Position numbers and translations under genes: made by a program
From: Eledone cirrhosa
Lineage: Eukaryota
Direction: 5' to 3'
NCBI GenBank assembly: GCA_964016885.1
Contig: OZ024740.1
Coordinates: 423,398,001 to 423,462,000, forward strand
Length of the DNA: 64,000 bases
Notes under the pieces: generated by a model
Database searches by the model: none
Told to the model about the DNA's origin: nothing
Seen by the model: the letters and a program-made list of their open reading frames with translations, nothing else
Part shown: in pieces, positions 1 to 64,000 of the stretch
Layout: each line of letters begins with the position of its first letter
How positions within the stretch are numbered: position 1 is the stretch's first letter

Positions 1-2550
1 CATGCCCAGCCCTCCACGAAGAGGGTGCTGGCAGCAGATGGACCGCCTCACCAACGGGACCCGTCCCCTCCACAAAAATTTGAAAAGGAGCCGTTCCAAA
101 TTGGCGAGGCGTGGACGGGGGCAAGGCACGACGGCCAGGCGGTAGTAGATGACGGACGCGATGTACGCGTTCGCCACCTCCGCCCGCCCTTTCAGTGATA
201 GCTTTCTCTCAGCCCATTTCTGGGTGAGGTTGGCTATCCTGCTCGTCACCTCGTCCCAATTCTTATCCACCTGGAGGTCTGGTCCGAACCAAACCCCGAG
301 CAACTTTACCGGTCCGTCTGTCCAGCGCCCAACGACGCTGTTGGACGGCATGGACTTGCCTCTCCAGGTGCCGAGCTGCAAGCCCACCGACTTTTCCGGG
401 TTAAGTTTTGCTCCCGTCAACCTTTCATATTCCTCCAAATGGGTGCGGATCACCTCGATTTCCGAGGTGTCCGACACCATCACGGTGATGTCGTCCGCAT
501 AAGCGGACGCAGCCTTTCTGCGTCCCGGTTCGAGCGGGATGCCCTGCAACAACTCCAGCTTCCGCAGTAGAGGCTCAAGAGTCAATACGTACAGAAGTGA
601 GGAGAGAGGGCACCCTTGACGGACCGATCGAGAGATCTGAAACGGTTCCGAGAGGTGGCCATTAACTTTGACCACCGAGCGGATGCCGCTGTACATTGCA
701 GCGATCCAGCTTCTGAAGACGGGGCCGAAGCCAGCCGCCTCGAGGACAGCCTCCAAGTACCGATGGTCGACCCTATCGAATGCTTTCGATTGATCTAAAT
801 TGATCAGAGCCCCACCGAAGCCAGGTTTGCACCCAACCCTCTCTATGATGTATCGCATGAGGTGGAGGTTGTCGTGTATGGACCTGGTCGGGATTGCGCA
901 AGTTTGCGCCTCCCCAACCAAATCTTTGACGACAAGCGCCAACCTTTTCGCTAACACCTTGGCCAAAATCTTAAACTCTGTGTTGAGCAGGGTTATGGGC
1001 CTGAAATTATCTAGTGTGTCCCTCTTGTTCTCGTCTTTCCTTATCAGCGTCACTACGCCACGGCTCACAGAACTGGGAATGCTCCCGTTCTGCTGCCAGT
1101 TGCAGTAGAGCGCTTCGAGGAGATCGGAGAACAAGTCTGGCATATTTACGTAAAGCTCGTAGGGCAGACCATCCAAACCGGGTGACTTGCGACTCGAGCA
1201 GCCGACAAGGGCGTCCTGAATTTCGGCTGATGTTATCGGCTCTTCGCAGCGCTCAGCGTCGGCCGTCGAGAGGCGTGGCAAGCCGTCGAGGTAGGGACTG
1301 AAGTCCGCCGCCGTCTCCGACTCACCCATCCTCCCGAACAATCGAGCAAAGTGCTGGCGAAAGGCCTCACACATCCGCTTGGAATCGCTCAGTTCGTGTC
1401 CATCTCGATCCGTCAAAGACCGAATTGTGGTTTTATTTCCACGCTGCGTCTCTGCAAAGCGAGCCCATCGGGCAGCTTTGGTTCCCTCGTTCCTCAGAGC
1501 ACTCGCCTTAGCTCTGACAATGCAACCTTCGTGTTTCGCATTGAAGAAATGGTCTAGTGCCATTCTCGCCGCTAGCACGTCTGTTGCAATGCCACTACAA
1601 ATAGCCTCGTCTAACTTAGCTATCAGCCCCTCCTCCTTTCTATTTTTCTCTATTGCTACTTCTTTGCTAAATCCTATCGAGGTTGCTCTAATCTCTCTTT
1701 TGAGTGCCCCCCACCACCTGTTGTTGACAACCCCCCCTGTCAACTTTTGCTTAACTAAGTTGTTGACCCGGTCCCTGTAAGCTTTACGTGCCGGAAACGA
1801 CATGTTTAGCTTCCAGTAGCTAGGTCCTAACCTACGTGTCTTATCTAGGTCGACCATACAGATCACAAGCTTGTGATCTGAATAGGCAACCGTTTTAAAA
1901 TGTGGACATCCTACACTATTTCTATCTCTTTTCCTAATGAAAATCCTATCTATGTACGATCTAGATGACCCTATGCGATTGGTCCAGGTCCATACTGGCG
2001 CATTAGGGAAATCTAGTCGGTACCTGTCAGACAGTTGAAACTGGCTGATCAGGTACTTGAGGCTTTTGCACCCCCCGCTCCTATCAGATACTCCCACACA
2101 ATCCCAGCGTGCTTCTAAGATGCCATTCCAATCCCCTATTAACAGTAAAGGGCGAGACGTAAGCAGAAAGTTTTCCAGGCGCCTAAAGAAGTCCGGCCGA
2201 CCGGCCCCAGTAGGGGCGTAGACGGCCACCAGTCTAAAGGCACCACCTTCGCTATTGCTCACGTCCAGGACCACCAACTTTCCGTCAGGATCCCGGAAGA
2301 TTGACCTTACCTCGAGATCCAGACATTTCCTAAACAGCACAGCCACTCCACCTCCCATTCCCGGCCGACTAACAGATGCAAAGATCTGATAATCGTCGAA
2401 AATCGGCGCCAGTGCGCGTGTGTCGGAAATTCTGGTCTCGCTGATGGCAATTACATCCATTCCTAGTGACCTGAGGTCGTTGAGCAAGTGACCTTGCTTC
2501 CAGGGCGACCCCAGGCCACGAACATTTAAACTTCCTACTCTTATGGCCAT
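1..2550 (-). CDS. Tx1-like ORF2 (APE endonuclease + reverse transcriptase), partial, copy 1
   Basis: Same sequence as 5841-8390 apart from two missense changes. ATG at 2550; frame runs off the window. Confidence 0.93.
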   Translation of the reverse strand, partial: MAIRVGSLNVRGLGSPWKQGHLLNDLRSLGMDVIAISETRISDTRALAPIFDDYQIFASVSRPGMGGGVAVLFRKCLDLEVRSIFRDPDGKLVVLDVSNSEGGAFRLVAVYAPTGAGRPDFFRRLENFLLTSRPLLLIGDWNGILEARWDCVGVSDRSGGCKSLKYLISQFQLSDRYRLDFPNAPVWTWTNRIGSSRSYIDRIFIRKRDRNSVGCPHFKTVAYSDHKLVICMVDLDKTRRLGPSYWKLNMSFPARKAYRDRVNNLVKQKLTGGVVNNRWWGALKREIRATSIGFSKEVAIEKNRKEEGLIAKLDEAICSGIATDVLAARMALDHFFNAKHEGCIVRAKASALRNEGTKAARWARFAETQRGNKTTIRSLTDRDGHELSDSKRMCEAFRQHFARLFGRMGESETAADFSPYLDGLPRLSTADAERCEEPITSAEIQDALVGCSSRKSPGLDGLPYELYVNMPDLFSDLLEALYCNWQQNGSIPSSVSRGVVTLIRKDENKRDTLDNFRPITLLNTEFKILAKVLAKRLALVVKDLVGEAQTCAIPTRSIHDNLHLMRYIIERVGCKPGFGGALINLDQSKAFDRVDHRYLEAVLEAAGFGPVFRSWIAAMYSGIRSVVKVNGHLSEPFQISRSVRQGCPLSSLLYVLTLEPLLRKLELLQGIPLEPGRRKAASAYADDITVMVSDTSEIEVIRTHLEEYERLTGAKLNPEKSVGLQLGTWRGKSMPSNSVVGRWTDGPVKLLGVWFGPDLQVDKNWDEVTSRIANLTQKWAERKLSLKGRAEVANAYIASVIYYRLAVVPCPRPRLANLERLLFKFLWRGRVPLVRRSICCQHPLRGGLGM

Positions 2551-2579
2551 GCTGGCAGGATGAATGGGAGAGGAAAGGT

Positions 2580-4490
2580 TTACTTACCTTCCGGGGTCTT
2601 GTGAAGGTCGGGTGGTTCGACCTCCATGGTTTGTGGGGTTTCTTTTGGGAACCCCTTTAATAGTCTTGACGTGGGTTTTACGTTCGGGGTTCCCACATCC
2701 CGAGGAAAGCTCTTTCGAATTTCTTTGTATGAAGCGAGCGACATTCGCATCAGAAGCAAATTATCTGGTACGCGAAATGTGCTCGCTTCAAATGTTTCCC
2801 CGTCTTTTTCGATGTTTGTGCTTCGTGCTACATGGGCCATCAATTCCTTGTTGGCCCTTCTGGCAAGCACGAAGTTTTTAATGTTTTGTTGCTCGGGTTT
2901 TATTTGTTCGTGTGATTGTGGTGGTGATAGCTTTGTTAGTGTTGTTTCTATTGTGTCTGCGTTTGTTGTGGGTGGGGTGTCTGTAGTTTCTGATGTTTGT
3001 GCGTCTATTTGTTCTTGTATCTGTTTAGCTTGTTTGCGTTTGGGGGATTTTGGTGGTTGTGTTGGTGATGCTGTGGGGAAAATGTTTGTGTGGGTGGTGT
3101 GTGTATTTTCTTTTGTGGGGGTGTTTGTGCTTTGTGGATTTCTTTTTTTTTTGTGTTTTGTTTTTTGTATTTTGGGGGACTTTGGTTTTCCCTCATCTTC
3201 ACTGCTGGAGGATGAGGGGTCTGTGGCTGTGAGCGTGTTTGTGTCTGAGTGAGTGTTTATGTTCTTGTTCGTGTGTGTATTTTGGGGGGGAGGGGGAATG
3301 GGAGAGCTTTCCTCGTTTCCCCCCTGGGTGTGCAATTTTGGTGGTTCCATTGTTGACGGTGTTGCTGGTGGTCCTTGTCCCGGCGTCGCCAGCAGTGGAA
3401 TCTTTCGACCCCTTGCGCTTTTCAGCAGTTGAGGGCAGAAGGCTCGCAAGTGTGTCGTTTCCCCACAAAGGAAACAATGCGGCCTTTTGCCCTCAGTCAT
3501 TATATGCAACACCCTCCCGTTTTGGAGGCGGATGTGGTCCGGGATTGTTTTTACGTTTTCGGGTCTGATTTGGAGCAGTATCTCCAGATCAACCCCGGAC
3601 CAGTCGTCCCTGGCAGTTCTCGTTGCCTCTACCGGGACTGTATCCGTTCCTTCCACGATTACGCAACCCAGGAGCCACCACATATCAAGTCCTGGTGGAA
3701 TCCTGGGAATGCGCACACGTGCTATTCGTTTTCCCATGTGGGAGGGGTACATTATGACCTTGCTGGTTTTGCAAGGGGTCATTGAATGCTTCACAGCGAG
3801 GGCTTCAGACTTGAACAGCACCGAAACGGTGCCGTATTGCCTGCCCCTCTCTATGAAGTCTGTGTCCTCTCTGATGTATTTCAGTGCGGCTTCTATGTCA
3901 GCTTGGGCGATTATCGCTGCCCTCTTTGTCTCTACTGAGATGCATCTGAAATGCACCGTTCTTTTTTCCACTGCCTCAATGGCTTCTGCCGGGACAGTTA
4001 AGTTTGCCCAGGTCTGCTCTTGATTTATGATTTTCCAGGCCTGGGCCAACTTTTCCTCTCTGTTGGTTAAGTCGATGCTGTAGCATGGTCTCCTTTTAGC
4101 CGCTGCCACAGCAGCGAAAGTGTTCTTGTTGGTGTTGTCACTGTTGTTGTTCTTGTTGGTGTTGCTGCTGCTATTGCTGTTGTTGTTCTCCCCTGTGTCG
4201 TGGTTACCTTCTGTGCTGTTGGCCTTGTTGGTGCTGCTGCTGTCGCTACTATTACTCTCTGTGCTGTTCGTTTTGTTGGTGCTCTCGCTATTACCACCTT
4301 CTGCGCTGTTCGGCTTGTTGGTGTTGGTGTTGTCGTTGTTACCACCTTCCGCGCCGCTCGGCCCGTTGGTGCTGGCACTGTCGCTGCTCACATTCGTGCT
4401 GGTGGCGCTCCTCGCCTCACCTCTCCTCTCAACGCTCAAGTCGCCGTTGCACGACAGCAGACCCGCCTCTAGGGGGCGTGGCTCCGCCAT
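2580..4490 (-). CDS. Tx1-like ORF1 nucleic-acid-binding protein (636 aa from first ATG), copy 1
   Basis: ATG in AAAAACATGG context at 4490 (the track's TTG start adds 23 aa). CX2CX4HX4C knuckle CFLCGETTHLRAFC, FAAVAAA motif, N/S/T-rich N-terminus, P/K/T-rich C-terminal half. Confidence 0.9.
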   Translation of the reverse strand: MAEPRPLEAGLLSCNGDLSVERRGEARSATSTNVSSDSASTNGPSGAEGGNNDNTNTNKPNSAEGGNSESTNKTNSTESNSSDSSSTNKANSTEGNHDTGENNNSNSSSNTNKNNNSDNTNKNTFAAVAAAKRRPCYSIDLTNREEKLAQAWKIINQEQTWANLTVPAEAIEAVEKRTVHFRCISVETKRAAIIAQADIEAALKYIREDTDFIERGRQYGTVSVLFKSEALAVKHSMTPCKTSKVIMYPSHMGKRIARVRIPRIPPGLDMWWLLGCVIVEGTDTVPVEATRTARDDWSGVDLEILLQIRPENVKTIPDHIRLQNGRVLHIMTEGKRPHCFLCGETTHLRAFCPQLLKSARGRKIPLLATPGQGPPATPSTMEPPKLHTQGGNEESSPIPPPPQNTHTNKNINTHSDTNTLTATDPSSSSSEDEGKPKSPKIQKTKHKKKRNPQSTNTPTKENTHTTHTNIFPTASPTQPPKSPKRKQAKQIQEQIDAQTSETTDTPPTTNADTIETTLTKLSPPQSHEQIKPEQQNIKNFVLARRANKELMAHVARSTNIEKDGETFEASTFRVPDNLLLMRMSLASYKEIRKSFPRDVGTPNVKPTSRLLKGFPKETPQTMEVEPPDLHKTPEGK

Positions 4491-4536
4491 GTTTTTTTTG
4501 AGAAAAAAATTATGATTTTTTTCAAAATAAAGTTCA

Positions 4537-4564
4537 AATATTTGGGCCAAAAGGCCCAAATATT
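4537..4564 (-). promoter_or_regulatory. Perfect 12-bp hairpin in Tx1 5'UTR (also 10377-10404, 16217-16244, 22008-22035)
   Basis: Sense strand AATATTTGGGCC-TTTT-GGCCCAAATATT, ~46 nt upstream of the ORF1 ATG. Function inferred only. Confidence 0.6.
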
Positions 4565-4701
4565 ATGAGTTATTCCTTCACAGGATACAAATTAATGTCT
4601 TATAATGCTTCAGCGGTACAAAAAATAAACAATTCTCTACAATTAATCCTCAAAAAATTGCTTACTCACGGAGCTTCAAAAAACGTACATCCACTTTCGT
4701 C

Positions 4702-4716
4702 AATAATAATAATAAT
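4702..4716. repeat. (AAT)5 junction / putative 15-bp target-site duplication (also 10542-10556, 16382-16396, 22173-22187)
   Basis: Exactly five AAT units after every element 5' end, including the outer flank. Confidence 0.9.
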
Positions 4717-4723
4717 GATTTCA

Positions 4724-4729
4724 TTTATT
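4724..4729 (-). terminator. AATAAA polyadenylation signal at Tx1 3' end (also 10564-10569, 16404-16409)
   Basis: Sense strand ...GGCCCTTGTGGCCAATAAATGAAATC(ATT)5; no poly(A) tail present. Confidence 0.7.
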
Positions 4730-4970
4730 GGCCACAAGGGCCGACATATAGGGGACAACACAATAGACAGGGACAGTGGGGGTTTACATAGAGATCGAGT
4801 AAGTATAAATAACAAAAAAAACAAAATAACAATAAAAATACAACAATGAAAGTTCCCCAATAAGAGGGATCACCACCCAGGGTTGACTCAAGCACCCCAC
4901 CAGTCCTGAGCCACCCGACGCTCCTAGGGCACCCGGGAAGGGCACCCCTCTCCTTCTCGAATTCACCAGC

Positions 4971-7900
4971 CTACAGGCGCATGATCAGAGTAGGCCCACT
5001 CACGCGGGCCATTCTCGCCACATTCACCCACCTTTCAGTAAATGTACTGGGGGGCAGCACTTCTCTCTCCACCCTCACCTTCCTTTCCAAGTGAAACTTG
5101 AAGAAGTTGATGAGGGATTGGCCGAAGAGAAAAGTGTCTGTCTTCAGTCCTTTCAACCTGGTCCACCATGCAACCTCTTTCGCTACTGCCACCAGGCAGA
5201 GGAAAATTGCCTGCCCTTCCTGACCAAAAGAAGGCGGCGGGTCAATCTTCACTATGGACTCGGACGATAGCCGGATCCGTTCTACACGCGACAATAGCTG
5301 TTCGACATAACCCCACAAGTCAGCAATGCACGGACACTGGACGAGTGCGTGCAGAACGGTTTCGTCGCTCTGCGCGCATCTCGGGCAGGTTCGTCTGACA
5401 GCACTTCCGTGCCTGTAGAGTTTATCCCGAACCGGCAGCGCCCCCCGGTAGCACTGCCAAGCGAGGGATTTCTGGAAGTTATCCATCGTCCCCGGCTCGA
5501 AAGTCCTCCGGAACATACTGGTCAGTTCTACTTCGTTGACGCCCAGAGCCTCTCCTAGTACGTCATCGCACTTGCCCTCCACTAATCCTCTATAGAAATC
5601 TTGAGTGGAAGTTCCACTGACCGCATTGCCCACCTTGCAGAGTGCAGTGAGCGCCTGGCAACATTCCAGATGCCAGTCGCCCAGTCTCGGTCTCTTCTTG
5701 ACCCAGGACTGCAGCTCAGTCAAAGAGATGAGCTGCGGAAAGGCCCGTCTAACAAACGGCGACCACACCTGTTCACCGTTTAGGCAAAATATCTGGAGAT
5801 GTCGCAGCCTCAGCGCATGTCTGCGCATCATTAGCCACGGCATGCCCAGCCCTCCACGAAGAGGGTGCTGGCAGCAGATGGACCGCCTCACCAACGGGAC
5901 CCGTCCCCTCCACAAAAATTTGAAAAGGAGCCGTTCCAAATTGGCGAGGCGTGGACGGGGGCAAGGCACGACGGTCAGGCGGTAGTAGATGACGGACGCG
6001 ATGTACGCGTTCGCCACCTCCGCCCGCCCTTTCAGTGATAGCTTTCTCTCAGCCCATTTCTGGGTGAGGTTGGCTATCCTGCTCGTCACCTCGTCCCAAT
6101 TCTTATCCACCTGGAGGTCTGGTCCGAACCAAACCCCGAGCAACTTTACCGGTCCGTCTGTCCAGCGCCCAACGACGCTGTTGGACGGCATGGACTTGCC
6201 TCTCCAGGTGCCGAGCTGCAAGCCCACCGACTTTTCCGGGTTAAGTTTTGCTCCCGTCAACCTTTCATATTCCTCCAAATGGGTGCGGATCACCTCGATT
6301 TCCGAGGTGTCCGACACCATCACGGTGATGTCGTCCGCATAAGCGGACGCAGCCTTTCTGCGTCCCGGTTCGAGCGGGATGCCCTGCAACAACTCCAGCT
6401 TCCGCAGTAGAGGCTCAAGAGTCAATACGTACAGAAGTGAGGAGAGAGGGCACCCTTGACGGACCGATCGAGAGATCTGAAACGGTTCCGAGAGGTGGCC
6501 ATTAACTTTGACCACCGAGCGGATGCCGCTGTACATTGCAGCGATCCAGCTTCTGAAGACGGGGCCGAAGCCAGCCGCCTCGAGGACAGCCTCCAAGTAC
6601 CGATGGTCGACCCTATCGAATGCTTTCGATTGATCTAAATTGATCAGAGCCCCACCGAAGCCAGGTTTGCACCCAACCCTCTCTATGATGTATCGCATGA
6701 GGTGGAGGTTGTCGTGTATGGACCTGGTCGGGATTGCGCAAGTTTGCGCCTCCCCAACCAAATCTTTGACGACAAGCGCCAACCTTTTCGCTAACACCTT
6801 GGCCAAAATCTTAAACTCTGTGTTGAGCAGGGTTATGGGCCTGAAATTATCTAGTGTGTCCCTCTTGTTCTCGTCTTTCCTTATCAGCGTCACTACGCCA
6901 CGGCTCACAGAACTGGGAATGCTCCCGTTCTGCTGCCAGTTGCAGTAGAGCGCTTCGAGGAGATCGGAGAACAAGTCTGGCATATTTACGTAAAGCTCGT
7001 AGGGCAGACCATCCAAACCGGGTGACTTGCGACTCGAGCAGCCGACAAGGGCGTCCTGAATTTCGGCTGATGTTATCGGCTCTTCGCAGCGCTCAGCGTC
7101 GGCCGTCGAGAGGCGTGGCAAGCCGTCGAGGTAGGGACTGAAGTCCGCCGCCGTCTCCGACTCACCCATCCTCCCGAACAATCGAGCAAAGTGCTGGCGA
7201 AAGGCCTCACACATCCGCTTGGAATCGCTCAGTTCGTGTCCATCTCGATCCGTCAAAGACCGAATTGTGGTTTTATTTCCACGCTGCGTCTCTGCAAAGC
7301 GAGCCCATCGGGCAGCTTTGGTTCCCTCGTTCCTCAGAGCACGCGCCTTAGCTCTGACAATGCAACCTTCGTGTTTCGCATTGAAGAAATGGTCTAGTGC
7401 CATTCTCGCCGCTAGCACGTCTGTTGCAATGCCACTACAAATAGCCTCGTCTAACTTAGCTATCAGCCCCTCCTCCTTTCTATTTTTCTCTATTGCTACT
7501 TCTTTGCTAAATCCTATCGAGGTTGCTCTAATCTCTCTTTTGAGTGCCCCCCACCACCTGTTGTTGACAACCCCCCCTGTCAACTTTTGCTTAACTAAGT
7601 TGTTGACCCGGTCCCTGTAAGCTTTACGTGCCGGAAACGACATGTTTAGCTTCCAGTAGCTAGGTCCTAACCTACGTGTCTTATCTAGGTCGACCATACA
7701 GATCACAAGCTTGTGATCTGAATAGGCAACCGTTTTAAAATGTGGACATCCTACACTATTTCTATCTCTTTTCCTAATGAAAATCCTATCTATGTACGAT
7801 CTAGATGACCCTATGCGATTGGTCCAGGTCCATACTGGCGCATTAGGGAAATCTAGTCGGTACCTGTCAGACAGTTGAAACTGGCTGATCAGGTACTTGA

Positions 7901-8390
7901 GGCTTTTGCACCCCCCGCTCCTATCAGATACTCCCACACAATCCCAGCGTGCTTCTAAGATGCCATTCCAATCCCCTATTAACAGTAAAGGGCGAGACGT
8001 AAGCAGAAAGTTTTCCAGGCGCCTAAAGAAGTCCGGCCGACCGGCCCCAGTAGGGGCGTAGACGGCCACCAGTCTAAAGGCACCACCTTCGCTATTGCTC
8101 ACGTCCAGGACCACCAACTTTCCGTCAGGATCCCGGAAGATTGACCTTACCTCGAGATCCAGACATTTCCTAAACAGCACAGCCACTCCACCTCCCATTC
8201 CCGGCCGACTAACAGATGCAAAGATCTGATAATCGTCGAAAATCGGCGCCAGTGCGCGTGTGTCGGAAATTCTGGTCTCGCTGATGGCAATTACATCCAT
8301 TCCTAGTGACCTGAGGTCGTTGAGCAAGTGACCTTGCTTCCAGGGCGACCCCAGGCCACGAACATTTAAACTTCCTACTCTTATGGCCAT
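4971..8390 (-). CDS. Tx1-like ORF2, 1139 aa: APE endonuclease, reverse transcriptase, C-terminal Zn finger (copy 2)
   Basis: APE motifs SLNVRGL, ISET, GDWN, YIDRIF, SDH. RT motifs SPGLDG, FRPITLLN, KAFDRV, QGCPLS, YADD. C-terminal CPRC..ETVLHALVQC. Confidence 0.97.
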   Translation of the reverse strand: MAIRVGSLNVRGLGSPWKQGHLLNDLRSLGMDVIAISETRISDTRALAPIFDDYQIFASVSRPGMGGGVAVLFRKCLDLEVRSIFRDPDGKLVVLDVSNSEGGAFRLVAVYAPTGAGRPDFFRRLENFLLTSRPLLLIGDWNGILEARWDCVGVSDRSGGCKSLKYLISQFQLSDRYRLDFPNAPVWTWTNRIGSSRSYIDRIFIRKRDRNSVGCPHFKTVAYSDHKLVICMVDLDKTRRLGPSYWKLNMSFPARKAYRDRVNNLVKQKLTGGVVNNRWWGALKREIRATSIGFSKEVAIEKNRKEEGLIAKLDEAICSGIATDVLAARMALDHFFNAKHEGCIVRAKARALRNEGTKAARWARFAETQRGNKTTIRSLTDRDGHELSDSKRMCEAFRQHFARLFGRMGESETAADFSPYLDGLPRLSTADAERCEEPITSAEIQDALVGCSSRKSPGLDGLPYELYVNMPDLFSDLLEALYCNWQQNGSIPSSVSRGVVTLIRKDENKRDTLDNFRPITLLNTEFKILAKVLAKRLALVVKDLVGEAQTCAIPTRSIHDNLHLMRYIIERVGCKPGFGGALINLDQSKAFDRVDHRYLEAVLEAAGFGPVFRSWIAAMYSGIRSVVKVNGHLSEPFQISRSVRQGCPLSSLLYVLTLEPLLRKLELLQGIPLEPGRRKAASAYADDITVMVSDTSEIEVIRTHLEEYERLTGAKLNPEKSVGLQLGTWRGKSMPSNSVVGRWTDGPVKLLGVWFGPDLQVDKNWDEVTSRIANLTQKWAERKLSLKGRAEVANAYIASVIYYRLTVVPCPRPRLANLERLLFKFLWRGRVPLVRRSICCQHPLRGGLGMPWLMMRRHALRLRHLQIFCLNGEQVWSPFVRRAFPQLISLTELQSWVKKRPRLGDWHLECCQALTALCKVGNAVSGTSTQDFYRGLVEGKCDDVLGEALGVNEVELTSMFRRTFEPGTMDNFQKSLAWQCYRGALPVRDKLYRHGSAVRRTCPRCAQSDETVLHALVQCPCIADLWGYVEQLLSRVERIRLSSESIVKIDPPPSFGQEGQAIFLCLVAVAKEVAWWTRLKGLKTDTFLFGQSLINFFKFHLERKVRVEREVLPPSTFTERWVNVARMARVSGPTLIMRL

Positions 8391-8419
8391 GCTGGCAGGA
8401 TGAATGGGAGAGGAAAGGT

Positions 8420-10330
8420 TTACTTACCTTCCGGGGTCTTGTGAAGGTCGGGTGGTTCGACCTCCATGGTTTGTGGGGTTTCTTTTGGGAACCCCTTTAA
8501 TAGTCTTGACGTGGGTTTTACGTTCGGGGTTCCCACATCCCGAGGAAAGCTCTTTCGAATTTCTTTGTATGAAGCGAGCGACATTCGCATCAGAAGCAAA
8601 TTATCTGGTACGCGAAATGTGCTCGCTTCAAATGTTTCCCCGTCTTTTTCGATGTTTGTGCTTCGTGCTACATGGGCCATCAATTCCTTGTTGGCCCTTC
8701 TGGCAAGCACGAAGTTTTTAATGTTTTGTTGCTCGGGTTTTATTTGTTCGTGTGATTGTGGTGGTGATAGCTTTGTTAGTGTTGTTTCTATTGTGTCTGC
8801 GTTTGTTGTGGGTGGGGTGTCTGTAGTTTCTGATGTTTGTGTGTCTATTTGTTCTTGTGTCTGTTTAGCTTGTTTGCGTTTGGGGGATTTTGGTGGTTGT
8901 GTTGGTGATGCTGTGGGGAAAATGTTTGTGTGGGTGGTGTGTGTATTTTCTTTTGTGGGGGTGTTTGTGCTTTGTGGATTTCTTTTTTTTTTGTGTTTTG
9001 TTTTTTGTATTTTGGGGGACTTTGGTTTTCCCTCATCTTCACTGCTGGAGGATGAGGGGTCTGTGGCTGTGAGCGTGTTTGTGTCTGAGTGAGTGTTTAT
9101 GTTCTTGTTCGTGTGTGTATTTTGGGGGGGAGGGGGAATGGGAGAGCTTTCCTCGTTTCCCCCCTGGGTGTGCAATTTTGGTGGTTCCATTGTTGACGGT
9201 GTTGCTGGTGGTCCTTGTCCCGGCGTCGCCAGCAGTGGAATCTTTCGACCCCTTGCGCTTTTCAGCAGTTGAGGGCAGAAGGCTCGCAAGTGTGTCGTTT
9301 CCCCACAAAGGAAACAATGCGGCCTTTTGCCCTCAGTCATTATATGCAACACCCTCCCGTTTTGGAGGCGGATGTGGTCCGGGATTGTTTTTACGTTTTC
9401 GGGTCTGATTTGGAGCAGTATCTCCAGATCAACCCCGGACCAGTCGTCCCTGGCAGTTCTCGTTGCCTCTACCGGGACTGTATCCGTTCCTTCCACGATT
9501 ACGCAACCCAGGAGCCACCACATATCAAGTCCTGGTGGAATCCTGGGAATGCGCACACGTGCTATTCGTTTTCCCATGTGGGAGGGGTACATTATGACCT
9601 TGCTGGTTTTGCAAGGGGTCATTGAATGCTTCACAGCGAGGGCTTCAGACTTGAACAGCACCGAAACGGTGCCGTATTGCCTGCCCCTCTCTATGAAGTC
9701 TGTGTCCTCTCTGATGTATTTCAGTGCGGCTTCTATGTCAGCTTGGGCGATTATCGCTGCCCTCTTTGTCTCTACTGAGATGCATCTGAAATGCACCGTT
9801 CTTTTTTCCACTGCCTCAATGGCTTCTGCCGGGACAGTTAAGTTTGCCCAGGTCTGCTCTTGATTTATGATTTTCCAGGCCTGGGCCAACTTTTCCTCTC
9901 TGTTGGTTAAGTCGATGCTGTAGCATGGTCTCCTTTTAGCCGCTGCCACAGCAGCGAAAGTGTTCTTGTTGGTGTTGTCACTGTTGTTGTTCTTGTTGGT
10001 GTTGCTGCTGCTATTGCTGTTGTTGTTCTCCCCTGTGTCGTGGTTACCTTCTGTGCTGTTGGCCTTGTTGGTGCTGCTGCTGTCGCTACTATTACTCTCT
10101 GTGCTGTTCGTTTTGTTGGTGCTCTCGCTATTACCACCTTCTGCGCTGTTCGGCTTGTTGGTGTTGGTGTTGTCGTTGTTACCACCTTCCGCGCCGCTCG
10201 GCCCGTTGGTGCTGGCACTGTCGCTGCTCACATTCGTGCTGGTGGCGCTCCTCGCCTCACCTCTCCTCTCAACGCTCAAGTCGCCGTTGCACGACAGCAG
10301 ACCCGCCTCTAGGGGGCGTGGCTCCGCCAT
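8420..10330 (-). CDS. Tx1-like ORF1, copy 2
   Basis: As copy 1; CCHC knuckle intact. Confidence 0.9.
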   Translation of the reverse strand: MAEPRPLEAGLLSCNGDLSVERRGEARSATSTNVSSDSASTNGPSGAEGGNNDNTNTNKPNSAEGGNSESTNKTNSTESNSSDSSSTNKANSTEGNHDTGENNNSNSSSNTNKNNNSDNTNKNTFAAVAAAKRRPCYSIDLTNREEKLAQAWKIINQEQTWANLTVPAEAIEAVEKRTVHFRCISVETKRAAIIAQADIEAALKYIREDTDFIERGRQYGTVSVLFKSEALAVKHSMTPCKTSKVIMYPSHMGKRIARVRIPRIPPGLDMWWLLGCVIVEGTDTVPVEATRTARDDWSGVDLEILLQIRPENVKTIPDHIRLQNGRVLHIMTEGKRPHCFLCGETTHLRAFCPQLLKSARGRKIPLLATPGQGPPATPSTMEPPKLHTQGGNEESSPIPPPPQNTHTNKNINTHSDTNTLTATDPSSSSSEDEGKPKSPKIQKTKHKKKRNPQSTNTPTKENTHTTHTNIFPTASPTQPPKSPKRKQAKQTQEQIDTQTSETTDTPPTTNADTIETTLTKLSPPQSHEQIKPEQQNIKNFVLARRANKELMAHVARSTNIEKDGETFEASTFRVPDNLLLMRMSLASYKEIRKSFPRDVGTPNVKPTSRLLKGFPKETPQTMEVEPPDLHKTPEGK

Positions 10331-10810
10331 GTTTTTTTTGAGAAAAAAATTATGATTTTTTTCAAAATAAAGTTCAAATATTTGGGCCAAAAGGCCCAAA
10401 TATTATGAGTTATTCCTTCACAGGATACAAATTAATGTCTTATAATGCTTCAGCGGTACAAAAAATAAACAATTCTCTACAATTAATCCTCAAAAAATTG
10501 CTTACTCACGGAGCTTCAAAAAACGTACATCCACTTTCGTCAATAATAATAATAATGATTTCATTTATTGGCCACAAGGGCCGACATATAGGGGACAACA
10601 CAATAGACAGGGACAGTGGGGGTTTACATAGAGATCGAGTAAGTATAAATAACAAAAAAAACAAAATAACAATAAAAATACAACAATGAAAGTTCCCCAA
10701 TAAGAGGGATCACCACCCAGGGTTGACTCAAGCACCCCACCAGTCCTGAGCCACCCGACGCTCCTAGGGCACCCGGGAAGGGCACCCCTCTCCTTCTCGA
10801 ATTCACCAGC

Positions 10811-13800
10811 CTACAGGCGCATGATCAGAGTAGGCCCACTCACGCGGGCCATTCTCGCCACATTCACCCACCTTTCAGTAAATGTACTGGGGGGCAGCAC
10901 TTCTCTCTCCACCCTCACCTTCCTTTCCAAGTGAAACTTGAAGAAGTTGATGAGGGATTGGCCGAAGAGAAAAGTGTCTGTCTTCAGTCCTTTCAACCTG
11001 GTCCACCATGCAACCTCTTTCGCTACTGCCACCAGGCAGAGGAAAATTGCCTGCCCTTCCTGACCAAAAGAAGGCGGCGGGTCAATCTTCACTATGGACT
11101 CGGACGATAGCCGGATCCGTTCTACACGCGACAATAGCTGTTCGACATAACCCCACAAGTCAGCAATGCACGGACACTGGACGAGTGCGTGCAGAACGGT
11201 TTCGTCGCTCTGCGCGCATCTCGGGCAGGTTCGTCTGACAGCACTTCCGTGCCTGTAGAGTTTATCCCGAACCGGCAGCGCCCCCCGGTAGCACTGCCAA
11301 GCGAGGGATTTCTGGAAGTTATCCATCGTCCCCGGCTCGAAAGTCCTCCGGAACATACTGGTCAGTTCTACTTCGTTGACGCCCAGAGCCTCTCCTAGTA
11401 CGTCATCGCACTTGCCCTCCACTAATCCTCTATAGAAATCTTGAGTGGAAGTTCCACTGACCGCATTGCCCACCTTGCAGAGTGCAGTGAGCGCCTGGCA
11501 ACATTCCAGATGCCAGTCGCCCAGTCTCGGTCTCTTCTTGACCCAGGACTGCAGCTCAGTCAAAGAGATGAGCTGCGGAAAGGCCCGTCTAACAAACGGC
11601 GACCACACCTGTTCACCGTTTAGGCAAAATATCTGGAGATGTCGCAGCCTCAGCGCATGTCTGCGCATCATTAGCCACGGCATGCCCAGCCCTCCACGAA
11701 GAGGGTGCTGGCAGCAGATGGACCGCCTCACCAACGGGACCCGTCCCCTCCACAAAAATTTGAAAAGGAGCCGTTCCAAATTGGCGAGGCGTGGACGGGG
11801 GCAAGGCACGACGGTCAGGCGGTAGTAGATGACGGACGCGATGTACGCGTTCGCCACCTCCGCCCGCCCTTTCAGTGATAGCTTTCTCTCAGCCCATTTC
11901 TGGGTGAGGTTGGCTATCCTGCTCGTCACCTCGTCCCAATTCTTATCCACCTGGAGGTCTGGTCCGAACCAAACCCCGAGCAACTTTACCGGTCCGTCTG
12001 TCCAGCGCCCAACGACGCTGTTGGACGGCATGGACTTGCCTCTCCAGGTGCCGAGCTGCAAGCCCACCGACTTTTCCGGGTTAAGTTTTGCTCCCGTCAA
12101 CCTTTCATATTCCTCCAAATGGGTGCGGATCACCTCGATTTCCGAGGTGTCCGACACCATCACGGTGATGTCGTCCGCATAAGCGGACGCAGCCTTTCTG
12201 CGTCCCGGTTCGAGCGGGATGCCCTGCAACAACTCCAGCTTCCGCAGTAGAGGCTCAAGAGTCAATACGTACAGAAGTGAGGAGAGAGGGCACCCTTGAC
12301 GGACCGATCGAGAGATCTGAAACGGTTCCGAGAGGTGGCCATTAACTTTGACCACCGAGCGGATGCCGCTGTACATTGCAGCGATCCAGCTTCTGAAGAC
12401 GGGGCCGAAGCCAGCCGCCTCGAGGACAGCCTCCAAGTACCGATGGTCGACCCTATCGAATGCTTTCGATTGATCTAAATTGATCAGAGCCCCACCGAAG
12501 CCAGGTTTGCACCCAACCCTCTCTATGATGTATCGCATGAGGTGGAGGTTGTCGTGTATGGACCTGGTCGGGATTGCGCAAGTTTGCGCCTCCCCAACCA
12601 AATCTTTGACGACAAGCGCCAACCTTTTCGCTAACACCTTGGCCAAAATCTTAAACTCTGTGTTGAGCAGGGTTATGGGCCTGAAATTATCTAGTGTGTC
12701 CCTCTTGTTCTCGTCTTTCCTTATCAGCGTCACTACGCCACGGCTCACAGAACTGGGAATGCTCCCGTTCTGCTGCCAGTTGCAGTAGAGCGCTTCGAGG
12801 AGATCGGAGAACAAGTCTGGCATATTTACGTAAAGCTCGTAGGGCAGACCATCCAAACCGGGTGACTTGCGACTCGAGCAGCCGACAAGGGCGTCCTGAA
12901 TTTCGGCTGATGTTATCGGCTCTTCGCAGCGCTCAGCGTCGGCCGTCGAGAGGCGTGGCAAGCCGTCGAGGTAGGGACTGAAGTCCGCCGCCGTCTCCGA
13001 CTCACCCATCCTCCCGAACAATCGAGCAAAGTGCTGGCGAAAGGCCTCACACATCCGCTTGGAATCGCTCAGTTCGTGTCCATCTCGATCCGTCAAAGAC
13101 CGAATTGTGGTTTTATTTCCACGCTGCGTCTCTGCAAAGCGAGCCCATCGGGCAGCTTTGGTTCCCTCGTTCCTCAGAGCACGCGCCTTAGCTCTGACAA
13201 TGCAACCTTCGTGTTTCGCATTGAAGAAATGGTCTAGTGCCATTCTCGCCGCTAGCACGTCTGTTGCAATGCCACTACAAATAGCCTCGTCTAACTTAGC
13301 TATCAGCCCCTCCTCCTTTCTATTTTTCTCTATTGCTACTTCTTTGCTAAATCCTATCGAGGTTGCTCTAATCTCTCTTTTGAGTGCCCCCCACCACCTG
13401 TTGTTGACAACCCCCCCTGTCAACTTTTGCTTAACTAAGTTGTTGACCCGGTCCCTGTAAGCTTTACGTGCCGGAAACGACATGTTTAGCTTCCAGTAGC
13501 TAGGTCCTAACCTACGTGTCTTATCTAGGTCGACCATACAGATCACAAGCTTGTGATCTGAATAGGCAACCGTTTTAAAATGTGGACATCCTACACTATT
13601 TCTATCTCTTTTCCTAATGAAAATCCTATCTATGTACGATCTAGATGACCCTATGCGATTGGTCCAGGTCCATACTGGCGCATTAGGGAAATCTAGTCGG
13701 TACCTGTCAGACAGTTGAAACTGGCTGATCAGGTACTTGAGGCTTTTGCACCCCCCGCTCCTATCAGATACTCCCACACAATCCCAGCGTGCTTCTAAGA

Positions 13801-14230
13801 TGCCATTCCAATCCCCTATTAACAGTAAAGGGCGAGACGTAAGCAGAAAGTTTTCCAGGCGCCTAAAGAAGTCCGGCCGACCGGCCCCAGTAGGGGCGTA
13901 GACGGCCACCAGTCTAAAGGCACCACCTTCGCTATTGCTCACGTCCAGGACCACCAACTTTCCGTCAGGATCCCGGAAGATTGACCTTACCTCGAGATCC
14001 AGACATTTCCTAAACAGCACAGCCACTCCACCTCCCATTCCCGGCCGACTAACAGATGCAAAGATCTGATAATCGTCGAAAATCGGCGCCAGTGCGCGTG
14101 TGTCGGAAATTCTGGTCTCGCTGATGGCAATTACATCCATTCCTAGTGACCTGAGGTCGTTGAGCAAGTGACCTTGCTTCCAGGGCGACCCCAGGCCACG
14201 AACATTTAAACTTCCTACTCTTATGGCCAT
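10811..14230 (-). CDS. Tx1-like ORF2, copy 3
   Basis: 1139 aa, translation identical to copy 2. Confidence 0.97.
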   Translation of the reverse strand: MAIRVGSLNVRGLGSPWKQGHLLNDLRSLGMDVIAISETRISDTRALAPIFDDYQIFASVSRPGMGGGVAVLFRKCLDLEVRSIFRDPDGKLVVLDVSNSEGGAFRLVAVYAPTGAGRPDFFRRLENFLLTSRPLLLIGDWNGILEARWDCVGVSDRSGGCKSLKYLISQFQLSDRYRLDFPNAPVWTWTNRIGSSRSYIDRIFIRKRDRNSVGCPHFKTVAYSDHKLVICMVDLDKTRRLGPSYWKLNMSFPARKAYRDRVNNLVKQKLTGGVVNNRWWGALKREIRATSIGFSKEVAIEKNRKEEGLIAKLDEAICSGIATDVLAARMALDHFFNAKHEGCIVRAKARALRNEGTKAARWARFAETQRGNKTTIRSLTDRDGHELSDSKRMCEAFRQHFARLFGRMGESETAADFSPYLDGLPRLSTADAERCEEPITSAEIQDALVGCSSRKSPGLDGLPYELYVNMPDLFSDLLEALYCNWQQNGSIPSSVSRGVVTLIRKDENKRDTLDNFRPITLLNTEFKILAKVLAKRLALVVKDLVGEAQTCAIPTRSIHDNLHLMRYIIERVGCKPGFGGALINLDQSKAFDRVDHRYLEAVLEAAGFGPVFRSWIAAMYSGIRSVVKVNGHLSEPFQISRSVRQGCPLSSLLYVLTLEPLLRKLELLQGIPLEPGRRKAASAYADDITVMVSDTSEIEVIRTHLEEYERLTGAKLNPEKSVGLQLGTWRGKSMPSNSVVGRWTDGPVKLLGVWFGPDLQVDKNWDEVTSRIANLTQKWAERKLSLKGRAEVANAYIASVIYYRLTVVPCPRPRLANLERLLFKFLWRGRVPLVRRSICCQHPLRGGLGMPWLMMRRHALRLRHLQIFCLNGEQVWSPFVRRAFPQLISLTELQSWVKKRPRLGDWHLECCQALTALCKVGNAVSGTSTQDFYRGLVEGKCDDVLGEALGVNEVELTSMFRRTFEPGTMDNFQKSLAWQCYRGALPVRDKLYRHGSAVRRTCPRCAQSDETVLHALVQCPCIADLWGYVEQLLSRVERIRLSSESIVKIDPPPSFGQEGQAIFLCLVAVAKEVAWWTRLKGLKTDTFLFGQSLINFFKFHLERKVRVEREVLPPSTFTERWVNVARMARVSGPTLIMRL

Positions 14231-14259
14231 GCTGGCAGGATGAATGGGAGAGGAAAGGT

Positions 14260-16170
14260 TTACTTACCTTCCGGGGTCTTGTGAAGGTCGGGTGGTTCGA
14301 CCTCCATGGTTTGTGGGGTTTCTTTTGGGAACCCCTTTAATAGTCTTGACGTGGGTTTTACGTTCGGGGTTCCCACATCCCGAGGAAAGCTCTTTCGAAT
14401 TTCTTTGTATGAAGCGAGCGACATTCGCATCAGAAGCAAATTATCTGGTACGCGAAATGTGCTCGCTTCAAATGTTTCCCCGTCTTTTTCGATGTTTGTG
14501 CTTCGTGCTACATGGGCCATCAATTCCTTGTTGGCCCTTCTGGCAAGCACGAAGTTTTTAATGTTTTGTTGCTCGGGTTTTATTTGTTCGTGTGATTGTG
14601 GTGGTGATAGCTTTGTTAGTGTTGTTTCTATTGTGTCTGCGTTTGTTGTGGGTGGGGTGTCTGTAGTTTCTGATGTTTGTGTGTCTATTTGTTCTTGTGT
14701 CTGTTTAGCTTGTTTGCGTTTGGGGGATTTTGGTGGTTGTGTTGGTGATGCTGTGGGGAAAATGTTTGTGTGGGTGGTGTGTGTATTTTCTTTTGTGGGG
14801 GTGTTTGTGCTTTGTGGATTTCTTTTTTTTTTGTGTTTTGTTTTTTGTATTTTGGGGGACTTTGGTTTTCCCTCATCTTCACTGCTGGAGGATGAGGGGT
14901 CTGTGGCTGTGAGCGTGTTTGTGTCTGAGTGAGTGTTTATGTTCTTGTTCGTGTGTGTATTTTGGGGGGGAGGGGGAATGGGAGAGCTTTCCTCGTTTCC
15001 CCCCTGGGTGTGCAATTTTGGTGGTTCCATTGTTGACGGTGTTGCTGGTGGTCCTTGTCCCGGCGTCGCCAGCAGTGGAATCTTTCGACCCCTTGCGCTT
15101 TTCAGCAGTTGAGGGCAGAAGGCTCGCAAGTGTGTCGTTTCCCCACAAAGGAAACAATGCGGCCTTTTGCCCTCAGTCATTATATGCAACACCCTCCCGT
15201 TTTGGAGGCGGATGTGGTCCGGGATTGTTTTTACGTTTTCGGGTCTGATTTGGAGCAGTATCTCCAGATCAACCCCGGACCAGTCGTCCCTGGCAGTTCT
15301 CGTTGCCTCTACCGGGACTGTATCCGTTCCTTCCACGATTACGCAACCCAGGAGCCACCACATATCAAGTCCTGGTGGAATCCTGGGAATGCGCACACGT
15401 GCTATTCGTTTTCCCATGTGGGAGGGGTACATTATGACCTTGCTGGTTTTGCAAGGGGTCATTGAATGCTTCACAGCGAGGGCTTCAGACTTGAACAGCA
15501 CCGAAACGGTGCCGTATTGCCTGCCCCTCTCTATGAAGTCTGTGTCCTCTCTGATGTATTTCAGTGCGGCTTCTATGTCAGCTTGGGCGATTATCGCTGC
15601 CCTCTTTGTCTCTACTGAGATGCATCTGAAATGCACCGTTCTTTTTTCCACTGCCTCAATGGCTTCTGCCGGGACAGTTAAGTTTGCCCAGGTCTGCTCT
15701 TGATTTATGATTTTCCAGGCCTGGGCCAACTTTTCCTCTCTGTTGGTTAAGTCGATGCTGTAGCATGGTCTCCTTTTAGCCGCTGCCACAGCAGCGAAAG
15801 TGTTCTTGTTGGTGTTGTCACTGTTGTTGTTCTTGTTGGTGTTGCTGCTGCTATTGCTGTTGTTGTTCTCCCCTGTGTCGTGGTTACCTTCTGTGCTGTT
15901 GGCCTTGTTGGTGCTGCTGCTGTCGCTACTATTACTCTCTGTGCTGTTCGTTTTGTTGGTGCTCTCGCTATTACCACCTTCTGCGCTGTTCGGCTTGTTG
16001 GTGTTGGTGTTGTCGTTGTTACCACCTTCCGCGCCGCTCGGCCCGTTGGTGCTGGCACTGTCGCTGCTCACATTCGTGCTGGTGGCGCTCCTCGCCTCAC
16101 CTCTCCTCTCAACGCTCAAGTCGCCGTTGCACGACAGCAGACCCGCCTCTAGGGGGCGTGGCTCCGCCAT
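14260..16170 (-). CDS. Tx1-like ORF1, copy 3
   Basis: Translation identical to copy 2. Confidence 0.9.
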   Translation of the reverse strand: MAEPRPLEAGLLSCNGDLSVERRGEARSATSTNVSSDSASTNGPSGAEGGNNDNTNTNKPNSAEGGNSESTNKTNSTESNSSDSSSTNKANSTEGNHDTGENNNSNSSSNTNKNNNSDNTNKNTFAAVAAAKRRPCYSIDLTNREEKLAQAWKIINQEQTWANLTVPAEAIEAVEKRTVHFRCISVETKRAAIIAQADIEAALKYIREDTDFIERGRQYGTVSVLFKSEALAVKHSMTPCKTSKVIMYPSHMGKRIARVRIPRIPPGLDMWWLLGCVIVEGTDTVPVEATRTARDDWSGVDLEILLQIRPENVKTIPDHIRLQNGRVLHIMTEGKRPHCFLCGETTHLRAFCPQLLKSARGRKIPLLATPGQGPPATPSTMEPPKLHTQGGNEESSPIPPPPQNTHTNKNINTHSDTNTLTATDPSSSSSEDEGKPKSPKIQKTKHKKKRNPQSTNTPTKENTHTTHTNIFPTASPTQPPKSPKRKQAKQTQEQIDTQTSETTDTPPTTNADTIETTLTKLSPPQSHEQIKPEQQNIKNFVLARRANKELMAHVARSTNIEKDGETFEASTFRVPDNLLLMRMSLASYKEIRKSFPRDVGTPNVKPTSRLLKGFPKETPQTMEVEPPDLHKTPEGK

Positions 16171-16649
16171 GTTTTTTTTGAGAAAAAAATTATGATTTTT
16201 TTCAAAATAAAGTTCAAATATTTGGGCCAAAAGGCCCAAATATTATGAGTTATTCCTTCACAGGATACAAATTAATGTCTTATAATGCTTCAGCGGTACA
16301 AAAAATAAACAATTCTCTACAATTAATCCTCAAAAAATTGCTTACTCACGGAGCTTCAAAAAACGTACATCCACTTTCGTCAATAATAATAATAATGATT
16401 TCATTTATTGGCCACAAGGGCCGACATATAGGGGACAACACAATAGACAGGGACAGTGGGGGTTTACATAGAGATCGAGTAAGTATAAATAACAAAAAAA
16501 CAAAATAACAATAAAAATACAACAATGAAAGTTCCACAATAAGAGGGATCACCACCCAGGGTTGACTCAAGCACCCCACCAGTCCTGAGCCACCCGACGC
16601 TCCTAGGGCACCCGGGAAGGGCACCCCTCTCCTTCTCGAATTCACCAGC

Positions 16650-19600
16650 CTACAGGCGCATGATCAGAGTAGGCCCACTCACGCGGGCCATTCTCGCCAC
16701 ATTCACCCACCTTTCAGTAAATGTACTGGGGGGCAGCACTTCTCTCTCCACCCTCACCTTCCTTTCCAAGTGAAACTTGAAGAAGTTGATGAGGGATTGG
16801 CCGAAGAGAAAAGTGTCTGTCTTCAGTCCTTTCAACCTGGTCCACCATGCAACCTCTTTCGCTACTGCCACCAGGCAGAGGAAAATTGCCTGCCCTTCCT
16901 GACCAAAAGAAGGCGGCGGGTCAATCTTCACTATGGACTCGGACGATAGCCGGATCCGTTCTACACGCGACAATAGCTGTTCGACATAACCCCACAAGTC
17001 AGCAATGCACGGACACTGGACGAGTGCGTGCAGAACGGTTTCGTCGCTCTGCGCGCATCTCGGGCAGGTTCGTCTGACAGCACTTCCGTGCCTGTAGAGT
17101 TTATCCCGAACCGGCAGCGCCCCCCGGTAGCACTGCCAAGCGAGGGATTTCTGGAAGTTATCCATCGTCCCCGGCTCGAAAGTCCTCCGGAACATACTGG
17201 TCAGTTCTACTTCGTTGACGCCCAGAGCCTCTCCTAGTACGTCATCGCACTTGCCCTCCACTAATCCTCTATAGAAATCTTGAGTGGAAGTTCCACTGAC
17301 CGCATTGCCCACCTTGCAGAGTGCAGTGAGCGCCTGGCAACATTCCAGATGCCAGTCGCCCAGTCTCGGTCTCTTCTTGACCCAGGACTGCAGCTCAGTC
17401 AAAGAGATGAGCTGCGGAAAGGCCCGTCTAACAAACGGCGACCACACCTGTTCACCGTTTAGGCAAAATATCTGGAGATGTCGCAGCCTCAGCGCATGTC
17501 TGCGCATCATTAGCCACGGCATGCCCAGCCCTCCACGAAGAGGGTGCTGGCAGCAGATGGACCGCCTCACCAACGGGACCCGTCCCCTCCACAAAAATTT
17601 GAAAAGGAGCCGTTCCAAATTGGCGAGGCGTGGACGGGGGCAAGGCACGACGGTCAGGCGGTAGTAGATGACGGACGCGATGTACGCGTTCGCCACCTCC
17701 GCCCGCCCTTTCAGTGATAGCTTTCTCTCAGCCCATTTCTGGGTGAGGTTGGCTATCCTGCTCGTCACCTCGTCCCAATTCTTATCCACCTGGAGGTCTG
17801 GTCCGAACCAAACCCCGAGCAACTTTACCGGTCCGTCTGTCCAGCGCCCAACGACGCTGTTGGACGGCATGGACTTGCCTCTCCAGGTGCCGAGCTGCAA
17901 GCCCACCGACTTTTCCGGGTTAAGTTTTGCTCCCGTCAACCTTTCATATTCCTCCAAATGGGTGCGGATCACCCCGATTTCCGAGGTGTCCGACACCATC
18001 ACGGTGATGTCGTCCGCATAAGCGGACGCAGCCTTTCTACGTCCCGGTTCGAGCGGGATGCCCTGCAACAACTCCAGCTTCCGCAGTAGAGGCTCAAGAG
18101 TCAATACGTACAGAAGTGAGGAGAGAGGGCACCCTTGACGGACCGATCGAGAGATCTGAAACGGTTCCGAGAGGTGGCCATTAACTTTGACCACCGAGCG
18201 GATGCCGCTGTACATTGCAGCGATCCAGCTTCTGAAGACGGGGCCGAAGCCAGCCGCCTCGAGGACAGCCTCCAAGTACCGATGGTCGACCCTATCGAAT
18301 GCTTTCGATTGATCTAAATTGATCAGAGCCCCACCGAAGCCAGGTTTGCACCCAACCCTCTCTATGATGTATCGCATGAGGTGGAGGTTGTCGTGTATGG
18401 ACCTGGTCGGGATTGCGCAAGTTTGCGCCTCCCCAACCAAATCTTTGACGACAAGCGCCAACCTTTTCGCTAACACCTTGGCCAAAATCTTAAACTCTGT
18501 GTTGAGCAGGGTTATGGGCCTGAAATTATCTAGTGTGTCCCTCTTGTTCTCGTCTTTCCTTATCAGCGTCACTACGCCACGGCTCACAGAACTGGGAATG
18601 CTCCCGTTCTGCTGCCAGTTGCAGTAGAGCGCTTCGAGGAGATCGGAGAACAAGTCTGGCATATTTACGTAAAGCTCGTAGGGCAGACCATCCAAACCGG
18701 GTGACTTGCGACTCGAGCAGCCGACAAGGGCGTCCTGAATTTCGGCTGATGTTATCGGCTCTTCGCAGCGCTCAGCGTCGGCCGTCGAGAGGCGTGGCAA
18801 GCCGTCGAGGTAGGGACTGAAGTCCGCCGCCGTCTCCGACTCACCCATCCTCCCGAACAATCGAGCAAAGTGCTGGCGAAAGGCCTCACACATCCGCTTG
18901 GAATCGCTCAGTTCGTGTCCATCTCGATCCGTCAAAGACCGAATTGTGGTTTTATTTCCACGCTGCGTCTCTGCAAAGCGAGCCCATCGGGCAGCTTTGG
19001 TTCCCTCGTTCCTCAGAGCACGCGCCTTAGCTCTGACAATGCAACCTTCGTGTTTCGCATTGAAGAAATGGTCTAGTGCCATTCTCGCCGCTAGCACGTC
19101 TGTTGCAATGCCACTACAAATAGCCTCGTCTAACTTAGCTATCAGCCCCTCCTCCTTTCTATTTTTCTCTATTGCTACTTCTTTGCTAAATCCTATCGAG
19201 GTTGCTCTAATCTCTCTTTTGAGTGCCCCCCACCACCTGTTGTTGACAACCCCCCCTGTCAACTTTTGCTTAACTAAGTTGTTGACCCGGTCCCTGTAAG
19301 CTTTACGTGCCGGAAACGACATGTTTAGCTTCCAGTAGCTAGGTCCTAACCTACGTGTCTTATCTAGGTCGACCATACAGATCACAAGCTTGTGATCTGA
19401 ATAGGCAACCGTTTTAAAATGTGGACATCCTACACTATTTCTATCTCTTTTCCTAATGAAAATCCTATCTATGTACGATCTAGATGACCCTATGCGATTG
19501 GTCCAGGTCCATACTGGCGCATTAGGGAAATCTAGTCGGTACCTGTCAGACAGTTGAAACTGGCTGATCAGGTACTTGAGGCTTTTGCACCCCCCGCTCC

Positions 19601-20069
19601 TATCAGATACTCCCACACAATCCCAGCGTGCTTCTAAGATGCCATTCCAATCCCCTATTAACAGTAAAGGGCGAGACGTAAGCAGAAAGTTTTCCAGGCG
19701 CCTAAAGAAGTCCGGCCGACCGGCCCCAGTAGGGGCGTAGACGGCCACCAGTCTAAAGGCACCACCTTCGCTATTGCTCACGTCCAGGACCACCAACTTT
19801 CCGTCAGGATCCCGGAAGATTGACCTTACCTCGAGATCCAGACATTTCCTAAACAGCACAGCCACTCCACCTCCCATTCCCGGCCGACTAACAGATGCAA
19901 AGATCTGATAATCGTCGAAAATCGGCGCCAGTGCGCGTGTGTCGGAAATTCTGGTCTCGCTGATGGCAATTACATCCATTCCTAGTGACCTGAGGTCGTT
20001 GAGCAAGTGACCTTGCTTCCAGGGCGACCCCAGGCCACGAACATTTAAACTTCCTACTCTTATGGCCAT
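16650..20069 (-). CDS. Tx1-like ORF2, copy 4
   Basis: 1139 aa; one E->G change (SEIGV) just after YADD. Confidence 0.97.
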   Translation of the reverse strand: MAIRVGSLNVRGLGSPWKQGHLLNDLRSLGMDVIAISETRISDTRALAPIFDDYQIFASVSRPGMGGGVAVLFRKCLDLEVRSIFRDPDGKLVVLDVSNSEGGAFRLVAVYAPTGAGRPDFFRRLENFLLTSRPLLLIGDWNGILEARWDCVGVSDRSGGCKSLKYLISQFQLSDRYRLDFPNAPVWTWTNRIGSSRSYIDRIFIRKRDRNSVGCPHFKTVAYSDHKLVICMVDLDKTRRLGPSYWKLNMSFPARKAYRDRVNNLVKQKLTGGVVNNRWWGALKREIRATSIGFSKEVAIEKNRKEEGLIAKLDEAICSGIATDVLAARMALDHFFNAKHEGCIVRAKARALRNEGTKAARWARFAETQRGNKTTIRSLTDRDGHELSDSKRMCEAFRQHFARLFGRMGESETAADFSPYLDGLPRLSTADAERCEEPITSAEIQDALVGCSSRKSPGLDGLPYELYVNMPDLFSDLLEALYCNWQQNGSIPSSVSRGVVTLIRKDENKRDTLDNFRPITLLNTEFKILAKVLAKRLALVVKDLVGEAQTCAIPTRSIHDNLHLMRYIIERVGCKPGFGGALINLDQSKAFDRVDHRYLEAVLEAAGFGPVFRSWIAAMYSGIRSVVKVNGHLSEPFQISRSVRQGCPLSSLLYVLTLEPLLRKLELLQGIPLEPGRRKAASAYADDITVMVSDTSEIGVIRTHLEEYERLTGAKLNPEKSVGLQLGTWRGKSMPSNSVVGRWTDGPVKLLGVWFGPDLQVDKNWDEVTSRIANLTQKWAERKLSLKGRAEVANAYIASVIYYRLTVVPCPRPRLANLERLLFKFLWRGRVPLVRRSICCQHPLRGGLGMPWLMMRRHALRLRHLQIFCLNGEQVWSPFVRRAFPQLISLTELQSWVKKRPRLGDWHLECCQALTALCKVGNAVSGTSTQDFYRGLVEGKCDDVLGEALGVNEVELTSMFRRTFEPGTMDNFQKSLAWQCYRGALPVRDKLYRHGSAVRRTCPRCAQSDETVLHALVQCPCIADLWGYVEQLLSRVERIRLSSESIVKIDPPPSFGQEGQAIFLCLVAVAKEVAWWTRLKGLKTDTFLFGQSLINFFKFHLERKVRVEREVLPPSTFTERWVNVARMARVSGPTLIMRL

Positions 20070-20098
20070 GCTGGCAGGATGAATGGGAGAGGAAAGGT

Positions 20099-21961
20099 TT
20101 ACTTACCTTCCGGGGTCTTGTGAAGGTCGGGTGGTTCGACCTCCATGGTTTGTGGGGTTTCTTTTGGGAACCCCTTTAATAGTCTTGACGTGGGTTTTAC
20201 GTTCGGGGTTCCCACATCCCGAGGAAAGCTCTTTCGAATTTCTTTGTATGAAGCGAGCGACATTCGCATCAGAAGCAAATTATCTGGTACGCGAAATGTG
20301 CTCGCTTCAAATGTTTCCCCGTCTTTTTCGATGTTTGTGCTTCGTGCTACATGGGCCATCAATTCCTTGTTGGCCCTTCTGGCAAGCACGAAGTTTTTAA
20401 TGTTTTGTTGCTCGGGTTTTATTTGTTCGTGTGATTGTGGTGGTGATAGCTTTGTTAGTGTTGTTTCTATTGTGTCTGCGTTTGTTGTGGGTGGGGTGTC
20501 TGTAGTTTCTGATGTTTGTGTGTCTATTTGTTCTTGTGTCTGTTTAGCTTGTTTGCGTTTGGGGGATTTTGGTGGTTGTGTTGGTGATGCTGTGGGGAAA
20601 ATGTTTGTGTGGGTGGTGTGTGTATTTTCTTTTGTGGGGGTGTTTGTGCTTTGTGGATTTCTTTTTTTTTTGTGTTTTGTTTTTTGTATTTTGGGGGACT
20701 TTGGTTTTCCCTCATCTTCACTGCTGGAGGATGAGGGGTATGTGGCTGTGAGCGTGTTTGTGTCTGAGTGAGTGTTTATGTTCTTGTTCGTGTGTGTATT
20801 TTTGGGGGGAGGGGGAATGGGAGAGCTTTCCTCGTTTCCCCCCTGGGTGTGCAATTTTGGTGGTTCCATTGTTGACGGTGTTGCTGGTGGTCCTTGTCCC
20901 GGCGTCGCCAGCAGTGGAATCTTTCGACCCCTTGCGCTTTTCGGCAGTTGAGGGCAGAAGGCTCGCAAGTGTGTCGTTTCCCCACAAAGGAAACAATGCG
21001 GCCTTTTGCCCTCAGTCATTATATGCAACACCCTCCCGTTTTGGAGGCGGATGTGGTCCGGGATTGCTTTCACGTTTTCGGGTCTGATTTGGAGCAGTAT
21101 CTCCAGATCAACCCCGGACCAGTCGTCCCTGGCAGTTCTCGTTGCCTCTACCGGGACTGTATCCGTTCCTTCCACGATTACGCAACCCAGGAGCCACCAC
21201 ATATCAAGTCCTGGTGGAATCCTGGGAATGCGCACACGTGCTATTCGTTTTCCCATGTGGGAGGGGTACATTATGACCTTGCTGGTTTTGCAAGGGGTCA
21301 TTGAATGCTTCACAGCGAGGGCTTCAGACTTGAACAGCACCGAAACGGTGCCGTATTGCCTGCCCCTCTCTATGAAGTCTGTGTCCTCTCTGATGTATTT
21401 CAGTGCGGCTTCTATGTCAGCTTGGGCGATTATCGCTGCCCTCTTTGTCTCTACTGAGATGCATCTGAAATGCACCGTTCTTTTTTCCACTGCCTCAATG
21501 GCTTCTGCCGGGACAGTTAAGTTTGCCCAGGTCTGCTCTTGATTTATGATTTTCCAGGCCTGGGCCAACTTTTCCTCTCTGTTGGTTAAGTCGATGCTGT
21601 AGCATGGTCTCCTTTTAGCCGCTGCCACAGCAGCGAAAGTGTTCTTGTTGGTGTTGTCACTGTTGTTGTTCTTGTTGGTGTTGCTGCTGCTATTGCTGTT
21701 GTTGTTCTCCCCTGTGTCGTGGTTACCTTCTGTGCTGTTGGCCTTGTTGGTGCTCTCGCTATTACCACCTTCTGCGCTGTTCGGCTTGTTGGTGTTGGTG
21801 TTGTCGTTGTTACCACCTTCCGCGCCGCTCGGCCCGTTGGTGCTGGCACTGTCGCTGCTCACATTCGTGCTGGTGGCGCTCCTCGCCTCACCTCTCCTCT
21901 CAACGCTCAAGTCGCCGTTGCACGACAGCAGACCCGCCTCTAGGGGGCGTGGCTCCGCCAT
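20099..21961 (-). CDS. Tx1-like ORF1, copy 4 (620 aa)
   Basis: 16-aa in-frame deletion in the N/S/T repeat; T->A, L->P, Q->K and D->Y changes. Confidence 0.9.
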   Translation of the reverse strand: MAEPRPLEAGLLSCNGDLSVERRGEARSATSTNVSSDSASTNGPSGAEGGNNDNTNTNKPNSAEGGNSESTNKANSTEGNHDTGENNNSNSSSNTNKNNNSDNTNKNTFAAVAAAKRRPCYSIDLTNREEKLAQAWKIINQEQTWANLTVPAEAIEAVEKRTVHFRCISVETKRAAIIAQADIEAALKYIREDTDFIERGRQYGTVSVLFKSEALAVKHSMTPCKTSKVIMYPSHMGKRIARVRIPRIPPGLDMWWLLGCVIVEGTDTVPVEATRTARDDWSGVDLEILLQIRPENVKAIPDHIRLQNGRVLHIMTEGKRPHCFLCGETTHLRAFCPQLPKSARGRKIPLLATPGQGPPATPSTMEPPKLHTQGGNEESSPIPPPPKNTHTNKNINTHSDTNTLTATYPSSSSSEDEGKPKSPKIQKTKHKKKRNPQSTNTPTKENTHTTHTNIFPTASPTQPPKSPKRKQAKQTQEQIDTQTSETTDTPPTTNADTIETTLTKLSPPQSHEQIKPEQQNIKNFVLARRANKELMAHVARSTNIEKDGETFEASTFRVPDNLLLMRMSLASYKEIRKSFPRDVGTPNVKPTSRLLKGFPKETPQTMEVEPPDLHKTPEGK

Positions 21962-22187
21962 GTTTTTTTTGAGAAAAAAATTATGATTTTTTTCAAAATA
22001 AAGTTCAAATATTTGGGCCAAAAGGCCCAAATATTATGAGTTATTCCTTCACAGGATACAAATTAATGTCTTATAATGCTTCAGCGGTACAAAAAATAAA
22101 CAATTCTCTACAATTAATCCTCAAAAAATTGCTTACTCACGGAGCTTCAAAAAACGTACATCCACTTTCGTCAATAATAATAATAAT

Positions 22188-22780
<593 letters not shown>

Positions 22781-23167
22781 AAGAAAACAAAAACACCAAC
22801 CAACACATTGTCTCCTGCCATAGCGGTACCTGGAAATGACAAGATGGCTGACAAGATGGCGGAAATAGAGGAAGAAAAAGGAAGAAAAAATATGAAAAAC
22901 TGGAAAATGAAATAAAATGAATTTGGGAATTAAACAAGATGGCGTCCTGGAGTTGGAGATGTTGGTGTCGTGATGTAAAGCTGGGTTTTAAAGATTGGTG
23001 TGGAAATATGTACTGGGTTGTTGTAAAAGACGGCATTTCTGGGAACAGCCAGAATATTGAGAAGGGAACTAGAAATGGTGGAAGTGTGTGGCCTAGTGGC
23101 AATGGTGTTGGACTTAAACCATAATATCGTCTGGAAACTGTCAGAATATTGAGAAGGGAACTACAAA

Positions 23168-23455
23168 TGGTGGAGGTACGTGGCCTAGTGGTAAGGGTGT
23201 TGGACCTATGACCATAATGTCGTAGGTGCCATTCTTGGACTGGGTTGTGTGCTGTGTTTTTGAACTAAACACTTCATTTCACATTGCTCCAGTATTCTCA
23301 GATGAAAATGAGTACCTGCAGCAATAGTTGGGGGTTTAACCCTGCGATGGACTGGCGTCCTAACCAGAGGGAGTTTTGTGCTCTCAGTTATTTAACGCTA
23401 TGGAAACTGGGATAATCACCGGCCTGGTGAGCTTCCTGGCTCAGCTCAGACTTTA
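23168..23455 (+). mobile_element. tRNA-derived SINE with Meta/MESC-like central domain (partial duplicate of head at ~23050-23130)
   Basis: A-box TGGCCTAGTGGTAAG, then TTGCTCCAGT..AAATGAGTACC..AACCCTGCGATGGACTGGCGTCC. Confidence 0.7.
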
Positions 23456-23571
23456 GAATCAGACTACAAATGTAGGGGTTGATGAGGAAGTGAAGGACTC
23501 TTGGTTATTTGTTGGCCGTCGGTGCTCTACAGTAATTTAGACGACACAAGATCTGTCTGATTATGAAGAAA

Positions 23572-23826
23572 TAATTGTTTCTACTTTTGGCACAAGGCCA
23601 GCAATTATCCCAGTGCATTACTGGTACCAAGCCCAGCAATTTTGGGGGGAGGGGAAAGTTGATTAAATCGACCCCAGTGCATTACTGGTACTTTATTTTA
23701 TCGACCCCGTACGGATGAAAGGCAAAGTCATCCTCGGCGGGACTTGAACTCAGACCATAGAGGCCGTAACTCTATGCGTCAAAGCATGGCGTTCGACCCT
23801 CTACCGACACTGCCAATCCACCGCCT
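23572..23826 (-). mobile_element. SINE with Nin/Deu-like domain (family recurs at 25577-25736, 27890-28008, 36306-36942, 49605-49742, 56271-56455)
   Basis: Sense GGCGGTGGATTGGCAG..GAGTTCAAGTCCCGCCGAGG..GCCTTTCATCC..GGGGTCGATAAAATAAAGTACC; many copies in window. Confidence 0.75.
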
Positions 23827-23849
23827 GCTAATAATAATAAAAAATGTAA

Positions 23850-24128
23850 AGTCTGTCTGGAACCCAGAGGTTCATTAGTACGGGGCTTATCCCAGCTTCC
23901 GGGGCGTGAAGCGACTGAGAGTGCAAGACTCCCTCCTGGTCAGGACGCCAGTCCATCACAAAGTTAAATCCCTAGTTATAGCTGGTACTCGTTTTCACCT
24001 GAGTATACTGGAGCAACGTGAAAAGAAATGTCTTGCTCAAGAACACAACACACAACCCAGTCTAGGAATCGAACCCACGACATTAAGATCGTAAGTCCAA
24101 CACACTTACCACTAAGCCACACACCTCC
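23850..24128 (-). mobile_element. Meta/MESC-like tRNA SINE, inverted relative to the 23168 copy
   Basis: Reverse complement shows TGGCTTAGTGG A-box, GTTCGATTCC B-box and the same central domain. Confidence 0.7.
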
Positions 24129-24499
24129 AACACTAAAATGGCAATAAAACAACGGCACCAATAACAGTATTTATTTTGGAGTGTCTTATTGGAAAAGAAA
24201 AGCCTATAATTCTTATGACTCCTCCTATCAAAATCTGTAATGTCCCTTAATTTTTGTGGGAGGAGGGGGCCCAGCAATCCTTTACAACGGAATATTAACT
24301 TGAAAGAACAAAGGTTAAGATAAGGAAGACGAAATTCCTAATTTTGGACCATAAAAGACTTTATTAAATGGCAGACAGTCTGAGAAATAAAATGTTCCTT
24401 TGTGAAGGAAATCGGAACTGTTTTAAAAACAGTTGTTTGTGAATGTTAGAGAGTGAGGGATATATAGATAGAATGAGATAGAGGGGGGTAGAAGAAAAA

Positions 24500-24612
24500 A
24501 ATATAAAAAGAGAGAGAGAAAGAAAGATATATATATATATATATAGATGGATGGATATAGAGATAGACGAATAGATAAATAGATAGATAGAAAAAGAAAG
24601 AAAGAGAAAGAG

Positions 24613-24676
<64 letters not shown>
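24500..24676. repeat. (GA)n/(TA)n/(GATA)n microsatellites
   Basis: Directly visible. Confidence 0.9.
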
Positions 24677-24679
<3 letters not shown>

Positions 24680-25318
24680 AATGTATGTAACAATGTAATT
24701 AATGATAAATTCCAAGTAGCGAAGAGAGCAATGAAACTGTCTATGAGAATGAAATGATCAATGTTGACGTCTACAGGTTTATAGGATGGCTGCCCCTCTA
24801 TGTCAAGTTAGGTGTCTTAACATTTACAGATCAGCTGCCTATTACTGTAAACACATACAACAAATAACACGGACATGAAATGGTTATCGACTGCAGACTT
24901 GATTGCCTCTTTCTAGGCATCAGAACATTAAAGGTATATAGAGAAAGACATTACTTGTCAGATCCGTATTGTACATGTCTTCAATTTGATTACCAAAACT
25001 ACAAGAGTTGAAAGGGTCAAATTGATACTAAACATTCTTCTTATCCAGCAGACATTATGTTAAATCACTTAGGAGTATAAAATGTTATCATTGTGATAAG
25101 TATGTAATCTCAAGCTCTGTTAAGTGATTAAGTTATGGAGGTAATTTTCATAAAGGTTTACCTCACAAAGGATAGTTTTAAGTTTAAGATTATATGTAGT
25201 GTATGGTCCTGTCACTCTTCACGGAGTCGTAGGGGTGCCGTATATAAGGCGTTTCTAGGCCATTTTTAAAACCTGGCGAAGCTCAATCCTCTCCAGGTTT
25301 GAGTACAACAGATTTCCT

Positions 25319-25320
<2 letters not shown>

Positions 25321-25353
<33 letters not shown>

Positions 25354-25531
25354 GAGAGTGTGTGTGAGAGAGAGAGTGTGTGAGAGAGAGAGTGTGAGAG
25401 AGTGTGAGAGAGTGTGAGAGAGAGTGAGAGAGAGAGAGTGTGTGAGAGAGAGTGAGAGAGAGAGAGAGTGTGAGAGAGTGAGAGAGAGAGAGTGTGAGAG
25501 AGAGTGTGAGAGAGTGTGAAAGAGAGAGAGA

Positions 25532-25564
<33 letters not shown>

Positions 25565-25577
25565 GGAGAGAGAGAGA
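25321..25577. repeat. (GA)n/(GAGT)n microsatellite
   Basis: Directly visible. Confidence 0.9.
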
Positions 25578-26169
25578 ATCGACCCAGTACTAGACTGGTA
25601 CTTTTTTTTTATCTAACTTGAATGGATGAAAGGAAAAGTTGACCTCGGCGGGATTTGAACTCAGAGACCAGAAAACTGAAATAAATACAACAATGTATTC
25701 TATCCGACGTTCTAACGACTCGGTCAATTTGCCGCCTATTTCTAAGTAGTCCAATGTTCTAATTATCCACTGACATGTTTAGAAAAGAAACCTCTACACA
25801 CATTCTCTCAGTTTTGTAATATAGGAAGTATTTCTACGAGAATTTAATATAAGATGACGACACATATGTATTTATGATAAAGTTATGCTAAGAATTTCCA
25901 AGCTCAATCTGTTTCTACAATCCGTAAATAGAATGAACTGATTCATCCGAGGTGTGATCGCTTTGGATATTATACAGGATATTGTACAGGTGTAAGGAAA
26001 CAGAACATTAATAATAAACCTAACAGTTTAGAAGGAATTTAAGATATTTTTATTTGTATTCTTCTTACTCAAGTTTCAACAAATCAACTGAGAAGAATAT
26101 AACTAAGGAAAGATTTTAGTTGAGCAAAGAATCTGGTACATGGAATTAAATCCCTATACTAAGATCCAA

Positions 26170-26860
26170 GCTTCTTCTTCTTCTTCTTCTTCTTCTTCTT
26201 CTTCTTCTTCTTCTTCTTCTTCTTCTTCTTCTTCTTCTTCTTCTTCTTCTTCTTCTTCTTCTTCTTCTTCTTCTCCTTCTCCCACGTATTCCTGAGAGGG
26301 TCGTAGGAGCATAGTCCTCAAACACTCCTTCCAGCAGGTCTTTTCAGAAGCAACTGTGTCCAACTGATCCAGCTGGATCCCCAAGCAAGACCAGCCAAGC
26401 CCATGGACGTTATCCAACCATCTTACTCGGGGTCTACTCCTGGGTCACTTACCAGTTGGTTTTGTCCGTAAAATCTGTCCAGCGATTCTTTCCTGATAGA
26501 TTCTAACCACATGTCCATAGTATCGGAGCTGTGATCTCTCATTTCGGAGAAGTAGCCGCTCTGTCTGGAGTGATTCTCTGAGCTATGCACGCTATTGAGT
26601 AACGTTACTCCCAAGACCCTCCGCAAGAACCCAATTGCGGCCGCTTGTATTCGCAATCGTATTTTTTCGGCCATTACCCAAGATTCATGACCATAGGTAA
26701 AGGTTGGCATAAATATCGAATTGAATTGGCTTTTACATCTACCTCCATTCTTCTGATTACCGAATGCTGAAGATGGCGCATTATTGCACCCGTTCCTGTA
26801 ATTCTTGCACTTAATTCAGCCCCCGACCTTCCATCACTCGTGAACACCTGCTTCAGTGGA
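26170..26860 (-). mobile_element. RTE-clade (Rex3/Expander-like) LINE 3' fragment with (GAA)n tail
   Basis: Frameshifted PTFTYGHESWVM..RIQAA..FLRR and GRPRVRWLDNVHGLGWSCLGI; (TTC)n at 26170-26280. Confidence 0.8.
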
Positions 26861-27089
26861 ACTTCATACACATGTAGAGTGCACTGCGCAGGCTTCTTTG
26901 AGACACCATTTCCAAATATATTTTTCACATACCAAGTATTTCTTCATTCACAGTCAAAGGAATAAAACTAAATGTCAAATATTTTTGTGAATATTGTTGA
27001 AATATGCTCAATATTTGTGTGGATTACCTCCAGACATAAATATTTTCAAACGTTGTAAGAAGGATTATACTTCCATGAGTGGTTTGCCC

Positions 27090-27487
27090 CTCGAACACTC
27101 CGGCTTCTGCTATTGGGATGATGCAAAATTAACGACCACGAGTAATGAAACCAATCAACGACAAAGGACGGGAATTGTTTGATCCCCGCCCAATATTCTC
27201 CCACCGAACCTCCAACAAACTACCACCTCATTCGTTGGCAGCTGGGCAAATGATTTAAACGACTTTGTCACTGACGTCAAACTATGGATTACATCTAAAG
27301 ACAGTCACTTTTTTGCACGTGGGATCGATCGTTTGCCAAGCAAATGGGAAGCAGTTATTGAAGTAGATGGTGATTATGCTCTAGAATGACCACGGTCATT
27401 TAAATATATTTTGATTGTAGTTTGGTGTTGTATTATAGATTGAATTTAGAATCAATAAAAACTGTTAATTTTACGTCAAACTAATAA
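27090..27487 (+). mobile_element. Mariner transposase C-terminal relic with probable right TIR
   Basis: Degenerate PxYSPxxxPxxYHL motif, then WITSKDSHFFARGIDRLPSKWEAVIEVDGDY*; ends ..CAAACTAATA. Confidence 0.75.
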
Positions 27488-28019
27488 TTCTTAAATAGCA
27501 GGTATAGGTGGTATATGTCCCATGTCCATATGTATGCCTCGGTGATCCTCAACCTCATAAACACACAGAAGCAGGCATATGCCCATTTGCATTAGACAAC
27601 TGCTCATGTGCTTGACTGACGACGAACCATGGAATCTTTGTGAATATGTTCATGTGGTATATACAAATACATGTACGTACATGCAGAGATTCGCGAGTGT
27701 GTGTGTATGTACGTTGAGCAATTGCAATATGATACACGTGTGGGTGTAAGTCTATTGAATGTATGTCCGTGCATTCCTCTATACCCACTCTGCTTCTTCC
27801 CATACATAGAAAACTTCCCTGATCTGTGGTATCTCTAGTCTCAGAACCGCAGACAATATATATATATATATATGTGTATATATATATATAATTGTTTCTA
27901 CTTTTGGCACAAGGCCAGCAATTACCCAATGCATTACTGGTACTTTATTCTATCGACCCCGGAAGGATGAAAGGTAAAGTTAACCTCGGCGGGATTTGAA
28001 CTCAGATCATATATATATA

Positions 28020-28041
28020 TAATATAGAGGTAGAACACTGG

Positions 28042-28098
<57 letters not shown>

Positions 28099-28108
28099 GT
28101 AGAACACT

Positions 28109-28143
<35 letters not shown>

Positions 28144-28159
28144 GTAGAGGTAGAACACT

Positions 28160-28170
<11 letters not shown>
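28020..28170. repeat. Short motif ATAGAGGTAGAACACTGG interspersed with (TA)n (3 copies here, 2 more at 28811-28868)
   Basis: Directly visible. Confidence 0.85.
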
Positions 28171-28192
<22 letters not shown>

Positions 28193-28195
<3 letters not shown>

Positions 28196-28800
28196 TGGCT
28201 GCCAACTCGTTTTCGAGTACGGCCACTACTTTACATCCATGTAGGAGAACCCCGACCGATGCGCTGAACGAGTGTGACTTTTTTAGTTCAGCCAGCGACT
28301 TGAAAACGCTGATACAAACACTACACTTGTGACAATTATTGACACATAGTGCTGGGCCCATGGTACCATGTGACGACAAGTGCAGAGAGATCTCCAGATA
28401 TAAAGCAATGCCTGTGCCGTGAAGCTTTTATAGTGAGCAAAGACACTGCACAAAGCCAGTCCCACTCTCTTAACCAAGATGATATTTACCAAAAAGAAGA
28501 ACAAGTCAACATCATTGGATACCATCAGGGTTGCAGGTGTTATATCAGAGTTTTCCTTCTCCTAGAATTCTGCCATGACAAAGGCTAAGGGGTCATCTCT
28601 CCCGGCGATTTTGGATGGCCATTGACTCTTAAGAGCTCCTTTGCCCTTTGACAGATTTTGATTTTAGTCCTGCAGGATGTCCAAAGTCACCCTCCTCACC
28701 AAGAAACCTTGGTGGGGTTGCCAGTTTAGTCGCCAACGACCCGACCATGAGACAGGTTGTACTGGGATACATGTTACCAGTACACCAGCTGGTGACCTGA
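28193..28800 (-). mobile_element. Putative internally deleted RTE-type derivative (5'UTR-like part fused to ORF 3' end, (TA)n tail); 3' half recurs at 55591-55880
   Basis: Sense 5' part has GCGACTAAACTGGCAACCC and CTAGGAGAAGGAAAACTCTGAT. 3' part encodes decayed CxxC..FKSLA.LKSH and ends GTACTCGAAAACGAGTTGGCAGCCACCA(TA)n. Confidence 0.55.
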
Positions 28801-28939
28801 CATATATATAATATAGAGGTAGAACACTGGATATATATATATATATAATATAGAAGTAGAACACTGGAAGGTAATATCCGTAGTGGTAGAGCACTCAGTC
28901 CATGGGACGAGTTTGGTAGAAGTAGTAACACAACAGTTA

Positions 28940-29315
28940 GTTCACTATACTGAGTAGTACTGATAATATTTACAAAGTTTCTGAAAACAGTTGGAGGGTG
29001 GCATGAATCCTTGTGTATGTAATTAAGTTTTTCGTTTAGTTTATGGAAGGGTCTGAAGGTATGTGTGCTAAGGTCTAAATTAATGTCTAAGAAATCTACG
29101 CCAGAGAGGTTGGTAGCTACCGTTATCCTAACCCTAACCCATTAAAAGTAGAAATTAAATCTTTTTTAAACCGGTTCAGGTCGTGACCACTTTTATGGCT
29201 TGATAAGATCAGACCATCGTCGCGGTATAAACCTGTGTGGAAGTTCGGGAATCTAGCACGTAATACATCTAATATAGATAAGCTAACCAAGTCGCATACG
29301 TCAGCACTGTCTTTC
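28940..29315 (-). mobile_element. Penelope-like element RT fragment
   Basis: ADVCDLV..GLYRDDGL..FKKDLISTF; VDFLDINLDL..FRPFHK; HPP motif. Confidence 0.85.
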
Positions 29316-29400
29316 AATTCCAGTATTGACAGTATTGCCTGTCAATATTGGAATTGAAATATCAAGACCGTAGAGGTATGTCATATATCAAATCATATAT

Positions 29401-29460
29401 TTTATCTGATGAGGACGTACTGAAAAAAAAACACAGTACCTTCGAAATATATATAATAAA
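29401..29460 (+). ncRNA. Minimal type I hammerhead ribozyme
   Basis: TTTAT-CTGATGA-GGACGTACTG[loop]CAGTACCTTC-GAAA-TATATA-TA-ATAAA: canonical core, stems I and II pair, palindromic stem III. Confidence 0.8.
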
Positions 29461-29529
29461 GCATATATTTTGATTATGTGAATATCTTCATTTGTTAATA
29501 TTTTGAATAATATATATATATTAAGGATA

Positions 29530-32127
29530 ACATCAAGGATAATGATAGCTACGTTTAACGGGAATCCTAAAACCACTGTAATCTCTATAGTCCAACAAAT
29601 GTATGTGACATGGCCGAAGTAGAGAGCTTTTACATGGAACTACTCACTAGACAAATCCCGAAACATAATGTTCTCATCATTGGCGGAGACTTCAACGCGC
29701 GTCTTGGACAGCCTGATGGATTCAAATTCTCATACCACTCACAAACCAATAGAAACGGTTGTATGCTAAAACATTACTTGTGTGAGAACAATTTACGATG
29801 TCCCAACGCCATATTCCAAAAAATACCAGGCTAGCGGTGGACACACAAATCTCCAAATGGCGACAAGACACAACTGGATTATATCATAATCAATCGAAAA
29901 TGGAAGAACAGCGCAAAAAACTGCAGAGCATATGACTCGTTTGTTTGTGTTGACTCGGATCATCGCATTGTCTCGGCCAAGATACGATTAGGTCTCCGAG
30001 TGGATAAAAAGAAATCTGCAAGTGCTACTCCTTACAAATGGGCAGTTCTGAATACCAATCCTGAGACTTACAAAACCTTTGTAACCCAACCGAGCAACCG
30101 ATTTGCTGCCCTACAAGACTCTGCGCCAACAAAATCGTCAAATTCTACATTTAACCACTTTCAAATGGCATTCAAAGAGGTAGCGGCCGACACCATCCCT
30201 TTAAAACCCAAGGTTAAAAAACGAAAACCCTGGAAAGCAGAGAGGATACGCCAAAAGCGCAAAGAGTTGCGAAAAGCTGCAGAATTGAAAGACACTCAAC
30301 GATCTCCAGAAAACATTAGTAACTTCAGTGCTGCTTGTACAGCACTGAAAAGTGAGTATGAAATTGAGCAAGCCGAATACATGCAGAGAAAGATCAATCA
30401 TATCTCGAGTACTGTCAGCAATAAGAAGTCTGCCGAAGCCTGGAAAACTGTCAATGAAATTAGTGGCAGAAAAAGTAGTGACAGAGCCAAACTGAAAGCC
30501 TCCAGCCAAGACGAACGTTTAAAACTGTGGCAACAACATTTTCAGAAGCTTCTTGGCAAAGCACCACAGATCATCGAAGAAGAAATAATTCCCGTTTTTA
30601 CAAATACAGAAAGGTCCTTTCACTATGGAGTAACTACAGAAAGCAGTGAAAAGTATTGGTAACCGAAAAGCGTGCAGACTCGACGAGATCCCAGCTGAAG
30701 TGTGGAAGGTACCTGAATTTCACCCAATCCTACTAGAGTTGTGTAATGGTGTCTATAATCAAGACCCCATAGACAAATGGACTGAGGGATGTATACTTCC
30801 TTTTCCCAAAAAGGGCGATCTTGGAATGGCTAAAAACTACCGTGGCATAACACTAATGGCAATTGCCGCAAAGATATACAATCTCATGCTGTTTGACAGA
30901 ATAAGACCTGTCATTGACCCCTTGCTGAGAAAAAACCAAAATGGCTTCTGCACCAATAGATCAACATCAGGGCAAATACTTACTATTCGGCGTATCTTGG
31001 AAGGCGTAAAAGCCAAAAACCTCCCTCAACTCTCCTGTTTATTGACTTTTCAAAAGCATTCGATTGCATCCATCGTGGGAGGATGAGAGAGATACTTCTA
31101 GCCTACGGCTTGCCAAGGGAAACAGTAAATGCTATCATGATGTTATATAAAAATACCCGCGCAATGGTGCGCTCACCTGGGGGAGATACCAACTTCTTCG
31201 ACATCATTGCAGGAGTACTCCAAGGGGATACTCTTGCACACTATATTTTTATCATCTGCCTCGACTATGTATTGAGAAAAGCCCTGGACGAAAACTTAGA
31301 GCTTGGTTTCACTCTCACAAAGCGAAAGTGTAGACGCCATGCAGCTCAGAAAATCACCGATGCTGACTATGCGGATGATTTAGCGGTCCTCGCTGACTAC
31401 CTTAAGGATGCAACATCACTACTTCACAGCATCGAATCAGTTGCAAAGGAAATCGGACTCTATGTCAACGCAGGCAAAACAGAATATATTTGCCTGAACC
31501 AAGACTCCTCAGTTGGTATGCGAAGTCTAAACGGCGATATAATCAAGCAAGTTGACGACTTCAAATACCTGGGTAGCTATATCGCCTCCACAGAACATGA
31601 TGTTAACATCAGACTGGGAAAAGCCTGGGGAGCATTGAATGCAATGGAAAAGATATGGAAATCAAACCTGCCGGCCAAACTGAAAAGGAATTTCTTCAGA
31701 GCTACTGTGGAATCTGCGCTTGTTTATGGCTCTATCACTTGGACGCTAACGTCGAAACTGGAGAAAAAGCTAGACGGGGCATACACACGTATGCTCCGTG
31801 CTGCTTTAAACGTGTCTTGGAGGGAACACCCAACAAATAAGGATCTCTATGGCAATATACCACCTATCAGCAGGTCAATACGTGGACAGAGACTCAGATA
31901 TGCTGGCCACTATTGGCGCAGCAAGGAAGAAATAGCAGGTGATGTGTTGTTATGGAGTCCATCTCATGGAGCAAGAAACGCTGGTCGTCCCAAGAAGACA
32001 TACGTCAAGCAACTTGAGGACGATACTGTATGCACTGCGGAAGAACTGGCAAACGCTATGAGAGACAGAGATGGATGTAGGAAACGTGTCGTAGAAAGCC
32101 GTGTAAGCTCGACCTGATGATGATGAT
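29530..32127 (+). mobile_element. Decayed RTE-group (RTE/RTEX/Proto2-like) LINE, 5'-truncated, (TGA)n tail
   Basis: APE GGDFNA, QLDYI, SDH; RT NYRGITL, GVLQGD, YADD, FKYLGS; C-terminal GRPKKT; several frameshifts and stops. Confidence 0.88.
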
Positions 32128-32263
32128 ATATATATATAATTAGAGAGAGAACAACACAAAATATAACTACTCCAATACCAAAGGTTTCTGGATCACAGAC
32201 GATAATAATATATACGTCTGGATCGTTCGTCAGATAGAGATGTTAGATAACATTTGGAATTAC

Positions 32264-32340
<77 letters not shown>

Positions 32341-32539
32341 GAAAATGAACAAACAAAACACAGGAGCAATTGTACACAGTTATATTAGGTCCACACTTGG
32401 TGGAAGTGGAGGAAGTTTCGACGTTCCGGACAGAAGTCCTTTATCAGGAAAGTTCAGATAGGGGGAGACCAGGAACTCTGAGGAGGAGTAAGTAAGGGTT
32501 AAGGAGGGGATTTAAAAAGTAAAAGATAGAAAATGGAAA

Positions 32540-32930
32540 AATATATATATACATATTATTTATTTATTTATTTACGTTCCAGCTGAGGGACTGAGGCCAA
32601 GCTGGGGCACTGCCACCGATGCTACACTTTCTATAACCAGCCTTCCCTGGTTGGCCATTGATTCAAAAGAGAGATTGTTGTTGCTGCTCTTGTTTGTGTT
32701 TCACCTCGTGTTGTGAGTTCATCCAGGATCTCAGTCGGTAGAATGTTGAGATGTCTCTTGAAAATATCTACATGTACACCATCTAGATCTCTCAGATTTT
32801 TTGGCAGCTTATTAAAAATCTGGGGTCCCTTGAACTCCAGGTTATTGCAGTATGTGGTCCTTATTCTTGATGTGACAGATGGGACCTTTGGCACTACACC
32901 CTGGCGACCTGTTCGTCGGCTGGTCCTGCT
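32540..32930 (-). mobile_element. CR1-group LINE 3' end (continues upstream at 34546-34660)
   Basis: KGPQIFNKLPKNLRDL..FKRHL; upstream piece LKLYSLEWRRERYEVIYIWKILDGL. Confidence 0.7.
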
Positions 32931-34545
32931 TCTTGTGAGCTTGTCATGGGCATTACTGTCAGCAGCGATTTGCGTTGGACAAAGCACATCGCACATCTCT
33001 AAAATTGTCAAGAAGGCCGAGGGTATCTTGGCATCACTCAGCAAGATCTTTGTCAGCCACTTTCCAGCTATCTATTACAAGCTGTATATAGCTATGGTAT
33101 GGCCACACTTAGAATTTGCATCACCAGTCTGGAACCCCTATCTTGCTCAGAACATTGACCTCCTGGAAATTGTTCAGGGACGTGCAACCAAGCGAATACC
33201 CTCCATCAGGCATCTACCATACTCTGAACGCCTTGCTTCCCTGGGCATGGATACATTGAAGCTCTGACATCTAGCAACTGACTTGGTAAACACCCACAAA
33301 ATTATTAACCATCTTGCCAACAACAACCCTGAGTACCTTTTTGATTTCCATGTGTCTAACACATGTGGGCATGCCAATAAAGTCAGAAAACAGCACAGTT
33401 CCCATGACTTTCTGAAACATTTTTTCACGCTCAGAGTTGCTGAAGCAGGGAACAAACTCCCTGCATCAGTTGTTAGCTGTCGAGACACTGCATCCTTTAA
33501 AAACTCCATGGAACAAACTACCTGCATCAGTTGTTAGCTGTCGAGACACTGCATCCTTTAAAAACTCCATGGAACAAACTACCTGCATCAGTTGTTAGCT
33601 GTCGAGACACTGCATCCTTTAAAACCTCCATGGAACAAACAACCTGCATCAGTTGTTAGCTGTCTAGACACTGCATCCTTTAAAAACTCCATGGAACAAA
33701 CTACCTGCATCAATTGTTAGTTGTCTAGACACTGCATCCTTTAAAAACTCCATGGAACAAACTCTCTGCATCAGTTGTTAGCTGTCGAGACACTGCATCC
33801 TTTAAAACCCCCATGGAACGAACTACCTGCATCAGTTGTTAGCTGTCGAGACATTGCATCCTTTAAAACCTCCTTGGAACAAACTCCCTGCATCAGTTGT
33901 TAGCTGTCGAGACACTGCATCCTTTAAAACCTCCATGGAACAAACTCCCTGCATCAGTTGTTAGCTGTCGAGACACTGCATCCTTTAAAACCTCCATGGA
34001 ACAAACTCCCTGCATCAGTTGTTAGCTGTCGAGACACTGCATCCTTTAAAACCTCCATGGAACAAACTCCCTGCATCAGTTGTTAGCTGTCGAGACACTG
34101 CATCCTTTAAAACCTCCATGGAACAAACTCCTTGCATCAGTTATTAGCTGTCAAGACACTGCATCCTTTAAAACCTCCATGGAACAAACTCCTTGAATCA
34201 GTTGTTAGCTGTCGAGACACTGCATCCTTTAAAACCTCCATGGAACAAACTCCTTGAATCAGTTATTAGCTGTCAAGACACTGCATCCTTTAAAACCTCC
34301 ATGGAACAAACTACCTGCATCAGTTGTTAGCTGTCGAGACACTGCATCCTTTAAAACCTCCATGCTACCTGAGATTCACCAACACTACACCTAATATTCC
34401 CCCTCCATACACACGCACACATGTATATCATGACTCATACACTATTTATTTTCCAGACATTTGTATATTATTCTATGTACTATACATGCACCTTTGATGA
34501 GTTCTAGTGCGCCTGAGCACTGTACACAATAATTTCATTATTATT
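32930..34545 (+). mobile_element. CR1-group LINE 3' fragment nested in the opposite-strand CR1, with internal minisatellite
   Basis: LYIAMVWPHLEFASPVWNPY..LEIVQGRATK..YSERLASLG; FFTLRVAEA.NKLPASVV; short (ATT) tail. Confidence 0.85.
33449..34363 (+). repeat. 61-bp minisatellite, 15 copies, derived from the CR1 ORF end
   Basis: Unit GGAACAAACTACCTGCATCAGTTGTTAGCTGTCGAGACACTGCATCCTTTAAAAACTCCAT; 915 bp / 61 = 15. Confidence 0.95.
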
Positions 34546-34660
34546 CACTGTCAAAGTTTGATGCTAATCCATCCAGGATCTTCCATATGTATATCACTTC
34601 GTATCTCTCCCGTCTCCACTCCAGGGAGTAAAGCTTTAATTTCTTCAGCCTCCCCACTAT

Positions 34661-34769
<109 letters not shown>

Positions 34770-35828
34770 AATTAGCGAGAATCGTATTTCAGCACAGGAA
34801 TTAACGAAAATCAACATCCGAGATGTGTGGCAAGCGCTCGATGATTCATGTGAATCAGAGCTACAACATACGTTAAGGGCCAAACACACTGAGATGATGG
34901 TTAAACAAATCATCCGCATAGCCAAAACAAACGACCAAGTAATTCGGGTCAAACAATAAAAATATATGTGATTGATAATTTACCCGGACCCTGGACTGTT
35001 AGTAAAATCCAGTATTTGGTTTCTGCGACTCCAAAATCAGGTACTGTCCGCCTACATAAAGAATATATATATATATATATGTTGTGCATACCTGAATTTG
35101 AGAATATACATGTATGCACAATTGTGAACATTCATACAATTTATATTATTTTACTTAAAATTTAGGGTGACGCTCTGTACCAGTCTCCGTGTGTGTGTGT
35201 GTGTGTGCGTATGTGTGCATCAGTATATATATGTACATCTGTATACATCTGTGCATATTTTTAATACATGTTGCACTGATGATCCATGTGAACGTGTGTA
35301 TATGTGTGCATTCGAAATCTTGTATATGTGTCTGTTTATGTATGTGCATATGTCACTGTATATGTGTGTTACACATAACCACAATATTGGGCATGGAAGC
35401 TATCAAGGGAGGCTACTCTTGTCATACTGTTATCTCGTCCTTTCTATAACTTTCATTTCAACTTATATTTTCCTCACCGTTGCAGCTTCCGGCTTCACTT
35501 CGAAGATGAGAAAACTCTGTAACACGGGTGATGAAATTTTAGTGAATATATTCTATTGGGATATTATCTTTAATAGTGATGATTTCATTAGTCGATAGTA
35601 GATATTAACCCGAAAACACAGCATATCTTATATGTCTTTTTGGGGTGGCGGGACATTAGCAAAATATTTGATAAACTCATGAAATATTTCTAGGTACAAA
35701 CTAGTCTTACTACAGATCTGGAATACTAAATATTCCAGTGTTTACAAAATATATTACTAATATCATACATTCTTTCAATGACATTGTTTTCGTTTTATTA
35801 AGTTGACGATGATTATCCACCAGAAAAT

Positions 35829-35979
35829 ATGATCGATAACCGATCGTCGAATCTAATAGTTTTGTGTGAAGTGGCTGAGAAAGAATCTAGTTTGAAAAAT
35901 ATCGAAATCCAAAAAGATGTTGAAATTGTTATCGATGAAGGAAACTTGCATCAGATCCCAATCCTCTTTAAAGATTAAG
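35829..35979 (+). pseudogene. Frameshifted fragment resembling the N-terminus of ribosome biogenesis protein RRS1
   Basis: EVAEKESSLKNIEIQKDVEIVIDEGNL/fs/ASDPNP resembles RRS1 as recalled (..ITVHKELELQFDLGNLLASDRNP); followed by AAG|GTTAGT donor. Confidence 0.5.
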
Positions 35980-36063
35980 GTTAGTTTATAATAAATGTTA
36001 ATCTTAAACATTTACCACGTAGCTTTATTAGTTCTATATTCTAACTAAACGCCACTAAATATA

Positions 36064-37053
36064 CAGGGTGGCCCGAAAGTCTTGTCATACCCTACCAAAA
36101 AGTAATGAGAAACAGTTTATGTTCCCATCACAGTATTGCTCTCTTCGGAGGAGCTGGTTTGCGAATCTTGCAGGAAAGTCATGTTGCACATCTTCCATGC
36201 TCTTGCCAGAATGCACACGACCATGTGTCCATACTCTTGCAAGCAGCCTCTCTTCCAAACTGTAGGAGCTCTGAAATAGAAAATTATATTATTATTATGT
36301 TATTGTCTGAGTTCAAATCCCGCCGAGGTTAACTTTGCTTTTCATCCTTACGGAGTCGATAAAATAAAGTACCAGTAATACACTGGGAAAATTGCTGGCC
36401 TTGTGCCAAAAGTAGAAACAATTATTATTATTAATAATAATATAATTCGATAAAATAAAGTACCAGTAATGCACTGGTATAATTTCTGGCCTTGTGCCAA
36501 AAAGTAGAAACAATTATTATTATTATATATTATATTAATTGTTTCTACTTTTGCCACAAGGCCAGAAATTATCCCAGTGCATTACTGGTACTTTATTTTA
36601 TCAACCCTGTAAAGGATGAAAGGCAAAATCCTGCCGAGGTTAACTTTGCCTTTCATCCTTACGGGGTCGATAAAATAAAGTACCAGTAATACACTGGGAT
36701 ATTTGCTGGCCTTGTGCCAAAAGTAGAAACAATTATTATTATATATTATAATTAATTGTTTCTACTTTAGGCACAAGGCCAGCAATTACCCAGTGCATTA
36801 CTGGTACTTTATTTTATCGACCCCCGTAAGGATGAAAGGCAAAGTCAACCTCGGCGGGATTTGAACTCAGATCGTAAAGGGACGTAACTATGCTGGAAAG
36901 CATGGCGTCCGACCCTCTACCGATACTGCCAATCCACCGCCCTTTATATATTATAATTAATGATATATATTATATTATTAAAACAAAAAATAGTGAAAAA
37001 AAAATGAAAGTTAAAACAATATGTAAGGGTGACAAGACTTTCGGACCACCCTG
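36064..37053. mobile_element. Non-autonomous Tc1/mariner element with TA TSD, filled with SINE fragments
   Basis: TA|CAGGGTGGCCCGAAAGTCTTGTCA ... TGACAAGACTTTCGGACCACCCTG|TA. Confidence 0.85.
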
Positions 37054-37075
37054 TATATAAAGGCATTTATATATA

Positions 37076-37433
37076 CTAGCTGGACCCGTGAAAAAATTCA
37101 CGAATAACCCTCCTCTCTATATATATAAACTCATCCCTTTCTCTATATATTATAACACCCCTCTCTCTATATATATATTTAGCCCCCTCTCTCTATATAT
37201 ATTTTAACCCTCCTTTCTCTATATTATAACCCCCTCTCTATATATTATAACCCATCCCTTTCTCTATATTATGAACCCCCTTTTCTCTCTATATAATAAC
37301 CCATCCCTTTCTCTATATTATAACCCCCTCTCTCTCTTCTTTCCAAACGTTGCAACACTCCTTGATTTTCTTTCGCCGTAGATTGTTTACCACCCCACAT
37401 ACGGTACGTAGGTATTAGTTATTAATATATAGA
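37076..37433 (-). mobile_element. Non-autonomous Helitron-like element with internal CT/TA minisatellite
   Basis: Sense 5' TCTATATATTAATAA; 3' hairpin CGTGAA-TTTT-TTCACG, then GGTCCAGCTAG|T. Confidence 0.65.
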
Positions 37434-37590
37434 CATATATGAATTTGTGTATAATAAATGTAATCTGAGTTTTTCGAATATTAATAATAATATTCGATTT
37501 GTTTGCAATTATGCAAACAGCTTCATTTTTAAAGCCATGTCAGTAGAATGAGCCCCTCATTCTTGCTCTTGTGTTGGCATGTAAACAGAA

Positions 37591-37634
37591 CTGCAGACAC
37601 TAATGTTTCTGGGTATTACCCTTCATCAGTACAG
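37591..37634 (-). ncRNA. Type I hammerhead ribozyme motif
   Basis: CTGTA-CTGATGA-A-GGGT-AAT-ACCC-A-GAAA-CA-TTAG-TG-TC-TGCAG; GUC cleavage triplet. Confidence 0.75.
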
Positions 37635-37699
37635 CTCACTGTTCACCTGCCAACTGTCAGAGCTAATGAAAATATGATATTTTCTAAAATATACAGTGA

Positions 37700-37806
37700 C
37701 TGACTGGCCTGATTTGCATATTAGCAGACTGGCTGATCAGTCAGATTTGCATATTAGCAGATCCACTGATCAGCCAGATTTGCATATCAGCACACTGGCC
37801 AGTCAG
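37700..37806. repeat. Three 33-bp tandem repeats, each containing octamer ATTTGCAT
   Basis: ATTTGCAT at 37712, 37745 and 37778. Confidence 0.8.
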
Positions 37807-38439
37807 TTTCCTGTATACGAGCGATGAATGGCCAGCTTTGCCATATTCAAATAGAAAAAAAAAACCATTTACTGTAATCAGCCATTTAGAGTGAAACATT
37901 TTTTTTTTCTATAATTAATTTGTGTATATGTTTATGAAGATGTGGTATAAATATTTATGGTTATAAAATTCCATAACTCCAATACAAATAATATTTATTG
38001 GAAATATTGAAGATAATGAACAAACTTTATTTCAAATCTGGAAGTAACTTTGTTAAAGAAACATTTATTTCAAAGTAATTAAATGTTATACCGATTGTGG
38101 ATTGTAGCGTTATTTACTGTCACTTAGAAAATATTGAGGTTTAAAAAAAAATTGCCATTAAATAAATTTAAATCTAAATTATTTTAAGGCCATGTGCCGA
38201 GTGACCAGGAGACCCGCATGGTTAAAGGATTACATCCCATCAACCTTTGCCCCCCCCCCCCCCCCCACACCTACACCCCCGCCTCATTCCAAGGGAATTA
38301 ACTTGTATCCCTCTCCCACTGCTGGATTCTGTCGAAATTAGTTCTATTCATCCACCCCACCACTCCTGTAACAGCTAGCTTGACGTTCAGATTTCTAATG
38401 AGGACTTTGCTGCTGTCCTCCGGGACTTTTCTAAGCTGA

Positions 38440-39110
38440 AACTCAAGCAGTATCCCAGAAGGAGCTCGGACCAGTTTTACCTGTGCTCTCTCCAAACTGC
38501 TGAAAAACGTCTGGCTATCCAACATCTTGAATTGGCGGAAACTATTCTTGTGCCCCTTAGTCTCTCTCCGTGTCCAACATGAAATCCAGATCCTTCACAT
38601 CTTCCCTAAAACAGCAGTTCGAGTTGTTTGATTCAACTCCAGTTACTGCTCACCTCAGTTCCAATCAATGGTCGATTGCCGAATTTAAAGAAAGCCATCA
38701 ATTCCAAATTCAATGACGATGACATTAAAGGGGCTGTTCCCTTCCTCTCCAGTTTCCTTGCTTGTCTGCTTTTGAAAAGGACGGAAAACTTCCAGACAAG
38801 GATCTGTCTTTTGTTCCCACCTCACTGAACTGTATGAAGATATGGAGCAATGATTTCATGATCTGTTGCTCTTCGAGTCCCTGAATGGATTGTCAAGCCC
38901 TTCATTGACATATGTGGAGAAGAGGGGGGGGGGTAGAAGAGGAGCTGATAACTCTTCAAAGTGACATTGAGTTGAAGCCTAAATTCCACAAGGGCTATCA
39001 AGAATTTTGGTTTTAAAAGGTTATCCGTGATTGCTATCAGGAGCTTTGGAAGAAAGTCAAATTGTTCTTCCTTGCCTTTCCTCAGTGCAGTGCAAGCTCT
39101 GAATTACGGA
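38440..39110 (+). mobile_element. Highly decayed CRE-like (RLE) non-LTR relic
   Basis: IPEGARTSF..LSKLL and KKAINSKFNDDDIKGAV resemble the pre-RT region of CRE-clade ORFs; weak. Confidence 0.35.
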
Positions 39111-39378
39111 ACATGGAGATCTCAGACTTGTTCTTGGTACAATTCAACCTGAGATTGAGACGCTACTTTCACTTCACTTATTGAAGCCCCTCCTTAAAAA
39201 CCTATCTGGGTGGACTGTTTTAGTGGTATACTATTGACTTCTCCAAAATGCCTTGTAAATGTATGCATTATTTTATTGAGAATATAATTGCATATGTAGA
39301 AAAGTCTCTTTATTGGCGCTGAATTGGGAGAACCATGAATTTATCATATATTATTATAGTATCATATACATTTATCTA

Positions 39379-39687
39379 TCTATATATCTAAAGCAGAGAA
39401 TGTCTGTCTGTCAGCTCACTAAAACTCAAGAACCACCCAACCGATTGTTTTCAAACTTTACACATGTAATACTTATGCTCCTGTGAGTGTTTTGAGGAAA
39501 ATATTTCAAATTTTCAATGCACTAAGGACTGCATTAGGCGATCTCTCTCTATAATTCTTAGTCTTTCTTTTTAGATAGATACATAGATATAACATTGCGT
39601 CCTTATAATATCTTTCTGTCTGCATTACGACATGGTGTGTGTGTGTGTGTAACGTTTTTCGAAATATTTACTTCTGCGTTCACAGAT

Positions 39688-39722
<35 letters not shown>

Positions 39723-40157
39723 TTTCAGAAGATCCCGTCAAGGGTGAAAGCAGCAATTATTTGCTTAAACTTTAATCTATTATTTTAATATATATATATA
39801 TAATTATATATTCATGTACAGATATTTTTTCATACACACTAACAAAATATAAACAAACGTATTTATTTCACGATAAAGTATTGATTTTCTTCGTACGGAA
39901 AAAAACCCTGGTAATCTACGACAAATTTTTTTTTATAAGCACAAAATGTAGACACCATCCAGAGGCCGAGGCATTCCGTACTTCTCTGTACTGTTATATA
40001 TATATATAATTATATATTCATGTACAGTATTTTTGCATACACAATCACAAAATATAAACAAACATATTTATTTCACAAGGCTTGATAAAGATAAATATAT
40101 ATCAAATATATAAGAACCCTAGAGCAAATCCTGAGCAACGCAGGGCCATTCTGCTAA
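39379..40157 (+). mobile_element. Non-autonomous Helitron-like element
   Basis: 5' TCTATATATCTAAAG..GTCTGTCTGTC..CAACCGATT; 3' CCTGAGCAACGCAGGG..GCTAA(T). Confidence 0.6.
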
Positions 40158-40640
40158 TATAATACTAAAATTCTGCGATTGCTTGCTTGTCTGTAATGTA
40201 ACACAGCCAGAAGGGTGTGTAATGGGAAAATACTTTGAAAGGAAGTTGACCCTGAAATGGGAATACAAATGGAATAAAACAAGTTCGCATAAATCGGACC
40301 CATGGGTTACCGAGATATGGGGTTTTTCCAGGTACCTTCATAAACAAGAGAGAGAGAGAAAGGAAACAGTGAGAGAGCTGTTGTTGTGTGTACATATATT
40401 TATGTGAGTGTGCGTGTATATATATGTGTGTGTATGTGTGTCTATGAACAGTGTATATAGATCAGACACCCACAAAAATGTATACACATACATATATATA
40501 TATATACACACACACATATATATGTGTATACACACACACACGTATATATGACCCTTCCAGTTTCATTTCACATATACACGTCTGTCTATATTTTAATTAT
40601 TTAGAAGTGGACGTGACCCAACGGGTCACAGGTGCTCTAG
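40158..40640 (+). mobile_element. Second Helitron-like element abutting the first
   Basis: 3' hairpin GTGACCC-AAC-GGGTCAC followed by CTAG|T. Confidence 0.6.
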
Positions 40641-40829
40641 TATAATATAATAGTATATTTAATATCAAATGATATATATATATAAATTAGTAAAATAAAT
40701 ATATATTTTGCATAAATTAATGATTTTATTATACATTATTTACAGTTTGCATGTAGGCAGGTCTCTCTGGAAATGGGGGGGGGGGGGGCTGAGGGTATTA
40801 CATGGCAGTGGGGGTGGAGGCTATATATC

Positions 40830-41555
40830 TATATTTATTTATTTGCCACAAGGGCGCACAAGAAATGGGTCATTACAAAATGTGACAGTTGGGGTTTTAC
40901 AAGTAAGCATGTAAACACATTTAACAGTTATAAAATTAAAATACACCATTGAAATCCCTCAAAGGGGTACGTTACTGTGTGGTTATTTTATACCCCATAG
41001 ATAGAACAACCTTAACACCAGGAGCATGTTTTCTAAGTACTCCAGTCTTCTCTCTTTTGTCTTCTTCAACTTACAGGTTTATATACAGGGAAGGCCCATT
41101 CACTCAGGCCATTTTTATCATATTCACTCATCTTTCAGTAAATTTACTGGGGTGCAGCACATTTATCTCCACTCACACCTTCCTTTTAAAATTATATTTG
41201 AAGAAGGGGATGAGTTGTTTTCCAGAGAGGGAGGTGTTTGCCCTCCGTCCTTTTAATCTCATCCTCTGTATCACATCCACCAGACTGAGGAAAACTGCCT
41301 CTCTTTCAGTGTTAAATGAAGGTGGTGGGGTAATCCACATAATGGACTCGGATGACAACTGAATTTGTTCTACATGTGACAGTAGCTGCTCAAAATAATT
41401 CCACAGGTTAGTAACTCCTGGATAGTAGACAATAGCATGCAGAGCAGTTTCAATGTTCTGCTCACACCTTGGACAGGTTCTTCTGGCAGGATCCATGCCT
41501 GTAGATTTTATCTCAAACTGGTAGAGTTTCCATGTATAGATAGCGTGATACATAG
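40830..41555 (-). mobile_element. Old, diverged 3' fragment of the same Tx1 lineage as the array
   Basis: RRTCPRCEQNIETALHA..LWNYFEQLLS..LSSESI..PPPSF..FFK aligns with array ORF2 C-terminus; 3' end CCCTTGTGGCAAATAAA conserved. Confidence 0.88.
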
Positions 41556-41602
41556 ATAGATTGATAGAGAGATAGATATATAGGGAGTAGATGCATATAT
41601 AT

Positions 41603-41769
41603 ATACAAGTAAATATAAATTAATATATATGATGAAACACAAATACCAACATATCTGTGTTTATATTGTAAAAGAAATTAGCTAGCTAACTTAATTTCTT
41701 TTACAATATAAACACAGATATGTTGGTATTTGTGTTTTATCATATATATTAATTTATATTTACTTGTAT
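41603..41769. repeat. 78-bp inverted repeat with 11-nt spacer
   Basis: 41603-41680 vs 41692-41769, one mismatch seen. Confidence 0.92.
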
Positions 41770-41844
41770 TATACGGCTCAGAAATATTTCTTTCTTTGAG
41801 CTATTTCATTGTAAAGGAATGCTTGAGTTTTGAACTCAATACAC

Positions 41845-41915
<71 letters not shown>

Positions 41916-41960
41916 GACGTAAAATAAGAAAATTCTAAAAATTAACTTACTAAAATTTCA

Positions 41961-42039
41961 CTCCAACTAATTAGTTTCTGAAAGGGAATAAACATGGTTT
42001 CCGAATGGAAGATGGAGAATACCTTTCGTCATCAGGAAG
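41961..42039 (-). ncRNA. Type I hammerhead ribozyme motif
   Basis: CTTC-CTGATGA-C-GAAAGG[loop]CCTTTC-A-GAAA-CTAATTAG-TT-GGAG. Confidence 0.7.
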
Positions 42040-42329
42040 TCAATTCTCAGCTAAGTTCCCAGGCGATGCGTGGACACAGGGAACTTATACAAAAATAATT
42101 CAGTGGATGGAAAAAAGCAAGCGAGGACTAAATTCCAAGACATTGAAAAAATCACTGCCTACTTGGTCGGTGGCAAATTCAAAAGAATCAATCACGTGAC
42201 ATCGAGGTTAATCAGTGAGGAGTGGGTGTTAATAAGACAGTAGCCGGACTATTACTATGAACTATAGTAGTAGTTTTGGCAAATTTTTGCTCAACAAAAT
42301 AATTTGGAGTTAATTATAAAGAATTAGTA

Positions 42330-42652
42330 TTAATTTTAGTAAGTAAGTTAATTTTTATAATTTTCTTATTTTACGTCTTTCATATAATTGTTCTGCATCC
42401 CCTTGCATTGAACCACAAAGTTACTAAGACAAAACCTATATATTTGCTAGCATAGGTATGCATCTGTATATATATGTTGGTAGATATACTAATTTTAGTA
42501 AGTAAGTTAATTTTTATAATTTACTTATTTTACGTCTTTCATATAATTGTTCTGCATCCCCTTGCATTGAACCACAAAGTTACTAAGACAAAACCTATAT
42601 ATTTGCTAGCATAGGTATGCATCTGTATATACATGTTGGTAGATATACTAAT
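42330..42652. repeat. ~160-bp direct tandem duplication; its first ~55 bp are an inverted copy of 41908-41958
   Basis: AATTTTAGTAAGTAAGTTAA...GGTAGATATACTAATT occurs twice. Confidence 0.85.
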
Positions 42653-42660
42653 TCTTTATA

Positions 42661-42702
<42 letters not shown>

Positions 42703-42829
42703 CAACACACATATATATATATATATATATATAAGGAAACAACACATCACCCGGTCTGAGAATTGAACTCACAACCTTTCGATTGCAAGGCCAATGCTCT
42801 AACCACTAAGCCATGTGCCTATATATATA

Positions 42830-43160
42830 TGGAGGTACATGGCTTAGTGGTTAGAGCATTGGCCTTGCAATCGAAAGGTTTGAGTTCAATTCTCAGACCG
42901 GGTGATGTGTTGGTTCCTTGTTTCCTTGAGCAAGACACTTTATTTCACATTGCTCCAGTTTACTCAGCTGTAGAAATGAGATGATAGGGACTGGGGTCCA
43001 TATCATTCCATTGCAAAGTGGTCGTGGAAGTGGTCATGGAAAAAAAGCACCCAGCACTCACTGTAAATGAGGTTGGTGTTAGGAAGGGCATCCAGCTACA
43101 GAAATCAAGCCAGAATCAGTTCCCGTCACATCCTTGCAAGCAGCGAAAAGCGGACGTAAA
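42830..43160 (+). mobile_element. tRNA-derived SINE with RTE-type 3' end and (TGA)n tail (family also at 55940-56250, 61266-61592; inverted head at 42733-42820)
   Basis: TGGCTTAGTGGTTAGAGC A-box, GAGTTCAATTCTC B-box; 3' CCTTGCAAGCAG.GAAAAGCGGACGTAAAATGATGA. Confidence 0.8.
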
Positions 43161-43611
43161 ATGATGATGATGATGATGATGAGAAATAGGAAAGGTAGGT
43201 AGGTAGACAGGTAGAAAAATTTAGGACGGACATTTTCTTCCTTTATTTTTTATGTGCTATCAACTTATCTGACCTCCAAGATACAATCCTCTATTTTATA
43301 GCAATAAAAAAAATAAGGAAACACTTTTTTGAACAGGAATCCTGGTGTTCTATAAATTTACCGGAGTGTGGTATAGTCTGGTTTGGTGTAGTGTAGGTTA
43401 GTGCAGTGTGGTGTGCTGTTTCATTGTGTTGTATGGTATAGTGTGATTCTCTCTAACTTAAAAAGAGACCTCAAAGATGCTTGCAATCAATTTTTTGTCT
43501 TGGATTAGTGTTAGATATACAAATAGCAAGGCAGACATACTTAGCTTGCTAGGTAGGTTTATATAGATAGTTAGATGGAGGGAGAGATTCATAGATATAT
43601 ATAGGGAGCTA

Positions 43612-43654
<43 letters not shown>

Positions 43655-43661
<7 letters not shown>

Positions 43662-45926
43662 TTAAAATAATAAATAAAAACAAAGAAACAGTTCCTTATA
43701 TTAAAAAATCATCATTTTACGATCGTTTCTAGGATATATTTAGCTAGAAGCGGCCACAAAAACAAATTAGAATATATATCTTGTACCAATAATACTACAA
43801 ACATACAACCAAATGAAAAATACACACCTAAATGCCACTCACACTATACCCAAAAGTACCAACTTAAAACTTAATTTCTCTACCTCTTCTCACATACAAT
43901 ATAATAACTTTCAAAAAACCATTCATCCTAATATTCCAATATATGTTAATAACATTACTAACAAAATTCCTAATAATCAGGCTAAAACACCTAAATCAGT
44001 GAATCTAACTAAACATATGTGTAATAAAATCACTAATACTAATTCTCTTAGTAAACATCAGGATACATCGTATAAAAATAAAAAAACAACATCGAAACCG
44101 TAATAGACGAGTTACTTGGTATAATGCTCCATTTAATCTACAAATTAAAGATAATATACCTAAAAAAATGTTACTATCCTAGAGAAAAACTTCCCGCCAA
44201 ACCATAAATACCATCAAATTTTAAATAGATCAACGGTCAAATTCTCCTACCCCACAACCAAATATATACAACAAAATATAAGTGCCTACAATGCATATAA
44301 ATGTTTAAAAAAAACATGAATATACCACCAACACATCAAACTAACCATAATACTAAAATAAACCACAGCAAACCACCATCTCATTCACATACAACAAGTC
44401 GAGAAAATTCCACACCTAATTTGACTAACTCCCCTGATTTAACACTCACGAAAGGTTGTAACTGTAGAAACAAAGCAAATTGCCCATTAAAAGGAAATTG
44501 CCTTATTAATAACATAGTATATAAATGTCAAATTAGCACTAAGGACTCAACTTATTCATATATAGGAGCTACTTCTAACCAATTTAAAGTAAGATTTAAT
44601 ACCCACAAACACAGTTTTAAAAATGCCGCATTAGCTAATACAACATCCTTAGCTGAAATAATTAATAATTATAGAAAAAAGAATATCGATTATAACCTGA
44701 CCTGGAGTGTGCTCAAAAGGGCCACCCCTTATCAAAATAATAGATATGAATGTAGATTATGTTCCCAGGAACTTTTTGAAATAATGAAATCTAAGGATAT
44801 CCTATTAAATAAGCGACAATAATTAATTATATCGTGCAATCATAGAATTAGAAAAACTTTCAAATATTATAAACCTAATTAATATACACATATATTTTAC
44901 AAATTATTATAATTAATTTTTTAAAATTAGTTAACCTATAATTAATATTCTACTACTAAGAACTGCATGATTTTATTTCCCTTTTACAGCTATCTTTTCC
45001 TAAAATTTATACCAATAAGTATACATATAAACTATTTTAATTTCCTATTACGAATCTAAATTCCTTGTAATCTATATAAGTTTGTTATTTCTCACTAATA
45101 CATTTATCCCCCCCCAAAAAAATTTGTTCTCCTTCGTTTTTAACAACATTCTTTAATAACATCTAACTCTTATTTATCATATCTATATGAGTTAATATAA
45201 ATTTATCCCTATAAATATACCTATCAATTAAATTAATTTAATTTCTTTTTATTGATCTAAATTCCTTATGTTTTAAATAAGATTGATATTTTTCACTAAC
45301 ACATTTATCGTAAAATGTTATTCTCCTTAGATTTTAACATTAGCATTATTCTTTAATAGCATCATATTTTCGTGTACCTTTCACCCGCTTGACCTATTTT
45401 CATCCCCAAAGTAATCTTTTCATTCAAAATACTCTTTCCATTCAAAACTGAAGTCTGCATTCCTCTACCCCTAAATTAAATTTCTACTACTACTATTCTA
45501 TCAACTTGACCACTTACTACTTTTCTATTGGTCAATTCAAAACCTGTTCCCAAACAGACCTAGTATATTAAATCTTTGTTGGTTTTTTTCAATAAACAAA
45601 TTTCATTATTTCTGAAGACAGCATATATATATGTGTAGGTATGTATATTCCCTCTGATAGTTTGTAAAATGTTTACATAGATCTATATGATATACATACC
45701 AACACACACATATATATCCTAGAAACGATCGTAAAATGATGATTTTTTTAATATAAGGAACTGTTTCTTTGTCTTTATTCATTATTTTTATTAATTTATC
45801 TTGACTCTGTTTTCGTGTGTTTTTCATCGAAAAAATTTTGAATACATCTTCTCTTTTCATGATATTTGGATTACATTGAGTTCTTCATACGGATTGGACA
45901 CTACCGTATATTTTGGTAGATTTATC

Positions 45927-45930
<4 letters not shown>
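43655..45930 (+). mobile_element. Decayed 5'-truncated Penelope-like element (C-terminal GIY-YIG) with inverted pLTR fragment at its 5' end
   Basis: WYNAPF; CNCRNKANCPLKGNC; IVYKC..YIGAT..RFNTH; C-terminal CRLC. 43655-43740 is the reverse complement of ~45712-45795. Confidence 0.85.
45608..45737 (+). ncRNA. Type I hammerhead ribozyme with ~100-nt stem II in Penelope 3' pLTR
   Basis: ATTT-CTGAAGA-C-AG...CT-A-GAAA-CGATCG-TA-AAAT; insert self-complementary (GGTATGTATAT/ATATACATACC). Confidence 0.7.
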
Positions 45931-45996
<66 letters not shown>

Positions 45997-46000
<4 letters not shown>

Positions 46001-46235
46001 ATGCACATGGATGATGACCGATGGGTGAAGAAGTGCCAGGAAATGCCAGTTGAAGGAAGACGTGGTAGAGGTAGACCACGAAAAACATGGGCGGAGGTGG
46101 TGAGAACAGACCTCGGATCGCTGAAGTTCACGGTGGAGATGACGAAGGACCGTGACAAGTGGAGAGATGCTGTGTTGAATAAGACCCATCCCACCCTTGC
46201 AAGCAGGGAAGAGCGGACTAAAATGATGATGATGA
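45997..46235 (+). mobile_element. RTE-clade LINE extreme 3' fragment, (TGA)n tail
   Basis: WVKKCQEMPVEGRRGRGRPRKTWAEVVRTDL..DRDKWR. Confidence 0.85.
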
Positions 46236-46238
46236 TAT

Positions 46239-47235
<997 letters not shown>

Positions 47236-47443
47236 CGTTTCTGAATTTGTTTAGCAAGATTCTTTATCTGAAAACGTGTGTTGAAACCGATATTGTTATA
47301 CTTTGGGAGGGTCATGTTGCCAATAAGAAACACACGCACCAGTTGGTTTCACTTCAATTTATTATAATAAATTTATAAATTTAGGAATTTATAAATTTCC
47401 GGTTGGTTGGTTGGTTCCACAACCAGATGGTTGTTTATATATT

Positions 47444-47486
47444 GTCAAAGTTCTTTCGTCACACATTATGTGACCTCTTCAGTGAC
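47444..47486 (-). ncRNA. Minimal type I hammerhead ribozyme motif
   Basis: GTCA-CTGAAGA-G-GTCACA-TAA-TGTGAC-GAAA-GAAC-TT-TGAC. Confidence 0.75.
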
Positions 47487-47533
47487 TGAGATTATTTTCT
47501 TTGTTTTTGTGCTTCTCCTTTGTTCTGTCCTAC

Positions 47534-47587
<54 letters not shown>

Positions 47588-48159
47588 CAGGTAGACAGGT
47601 AAAATAATTTAAGCTGGAAAATTTGTTTTCCTTTGTTTTTCATGTGCTATCAACTTATCTGACCTCCAAGAAGCTCGCAAGTGACTATTTTTTAGCATGT
47701 TATCAACAAATATGATTTCCACTCCAATCAAAAATGACTAGCTTTGGGAAAGGTCTTTCCTCCCACTTTCCACCCTCTTCCTTCTACAAAGCCAGTCATT
47801 TACGACAGGTTTAAAAGTCATATTCATTGGTAATATGTGAAAACTCGTCAATAGCCAGCACCTTGGAGGTCAGAATCAGTGGTAAGCACACACAAAAGAA
47901 AACCTTTTCACACAGAGATCAAGGAGGTGTTTTTCAATAAATTTACCATCTTGGCAGTCATATTGGGTGATAGCAAAAAAAAAAAATAAAGGAAAACTTT
48001 TCAAATAGAATTCCCGGTGTTCGATAAAATTACTGGGATGTGGTATAATCTAGTGAGATGCAATGCCTATCCTCTCTAACTTTTTTCCCTGGATTAATCT
48101 TAAAGTAAGGTTTTCTGTTAGTGTTAAGTTTATTGTCAGTATTATTGTTACCATTTCAG

Positions 48160-48730
48160 TTAGTTTTAGTGTTAGTTTTAGTGTTAGTTTTAGTTTTAGT
48201 GTTAGTTTTAGTGTTAGTTTTAGTGTTAGTTTTAGTGTTAGTTTTAATGTTAGTTTTAGTGTTAGTTTTAGTGTTAGTTTTAGTGATAGTTTTAGTGATA
48301 GTTTTAGTGTTAGTTTTAGTGTTAGTTTTAGTGTTAGTTTTAGTGTTAGTGTTAGTGTATGTGTTAGTGTATGTGTTAGTGTGTTAGTCTATGTGTTAGT
48401 GTATGTGTTAGTGTGTTAGTGTATGGGTTAGTGTGTTAGTGTGTGTGTGTTAGTGTATGTGTTAGTGTGTTAGTGTATGTGTTAGTGTGTATGTTAGGGT
48501 TAGGGGGTTAGTGTTAGTGTTTCAGTTAGCGTTTAGTGTTAGTGTGTTAGCGTATTAGTGTGTTAGTGTGTTAGTGTGTTAGTGTATTAGTGTGTTAGTT
48601 TGTTAGTGTATTAGTGTGTTAGTGTATTAGTTTGTTAGTGTGTTAGTGTATTAGTTTATTAGTGTGTTAGTGTATTAGTGTGTTAGTGTATTAGTGTGTT
48701 AGTTTGTTAGTGTATTAGTGTGTTAGTGTT
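48160..48730. repeat. GTTTTA/GTGTTA hexamer and GTGTTAGT octamer satellite
   Basis: Directly visible. Confidence 0.9.
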
Positions 48731-48949
48731 ACCGTTTCTGTTAGTGTTCAGGTTAATGTTACTGTTTATGGTTGTGTTAGTTTTAGTGCTAGTGTTCAAT
48801 TTAGTGTTAGTATTAAGATTAGCATTAGTGTTAAGTTAACTGCTATGGTATGTGTTAGGGCAAGTGTTATTTTTAGGGTTCAGTTTTAGTTTACAGTTAG
48901 ATTTTATGCTTTCCAGGTAAAAAAGTTGATTCTCTCTAACTTAAGTGGT

Positions 48950-49480
48950 GTGTTATAGTGTGGTATAGTATAGTGTTTCGTATGTGATGTGGTGTAGTAT
49001 ATTGTTGTATAGTGTGGTATAGTATAGTGTTTCATAGTGTGGTGTGGTGAAGAAAATTGTTGTATAGTGTGGTATAGTATAGTGTTTCGTATGTGATGTG
49101 GTGTAGTATATTGTTGTATAGTGTGGTATAGTATAGTGTTTCATAGTGTGGTGTGGTGAAGAAAATTGTTGTATAGTGTGGTACAGTATAGTGTTTCATA
49201 GTGTGGTGTGGTGTAGTATAATGTTGTATAGTGTGGTATAGTATAGTGTTTCATAGTGTGGTGTGGTGTAGTATAATGTTGTATAGTGTGGTATAGTATA
49301 GTGTTTCATAGTGTGGTGTGGTGTAGTATAATGTTGTATAGTGTGGTATAGTATAGTGTTTCATAGTGTGGTGTGGTGTAGTATAATGTTGTATAGTGTG
49401 GTATAGTATAGTGTTTCATAGTGTGGTGTGGTGTAGTATATTGTTGTATAGTGTGGTATAGTATAGTGTGGTGTCGTATA
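48950..49480. repeat. 55-bp minisatellite built from GTATA/GTGTG pentamers (~9-10 copies)
   Basis: GTGTTTCATA recurs at 49191, 49246, 49301, 49356 and 49411. Confidence 0.9.
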
Positions 49481-50129
49481 ATGTAGCATGGTGTACTGTT
49501 TCATGGTGTGGTATTGTATAGTATTTCATAGTGTGGTATGGTATAGTGTAGTGTGGCATAGTTTGATTATTATAATACAAATAATAACAATAAATAATAA
49601 TAATAATTGTTTCTACTTTTGGCACAAGGCCAGTAATTATCCAGTACATTACTGGTACTTTATTTTATCGACCCCGTAAGGATGAAAGGCAAAGTTAACG
49701 CCGGCGGGATTTGAACTCAGACCGTAAAGAGACATAACTATGTAATAATAATAATAATAATAATAGTAGTAATAATAATTGTTCTTCTTGTTCATCTTCT
49801 TTATCTTCTTCTGTCTTCGTCTTCTCCTCTTCCATCTAAATACCAAAAAACAAAGAAACTTTACGAAGTGCTGAGGAGATAAAGTTAATTTAAAGAGCAG
49901 TGTGCTCATGCTCTGTAATCCTATAAAGTAGCTTTTAAGCTATTTCGTAACTAGAAAACAATGTCACACATCAACAAAATATATACAAATATCTTTGAAT
50001 GTTAAGTCCACTTAACACAAAGAGAAAACTGTCATAATGTATCTATAGCTACAATGCTCATCTTTTACTGATATCAGACAATGAACTGCGACCATGCTGG
50101 AGTCTCGCATCTATGAGTTTTAGTCAAAA

Positions 50130-50980
50130 GTGACTGACTGTTGAGGGATAGAGGTGTGTTTTTCTTGTTCAGTTAATGTGAAACTAATTGACAGACTCCT
50201 GAGGGCCAGGGGTGTGTTTTCATTGCTAAGTTAAGGTGACAGATACTAACAGACTGCTGAAGGCCACAAGTGTGTTTTCACTGCTCAGCTAAGGTGACAT
50301 TCTCTAAAATACAGTTGGTGGCCAAAGGTAATTTTCATTGCTCAGTTGAGGTGAGAATAACTAACTGGCTGGTGAGGGCCACAGGTGTGTTTTTACTGCT
50401 CAAATAAGGTGACACTAACTAACAGACGGTTGAGAGTTTGAGGTGTGTTTTTACTGTGCAACTCAGGTGACACTGACTAACTGTTGAAGGCCTGGGGTGA
50501 CACTGACTAACTGTTGAAGGTCTGAGGTGTGTTTTTACTGTGCAACTAAGGTGACACTGACTAGCTGTTGAAGGCCTGAGGTGTGTTTTTACTGTGCAAC
50601 TGAGGTGACACTGACTAACTGTTGAAGGCCTGAGGTGACACTGACTAACTGTTGAAGGTCTGATGTGTGTTTTTACTGTGCAACTGAGGTGACACTGACT
50701 AGCTGTTGAAGGTCTGAGGTGTGTTTTTACTGTGCAACTGAGGTGACACTGACTAACTGTTGAAGGCCTGAGGTGACACTGACTAACTGTTGAAGGCCTG
50801 AGGTGACACTGACTAACTGTTGAAGGTCTGAGGTGTGTTTTTACTGTGCAGCTGAGGTGACACTGACTAACTGTTGAAGGTCTGAGGTGTGTTTTTACTG
50901 TGCAACTGAGGTGACACTGACTAGCTGTTGAAGGTCTGAGGTGTGTTTTTACTGTGCAGCTAAGGTGACACTGACTAACA
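50130..50980. repeat. Minisatellite mixing 54-bp and 30-bp units, decaying leftwards
   Basis: CTGAGGTGACACTGACTAACTGTTGAAGGC with or without CTGAGGTGTGTTTTTACTGTGCAA. Confidence 0.9.
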
Positions 50981-51184
50981 GACTTTGAATAAAGTGCTGA
51001 AATGTATGTAAGCAAGTTGCAGATCCCCAGCTCATCTGAGTAGTCAGTTAAAACTGAACTAAGGTCATGTTTACAGTCCATTAAGTTAAGACTGAGGTGT
51101 AATCATATCTATAGGTCATTAAGTTAAGACTGAGGTGTAATCATATCTATAGGTCATTAGGTTAAGATTGAACTGAAATCATAC

Positions 51185-51274
51185 CTTCGTCTTCGTCTTC
51201 TCCTCCTTTGCCTTTGTTTTCATCATCATCTTTGTTATCGTCATCGTCTGCTTTGTCTTTTTCTTCTCTTCCAT
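51185..51274 (-). CDS. Candidate 90-nt phase-1/phase-1 host exon, D/E/K-rich
   Basis: TTTTTTAATATTTAG|ATGGAAGA...GACGAAG|GTATGA; open frame (D)GREEKDKADDDDNKDDDENKGKGGEDEDE. Confidence 0.45.
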
Positions 51275-51534
51275 CTAAATATTAAAAAAGTTGTAAACAA
51301 ATATGTACATAGCTGATCTCTCAGACTTTCACAAAGTGCTGAGGAGATAAACTTAATATAAAGTGTGGTGGGCTCATATATATATTTTATGTCCCAAATG
51401 CAAACTATAGGTACATAAAAGATGTAGTGGGATCACAGGTAAACTATCTAAGAACGTAAACTTTATATGTGGCCGATGCTCAGGTACGATAAGTAGCAAG
51501 TGCCCACAGGATACTAGCTCCTTCTATTGCCCAG

Positions 51535-52545
51535 ATAGTTCTATAGAAATAGTAGACACTTTCCGTTACCTAGGTGACAAAATCAGCAGTGGGGGAGGGT
51601 GTTATAAAAGTACAGTAGCCAGAGTCAGAACTGGATGGAAAAAGTTCAGAGAGCTTATACCGCTATTGGCCGCTAAAGGGTTCTCTCTAAAAATGAAAGG
51701 CAGGTTGTATGATGCCTGCATACGAACAGCAATGTTACATGGCAGTGAGACATGGGCATTACGTGCAGGGACCTGCGCAGACTGGAAAGGAACGAAGCAT
51801 GCATGCTCCGTTGGATGTGTAATAGTAATATACGTGAACGGCAAAGCATAAATGAACTAAGTGAGAAATTAGGAATAAGAGGGATCAGCTGTTGTTTACT
51901 CGAGAGAAGACTACGTTGGTATGGTCACATGATGCGCATGAAAGACGACAACTGCATAAAAAAGTGCAGGGCGATCAAAATTGATGGTAGTTACGGAGTA
52001 GGTAGACCCATTAAAACCTGGGACGATCTGATAAATTCCGACCTTACACACTTGCACCTCTCTAAGACAATGTCACTGGACCGAGATCTTTGGCGCTACG
52101 CAGTAATACAGAAGACCCACCTTGCCTAAGTACAAAGCAAAACCTACAGTCAGTAGGCACCTCTTAACCAAATATACACCCCAATCCACTACCCCTATCC
52201 TATCCTCCCACTCCCACCAACACCACCCTCTCTCTGTAAAGTTGGTACCACAACATCTAGTCCAAATAAATGAGATAATGAGATCGAGATCATGTAGGTG
52301 TCACGAGAAAAAAACACACAGTCCACGCTGTAATGTGACCGTGTAGGTAACACGGTAAAAAGTTTCCAGTTCCACACTGTAAATGTGGTGGGTGTTAGGA
52401 AGGGCATCAAGCCGTAGAAAACCTGCCAGATAGTCCTATATGAGCGAGACACGGTCACCGGACCAACCTTGCCTCAAGTGGGACAACTCCCGTCTAACCC
52501 ATGCTAGCGTGGAAAATAGACATTAAACGAAGATGATGATGATGA
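51535..52545 (+). mobile_element. RTE-clade LINE 3' fragment (frameshifted) with (GAT)n tail
   Basis: FRYLGDKISSGGGC..WKKFRELIPLL..KGRLYDACIRTAMLHGSETW; RRLRWYGHMMR; GRPIKTW. Confidence 0.88.
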
Positions 52546-52562
52546 TATATATATATATATAT

Positions 52563-53173
52563 GTAAATATCTTTAAGTCGTTTGGAAGCCTCGACAATGC
52601 AAATGGGTAAATCTCTGGGTAACAAGATCCGGTGGTGGAGAGAGAGATGTAAGTGGGTGTACGTTGAGATGCGTGGTGTGTATAAGACGTGTAGAAGAAT
52701 GAAGGAAAGAGTATAAAGGATAAAATAAAAATAACAACACGAGAGAGAGTTACCTTGGGAGAGATTTAATTGTCCCTATATATTTCGGATTCACATCCAT
52801 CAACTGGGGGTTTTTTCCGGGGTGGGGGAAAGGTTGTCTGTCGGAAATGTATTCAAAACATCAAACAGCGGAGGACGCGTTTCGCACCTTTCCGACGGAC
52901 AACCTTTCCCCCACCCCGAAAAAACCCCCCAGTTGATGGATGTGAATCCGAAATATATAGGGACAATTAAATCTCTCCCAAGGTAACTCTCTCTCGTGTT
53001 GTTATTTTTATTTTATCCGTTATACTCTTTCCTTCATTCTTCTATACGTCTTATACACACCACGCATCTCAACGTACACCCACTTACATCTCTCTCTCCA
53101 CCACCGGATCTTGTTACCCGGAGATTTACCCATTTGCATTGTCGAGGCTTCCAAACGACTTAAAGATATTTAC
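52563..53173. repeat. 285-bp near-perfect inverted repeat with 41-nt spacer
   Basis: 52563-52847 vs 52889-53173, only a few mismatches. Confidence 0.95.
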
Positions 53174-53208
53174 CTATTATTCCACAATGCTTCAAGCAAA
53201 CTTCAATA

Positions 53209-53298
<90 letters not shown>

Positions 53299-53347
53299 GA
53301 TCTCCACGGTGGAATCTCCCGTGACGATGCGCTCCTATTAGTTAAGC

Positions 53348-54562
53348 ATGCGTAAAAATATCAGAAAGCTTTTTAAGGAACTAGGATTAAATATTACATT
53401 TGAATATAACCTCAAAGAGGTTAATTTCCTTGATGTTACTTTGAATCTCAATACAGAAACGATTAAACCGTTCCATAAACTAAATGACAACCTTAAATAT
53501 GTAAATACGAGTTCTAACCATCCACCCTCTATAATTAAATCCATCCCTAGAAATATTTCCCTTAGAATCTCCCGCCTGTCGTCCAACCAGCAAACCTTCA
53601 AAGAACATGCCGAATATTATGATGATGCACTTAGGAAGGCTGGACACCTAGATAATATAGAGTATATAGTCGACGATCACCAAAACACCCAAAATAAATC
53701 TCATAGGGGTAGAAATAGCATAGAATCACCACCATACGTATACTACAGCAATAGACACACTAATAGTCGCACACCACCAAACAGAAGGCGATGTAAAGAG
53801 TATATATGGTACAACCCGGTCTATAACAACTCTATTAAAACCAATCTACCCTCACAATTCTTTCGATTAGTTAAAAAACACTTTCCAACATCACATAAAT
53901 ATAATAAAATCTTAAGCCCTAACACTATTCGACTTTCATATTCAACCGCCCCTAATATTGAACAACATATAAAAAAGCTTAACGCAAAACGGTTGTATAA
54001 ACGCCTTCCAACACATAACAATACACGTAAAACATCAGCTATAACATCACAAAACAACAAACAACATCCCGTCCTACCTAAGCAACCTCATCAACCCATC
54101 CATGCTAATACAACAACGCAAAATTATAACTGTAACTGTGTCCAACCAGGAATGTGTCCGTTGAACAATCAGTGTCTTGAACGCAACATCATTTACAAAT
54201 GTACTATCGAATCGGATAGCCAGAAGTGGTACCATGTGGGGTCTACAGCCACCTCCTTCAAATCTCGCCTTTATAGACATCGTTACTCGATAAAACATGT
54301 AAACCAGCGTTATGTAACAGCACTCGCAGACAAGGCTTGGCAGCTGCGCGAAAATAACCAACAATTTAACCTAAAATGGGATATAATAGCATCTGCCCCT
54401 CCATATTTCCACGGACAGGAATTTTGTAAATTATGTAATATGGAATTATTTTGTATTATGAAATCCAAAAACATTTTATTAAATAACAGAATAGAGCGAT
54501 CGTTATACTGTAACCATCGCTTAAAATCTACATTTTCATATTACAAATACTACCAGGATTGA
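53348..54562 (+). CDS. Penelope-like RT C-terminus/thumb + GIY-YIG endonuclease (partial, 404 aa)
   Basis: [24 protein letters not shown]....CPL...[28 protein letters not shown]. Confidence 0.85.
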
Positions 54563-55038
54563 ACGCCTGTCTCCATCTCCGTTTGATTGTCAAAATACAT
54601 ATTAACATTCTCTATTAGTCTTAATTCTATCAACTCTTCTATTCTTTACCATTTAATATAAACTGCTATAGATAAAATGAGATTTCTTAATTCAATTCCC
54701 TAATGCATATACCAGCAGGCTACCAGCATTGTTGTTATTCAGTAGCAGTCGAAATCTCTCTCTTCCTTAATTGACACTTTATAATTAATACTACTACACC
54801 AAACGACCAGCCCTGTCCATTGTTCAATTGGTCAAGTATAGATTAAAATAGGCACTCCCAAAAATTCTTATTTAGATAAAATAAACCATATACTCATTGT
54901 ATTCTCATTAGAAACCCTTTATATACTTGTTTACCAGTAAATTGAATTACCATCTGTCATATACTATCCCCTCTCTTCCTTCTTTATTACAACTAATATA
55001 AATATTTCAATTTTTCTGATTTTTTCCAATTTATCCAA

Positions 55039-55156
55039 TATCTCTGAAGAAGTGACAACTGATTATACATTTGCTATCGAATACTTGCTAACATTATATG
55101 ATTACGCAAGCAGCGATACATAGGTATTCCGTCTGTTACAGAAACATATGTCAATA
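55039..55156 (+). ncRNA. Type I hammerhead motif with long stem II (stem I imperfect)
   Basis: CTGAAGA-A-GTGACA...TGTTAC-A-GAAA-CATATG-TC. Confidence 0.6.
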
Positions 55157-55311
55157 CCTAATAAATTCCTTTTTTAAAAAAAAGCACTTTCATTTTATAT
55201 TCATCTTTTCTACATTTTCTCCGGAATATAATTTATACTCGTTGAGCAAACCTACACGCTGTTCATCTCTAACGTAACGATATATTATCACTACATTATT
55301 GATAACCTGAA

Positions 55312-55358
<47 letters not shown>

Positions 55359-55438
55359 AAGCAGAAACAAAAAAGCAAACAACACATCATCCTCTGTGTT
55401 CCCAATCTTTGCTCCTAGATACATATAAATACATATAC

Positions 55439-55535
<97 letters not shown>

Positions 55536-56977
55536 TATATATATATACATATACATATATACATATACATATATATATATACATATATATATGGTGGCTG
55601 CCAACTCGTTTTCGAGTACGGCCACTACTTTATATCCATGTAGGAGAACTCCTACCGATGCGCTGAACGAGTGTGACTTTTTAGTCCAGACAGCGACTTG
55701 AAAACTCTGGTACAAACACTACACTTGTGACAAATATTGACACATAGTGCTTGGCCCATGATACCATGTGACGACAAGTGCAGAGGGATCTCCAGATATA
55801 AAAAAATGCCTGTGCCGTGAAGCTTTTATAGTGAGCAAAGGCACTGCACAAAGCCAGTCCCACTCTCTTAACCAAGATGATATATATATATATATATATA
55901 CATATATACATATACATATATATATATACATATATATATGGAGGCACATGGCTTAGTGGTTAGAGCATTGGCCTTGCAATCGAAAGGTTGTGAGATCAAT
56001 TCTCAGACCGGGTGATGTGTTGTTTCCTTGAGCAAGACACTTTATATCACATTGCTCCAGTTTACTCAGCTATAGAAATGAGATGATAGGGACTGGGGTC
56101 CATATCATTCCACTGCAAAGTGGTTGTGCAGGTGCCACGGCAAAATAGCATCCAGCACTCACTGTAAATGAGGTTGTAGAAATCAAGCCAGAATCAGTTC
56201 CCGTCCCACCTTTGCAAGCAGGGAAAAGCAGACGTAAAAATGAAATGATATATATATATATATATATATATGGTGGATTGGCAGTATCGGTAGAGGGTCG
56301 GACGCCATGCTTTCCAGCATAGTTACGTCCCTTTACGATCTGAGTTCAAATCCCGCCGAGGTTGACTTTGCCTTGCATCCTTACGGGGTCGATAAAATAA
56401 AGTACTAGTAATGCACTGGGTAATTGCTGGCCTTGTGCCTAAAGTAGAAACAATTATAGACTAAAGAAATTTCTAGCCTGATATTGGGGTTTATAACCCT
56501 CGGAGAAATGGAAAAAGATGAGTGTTGCCGTACATCAGGCTAGAAATTTCTTTAGTCTAAAATACGGTGAAAGCTTATAATTTCTAATTTCTAATTTCAA
56601 ACTCGCGCACCGTTTCAAAAACATACTTACATGTTTACGTTTATAATTTGCTTGTATATATATATGTGTGTGTGTGAGGTATAGCATAGTGTCATGTGGT
56701 GTGTGATGTGGTATGATGTGGTATGATGTGGTGGGGGAAAACATCATTAGACTATGTTAATACACATGTAGCATCCATGTGTATGAGAAGGAGGAGACTG
56801 TGTTCAACTAATTTTAAAATTACAAGTAGCATCCATCTACAGGTCATTAATTTAAGACTGAGGTGTAATATCTATAGATCATTAAGTTAAGACTGAGGTG
56901 TAATTATATCAAGAGGTCAATTTAAAACTACACTGAGATCATGCCTTAAAATGATGGTCAATAAAATGTTTACTTAC

Positions 56978-57025
56978 TCAGATCTTTTGAAATAACTTTC
57001 TTTCTCTTACTGTAACTGGTCATAC
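56978..57025 (-). CDS. Candidate 48-nt phase-1/phase-1 host micro-exon
   Basis: CTATTTCGCAG|GTATGACC...GATCTGA|GTAAGT; frame (G)MTSYSKRKKVISKDL open. Confidence 0.35.
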
Positions 57026-57444
57026 CTGCGAAATAGATCAGTTGTTTTAGAGTGGACAATGGTGTGGTGTAGTGAAGTGTGGGGTAGTGTGGTGCAGTGA
57101 ACTTAGTGTGGTATAGTGTTGTATAGAGCAATGTAGTGTACTGTCGTGTGGTGTAGTGTAGTGTAGTGTGGTGTAGTGTAGTGTAGTGTAGTGTAGTGTA
57201 GTGTGCTGTAGTGTAGTGTTGTATAGAGCAACGTGGTGTTGTATAGAGCAGTGTGGTGTTATGTAGTGTGATGTGATGTGCTGTGATGTAATGTGGTGTA
57301 GTGTAGGGTGGCGTGATGTGCTGTGGTGTGAGGATGTCTTTGTCATTCTTTTTCTCTGTGTTGTGATGTGATGTGGTTTTCCTCTTTGTCTTCTTCTGTG
57401 TGATGTGATGTCTTCTTTTCCTTCTTCCTTTTCTTTGATTTTAG

Positions 57445-58700
57445 TGGGAAAAATTTTTTCATCGTATTTTTCATGTGGTATCAACTAATTCGATCTCCAA
57501 GATGTTCAAAACTGACTTTTCCCCCCAGGAAAACAGTAGGGTGAGGTGGTTCCCCCTTTCCCCGGATAACCCCTGCGTACTCAGAATTTTCTCTATGTTT
57601 CTATTTTCATGCATCATCAGTGAATATGACTTCCAAACCAGTGAAAAACAACTAGCTTTAGAGAAAAGGAGAGGGAAGAGGGTAGAGTTTTGCAGATCTA
57701 CACCCCATTCACGTGTTGTGGGACATAATTATTTTCGGCCTTTTTCCTGAGCTATCAACTAATCTGAGCTCCTAGATGTTTGCAATCAACTTATTTCCCC
57801 GGGTTAGGTTTAGGGTTGGGGTAAAGTATAGGGTTTAATTTTAGGGCTGGGGTAAAGTTTAGGGTTTAGTTTAAGGGTTGGGGTAATGTTTAGGGTTTAG
57901 TTTTATATTTGGGTAAAGTTTAGGGTTTAGTTTTAAGGTTGGGGTAATGTTTAGGGTTTAGTTTAAGGGTTGGGGTAATGTTTAGGGTTTAGTTTAAGGG
58001 TTGAGGTAATGTTTAGGGTTTAGTTTAAGGGTTGGGGTAATGTTTAGGGTTTAGTTTTAAGGTTGGGGTAATGTTTAGGGTTTAGTTTAAGGGTTGGGGT
58101 AATGTTTAGGGTTTAGTTTTAAGGTTGGGGTAATATTTAGGGTTTAGTTTTAAGGTTGGGGTAATGTTTAGGGTTTAGTTTAAGGGTTGGGGTTAAGTTT
58201 AGGGTTTAGTTTTAAGGTTGGGGTAATGTTTAGGGTTTAGTTTAAGGGTTGGGGTAATGTTTAGGGTTTAGTTTTAAGGTTGGGGTAATATTTAGGGTTT
58301 AGTTTTAAGGTTGGGGTAATGTTTAGGGTTTAGTTTAAGGGTTGGGGTTAAGTTTATATATAGATTTAGAGTTTAAGGTTAAATTTAATTTTAAGTTTAA
58401 TTTAGTTTTAATTTAGGATTTCCCAATACCAGGAACAAAAATTGATTCAGAGCAACTAAGAGCTCAGATTAGTTGACAGCACACAAAAGAACACTGGAAA
58501 AACTAGTCATTTCCAACTGGTTTAGAGGTCATATTCGTAGATAACATGAAAAATCTTAAAGAAAACTCTCAGTTGGGGGTGAGGTTAAACGAGAGAAGTG
58601 CACCCACCCCAACCCTCAGTTTTCCAGGAAGAGAAAGTTGATAGCATCTTAGAGTTCAAATTAGTTGATAGAACAGGAAAAAAAAATGAGGAAAACATTC
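57445..58700. mobile_element. Foldback/MITE-like element with nested inverted arms and central TTAGGG-like satellite; related segments at 43195-43510 and 47590-48060
   Basis: TATCAACTAATTCGATCTCCAAGATG (57479) pairs with CATCTTAGAGTTCAAATTAGTTGATA (58645); GCTATCAACTAATCTGAGCTC pairs with GAGCTCAGATTAGTTGACAGC. Confidence 0.6.
57800..58352. repeat. 31-32-bp satellite GTTTAGGGTTTAGTTTAAGGGTTGGGGTAAT (telomere-like, degenerate)
   Basis: Directly visible, roughly 17 units. Confidence 0.9.
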
Positions 58701-60604
58701 TTGATGTGGTGTGGTATAGTGTGTTGTGTGGTGTGGTGGTATAGTGTGTTATGCTGTGGTGTAGTGTAGTGTAATGTAGTGTGCTGTGTTGTGGTTGGTG
58801 TGGTAAGGCGTGGCATGGTGTGGTGTGGTGTGGTTTAGTGTAGTGTGGTGTGGTGCTGTGTGGTGTGGTGTGGCATGGTCTGGTGTGGCATGGTCTGGTG
58901 TGGCGTATTGCAGCGTGGCGTGCTGTGCTGTGGTGTGGTAAGGCGTGGCGTGGAGAGGTGTGGTGTGGTGTGGTTTAGTGTAGTGTGGTGTGGTGCGGCA
59001 TATACAGCGTGGTGTGCTGTGCTGTGGCGCGGCGTGGAGAGGTGTGGTGTGGTTCTTCATCTTTATCTACTTCATCTTTCTATTGATCTTCATTGTTCTC
59101 TTCGTCTTTGTTTTTGTTTTGTTTTCCATCTAAATACAAAAAAAAAAAAAAATAATGTAAAACACATGAAGTGAATCTCTGAAACATTTACAAAGGTGAG
59201 GAGATAAATTTAATGAGTGGCATCTCATGAACAGAGATACTAGAAAATAGCTTAAAAGCTAGATACATATACATATATATGCATACATATACACACACGG
59301 AAACACACACACATATATAAATGTAAATATAGGAAAAGAGTCAGGACCCCGACAACTGAGCTCCAGCCGGTTAGGTTTGACAGCTAGATCCAAACCAAGC
59401 CAGTAGTATTAGAAAGGTGGGAATTTAGCTGAACTTATCAAGGGATACAGTCCATATATGGGCATGCAGTCAAAACAAAAAAAGTAGAAATATCAAATCA
59501 AACAATCCTAAAAATTTGTTGTTTTTCTTGTCTGTCAAAGAAAGTGGTCAATGATTTTGGGATGTCATGTACATGGTTAAATTCCTTCATAACGGCACAG
59601 TGGGGGGGGGGGGGGGGGGGGGGGGGCTGAACTGGCCTGTAGAACAAAGGGGAGGGAGTAAGAGGACTGTCTGACCTGTGGATGCCAAGATGGTCAGGCA
59701 TTAAGAGAGAATTCTTTACAACTATCTTTCTTTTATGGAGATGGTAACCTACAAAGGGGTAAGGAAGTAATTTCAGCATGTACAAGGAAGGTTGTTAGAG
59801 AGTGTAAGTATACCAAGTCTAACACTTAGCTAAAGAGCAAAGCATTTATATATTAATACTGATTCAGTTCCTAATAAAAAAATTTAGTTATCAATTAGTC
59901 TAATGCATGGGGAAGGGCTCCTCAATACATATATTGTTATACTTGGGGAGGGTCATATTTGTGTAATATTGCCACGCCGCTATATGTTATCCATGTGCAA
60001 CCTGCAGTATTCTTCTCCCCATTTTTTCACATATATTTACCTAAACTGCGATTCTGTTTTTCTCTCTCTCTCTCTTACTGCTCCCTCGTTCTCTCTGTTT
60101 CTCTTACTTTCTTTCGCCCCCTCTGTCATGTCACTTAACACTTTCTCTCTACTGACCTCTTCCTCACACTTCCACTCACTCACTCACTGTTTCTCCCCTT
60201 CTCACTTCACCCCGTTCGCGACGAAAACAATTTCCTTCTTTCTTACATTTGGATTCATCTCGAAAGGTCTTTTTTCTACGCGCTCATATATTCACCCAGC
60301 TTATACTGACAGAATAACTATGTAGCTTGTGCCCTTCCTATCTACGGTTAGCTTTCCTCTTTGTTGTTACTTGTCTCACTCGCTTTACGCATTTTAATTG
60401 TCCTAATAACTTAATTTAGTTATTATTGCACCAACGTGAGGTATATGATTTTTAATGCAATGAAATATCTATGATCGTTGGCAAATCACTGATGAGGGAC
60501 TCATTTTATAACATGTTATCCATGTGCAACCTACAGTATTCTTCTCCCCATTTTTTCACATATACATATATATATATATATATATATATGATGGAGGGAG
60601 CTTC

Positions 60605-60795
<191 letters not shown>

Positions 60796-61175
60796 TGATT
60801 TTTTTCTCTCTGTCTGGTGGTTTGATATCTCTCTGTTGTTTTTCTGTTTTCTTTTTTTCTTTTTTCTTTCTTCTTTTTCTTTATTTATCTCTCCCTTTCT
60901 TTCTCCACTTTTCTCTCTCTCGTTTTTTTTCTCTCTCTCCGTCTTTTTCCTTCTCCTTAACACAACGAATTACTAAAATAAACAAATCCACTATCCTGAT
61001 GTCTTCCAAAAGTAACGGTTGCATTTTGAAAGGGTACGTCAATATTTATTTATAAAACTGGTATATATTGTATTTTGTCTGATGAAGGCATACCATAATT
61101 TAGCATGGTATCCTTGAAATATGTATAATAAAATAAATATGGTTTTATAAATATAGTTTCCATTTGTTAATATCG

Positions 61176-61268
<93 letters not shown>

Positions 61269-61829
61269 AGGCACATGGCCTAGTGGTTAGAGCATTGGCC
61301 TTGCAATCGAAAGGTTGTGAGTTCAATTCTCAGACCAGGTGATGTGTTGTTTCCTTGAGCAAGACACTTTATTTTTCACATTGCTCCAGTTTACTCAGCT
61401 GTAGAAATGAGATGATAGGGACTGGGGTCCCTATCATTCCACTGTAAAGTGGTCGTGGAGGTGCCACGGAAAAAAAAGCACTCACTGTAAATGAGGTGTT
61501 AGGAAGGGCATCCAGCTGTAGAAATCAACCCAGAATCAGTTCCCGTCCCACCCTTGCAAGCAGGGAAAAGCGGACGTAAAATGATGATGATGCAACTCGA
61601 TTTTGAGTAATGTCATAGCTTGATACTTAAGCATGGGAATTACGGACATGGCTTTTTAGTCCTGCTAGGGACTTGCCTATGGCCAGCAATTCAGAGTAAC
61701 CTTCTCCCAAATAGACGTTTTAATGAAGACTAGGAGAAAAAAAACAAAAAAACAAACACAATATAAAGGTGACACCAACGATTTTCTCGGATCATAACTT
61801 AGTGGAACTAATGATATGTGGTCTGAGAG

Positions 61830-62968
61830 AGTCACCAGAGATGCAACCATCAAGAAATACTGGGAATTAATCCAGCCTAAACTTTCACAATGCTAACTGG
61901 AAAAAGATCCAGAAAGAGATCGGGAAGCAAAACTGGAGCGATAACATCCCCACACAAGACAGCAACACATATTTTCAACATTTCATGACATCAATACAAA
62001 CTATATGCCATAAGTTTGTCCTGGAGAAAAAGGCCAAAAATCTTATTCCCAGAGACAAGAAAATCCTTATGAGATGAAGAACTAAGATCTCAAACCTGTT
62101 AAATATACAACAGAAAAACAAGAAGGAACTCTATCTGAAACAGGCAGTACTTGAAATTGAAACTGCGCTCAAACTTTCCCATGAGAAGGAGAGGGCAGAG
62201 AAAAAAGCCAGGGCCATAGAAAATATTAAAACAAACCCTAAGGCCTTCTTTAAATTTGCAAAAGAAAACTGCTTCGGTACACTGCAAGATTGGGCCACTC
62301 CTCCATAAAGATGGTTTATTAACCGAGGATCCCCAAGGGATAAATGAAATACTGAATGAACAGTTCAAAAGTGTGTTCACACCTCCACTGAGGCACATGC
62401 AAATGACAAAGCCAGAGGATTTCCTTGATGCCACAACACTCCATGAAGAAATGGCGACCACCAACCACAGACATAATGGAGGAAGATGTGATATTCACCA
62501 TAGACAAAATTAGAACAAGTTCAGCTGCTGGACCTGATGGGTTCCCAGCAGTCCGCCTAAAAACATGTAAGCGTGCTTTAGCAACTCCACTGAAAATCCT
62601 CTTCAGAAGTTCTTTGGCTTACAGTAAACTACCCAGAGAACACAATATGCCTTATCCATAAAGGAGGAAGCAGAGCTGTTACAACACTGGGTACTAAAGC
62701 AACCTCTGGACAGCTCACATGTGTACATGATATATCTTGACATTGTGAAGGCCTTTGACAACTACACTCAGCATAACTGGAAAAGTAGGTGAGAGGCTGC
62801 ATGATTTCTTAAAAGACAGAAGCCAGACAGTTGAAGCCAATGGAGTCCTCTCAAAGGAAACATCAATAACAAGTGGGGTGCCCCAGGGCACAGTCTTGGG
62901 ACCACTACTGTTTTTGGTGGCTCTCTCAGACATGCTCTCTGTAGTACACACAACATCCCTCACTAGCT
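61830..62968 (+). mobile_element. Decayed CR1-group LINE with internal deletions
   Basis: IKTNPKAF; SSAAGPDGFPA..LK.C; KAFD; ITSGVPQGTVLGPLLFL. Confidence 0.8.
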
Positions 62969-62973
62969 ATATA

Positions 62974-63095
<122 letters not shown>

Positions 63096-63276
63096 GCTTT
63101 TTGGAACGCTTCAAAAGGCATGCTTGCTGGGAACAGCAAGAACCCTCCGATACGTCCTGAATATCTGAGGCTGCAGGTAGTGGCTTGATATTCATCTCAA
63201 CAAACTTTCCAGTTAACTAACATCAATGACTGAGACTCAAAGAGTAATAACAATAATAATAATAGTAATAATAATA
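63096..63276 (+). mobile_element. R4/Dong-like element extreme 3' end with (TAA)n tail
   Basis: LQKACLLGTARTLRYVLNI* is the typical R4/Dong C-terminus; short 3'UTR, then TAA repeats. Confidence 0.8.
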
Positions 63277-64000
63277 CATTAGAAAGCTTGAGTCCCTACT
63301 GAATGGGACACTAAAAAACATAGACACTAAAAATAGACTGGAAATAAAGTACAAAACTAGGAGGAAAAAGCTAAATATTATCATAGAGGAACTGAAGCAA
63401 CGCATTGTAGCAAAGAGTGCAAAAATCAGGCGATACGAGAACAGAGTCAGTCAGTATAGACAGAACCGCATGTTCGACAACAACCAGAAGATGCTGTTTG
63501 GACAGCTTGAAAGGAAAGAAAGAGGCAACGACTTGATCCCTGAGGCGGAACAAACTAAAGCATTCTGGAGAGGAATATGGGAGCAGGATGTTAAACATAA
63601 TGACCAGGCAGTGTGGATTGAGACAGTACAGAAGGAGATCAGTGAACAGGCACACCAACAAACTGATTTGAGTATCACAGTTGAAACTCTTAAGGGGCAG
63701 GCCAAAAAACTAACCAACTGGAGATCGCCAGGCCCAGATGGTGTGCAGGGGTATTGGATTAAAAATATAACATCCCTCCACCCGAAACTGACAACCATGT
63801 TCAATGACTGCTTGATGTCAGGTGAGGTACCAGAGTGGTTGACAAAAGGTACCACAGTTCTGATAATGAAAGACCGAATCGAGGATAATGATGTTACCAA
63901 CTATAGACCTATCACATGTCTGTCCGTAATGTGGAAACTGTTGACAAGCATTATGTCTGAGGAAATCTACCATCACCTCCACACAAACAACTTGTTACCG
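63277..64000 (+). mobile_element. 5'-truncated R4/Dong-like retrotransposon, open RT frame running off window
   Basis: EELKQRIVAKSAKIRRY..QNRMF..FWRGIW..NWRSPGPDGVQGYWIK..PEWLTKGTTVLI.K..NYRPITCLSVMWKLLTSI. Confidence 0.88.

Follow-up and report, generated by a model that had tools for sequence, protein, structure and literature searches.

A full-length L1/Tx1-type LINE stacked head to tail in (ATT)n tracts of the octopod Eledone cirrhosa, probably through repeated insertion and unequal exchange

In the genome of Eledone cirrhosa we find a head-to-tail array of ten full-length 5.8-kb copies of an L1/Tx1-type LINE (G000:C1:423361889-423420172). The young family to which it belongs is confined to (ATT)n tracts; its ends are fixed, and there is no poly(A). 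We think it probable that the array was seeded by insertion of an element into the ATT duplication beside an older copy, and that it was enlarged by unequal exchange between neighbours. The window, i.e., the whole stretch of DNA that was analysed (64,000 nucleotides; G000:C1:423398001-423462000), contains four minus-strand copies of the unit as seen by self-comparison. The adjoining stretches were fetched as well, and they extend the array by six further copies past the window edge beyond copy 4. We number the copies 1-10 starting from the element's 5' side and give positions within the window.

Copy 1, the 5'-most of the ten (16397-22172, minus strand, as are all features of the element and its junctions below), is full length with both ORFs open and has a 48-bp in-frame deletion in ORF1. 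Copy 2 (10557-16381) and copy 3 (4717-10541) are both full length and do not differ at any of 5825 positions, the only identical pair among the ten. Copy 4 is represented by its 5' part (1-4701) and runs off the window edge. The copies are joined by (ATT)5 (16382-16396, 10542-10556 and 4702-4716), and the outer 5' flank is also (ATT)5 (22173-22187), with GTT ahead of it in the element sense. Beside the array lies a degenerate trinucleotide (TAG/TGG) microsatellite of the host (22188-22780; strand not assigned). The copies in the window start with GACG and end with GAAATC, 7 nt past AATAAA, and have no poly(A).

A preliminary description of this DNA reported at least four copies of about 5.8 kb in the same orientation with one 5' start and no poly(A), and the whole array extends this to ten copies. 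The open ORFs reported there are confirmed for copies 1-4, which are intact, but not for the six copies outside the window (copies 5-10), each of which has ORF1, ORF2 or both broken. Likewise, the exact (AAT)5 described at the junctions and outer flank is present at all nine internal junctions and at the 5' outer flank, but on the far (3') side the outer flank reads GTT(ATT)3, after which a short stretch of the element's own 3' end lies in inverted orientation. GTT is thus found in both outer flanks of the array and in none of its internal junctions. The tandem array as a whole is not an assembly artefact, as the ten copies differ from one another by 0-42 substitutions. Because only copies 2 and 3 are identical, an assembly error could change the count at most from ten to nine. 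One junction was also compared with contigs from four sequencing runs; there is no bridging piece among those listed, a result that is uninformative on expression, copy number and other species.

The element has two ORFs. ORF1 (636 amino acids; 8420-10330, also 14260-16170 and 2580-4490) is 620 amino acids long in the outermost copy (20099-21961) owing to the 48-bp deletion. It has no match in Pfam; a motif scan finds a CX2CX4HX4C (CCHC) knuckle at residue 339, and residues 130-365 resemble zf-CCHC and ZCCHC3 RNA-binding clusters (atlas scores 0.90-0.93), which we take as a lead only. ORF2 (1139 amino acids; 4971-8390, also 10811-14230, 16650-20069 and, in part, 1-2550) contains an N-terminal APE domain (residues 1-235; Pfam: PF03372), a reverse transcriptase (RT) domain (PF00078) with YADD at residue 684, and a C-terminal zf-RVT domain (PF13966). 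Its best full-length structural-sequence matches are LINE-1 endonucleases. The 5' UTR (10331-10541) is structured: folded with the 15-nt junction, it has a z-score of -4.1 against 200 shuffles, and its main hairpin is kept in the older subfamily. The 3' UTR (10557-10810), which ends in AATAAA-TGAAATC without poly(A), folds no better than shuffles. An Rfam search over one whole copy and its flanks gives no ribozyme at the gathering level; the three matches all score far below it, and a known ribozyme at the 5' end is not supported.

Genome-wide motif counts put the young family at about 330 copies (325 exact 5' ends, 336 exact young 3' ends). A shorter 3' motif has 2,048 matches in the genome, including an older subfamily that is approximately 89% identical and whose 5' ends are likewise preceded by ATT. 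Compared with the 325 exact 5' ends, 308 have at least (ATT)5 directly upstream. We extracted 131 copies for flank scoring. ATT in register stands ahead of 125 of 125 5' ends; intact 3' ends are followed by ATT in 127 of 129 and by GTT in 2 of 129, and poly(A) is found at none of these 129. The (ATT)n target proposed in the preliminary description is therefore supported, and no full-length young copy in this set lies at a non-ATT site. We reject the possibility that (ATT)n is only a 3' tail encoded by the element: ATT also surrounds the 5' ends of full-length copies, and in two cases the 3' end is followed immediately by GTT of the target.

Are the copies outside arrays also complete? We scored the first 100 young 3' ends listed, all on contigs C1 and C2. 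For 89 of them a listed 5' end pairs by coordinate; the remaining 11 were fetched and proved to be five full-length and six truncated copies, so that the 5' end is kept in 94 of 100 young copies examined. Completeness characterizes the family as a whole and extends to its solo copies. Read-through from an upstream copy, which had been suggested as the source of an RNA beginning with (AUU)5, is therefore not needed, although the idea of an RNA that starts with AUU repeats finds indirect support at the 5' junctions considered below. In four of the six young copies that are truncated (L148, L154, L157 and L158), the 5' junction shows neither ATT nor a duplication, a result that annealing of such an RNA to the target does not directly predict.

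Elements of the L1 clade proper have a 3' poly(A) tail and are frequently truncated at the 5' end. In the present family none of the 129 3' flanks begins with A5, and the truncated copies are the 6 of 100 just described. The element has the organization of the L1/Tx1 type, namely an ORF2 with APE, RT and a C-terminal cysteine-rich domain and a separate ORF1 with an RNA-binding region and CCHC knuckle. For Tx1-type target preference, PMC4494074 gives a threshold of over 20% of flanks, which the flank counts above exceed at both ends. Membership in Tx1 fits this anatomy; the RT tree (32 rows) carried no named Tx1 reference. In that tree the element, a sister family and an Argonauta hians protein form one group (100/100), which sits inside a set with Branchiostoma and Paramuricea proteins. 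The Argonauta hians protein is the closest named homologue (69% across the RT region), and no named Tx1 relative was found in homologue searches, a cluster look-up or the atlas.

How is the 5' junction closed? We examined a short-target set: 30 loci with a 3' flank of two or three ATT followed by AGT repeats, plus the young truncated copy L150 at a similar target. Nine of the 30 loci were excluded because they were rearranged or nested or offered no junction that could be scored. At these targets, where the ATT tract ends within three repeats of the nick, 6 of 8 truncated copies retain non-ATT target bases at the 5' junction, compared with 1 of 14 full-length copies (Fisher p 0.002), a contrast that mixes subfamilies and includes a single scorable truncated copy of the young one. 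Among full-length copies, such bases are kept in 0 of 7 young and 1 of 7 older copies; in the older subfamily alone the comparison is 5 of 7 truncated versus 1 of 7 full-length (p 0.10). The duplication, where kept, is 13-19 bp (8-9 bp in L278), and the fixed 15-bp duplication assumed in the preliminary description is not supported, as array junctions also vary from 5 to 8 repeats. Because truncated copies at short-ATT targets mostly keep the duplication and full-length copies almost never do, it is likely, judging from these DNA junctions, that the element RNA starts with AUU repeats derived from the upstream ATT tract and that these anneal to the target.

The same target and the same arrays might also arise with no repeats on the RNA, if the precise ATT 5' junction came from the endonuclease placing its second cut within the ATT tract whenever the RNA is complete. 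A similar idea has been raised for R1 (PMC2718515). Both junctions are located at T-A steps, and the full-length copies L151, L186 and L210 have exact duplications of 15-18 bp with no added repeat, which fits such a cut and counts against annealing. However, L183, L204 and L281 have an extra T or ATT beyond the anchored duplication, and the scarcity of truncated copies is left unexplained. We regard a second cut of this kind as unlikely and prefer annealing of AUU repeats on the RNA.

We aligned 122 full-length copies (48 in arrays, 74 solo) of the approximately 330 and built a tree. Arrays W, C10a, C4a, C1b, C1d, C2a and C4d each contain mixed lineages. For example, six C10 copies occupy four places in the tree, and copies 7-10 of the present array are 23-42 substitutions from the rest. 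The distance from the column majority for copies 1-10 is 10, 8, 8, 13, 12, 15, 27, 28, 31 and 29; it also rises toward the 3' end in C10a, C4a and C1d, and C1b is reversed, with its oldest copy at the 5' end. This mixture points to repeated insertion, and re-insertion into a regenerated target, as proposed in the preliminary description, is thereby supported.

Repeated insertion is not supported as the only cause. Over all arrays we count 37 variants that are private to some copies of a single array; 31 of them occur in adjacent copies. The present array has 21 private variants, 17 of them in adjacent copies; the other four join non-adjacent copies (7 with 10, 1 with 6). Here "private" means absent from the other copies among the 122 aligned of about 330, and since variants within one tract are not independent, the significance of adjacency is overstated. 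Two pair-private substitutions are common to only 3 of 2,701 solo pairs. The tracts in common are out of register with the elements. The 3' part of copy 5 agrees with copy 4 (positions 4567 and 4907), whereas its 5' part agrees with copy 6 (202 and 1414), and the 3' part of copy 4 with the 5' part of copy 5 resembles the 3' part of copy 5 with the 5' part of copy 6. Copy 8 has a 5' part in common with copy 9 and a 3' part in common with copy 7. The pattern in copy 5 appears to be that of a duplicated single unit whose limits do not coincide with the element ends. Taken together, private variants of neighbours in tracts that cross element boundaries point to unequal exchange, and the exchange detected in the present array would, from these tracts, fall inside the elements. 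Crossing-over between the outer duplications, the alternative offered in the preliminary description, is rejected as the origin of the array: because the outer GTT is absent from all internal junctions, the first dimer did not form in this way. The junctions of the present array are uniformly (ATT)5 (9 of 9, versus 7 of 26 in the other arrays), which is consistent with a single junction having been copied.

One could still suppose that every unit is a separate retrotransposition into a regenerated ATT site, and that neighbours are alike through local transcripts re-inserting or through RT template switching along read-through RNA. The mixed lineages are in keeping with this, as is the frequency of stacking. 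On contigs C1 and C2, 22 of 94 listed 5' ends fall in 6 multi-copy loci, of 78 loci in all, whereas random target use predicts at most 0.8, given that the genome has no fewer than 65,958 tracts of five or more ATT repeats (only tracts followed by a base other than A were counted). However, unit-length RNA cannot yield the boundary-crossing tracts of copies 4-5 versus 5-6, neighbouring copies have frame-breaking indels in common, and a sister-family array has two 6.9-kb units with an identical foreign insert of 0.8 kb. We consider separate insertion of every unit quite improbable, and favour insertion together with unequal exchange.

In addition to the array in the window, a junction query gives 40 scored matches across many contigs, and exact counts give 18 junctions with five repeats (nine in the present array) and 25 with six, so that a minimum of 43 head-to-tail junctions of these two lengths are spread over eleven contigs. 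We fetched twelve further arrays of 2-6 copies each, whose 26 junctions have five repeats (7 junctions), six (16), seven (1) or eight (2). The target duplication is preserved as (ATT)5-8 at all 35 internal junctions of the 13 arrays. The (AAT)5 site described as invariant is so within the present array, but (ATT)5 is not invariant across the family.

Stacking is also seen in the sister family, whose ORF2 is 75% identical and for which at least 5,025 3' ends with (ATT)4 behind them were counted. Two of three sister clusters fetched show direct head-to-tail (ATT)n stacks, and the third joins the sister family to a further relative. Young copies lie directly behind the sister family's 3' end at 17 of 90 loci and directly ahead of a relative's 5' end at 8 of 90. 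Stacking is a property of a lineage and not of one locus. The identity of copies 2 and 3, the C1c dimer, whose copies have no substitution between them, and nine junctions of equal length could be explained if a single insertion had undergone ordinary tandem duplication on the spot, or if the assembly were at fault. Such an origin is very improbable here, however, and is rejected as the sole cause for the family, given junctions on eleven contigs, array members that are up to 42 substitutions apart and fall in the tree beside different solo copies, and a sister family that stacks likewise.

We propose the following course of events. The APE domain would nick the AAT strand at a T-A step and prime reverse transcription there, and a second cut would fall about 15-19 bp away. 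The RNA would begin within the upstream ATT tract, and a complete cDNA would then end in AAT repeats, which would pair in register with the target and close the 5' junction precisely. Truncated cDNAs would be without the AAT end, which would explain why roughly 94% of copies are full length. The pattern of loci shows that insertion leaves a clean ATT tract on both sides, and that reuse of these tracts by the young and sister families gives mixed-lineage stacks with the oldest copy mostly at the 3' end. With two 5.8-kb copies side by side, misaligned exchange inside the elements would duplicate and mix units, as the shared variants suggest, and would also copy the (ATT)5 junction. More tentatively, these elements may represent an octopod L1/Tx1-type lineage that carries its target on both RNA ends, the (AUU)n acting as short terminal repeats. 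If only complete cDNAs close the 5' junction, insertion would be precise and almost always full length, would rebuild two clean targets, and could chain several families into dispersed retrotransposon satellites at hundreds of loci.

The nearest parallel is R1 in Drosophila rDNA, an APE-type, site-specific LINE whose arrayed copies are separated by the target duplication. R1 arrays are described as forming when a new copy inserts into the duplication that lies 5' of an R1 already in place (Stage and Eickbush; PMC2718515), and double insertion followed by unequal exchange has been argued to be a general source of satellites derived from transposable elements (McGurk and Barbash; bioRxiv 10.1101/158386). 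The present arrays share two features of such satellites, the duplication kept at junctions and members from independent insertions. R1 differs in belonging to the R1 clade, in its 28S rDNA target and in being confined to the rDNA locus, in contrast to an L1/Tx1-type element with a dispersed microsatellite target, arrays on many chromosomes and several families mixing. At the 5' end, full-length R1 RNA is stated to carry upstream target sequence, and all truncated R1 copies to keep duplications (PMC2718515); for R2, many RNAs are stated to carry upstream target sequence that anneals (Eickbush et al.; PMC3774820). Precise full-length junctions are thus attributed to target sequence on the RNA in melanogaster-type R1 and R2, as we suggest here from the DNA. 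In those accounts the RNA comes from rRNA co-transcripts, for R2 through an HDV-like ribozyme, whereas the present element has no Rfam ribozyme match.

The targeting of a microsatellite also has precedents. Kibi and Koshi are Tx1 families reportedly described by Kojima and Fujiwara in 2004. Dong elements belong to the R4 clade and have a restriction-like endonuclease after the RT and a single ORF, unlike the present element with its two ORFs and N-terminal APE domain. Dong shares the same microsatellite class as target, its sites being given as TAA repeats, and one Dong element comes from a snail (PMC3812793, which lists Dong with APE elements). Tx1 families targeting (TC)n (Kibi), (TTC)n (Koshi) and, in crocodilians, (TTCC)n/(TTTC)n are like the present family in type and in kind of target, but their repeats and hosts are different, and arrays or an excess of full-length copies are not reported for them in the account given by PMC4494074. 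In Octopus vulgaris, Table 1 of PMC13282606 gives 421 recent L1-Tx1 insertions over 2,288,644 bp, counts that come without a description of target, junctions or arrays. By our own division this is about 5.4 kb per insertion, i.e., mostly full length as in the present family, and these insertions possibly belong to the same lineage. Our literature search turned up neither an ATT-specific Tx1 nor an array of Tx1 elements, but the family may already be present in Repbase, Dfam, subscription papers or supplements, which lay outside that search.

Each mechanistic step is already known from R1 and R2 in rDNA, and this precedent limits the surprise. The present arrays work like those of R1, with an apparent R1/R2-type annealing at the 5' end; they differ in the type of element (L1/Tx1), in the dispersed microsatellite target and in the unusually large share of full-length copies. 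In our search, none of the steps was described for a Tx1-type LINE at ATT microsatellites. The element is intact and of the APE type, and its precise 5.8-kb insertion into an abundant non-coding repeat makes it a candidate RNA-templated insertion tool for study. LINEs are usually truncated at the 5' end, and the cause is still debated. In the present family approximately 94% of copies are full length, and truncated ones at comparable targets can serve as controls, so that one may test whether target repeats borne by the RNA decide 5' closure. The arrays also show the transition from double insertion to satellite, as it has been proposed, while it is under way, in copies that can be dated and at many independent loci that belong neither to rDNA nor to telomeres.

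In addition to the young LINE of the array, we identify a sister family that is likewise stacked with (ATT)n between its copies. The ORF2 of this family is open (1139 amino acids) and 75% identical to that of the array LINE, and the family has at least 5,025 3' ends. Examples include copies in the genomic pieces L098 (minus strand, from position 3357) and L298-L304. At least two further related LINE families have their own 5' ends preceded by ATT.

Two neighbouring 6.9-kb units (L300-L301, G000:C1:55.44-55.45 Mb) each contain a 0.8-kb repeat flanked by ATT tracts, which is 100% identical between the units and has copies of 87-98% identity at other loci. The repeat looks like a LINE 3' fragment on the opposite strand; possibly, it is a Dong-like element using the same ATT tracts.

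At the 3' outer flank of the array (downstream of G000:C1:423361889, L034), an inverted copy of the LINE's own 3' end, approximately 35 bp long, directly follows GTT(ATT)3. The two copies of another array, the C1c dimer (L174-L175), show no substitutions between them; ORF1 is broken in both, and their private variants are confined to the 5' 2.55 kb. The dimer is either a recently duplicated recombinant element or a false duplication.

An old fragment of the ORF2 3' region from the array LINE's lineage (approximately 71% identity) lies on the minus strand of the window at 41086-41553. Other retroelement fragments occupy the plus strand at 30165-32117, 44301-44822, 53348-54562 and 63470-64000: one RT fragment, two ORFs and one RT-like ORF crossing the window edge. 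The two ORFs appear Penelope-like; a Pfam search with one of them gave no match. The window also contains tandem repeats of period 61 (33449-34364, 15 copies), 55 (48954-49562, 11 copies) and 31 (57804-58356, 18 copies).

An abundant SINE-like repeat of approximately 200 bp terminates in a tail similar to the LINE 3' end, followed by ATT; the local alignment score was matched in 1 of 2000 shuffles. This repeat occurs in the window at 36397-36419, 36488-36511, 36708-36730 and 56429-56451 (plus strand) and at 23577-23599, 27894-27916, 36758-36780 and 49609-49631 (minus strand). The ATT tails of this repeat serve as LINE targets too (7 of 90 loci), and it may be mobilised by the LINE lineage of the array.
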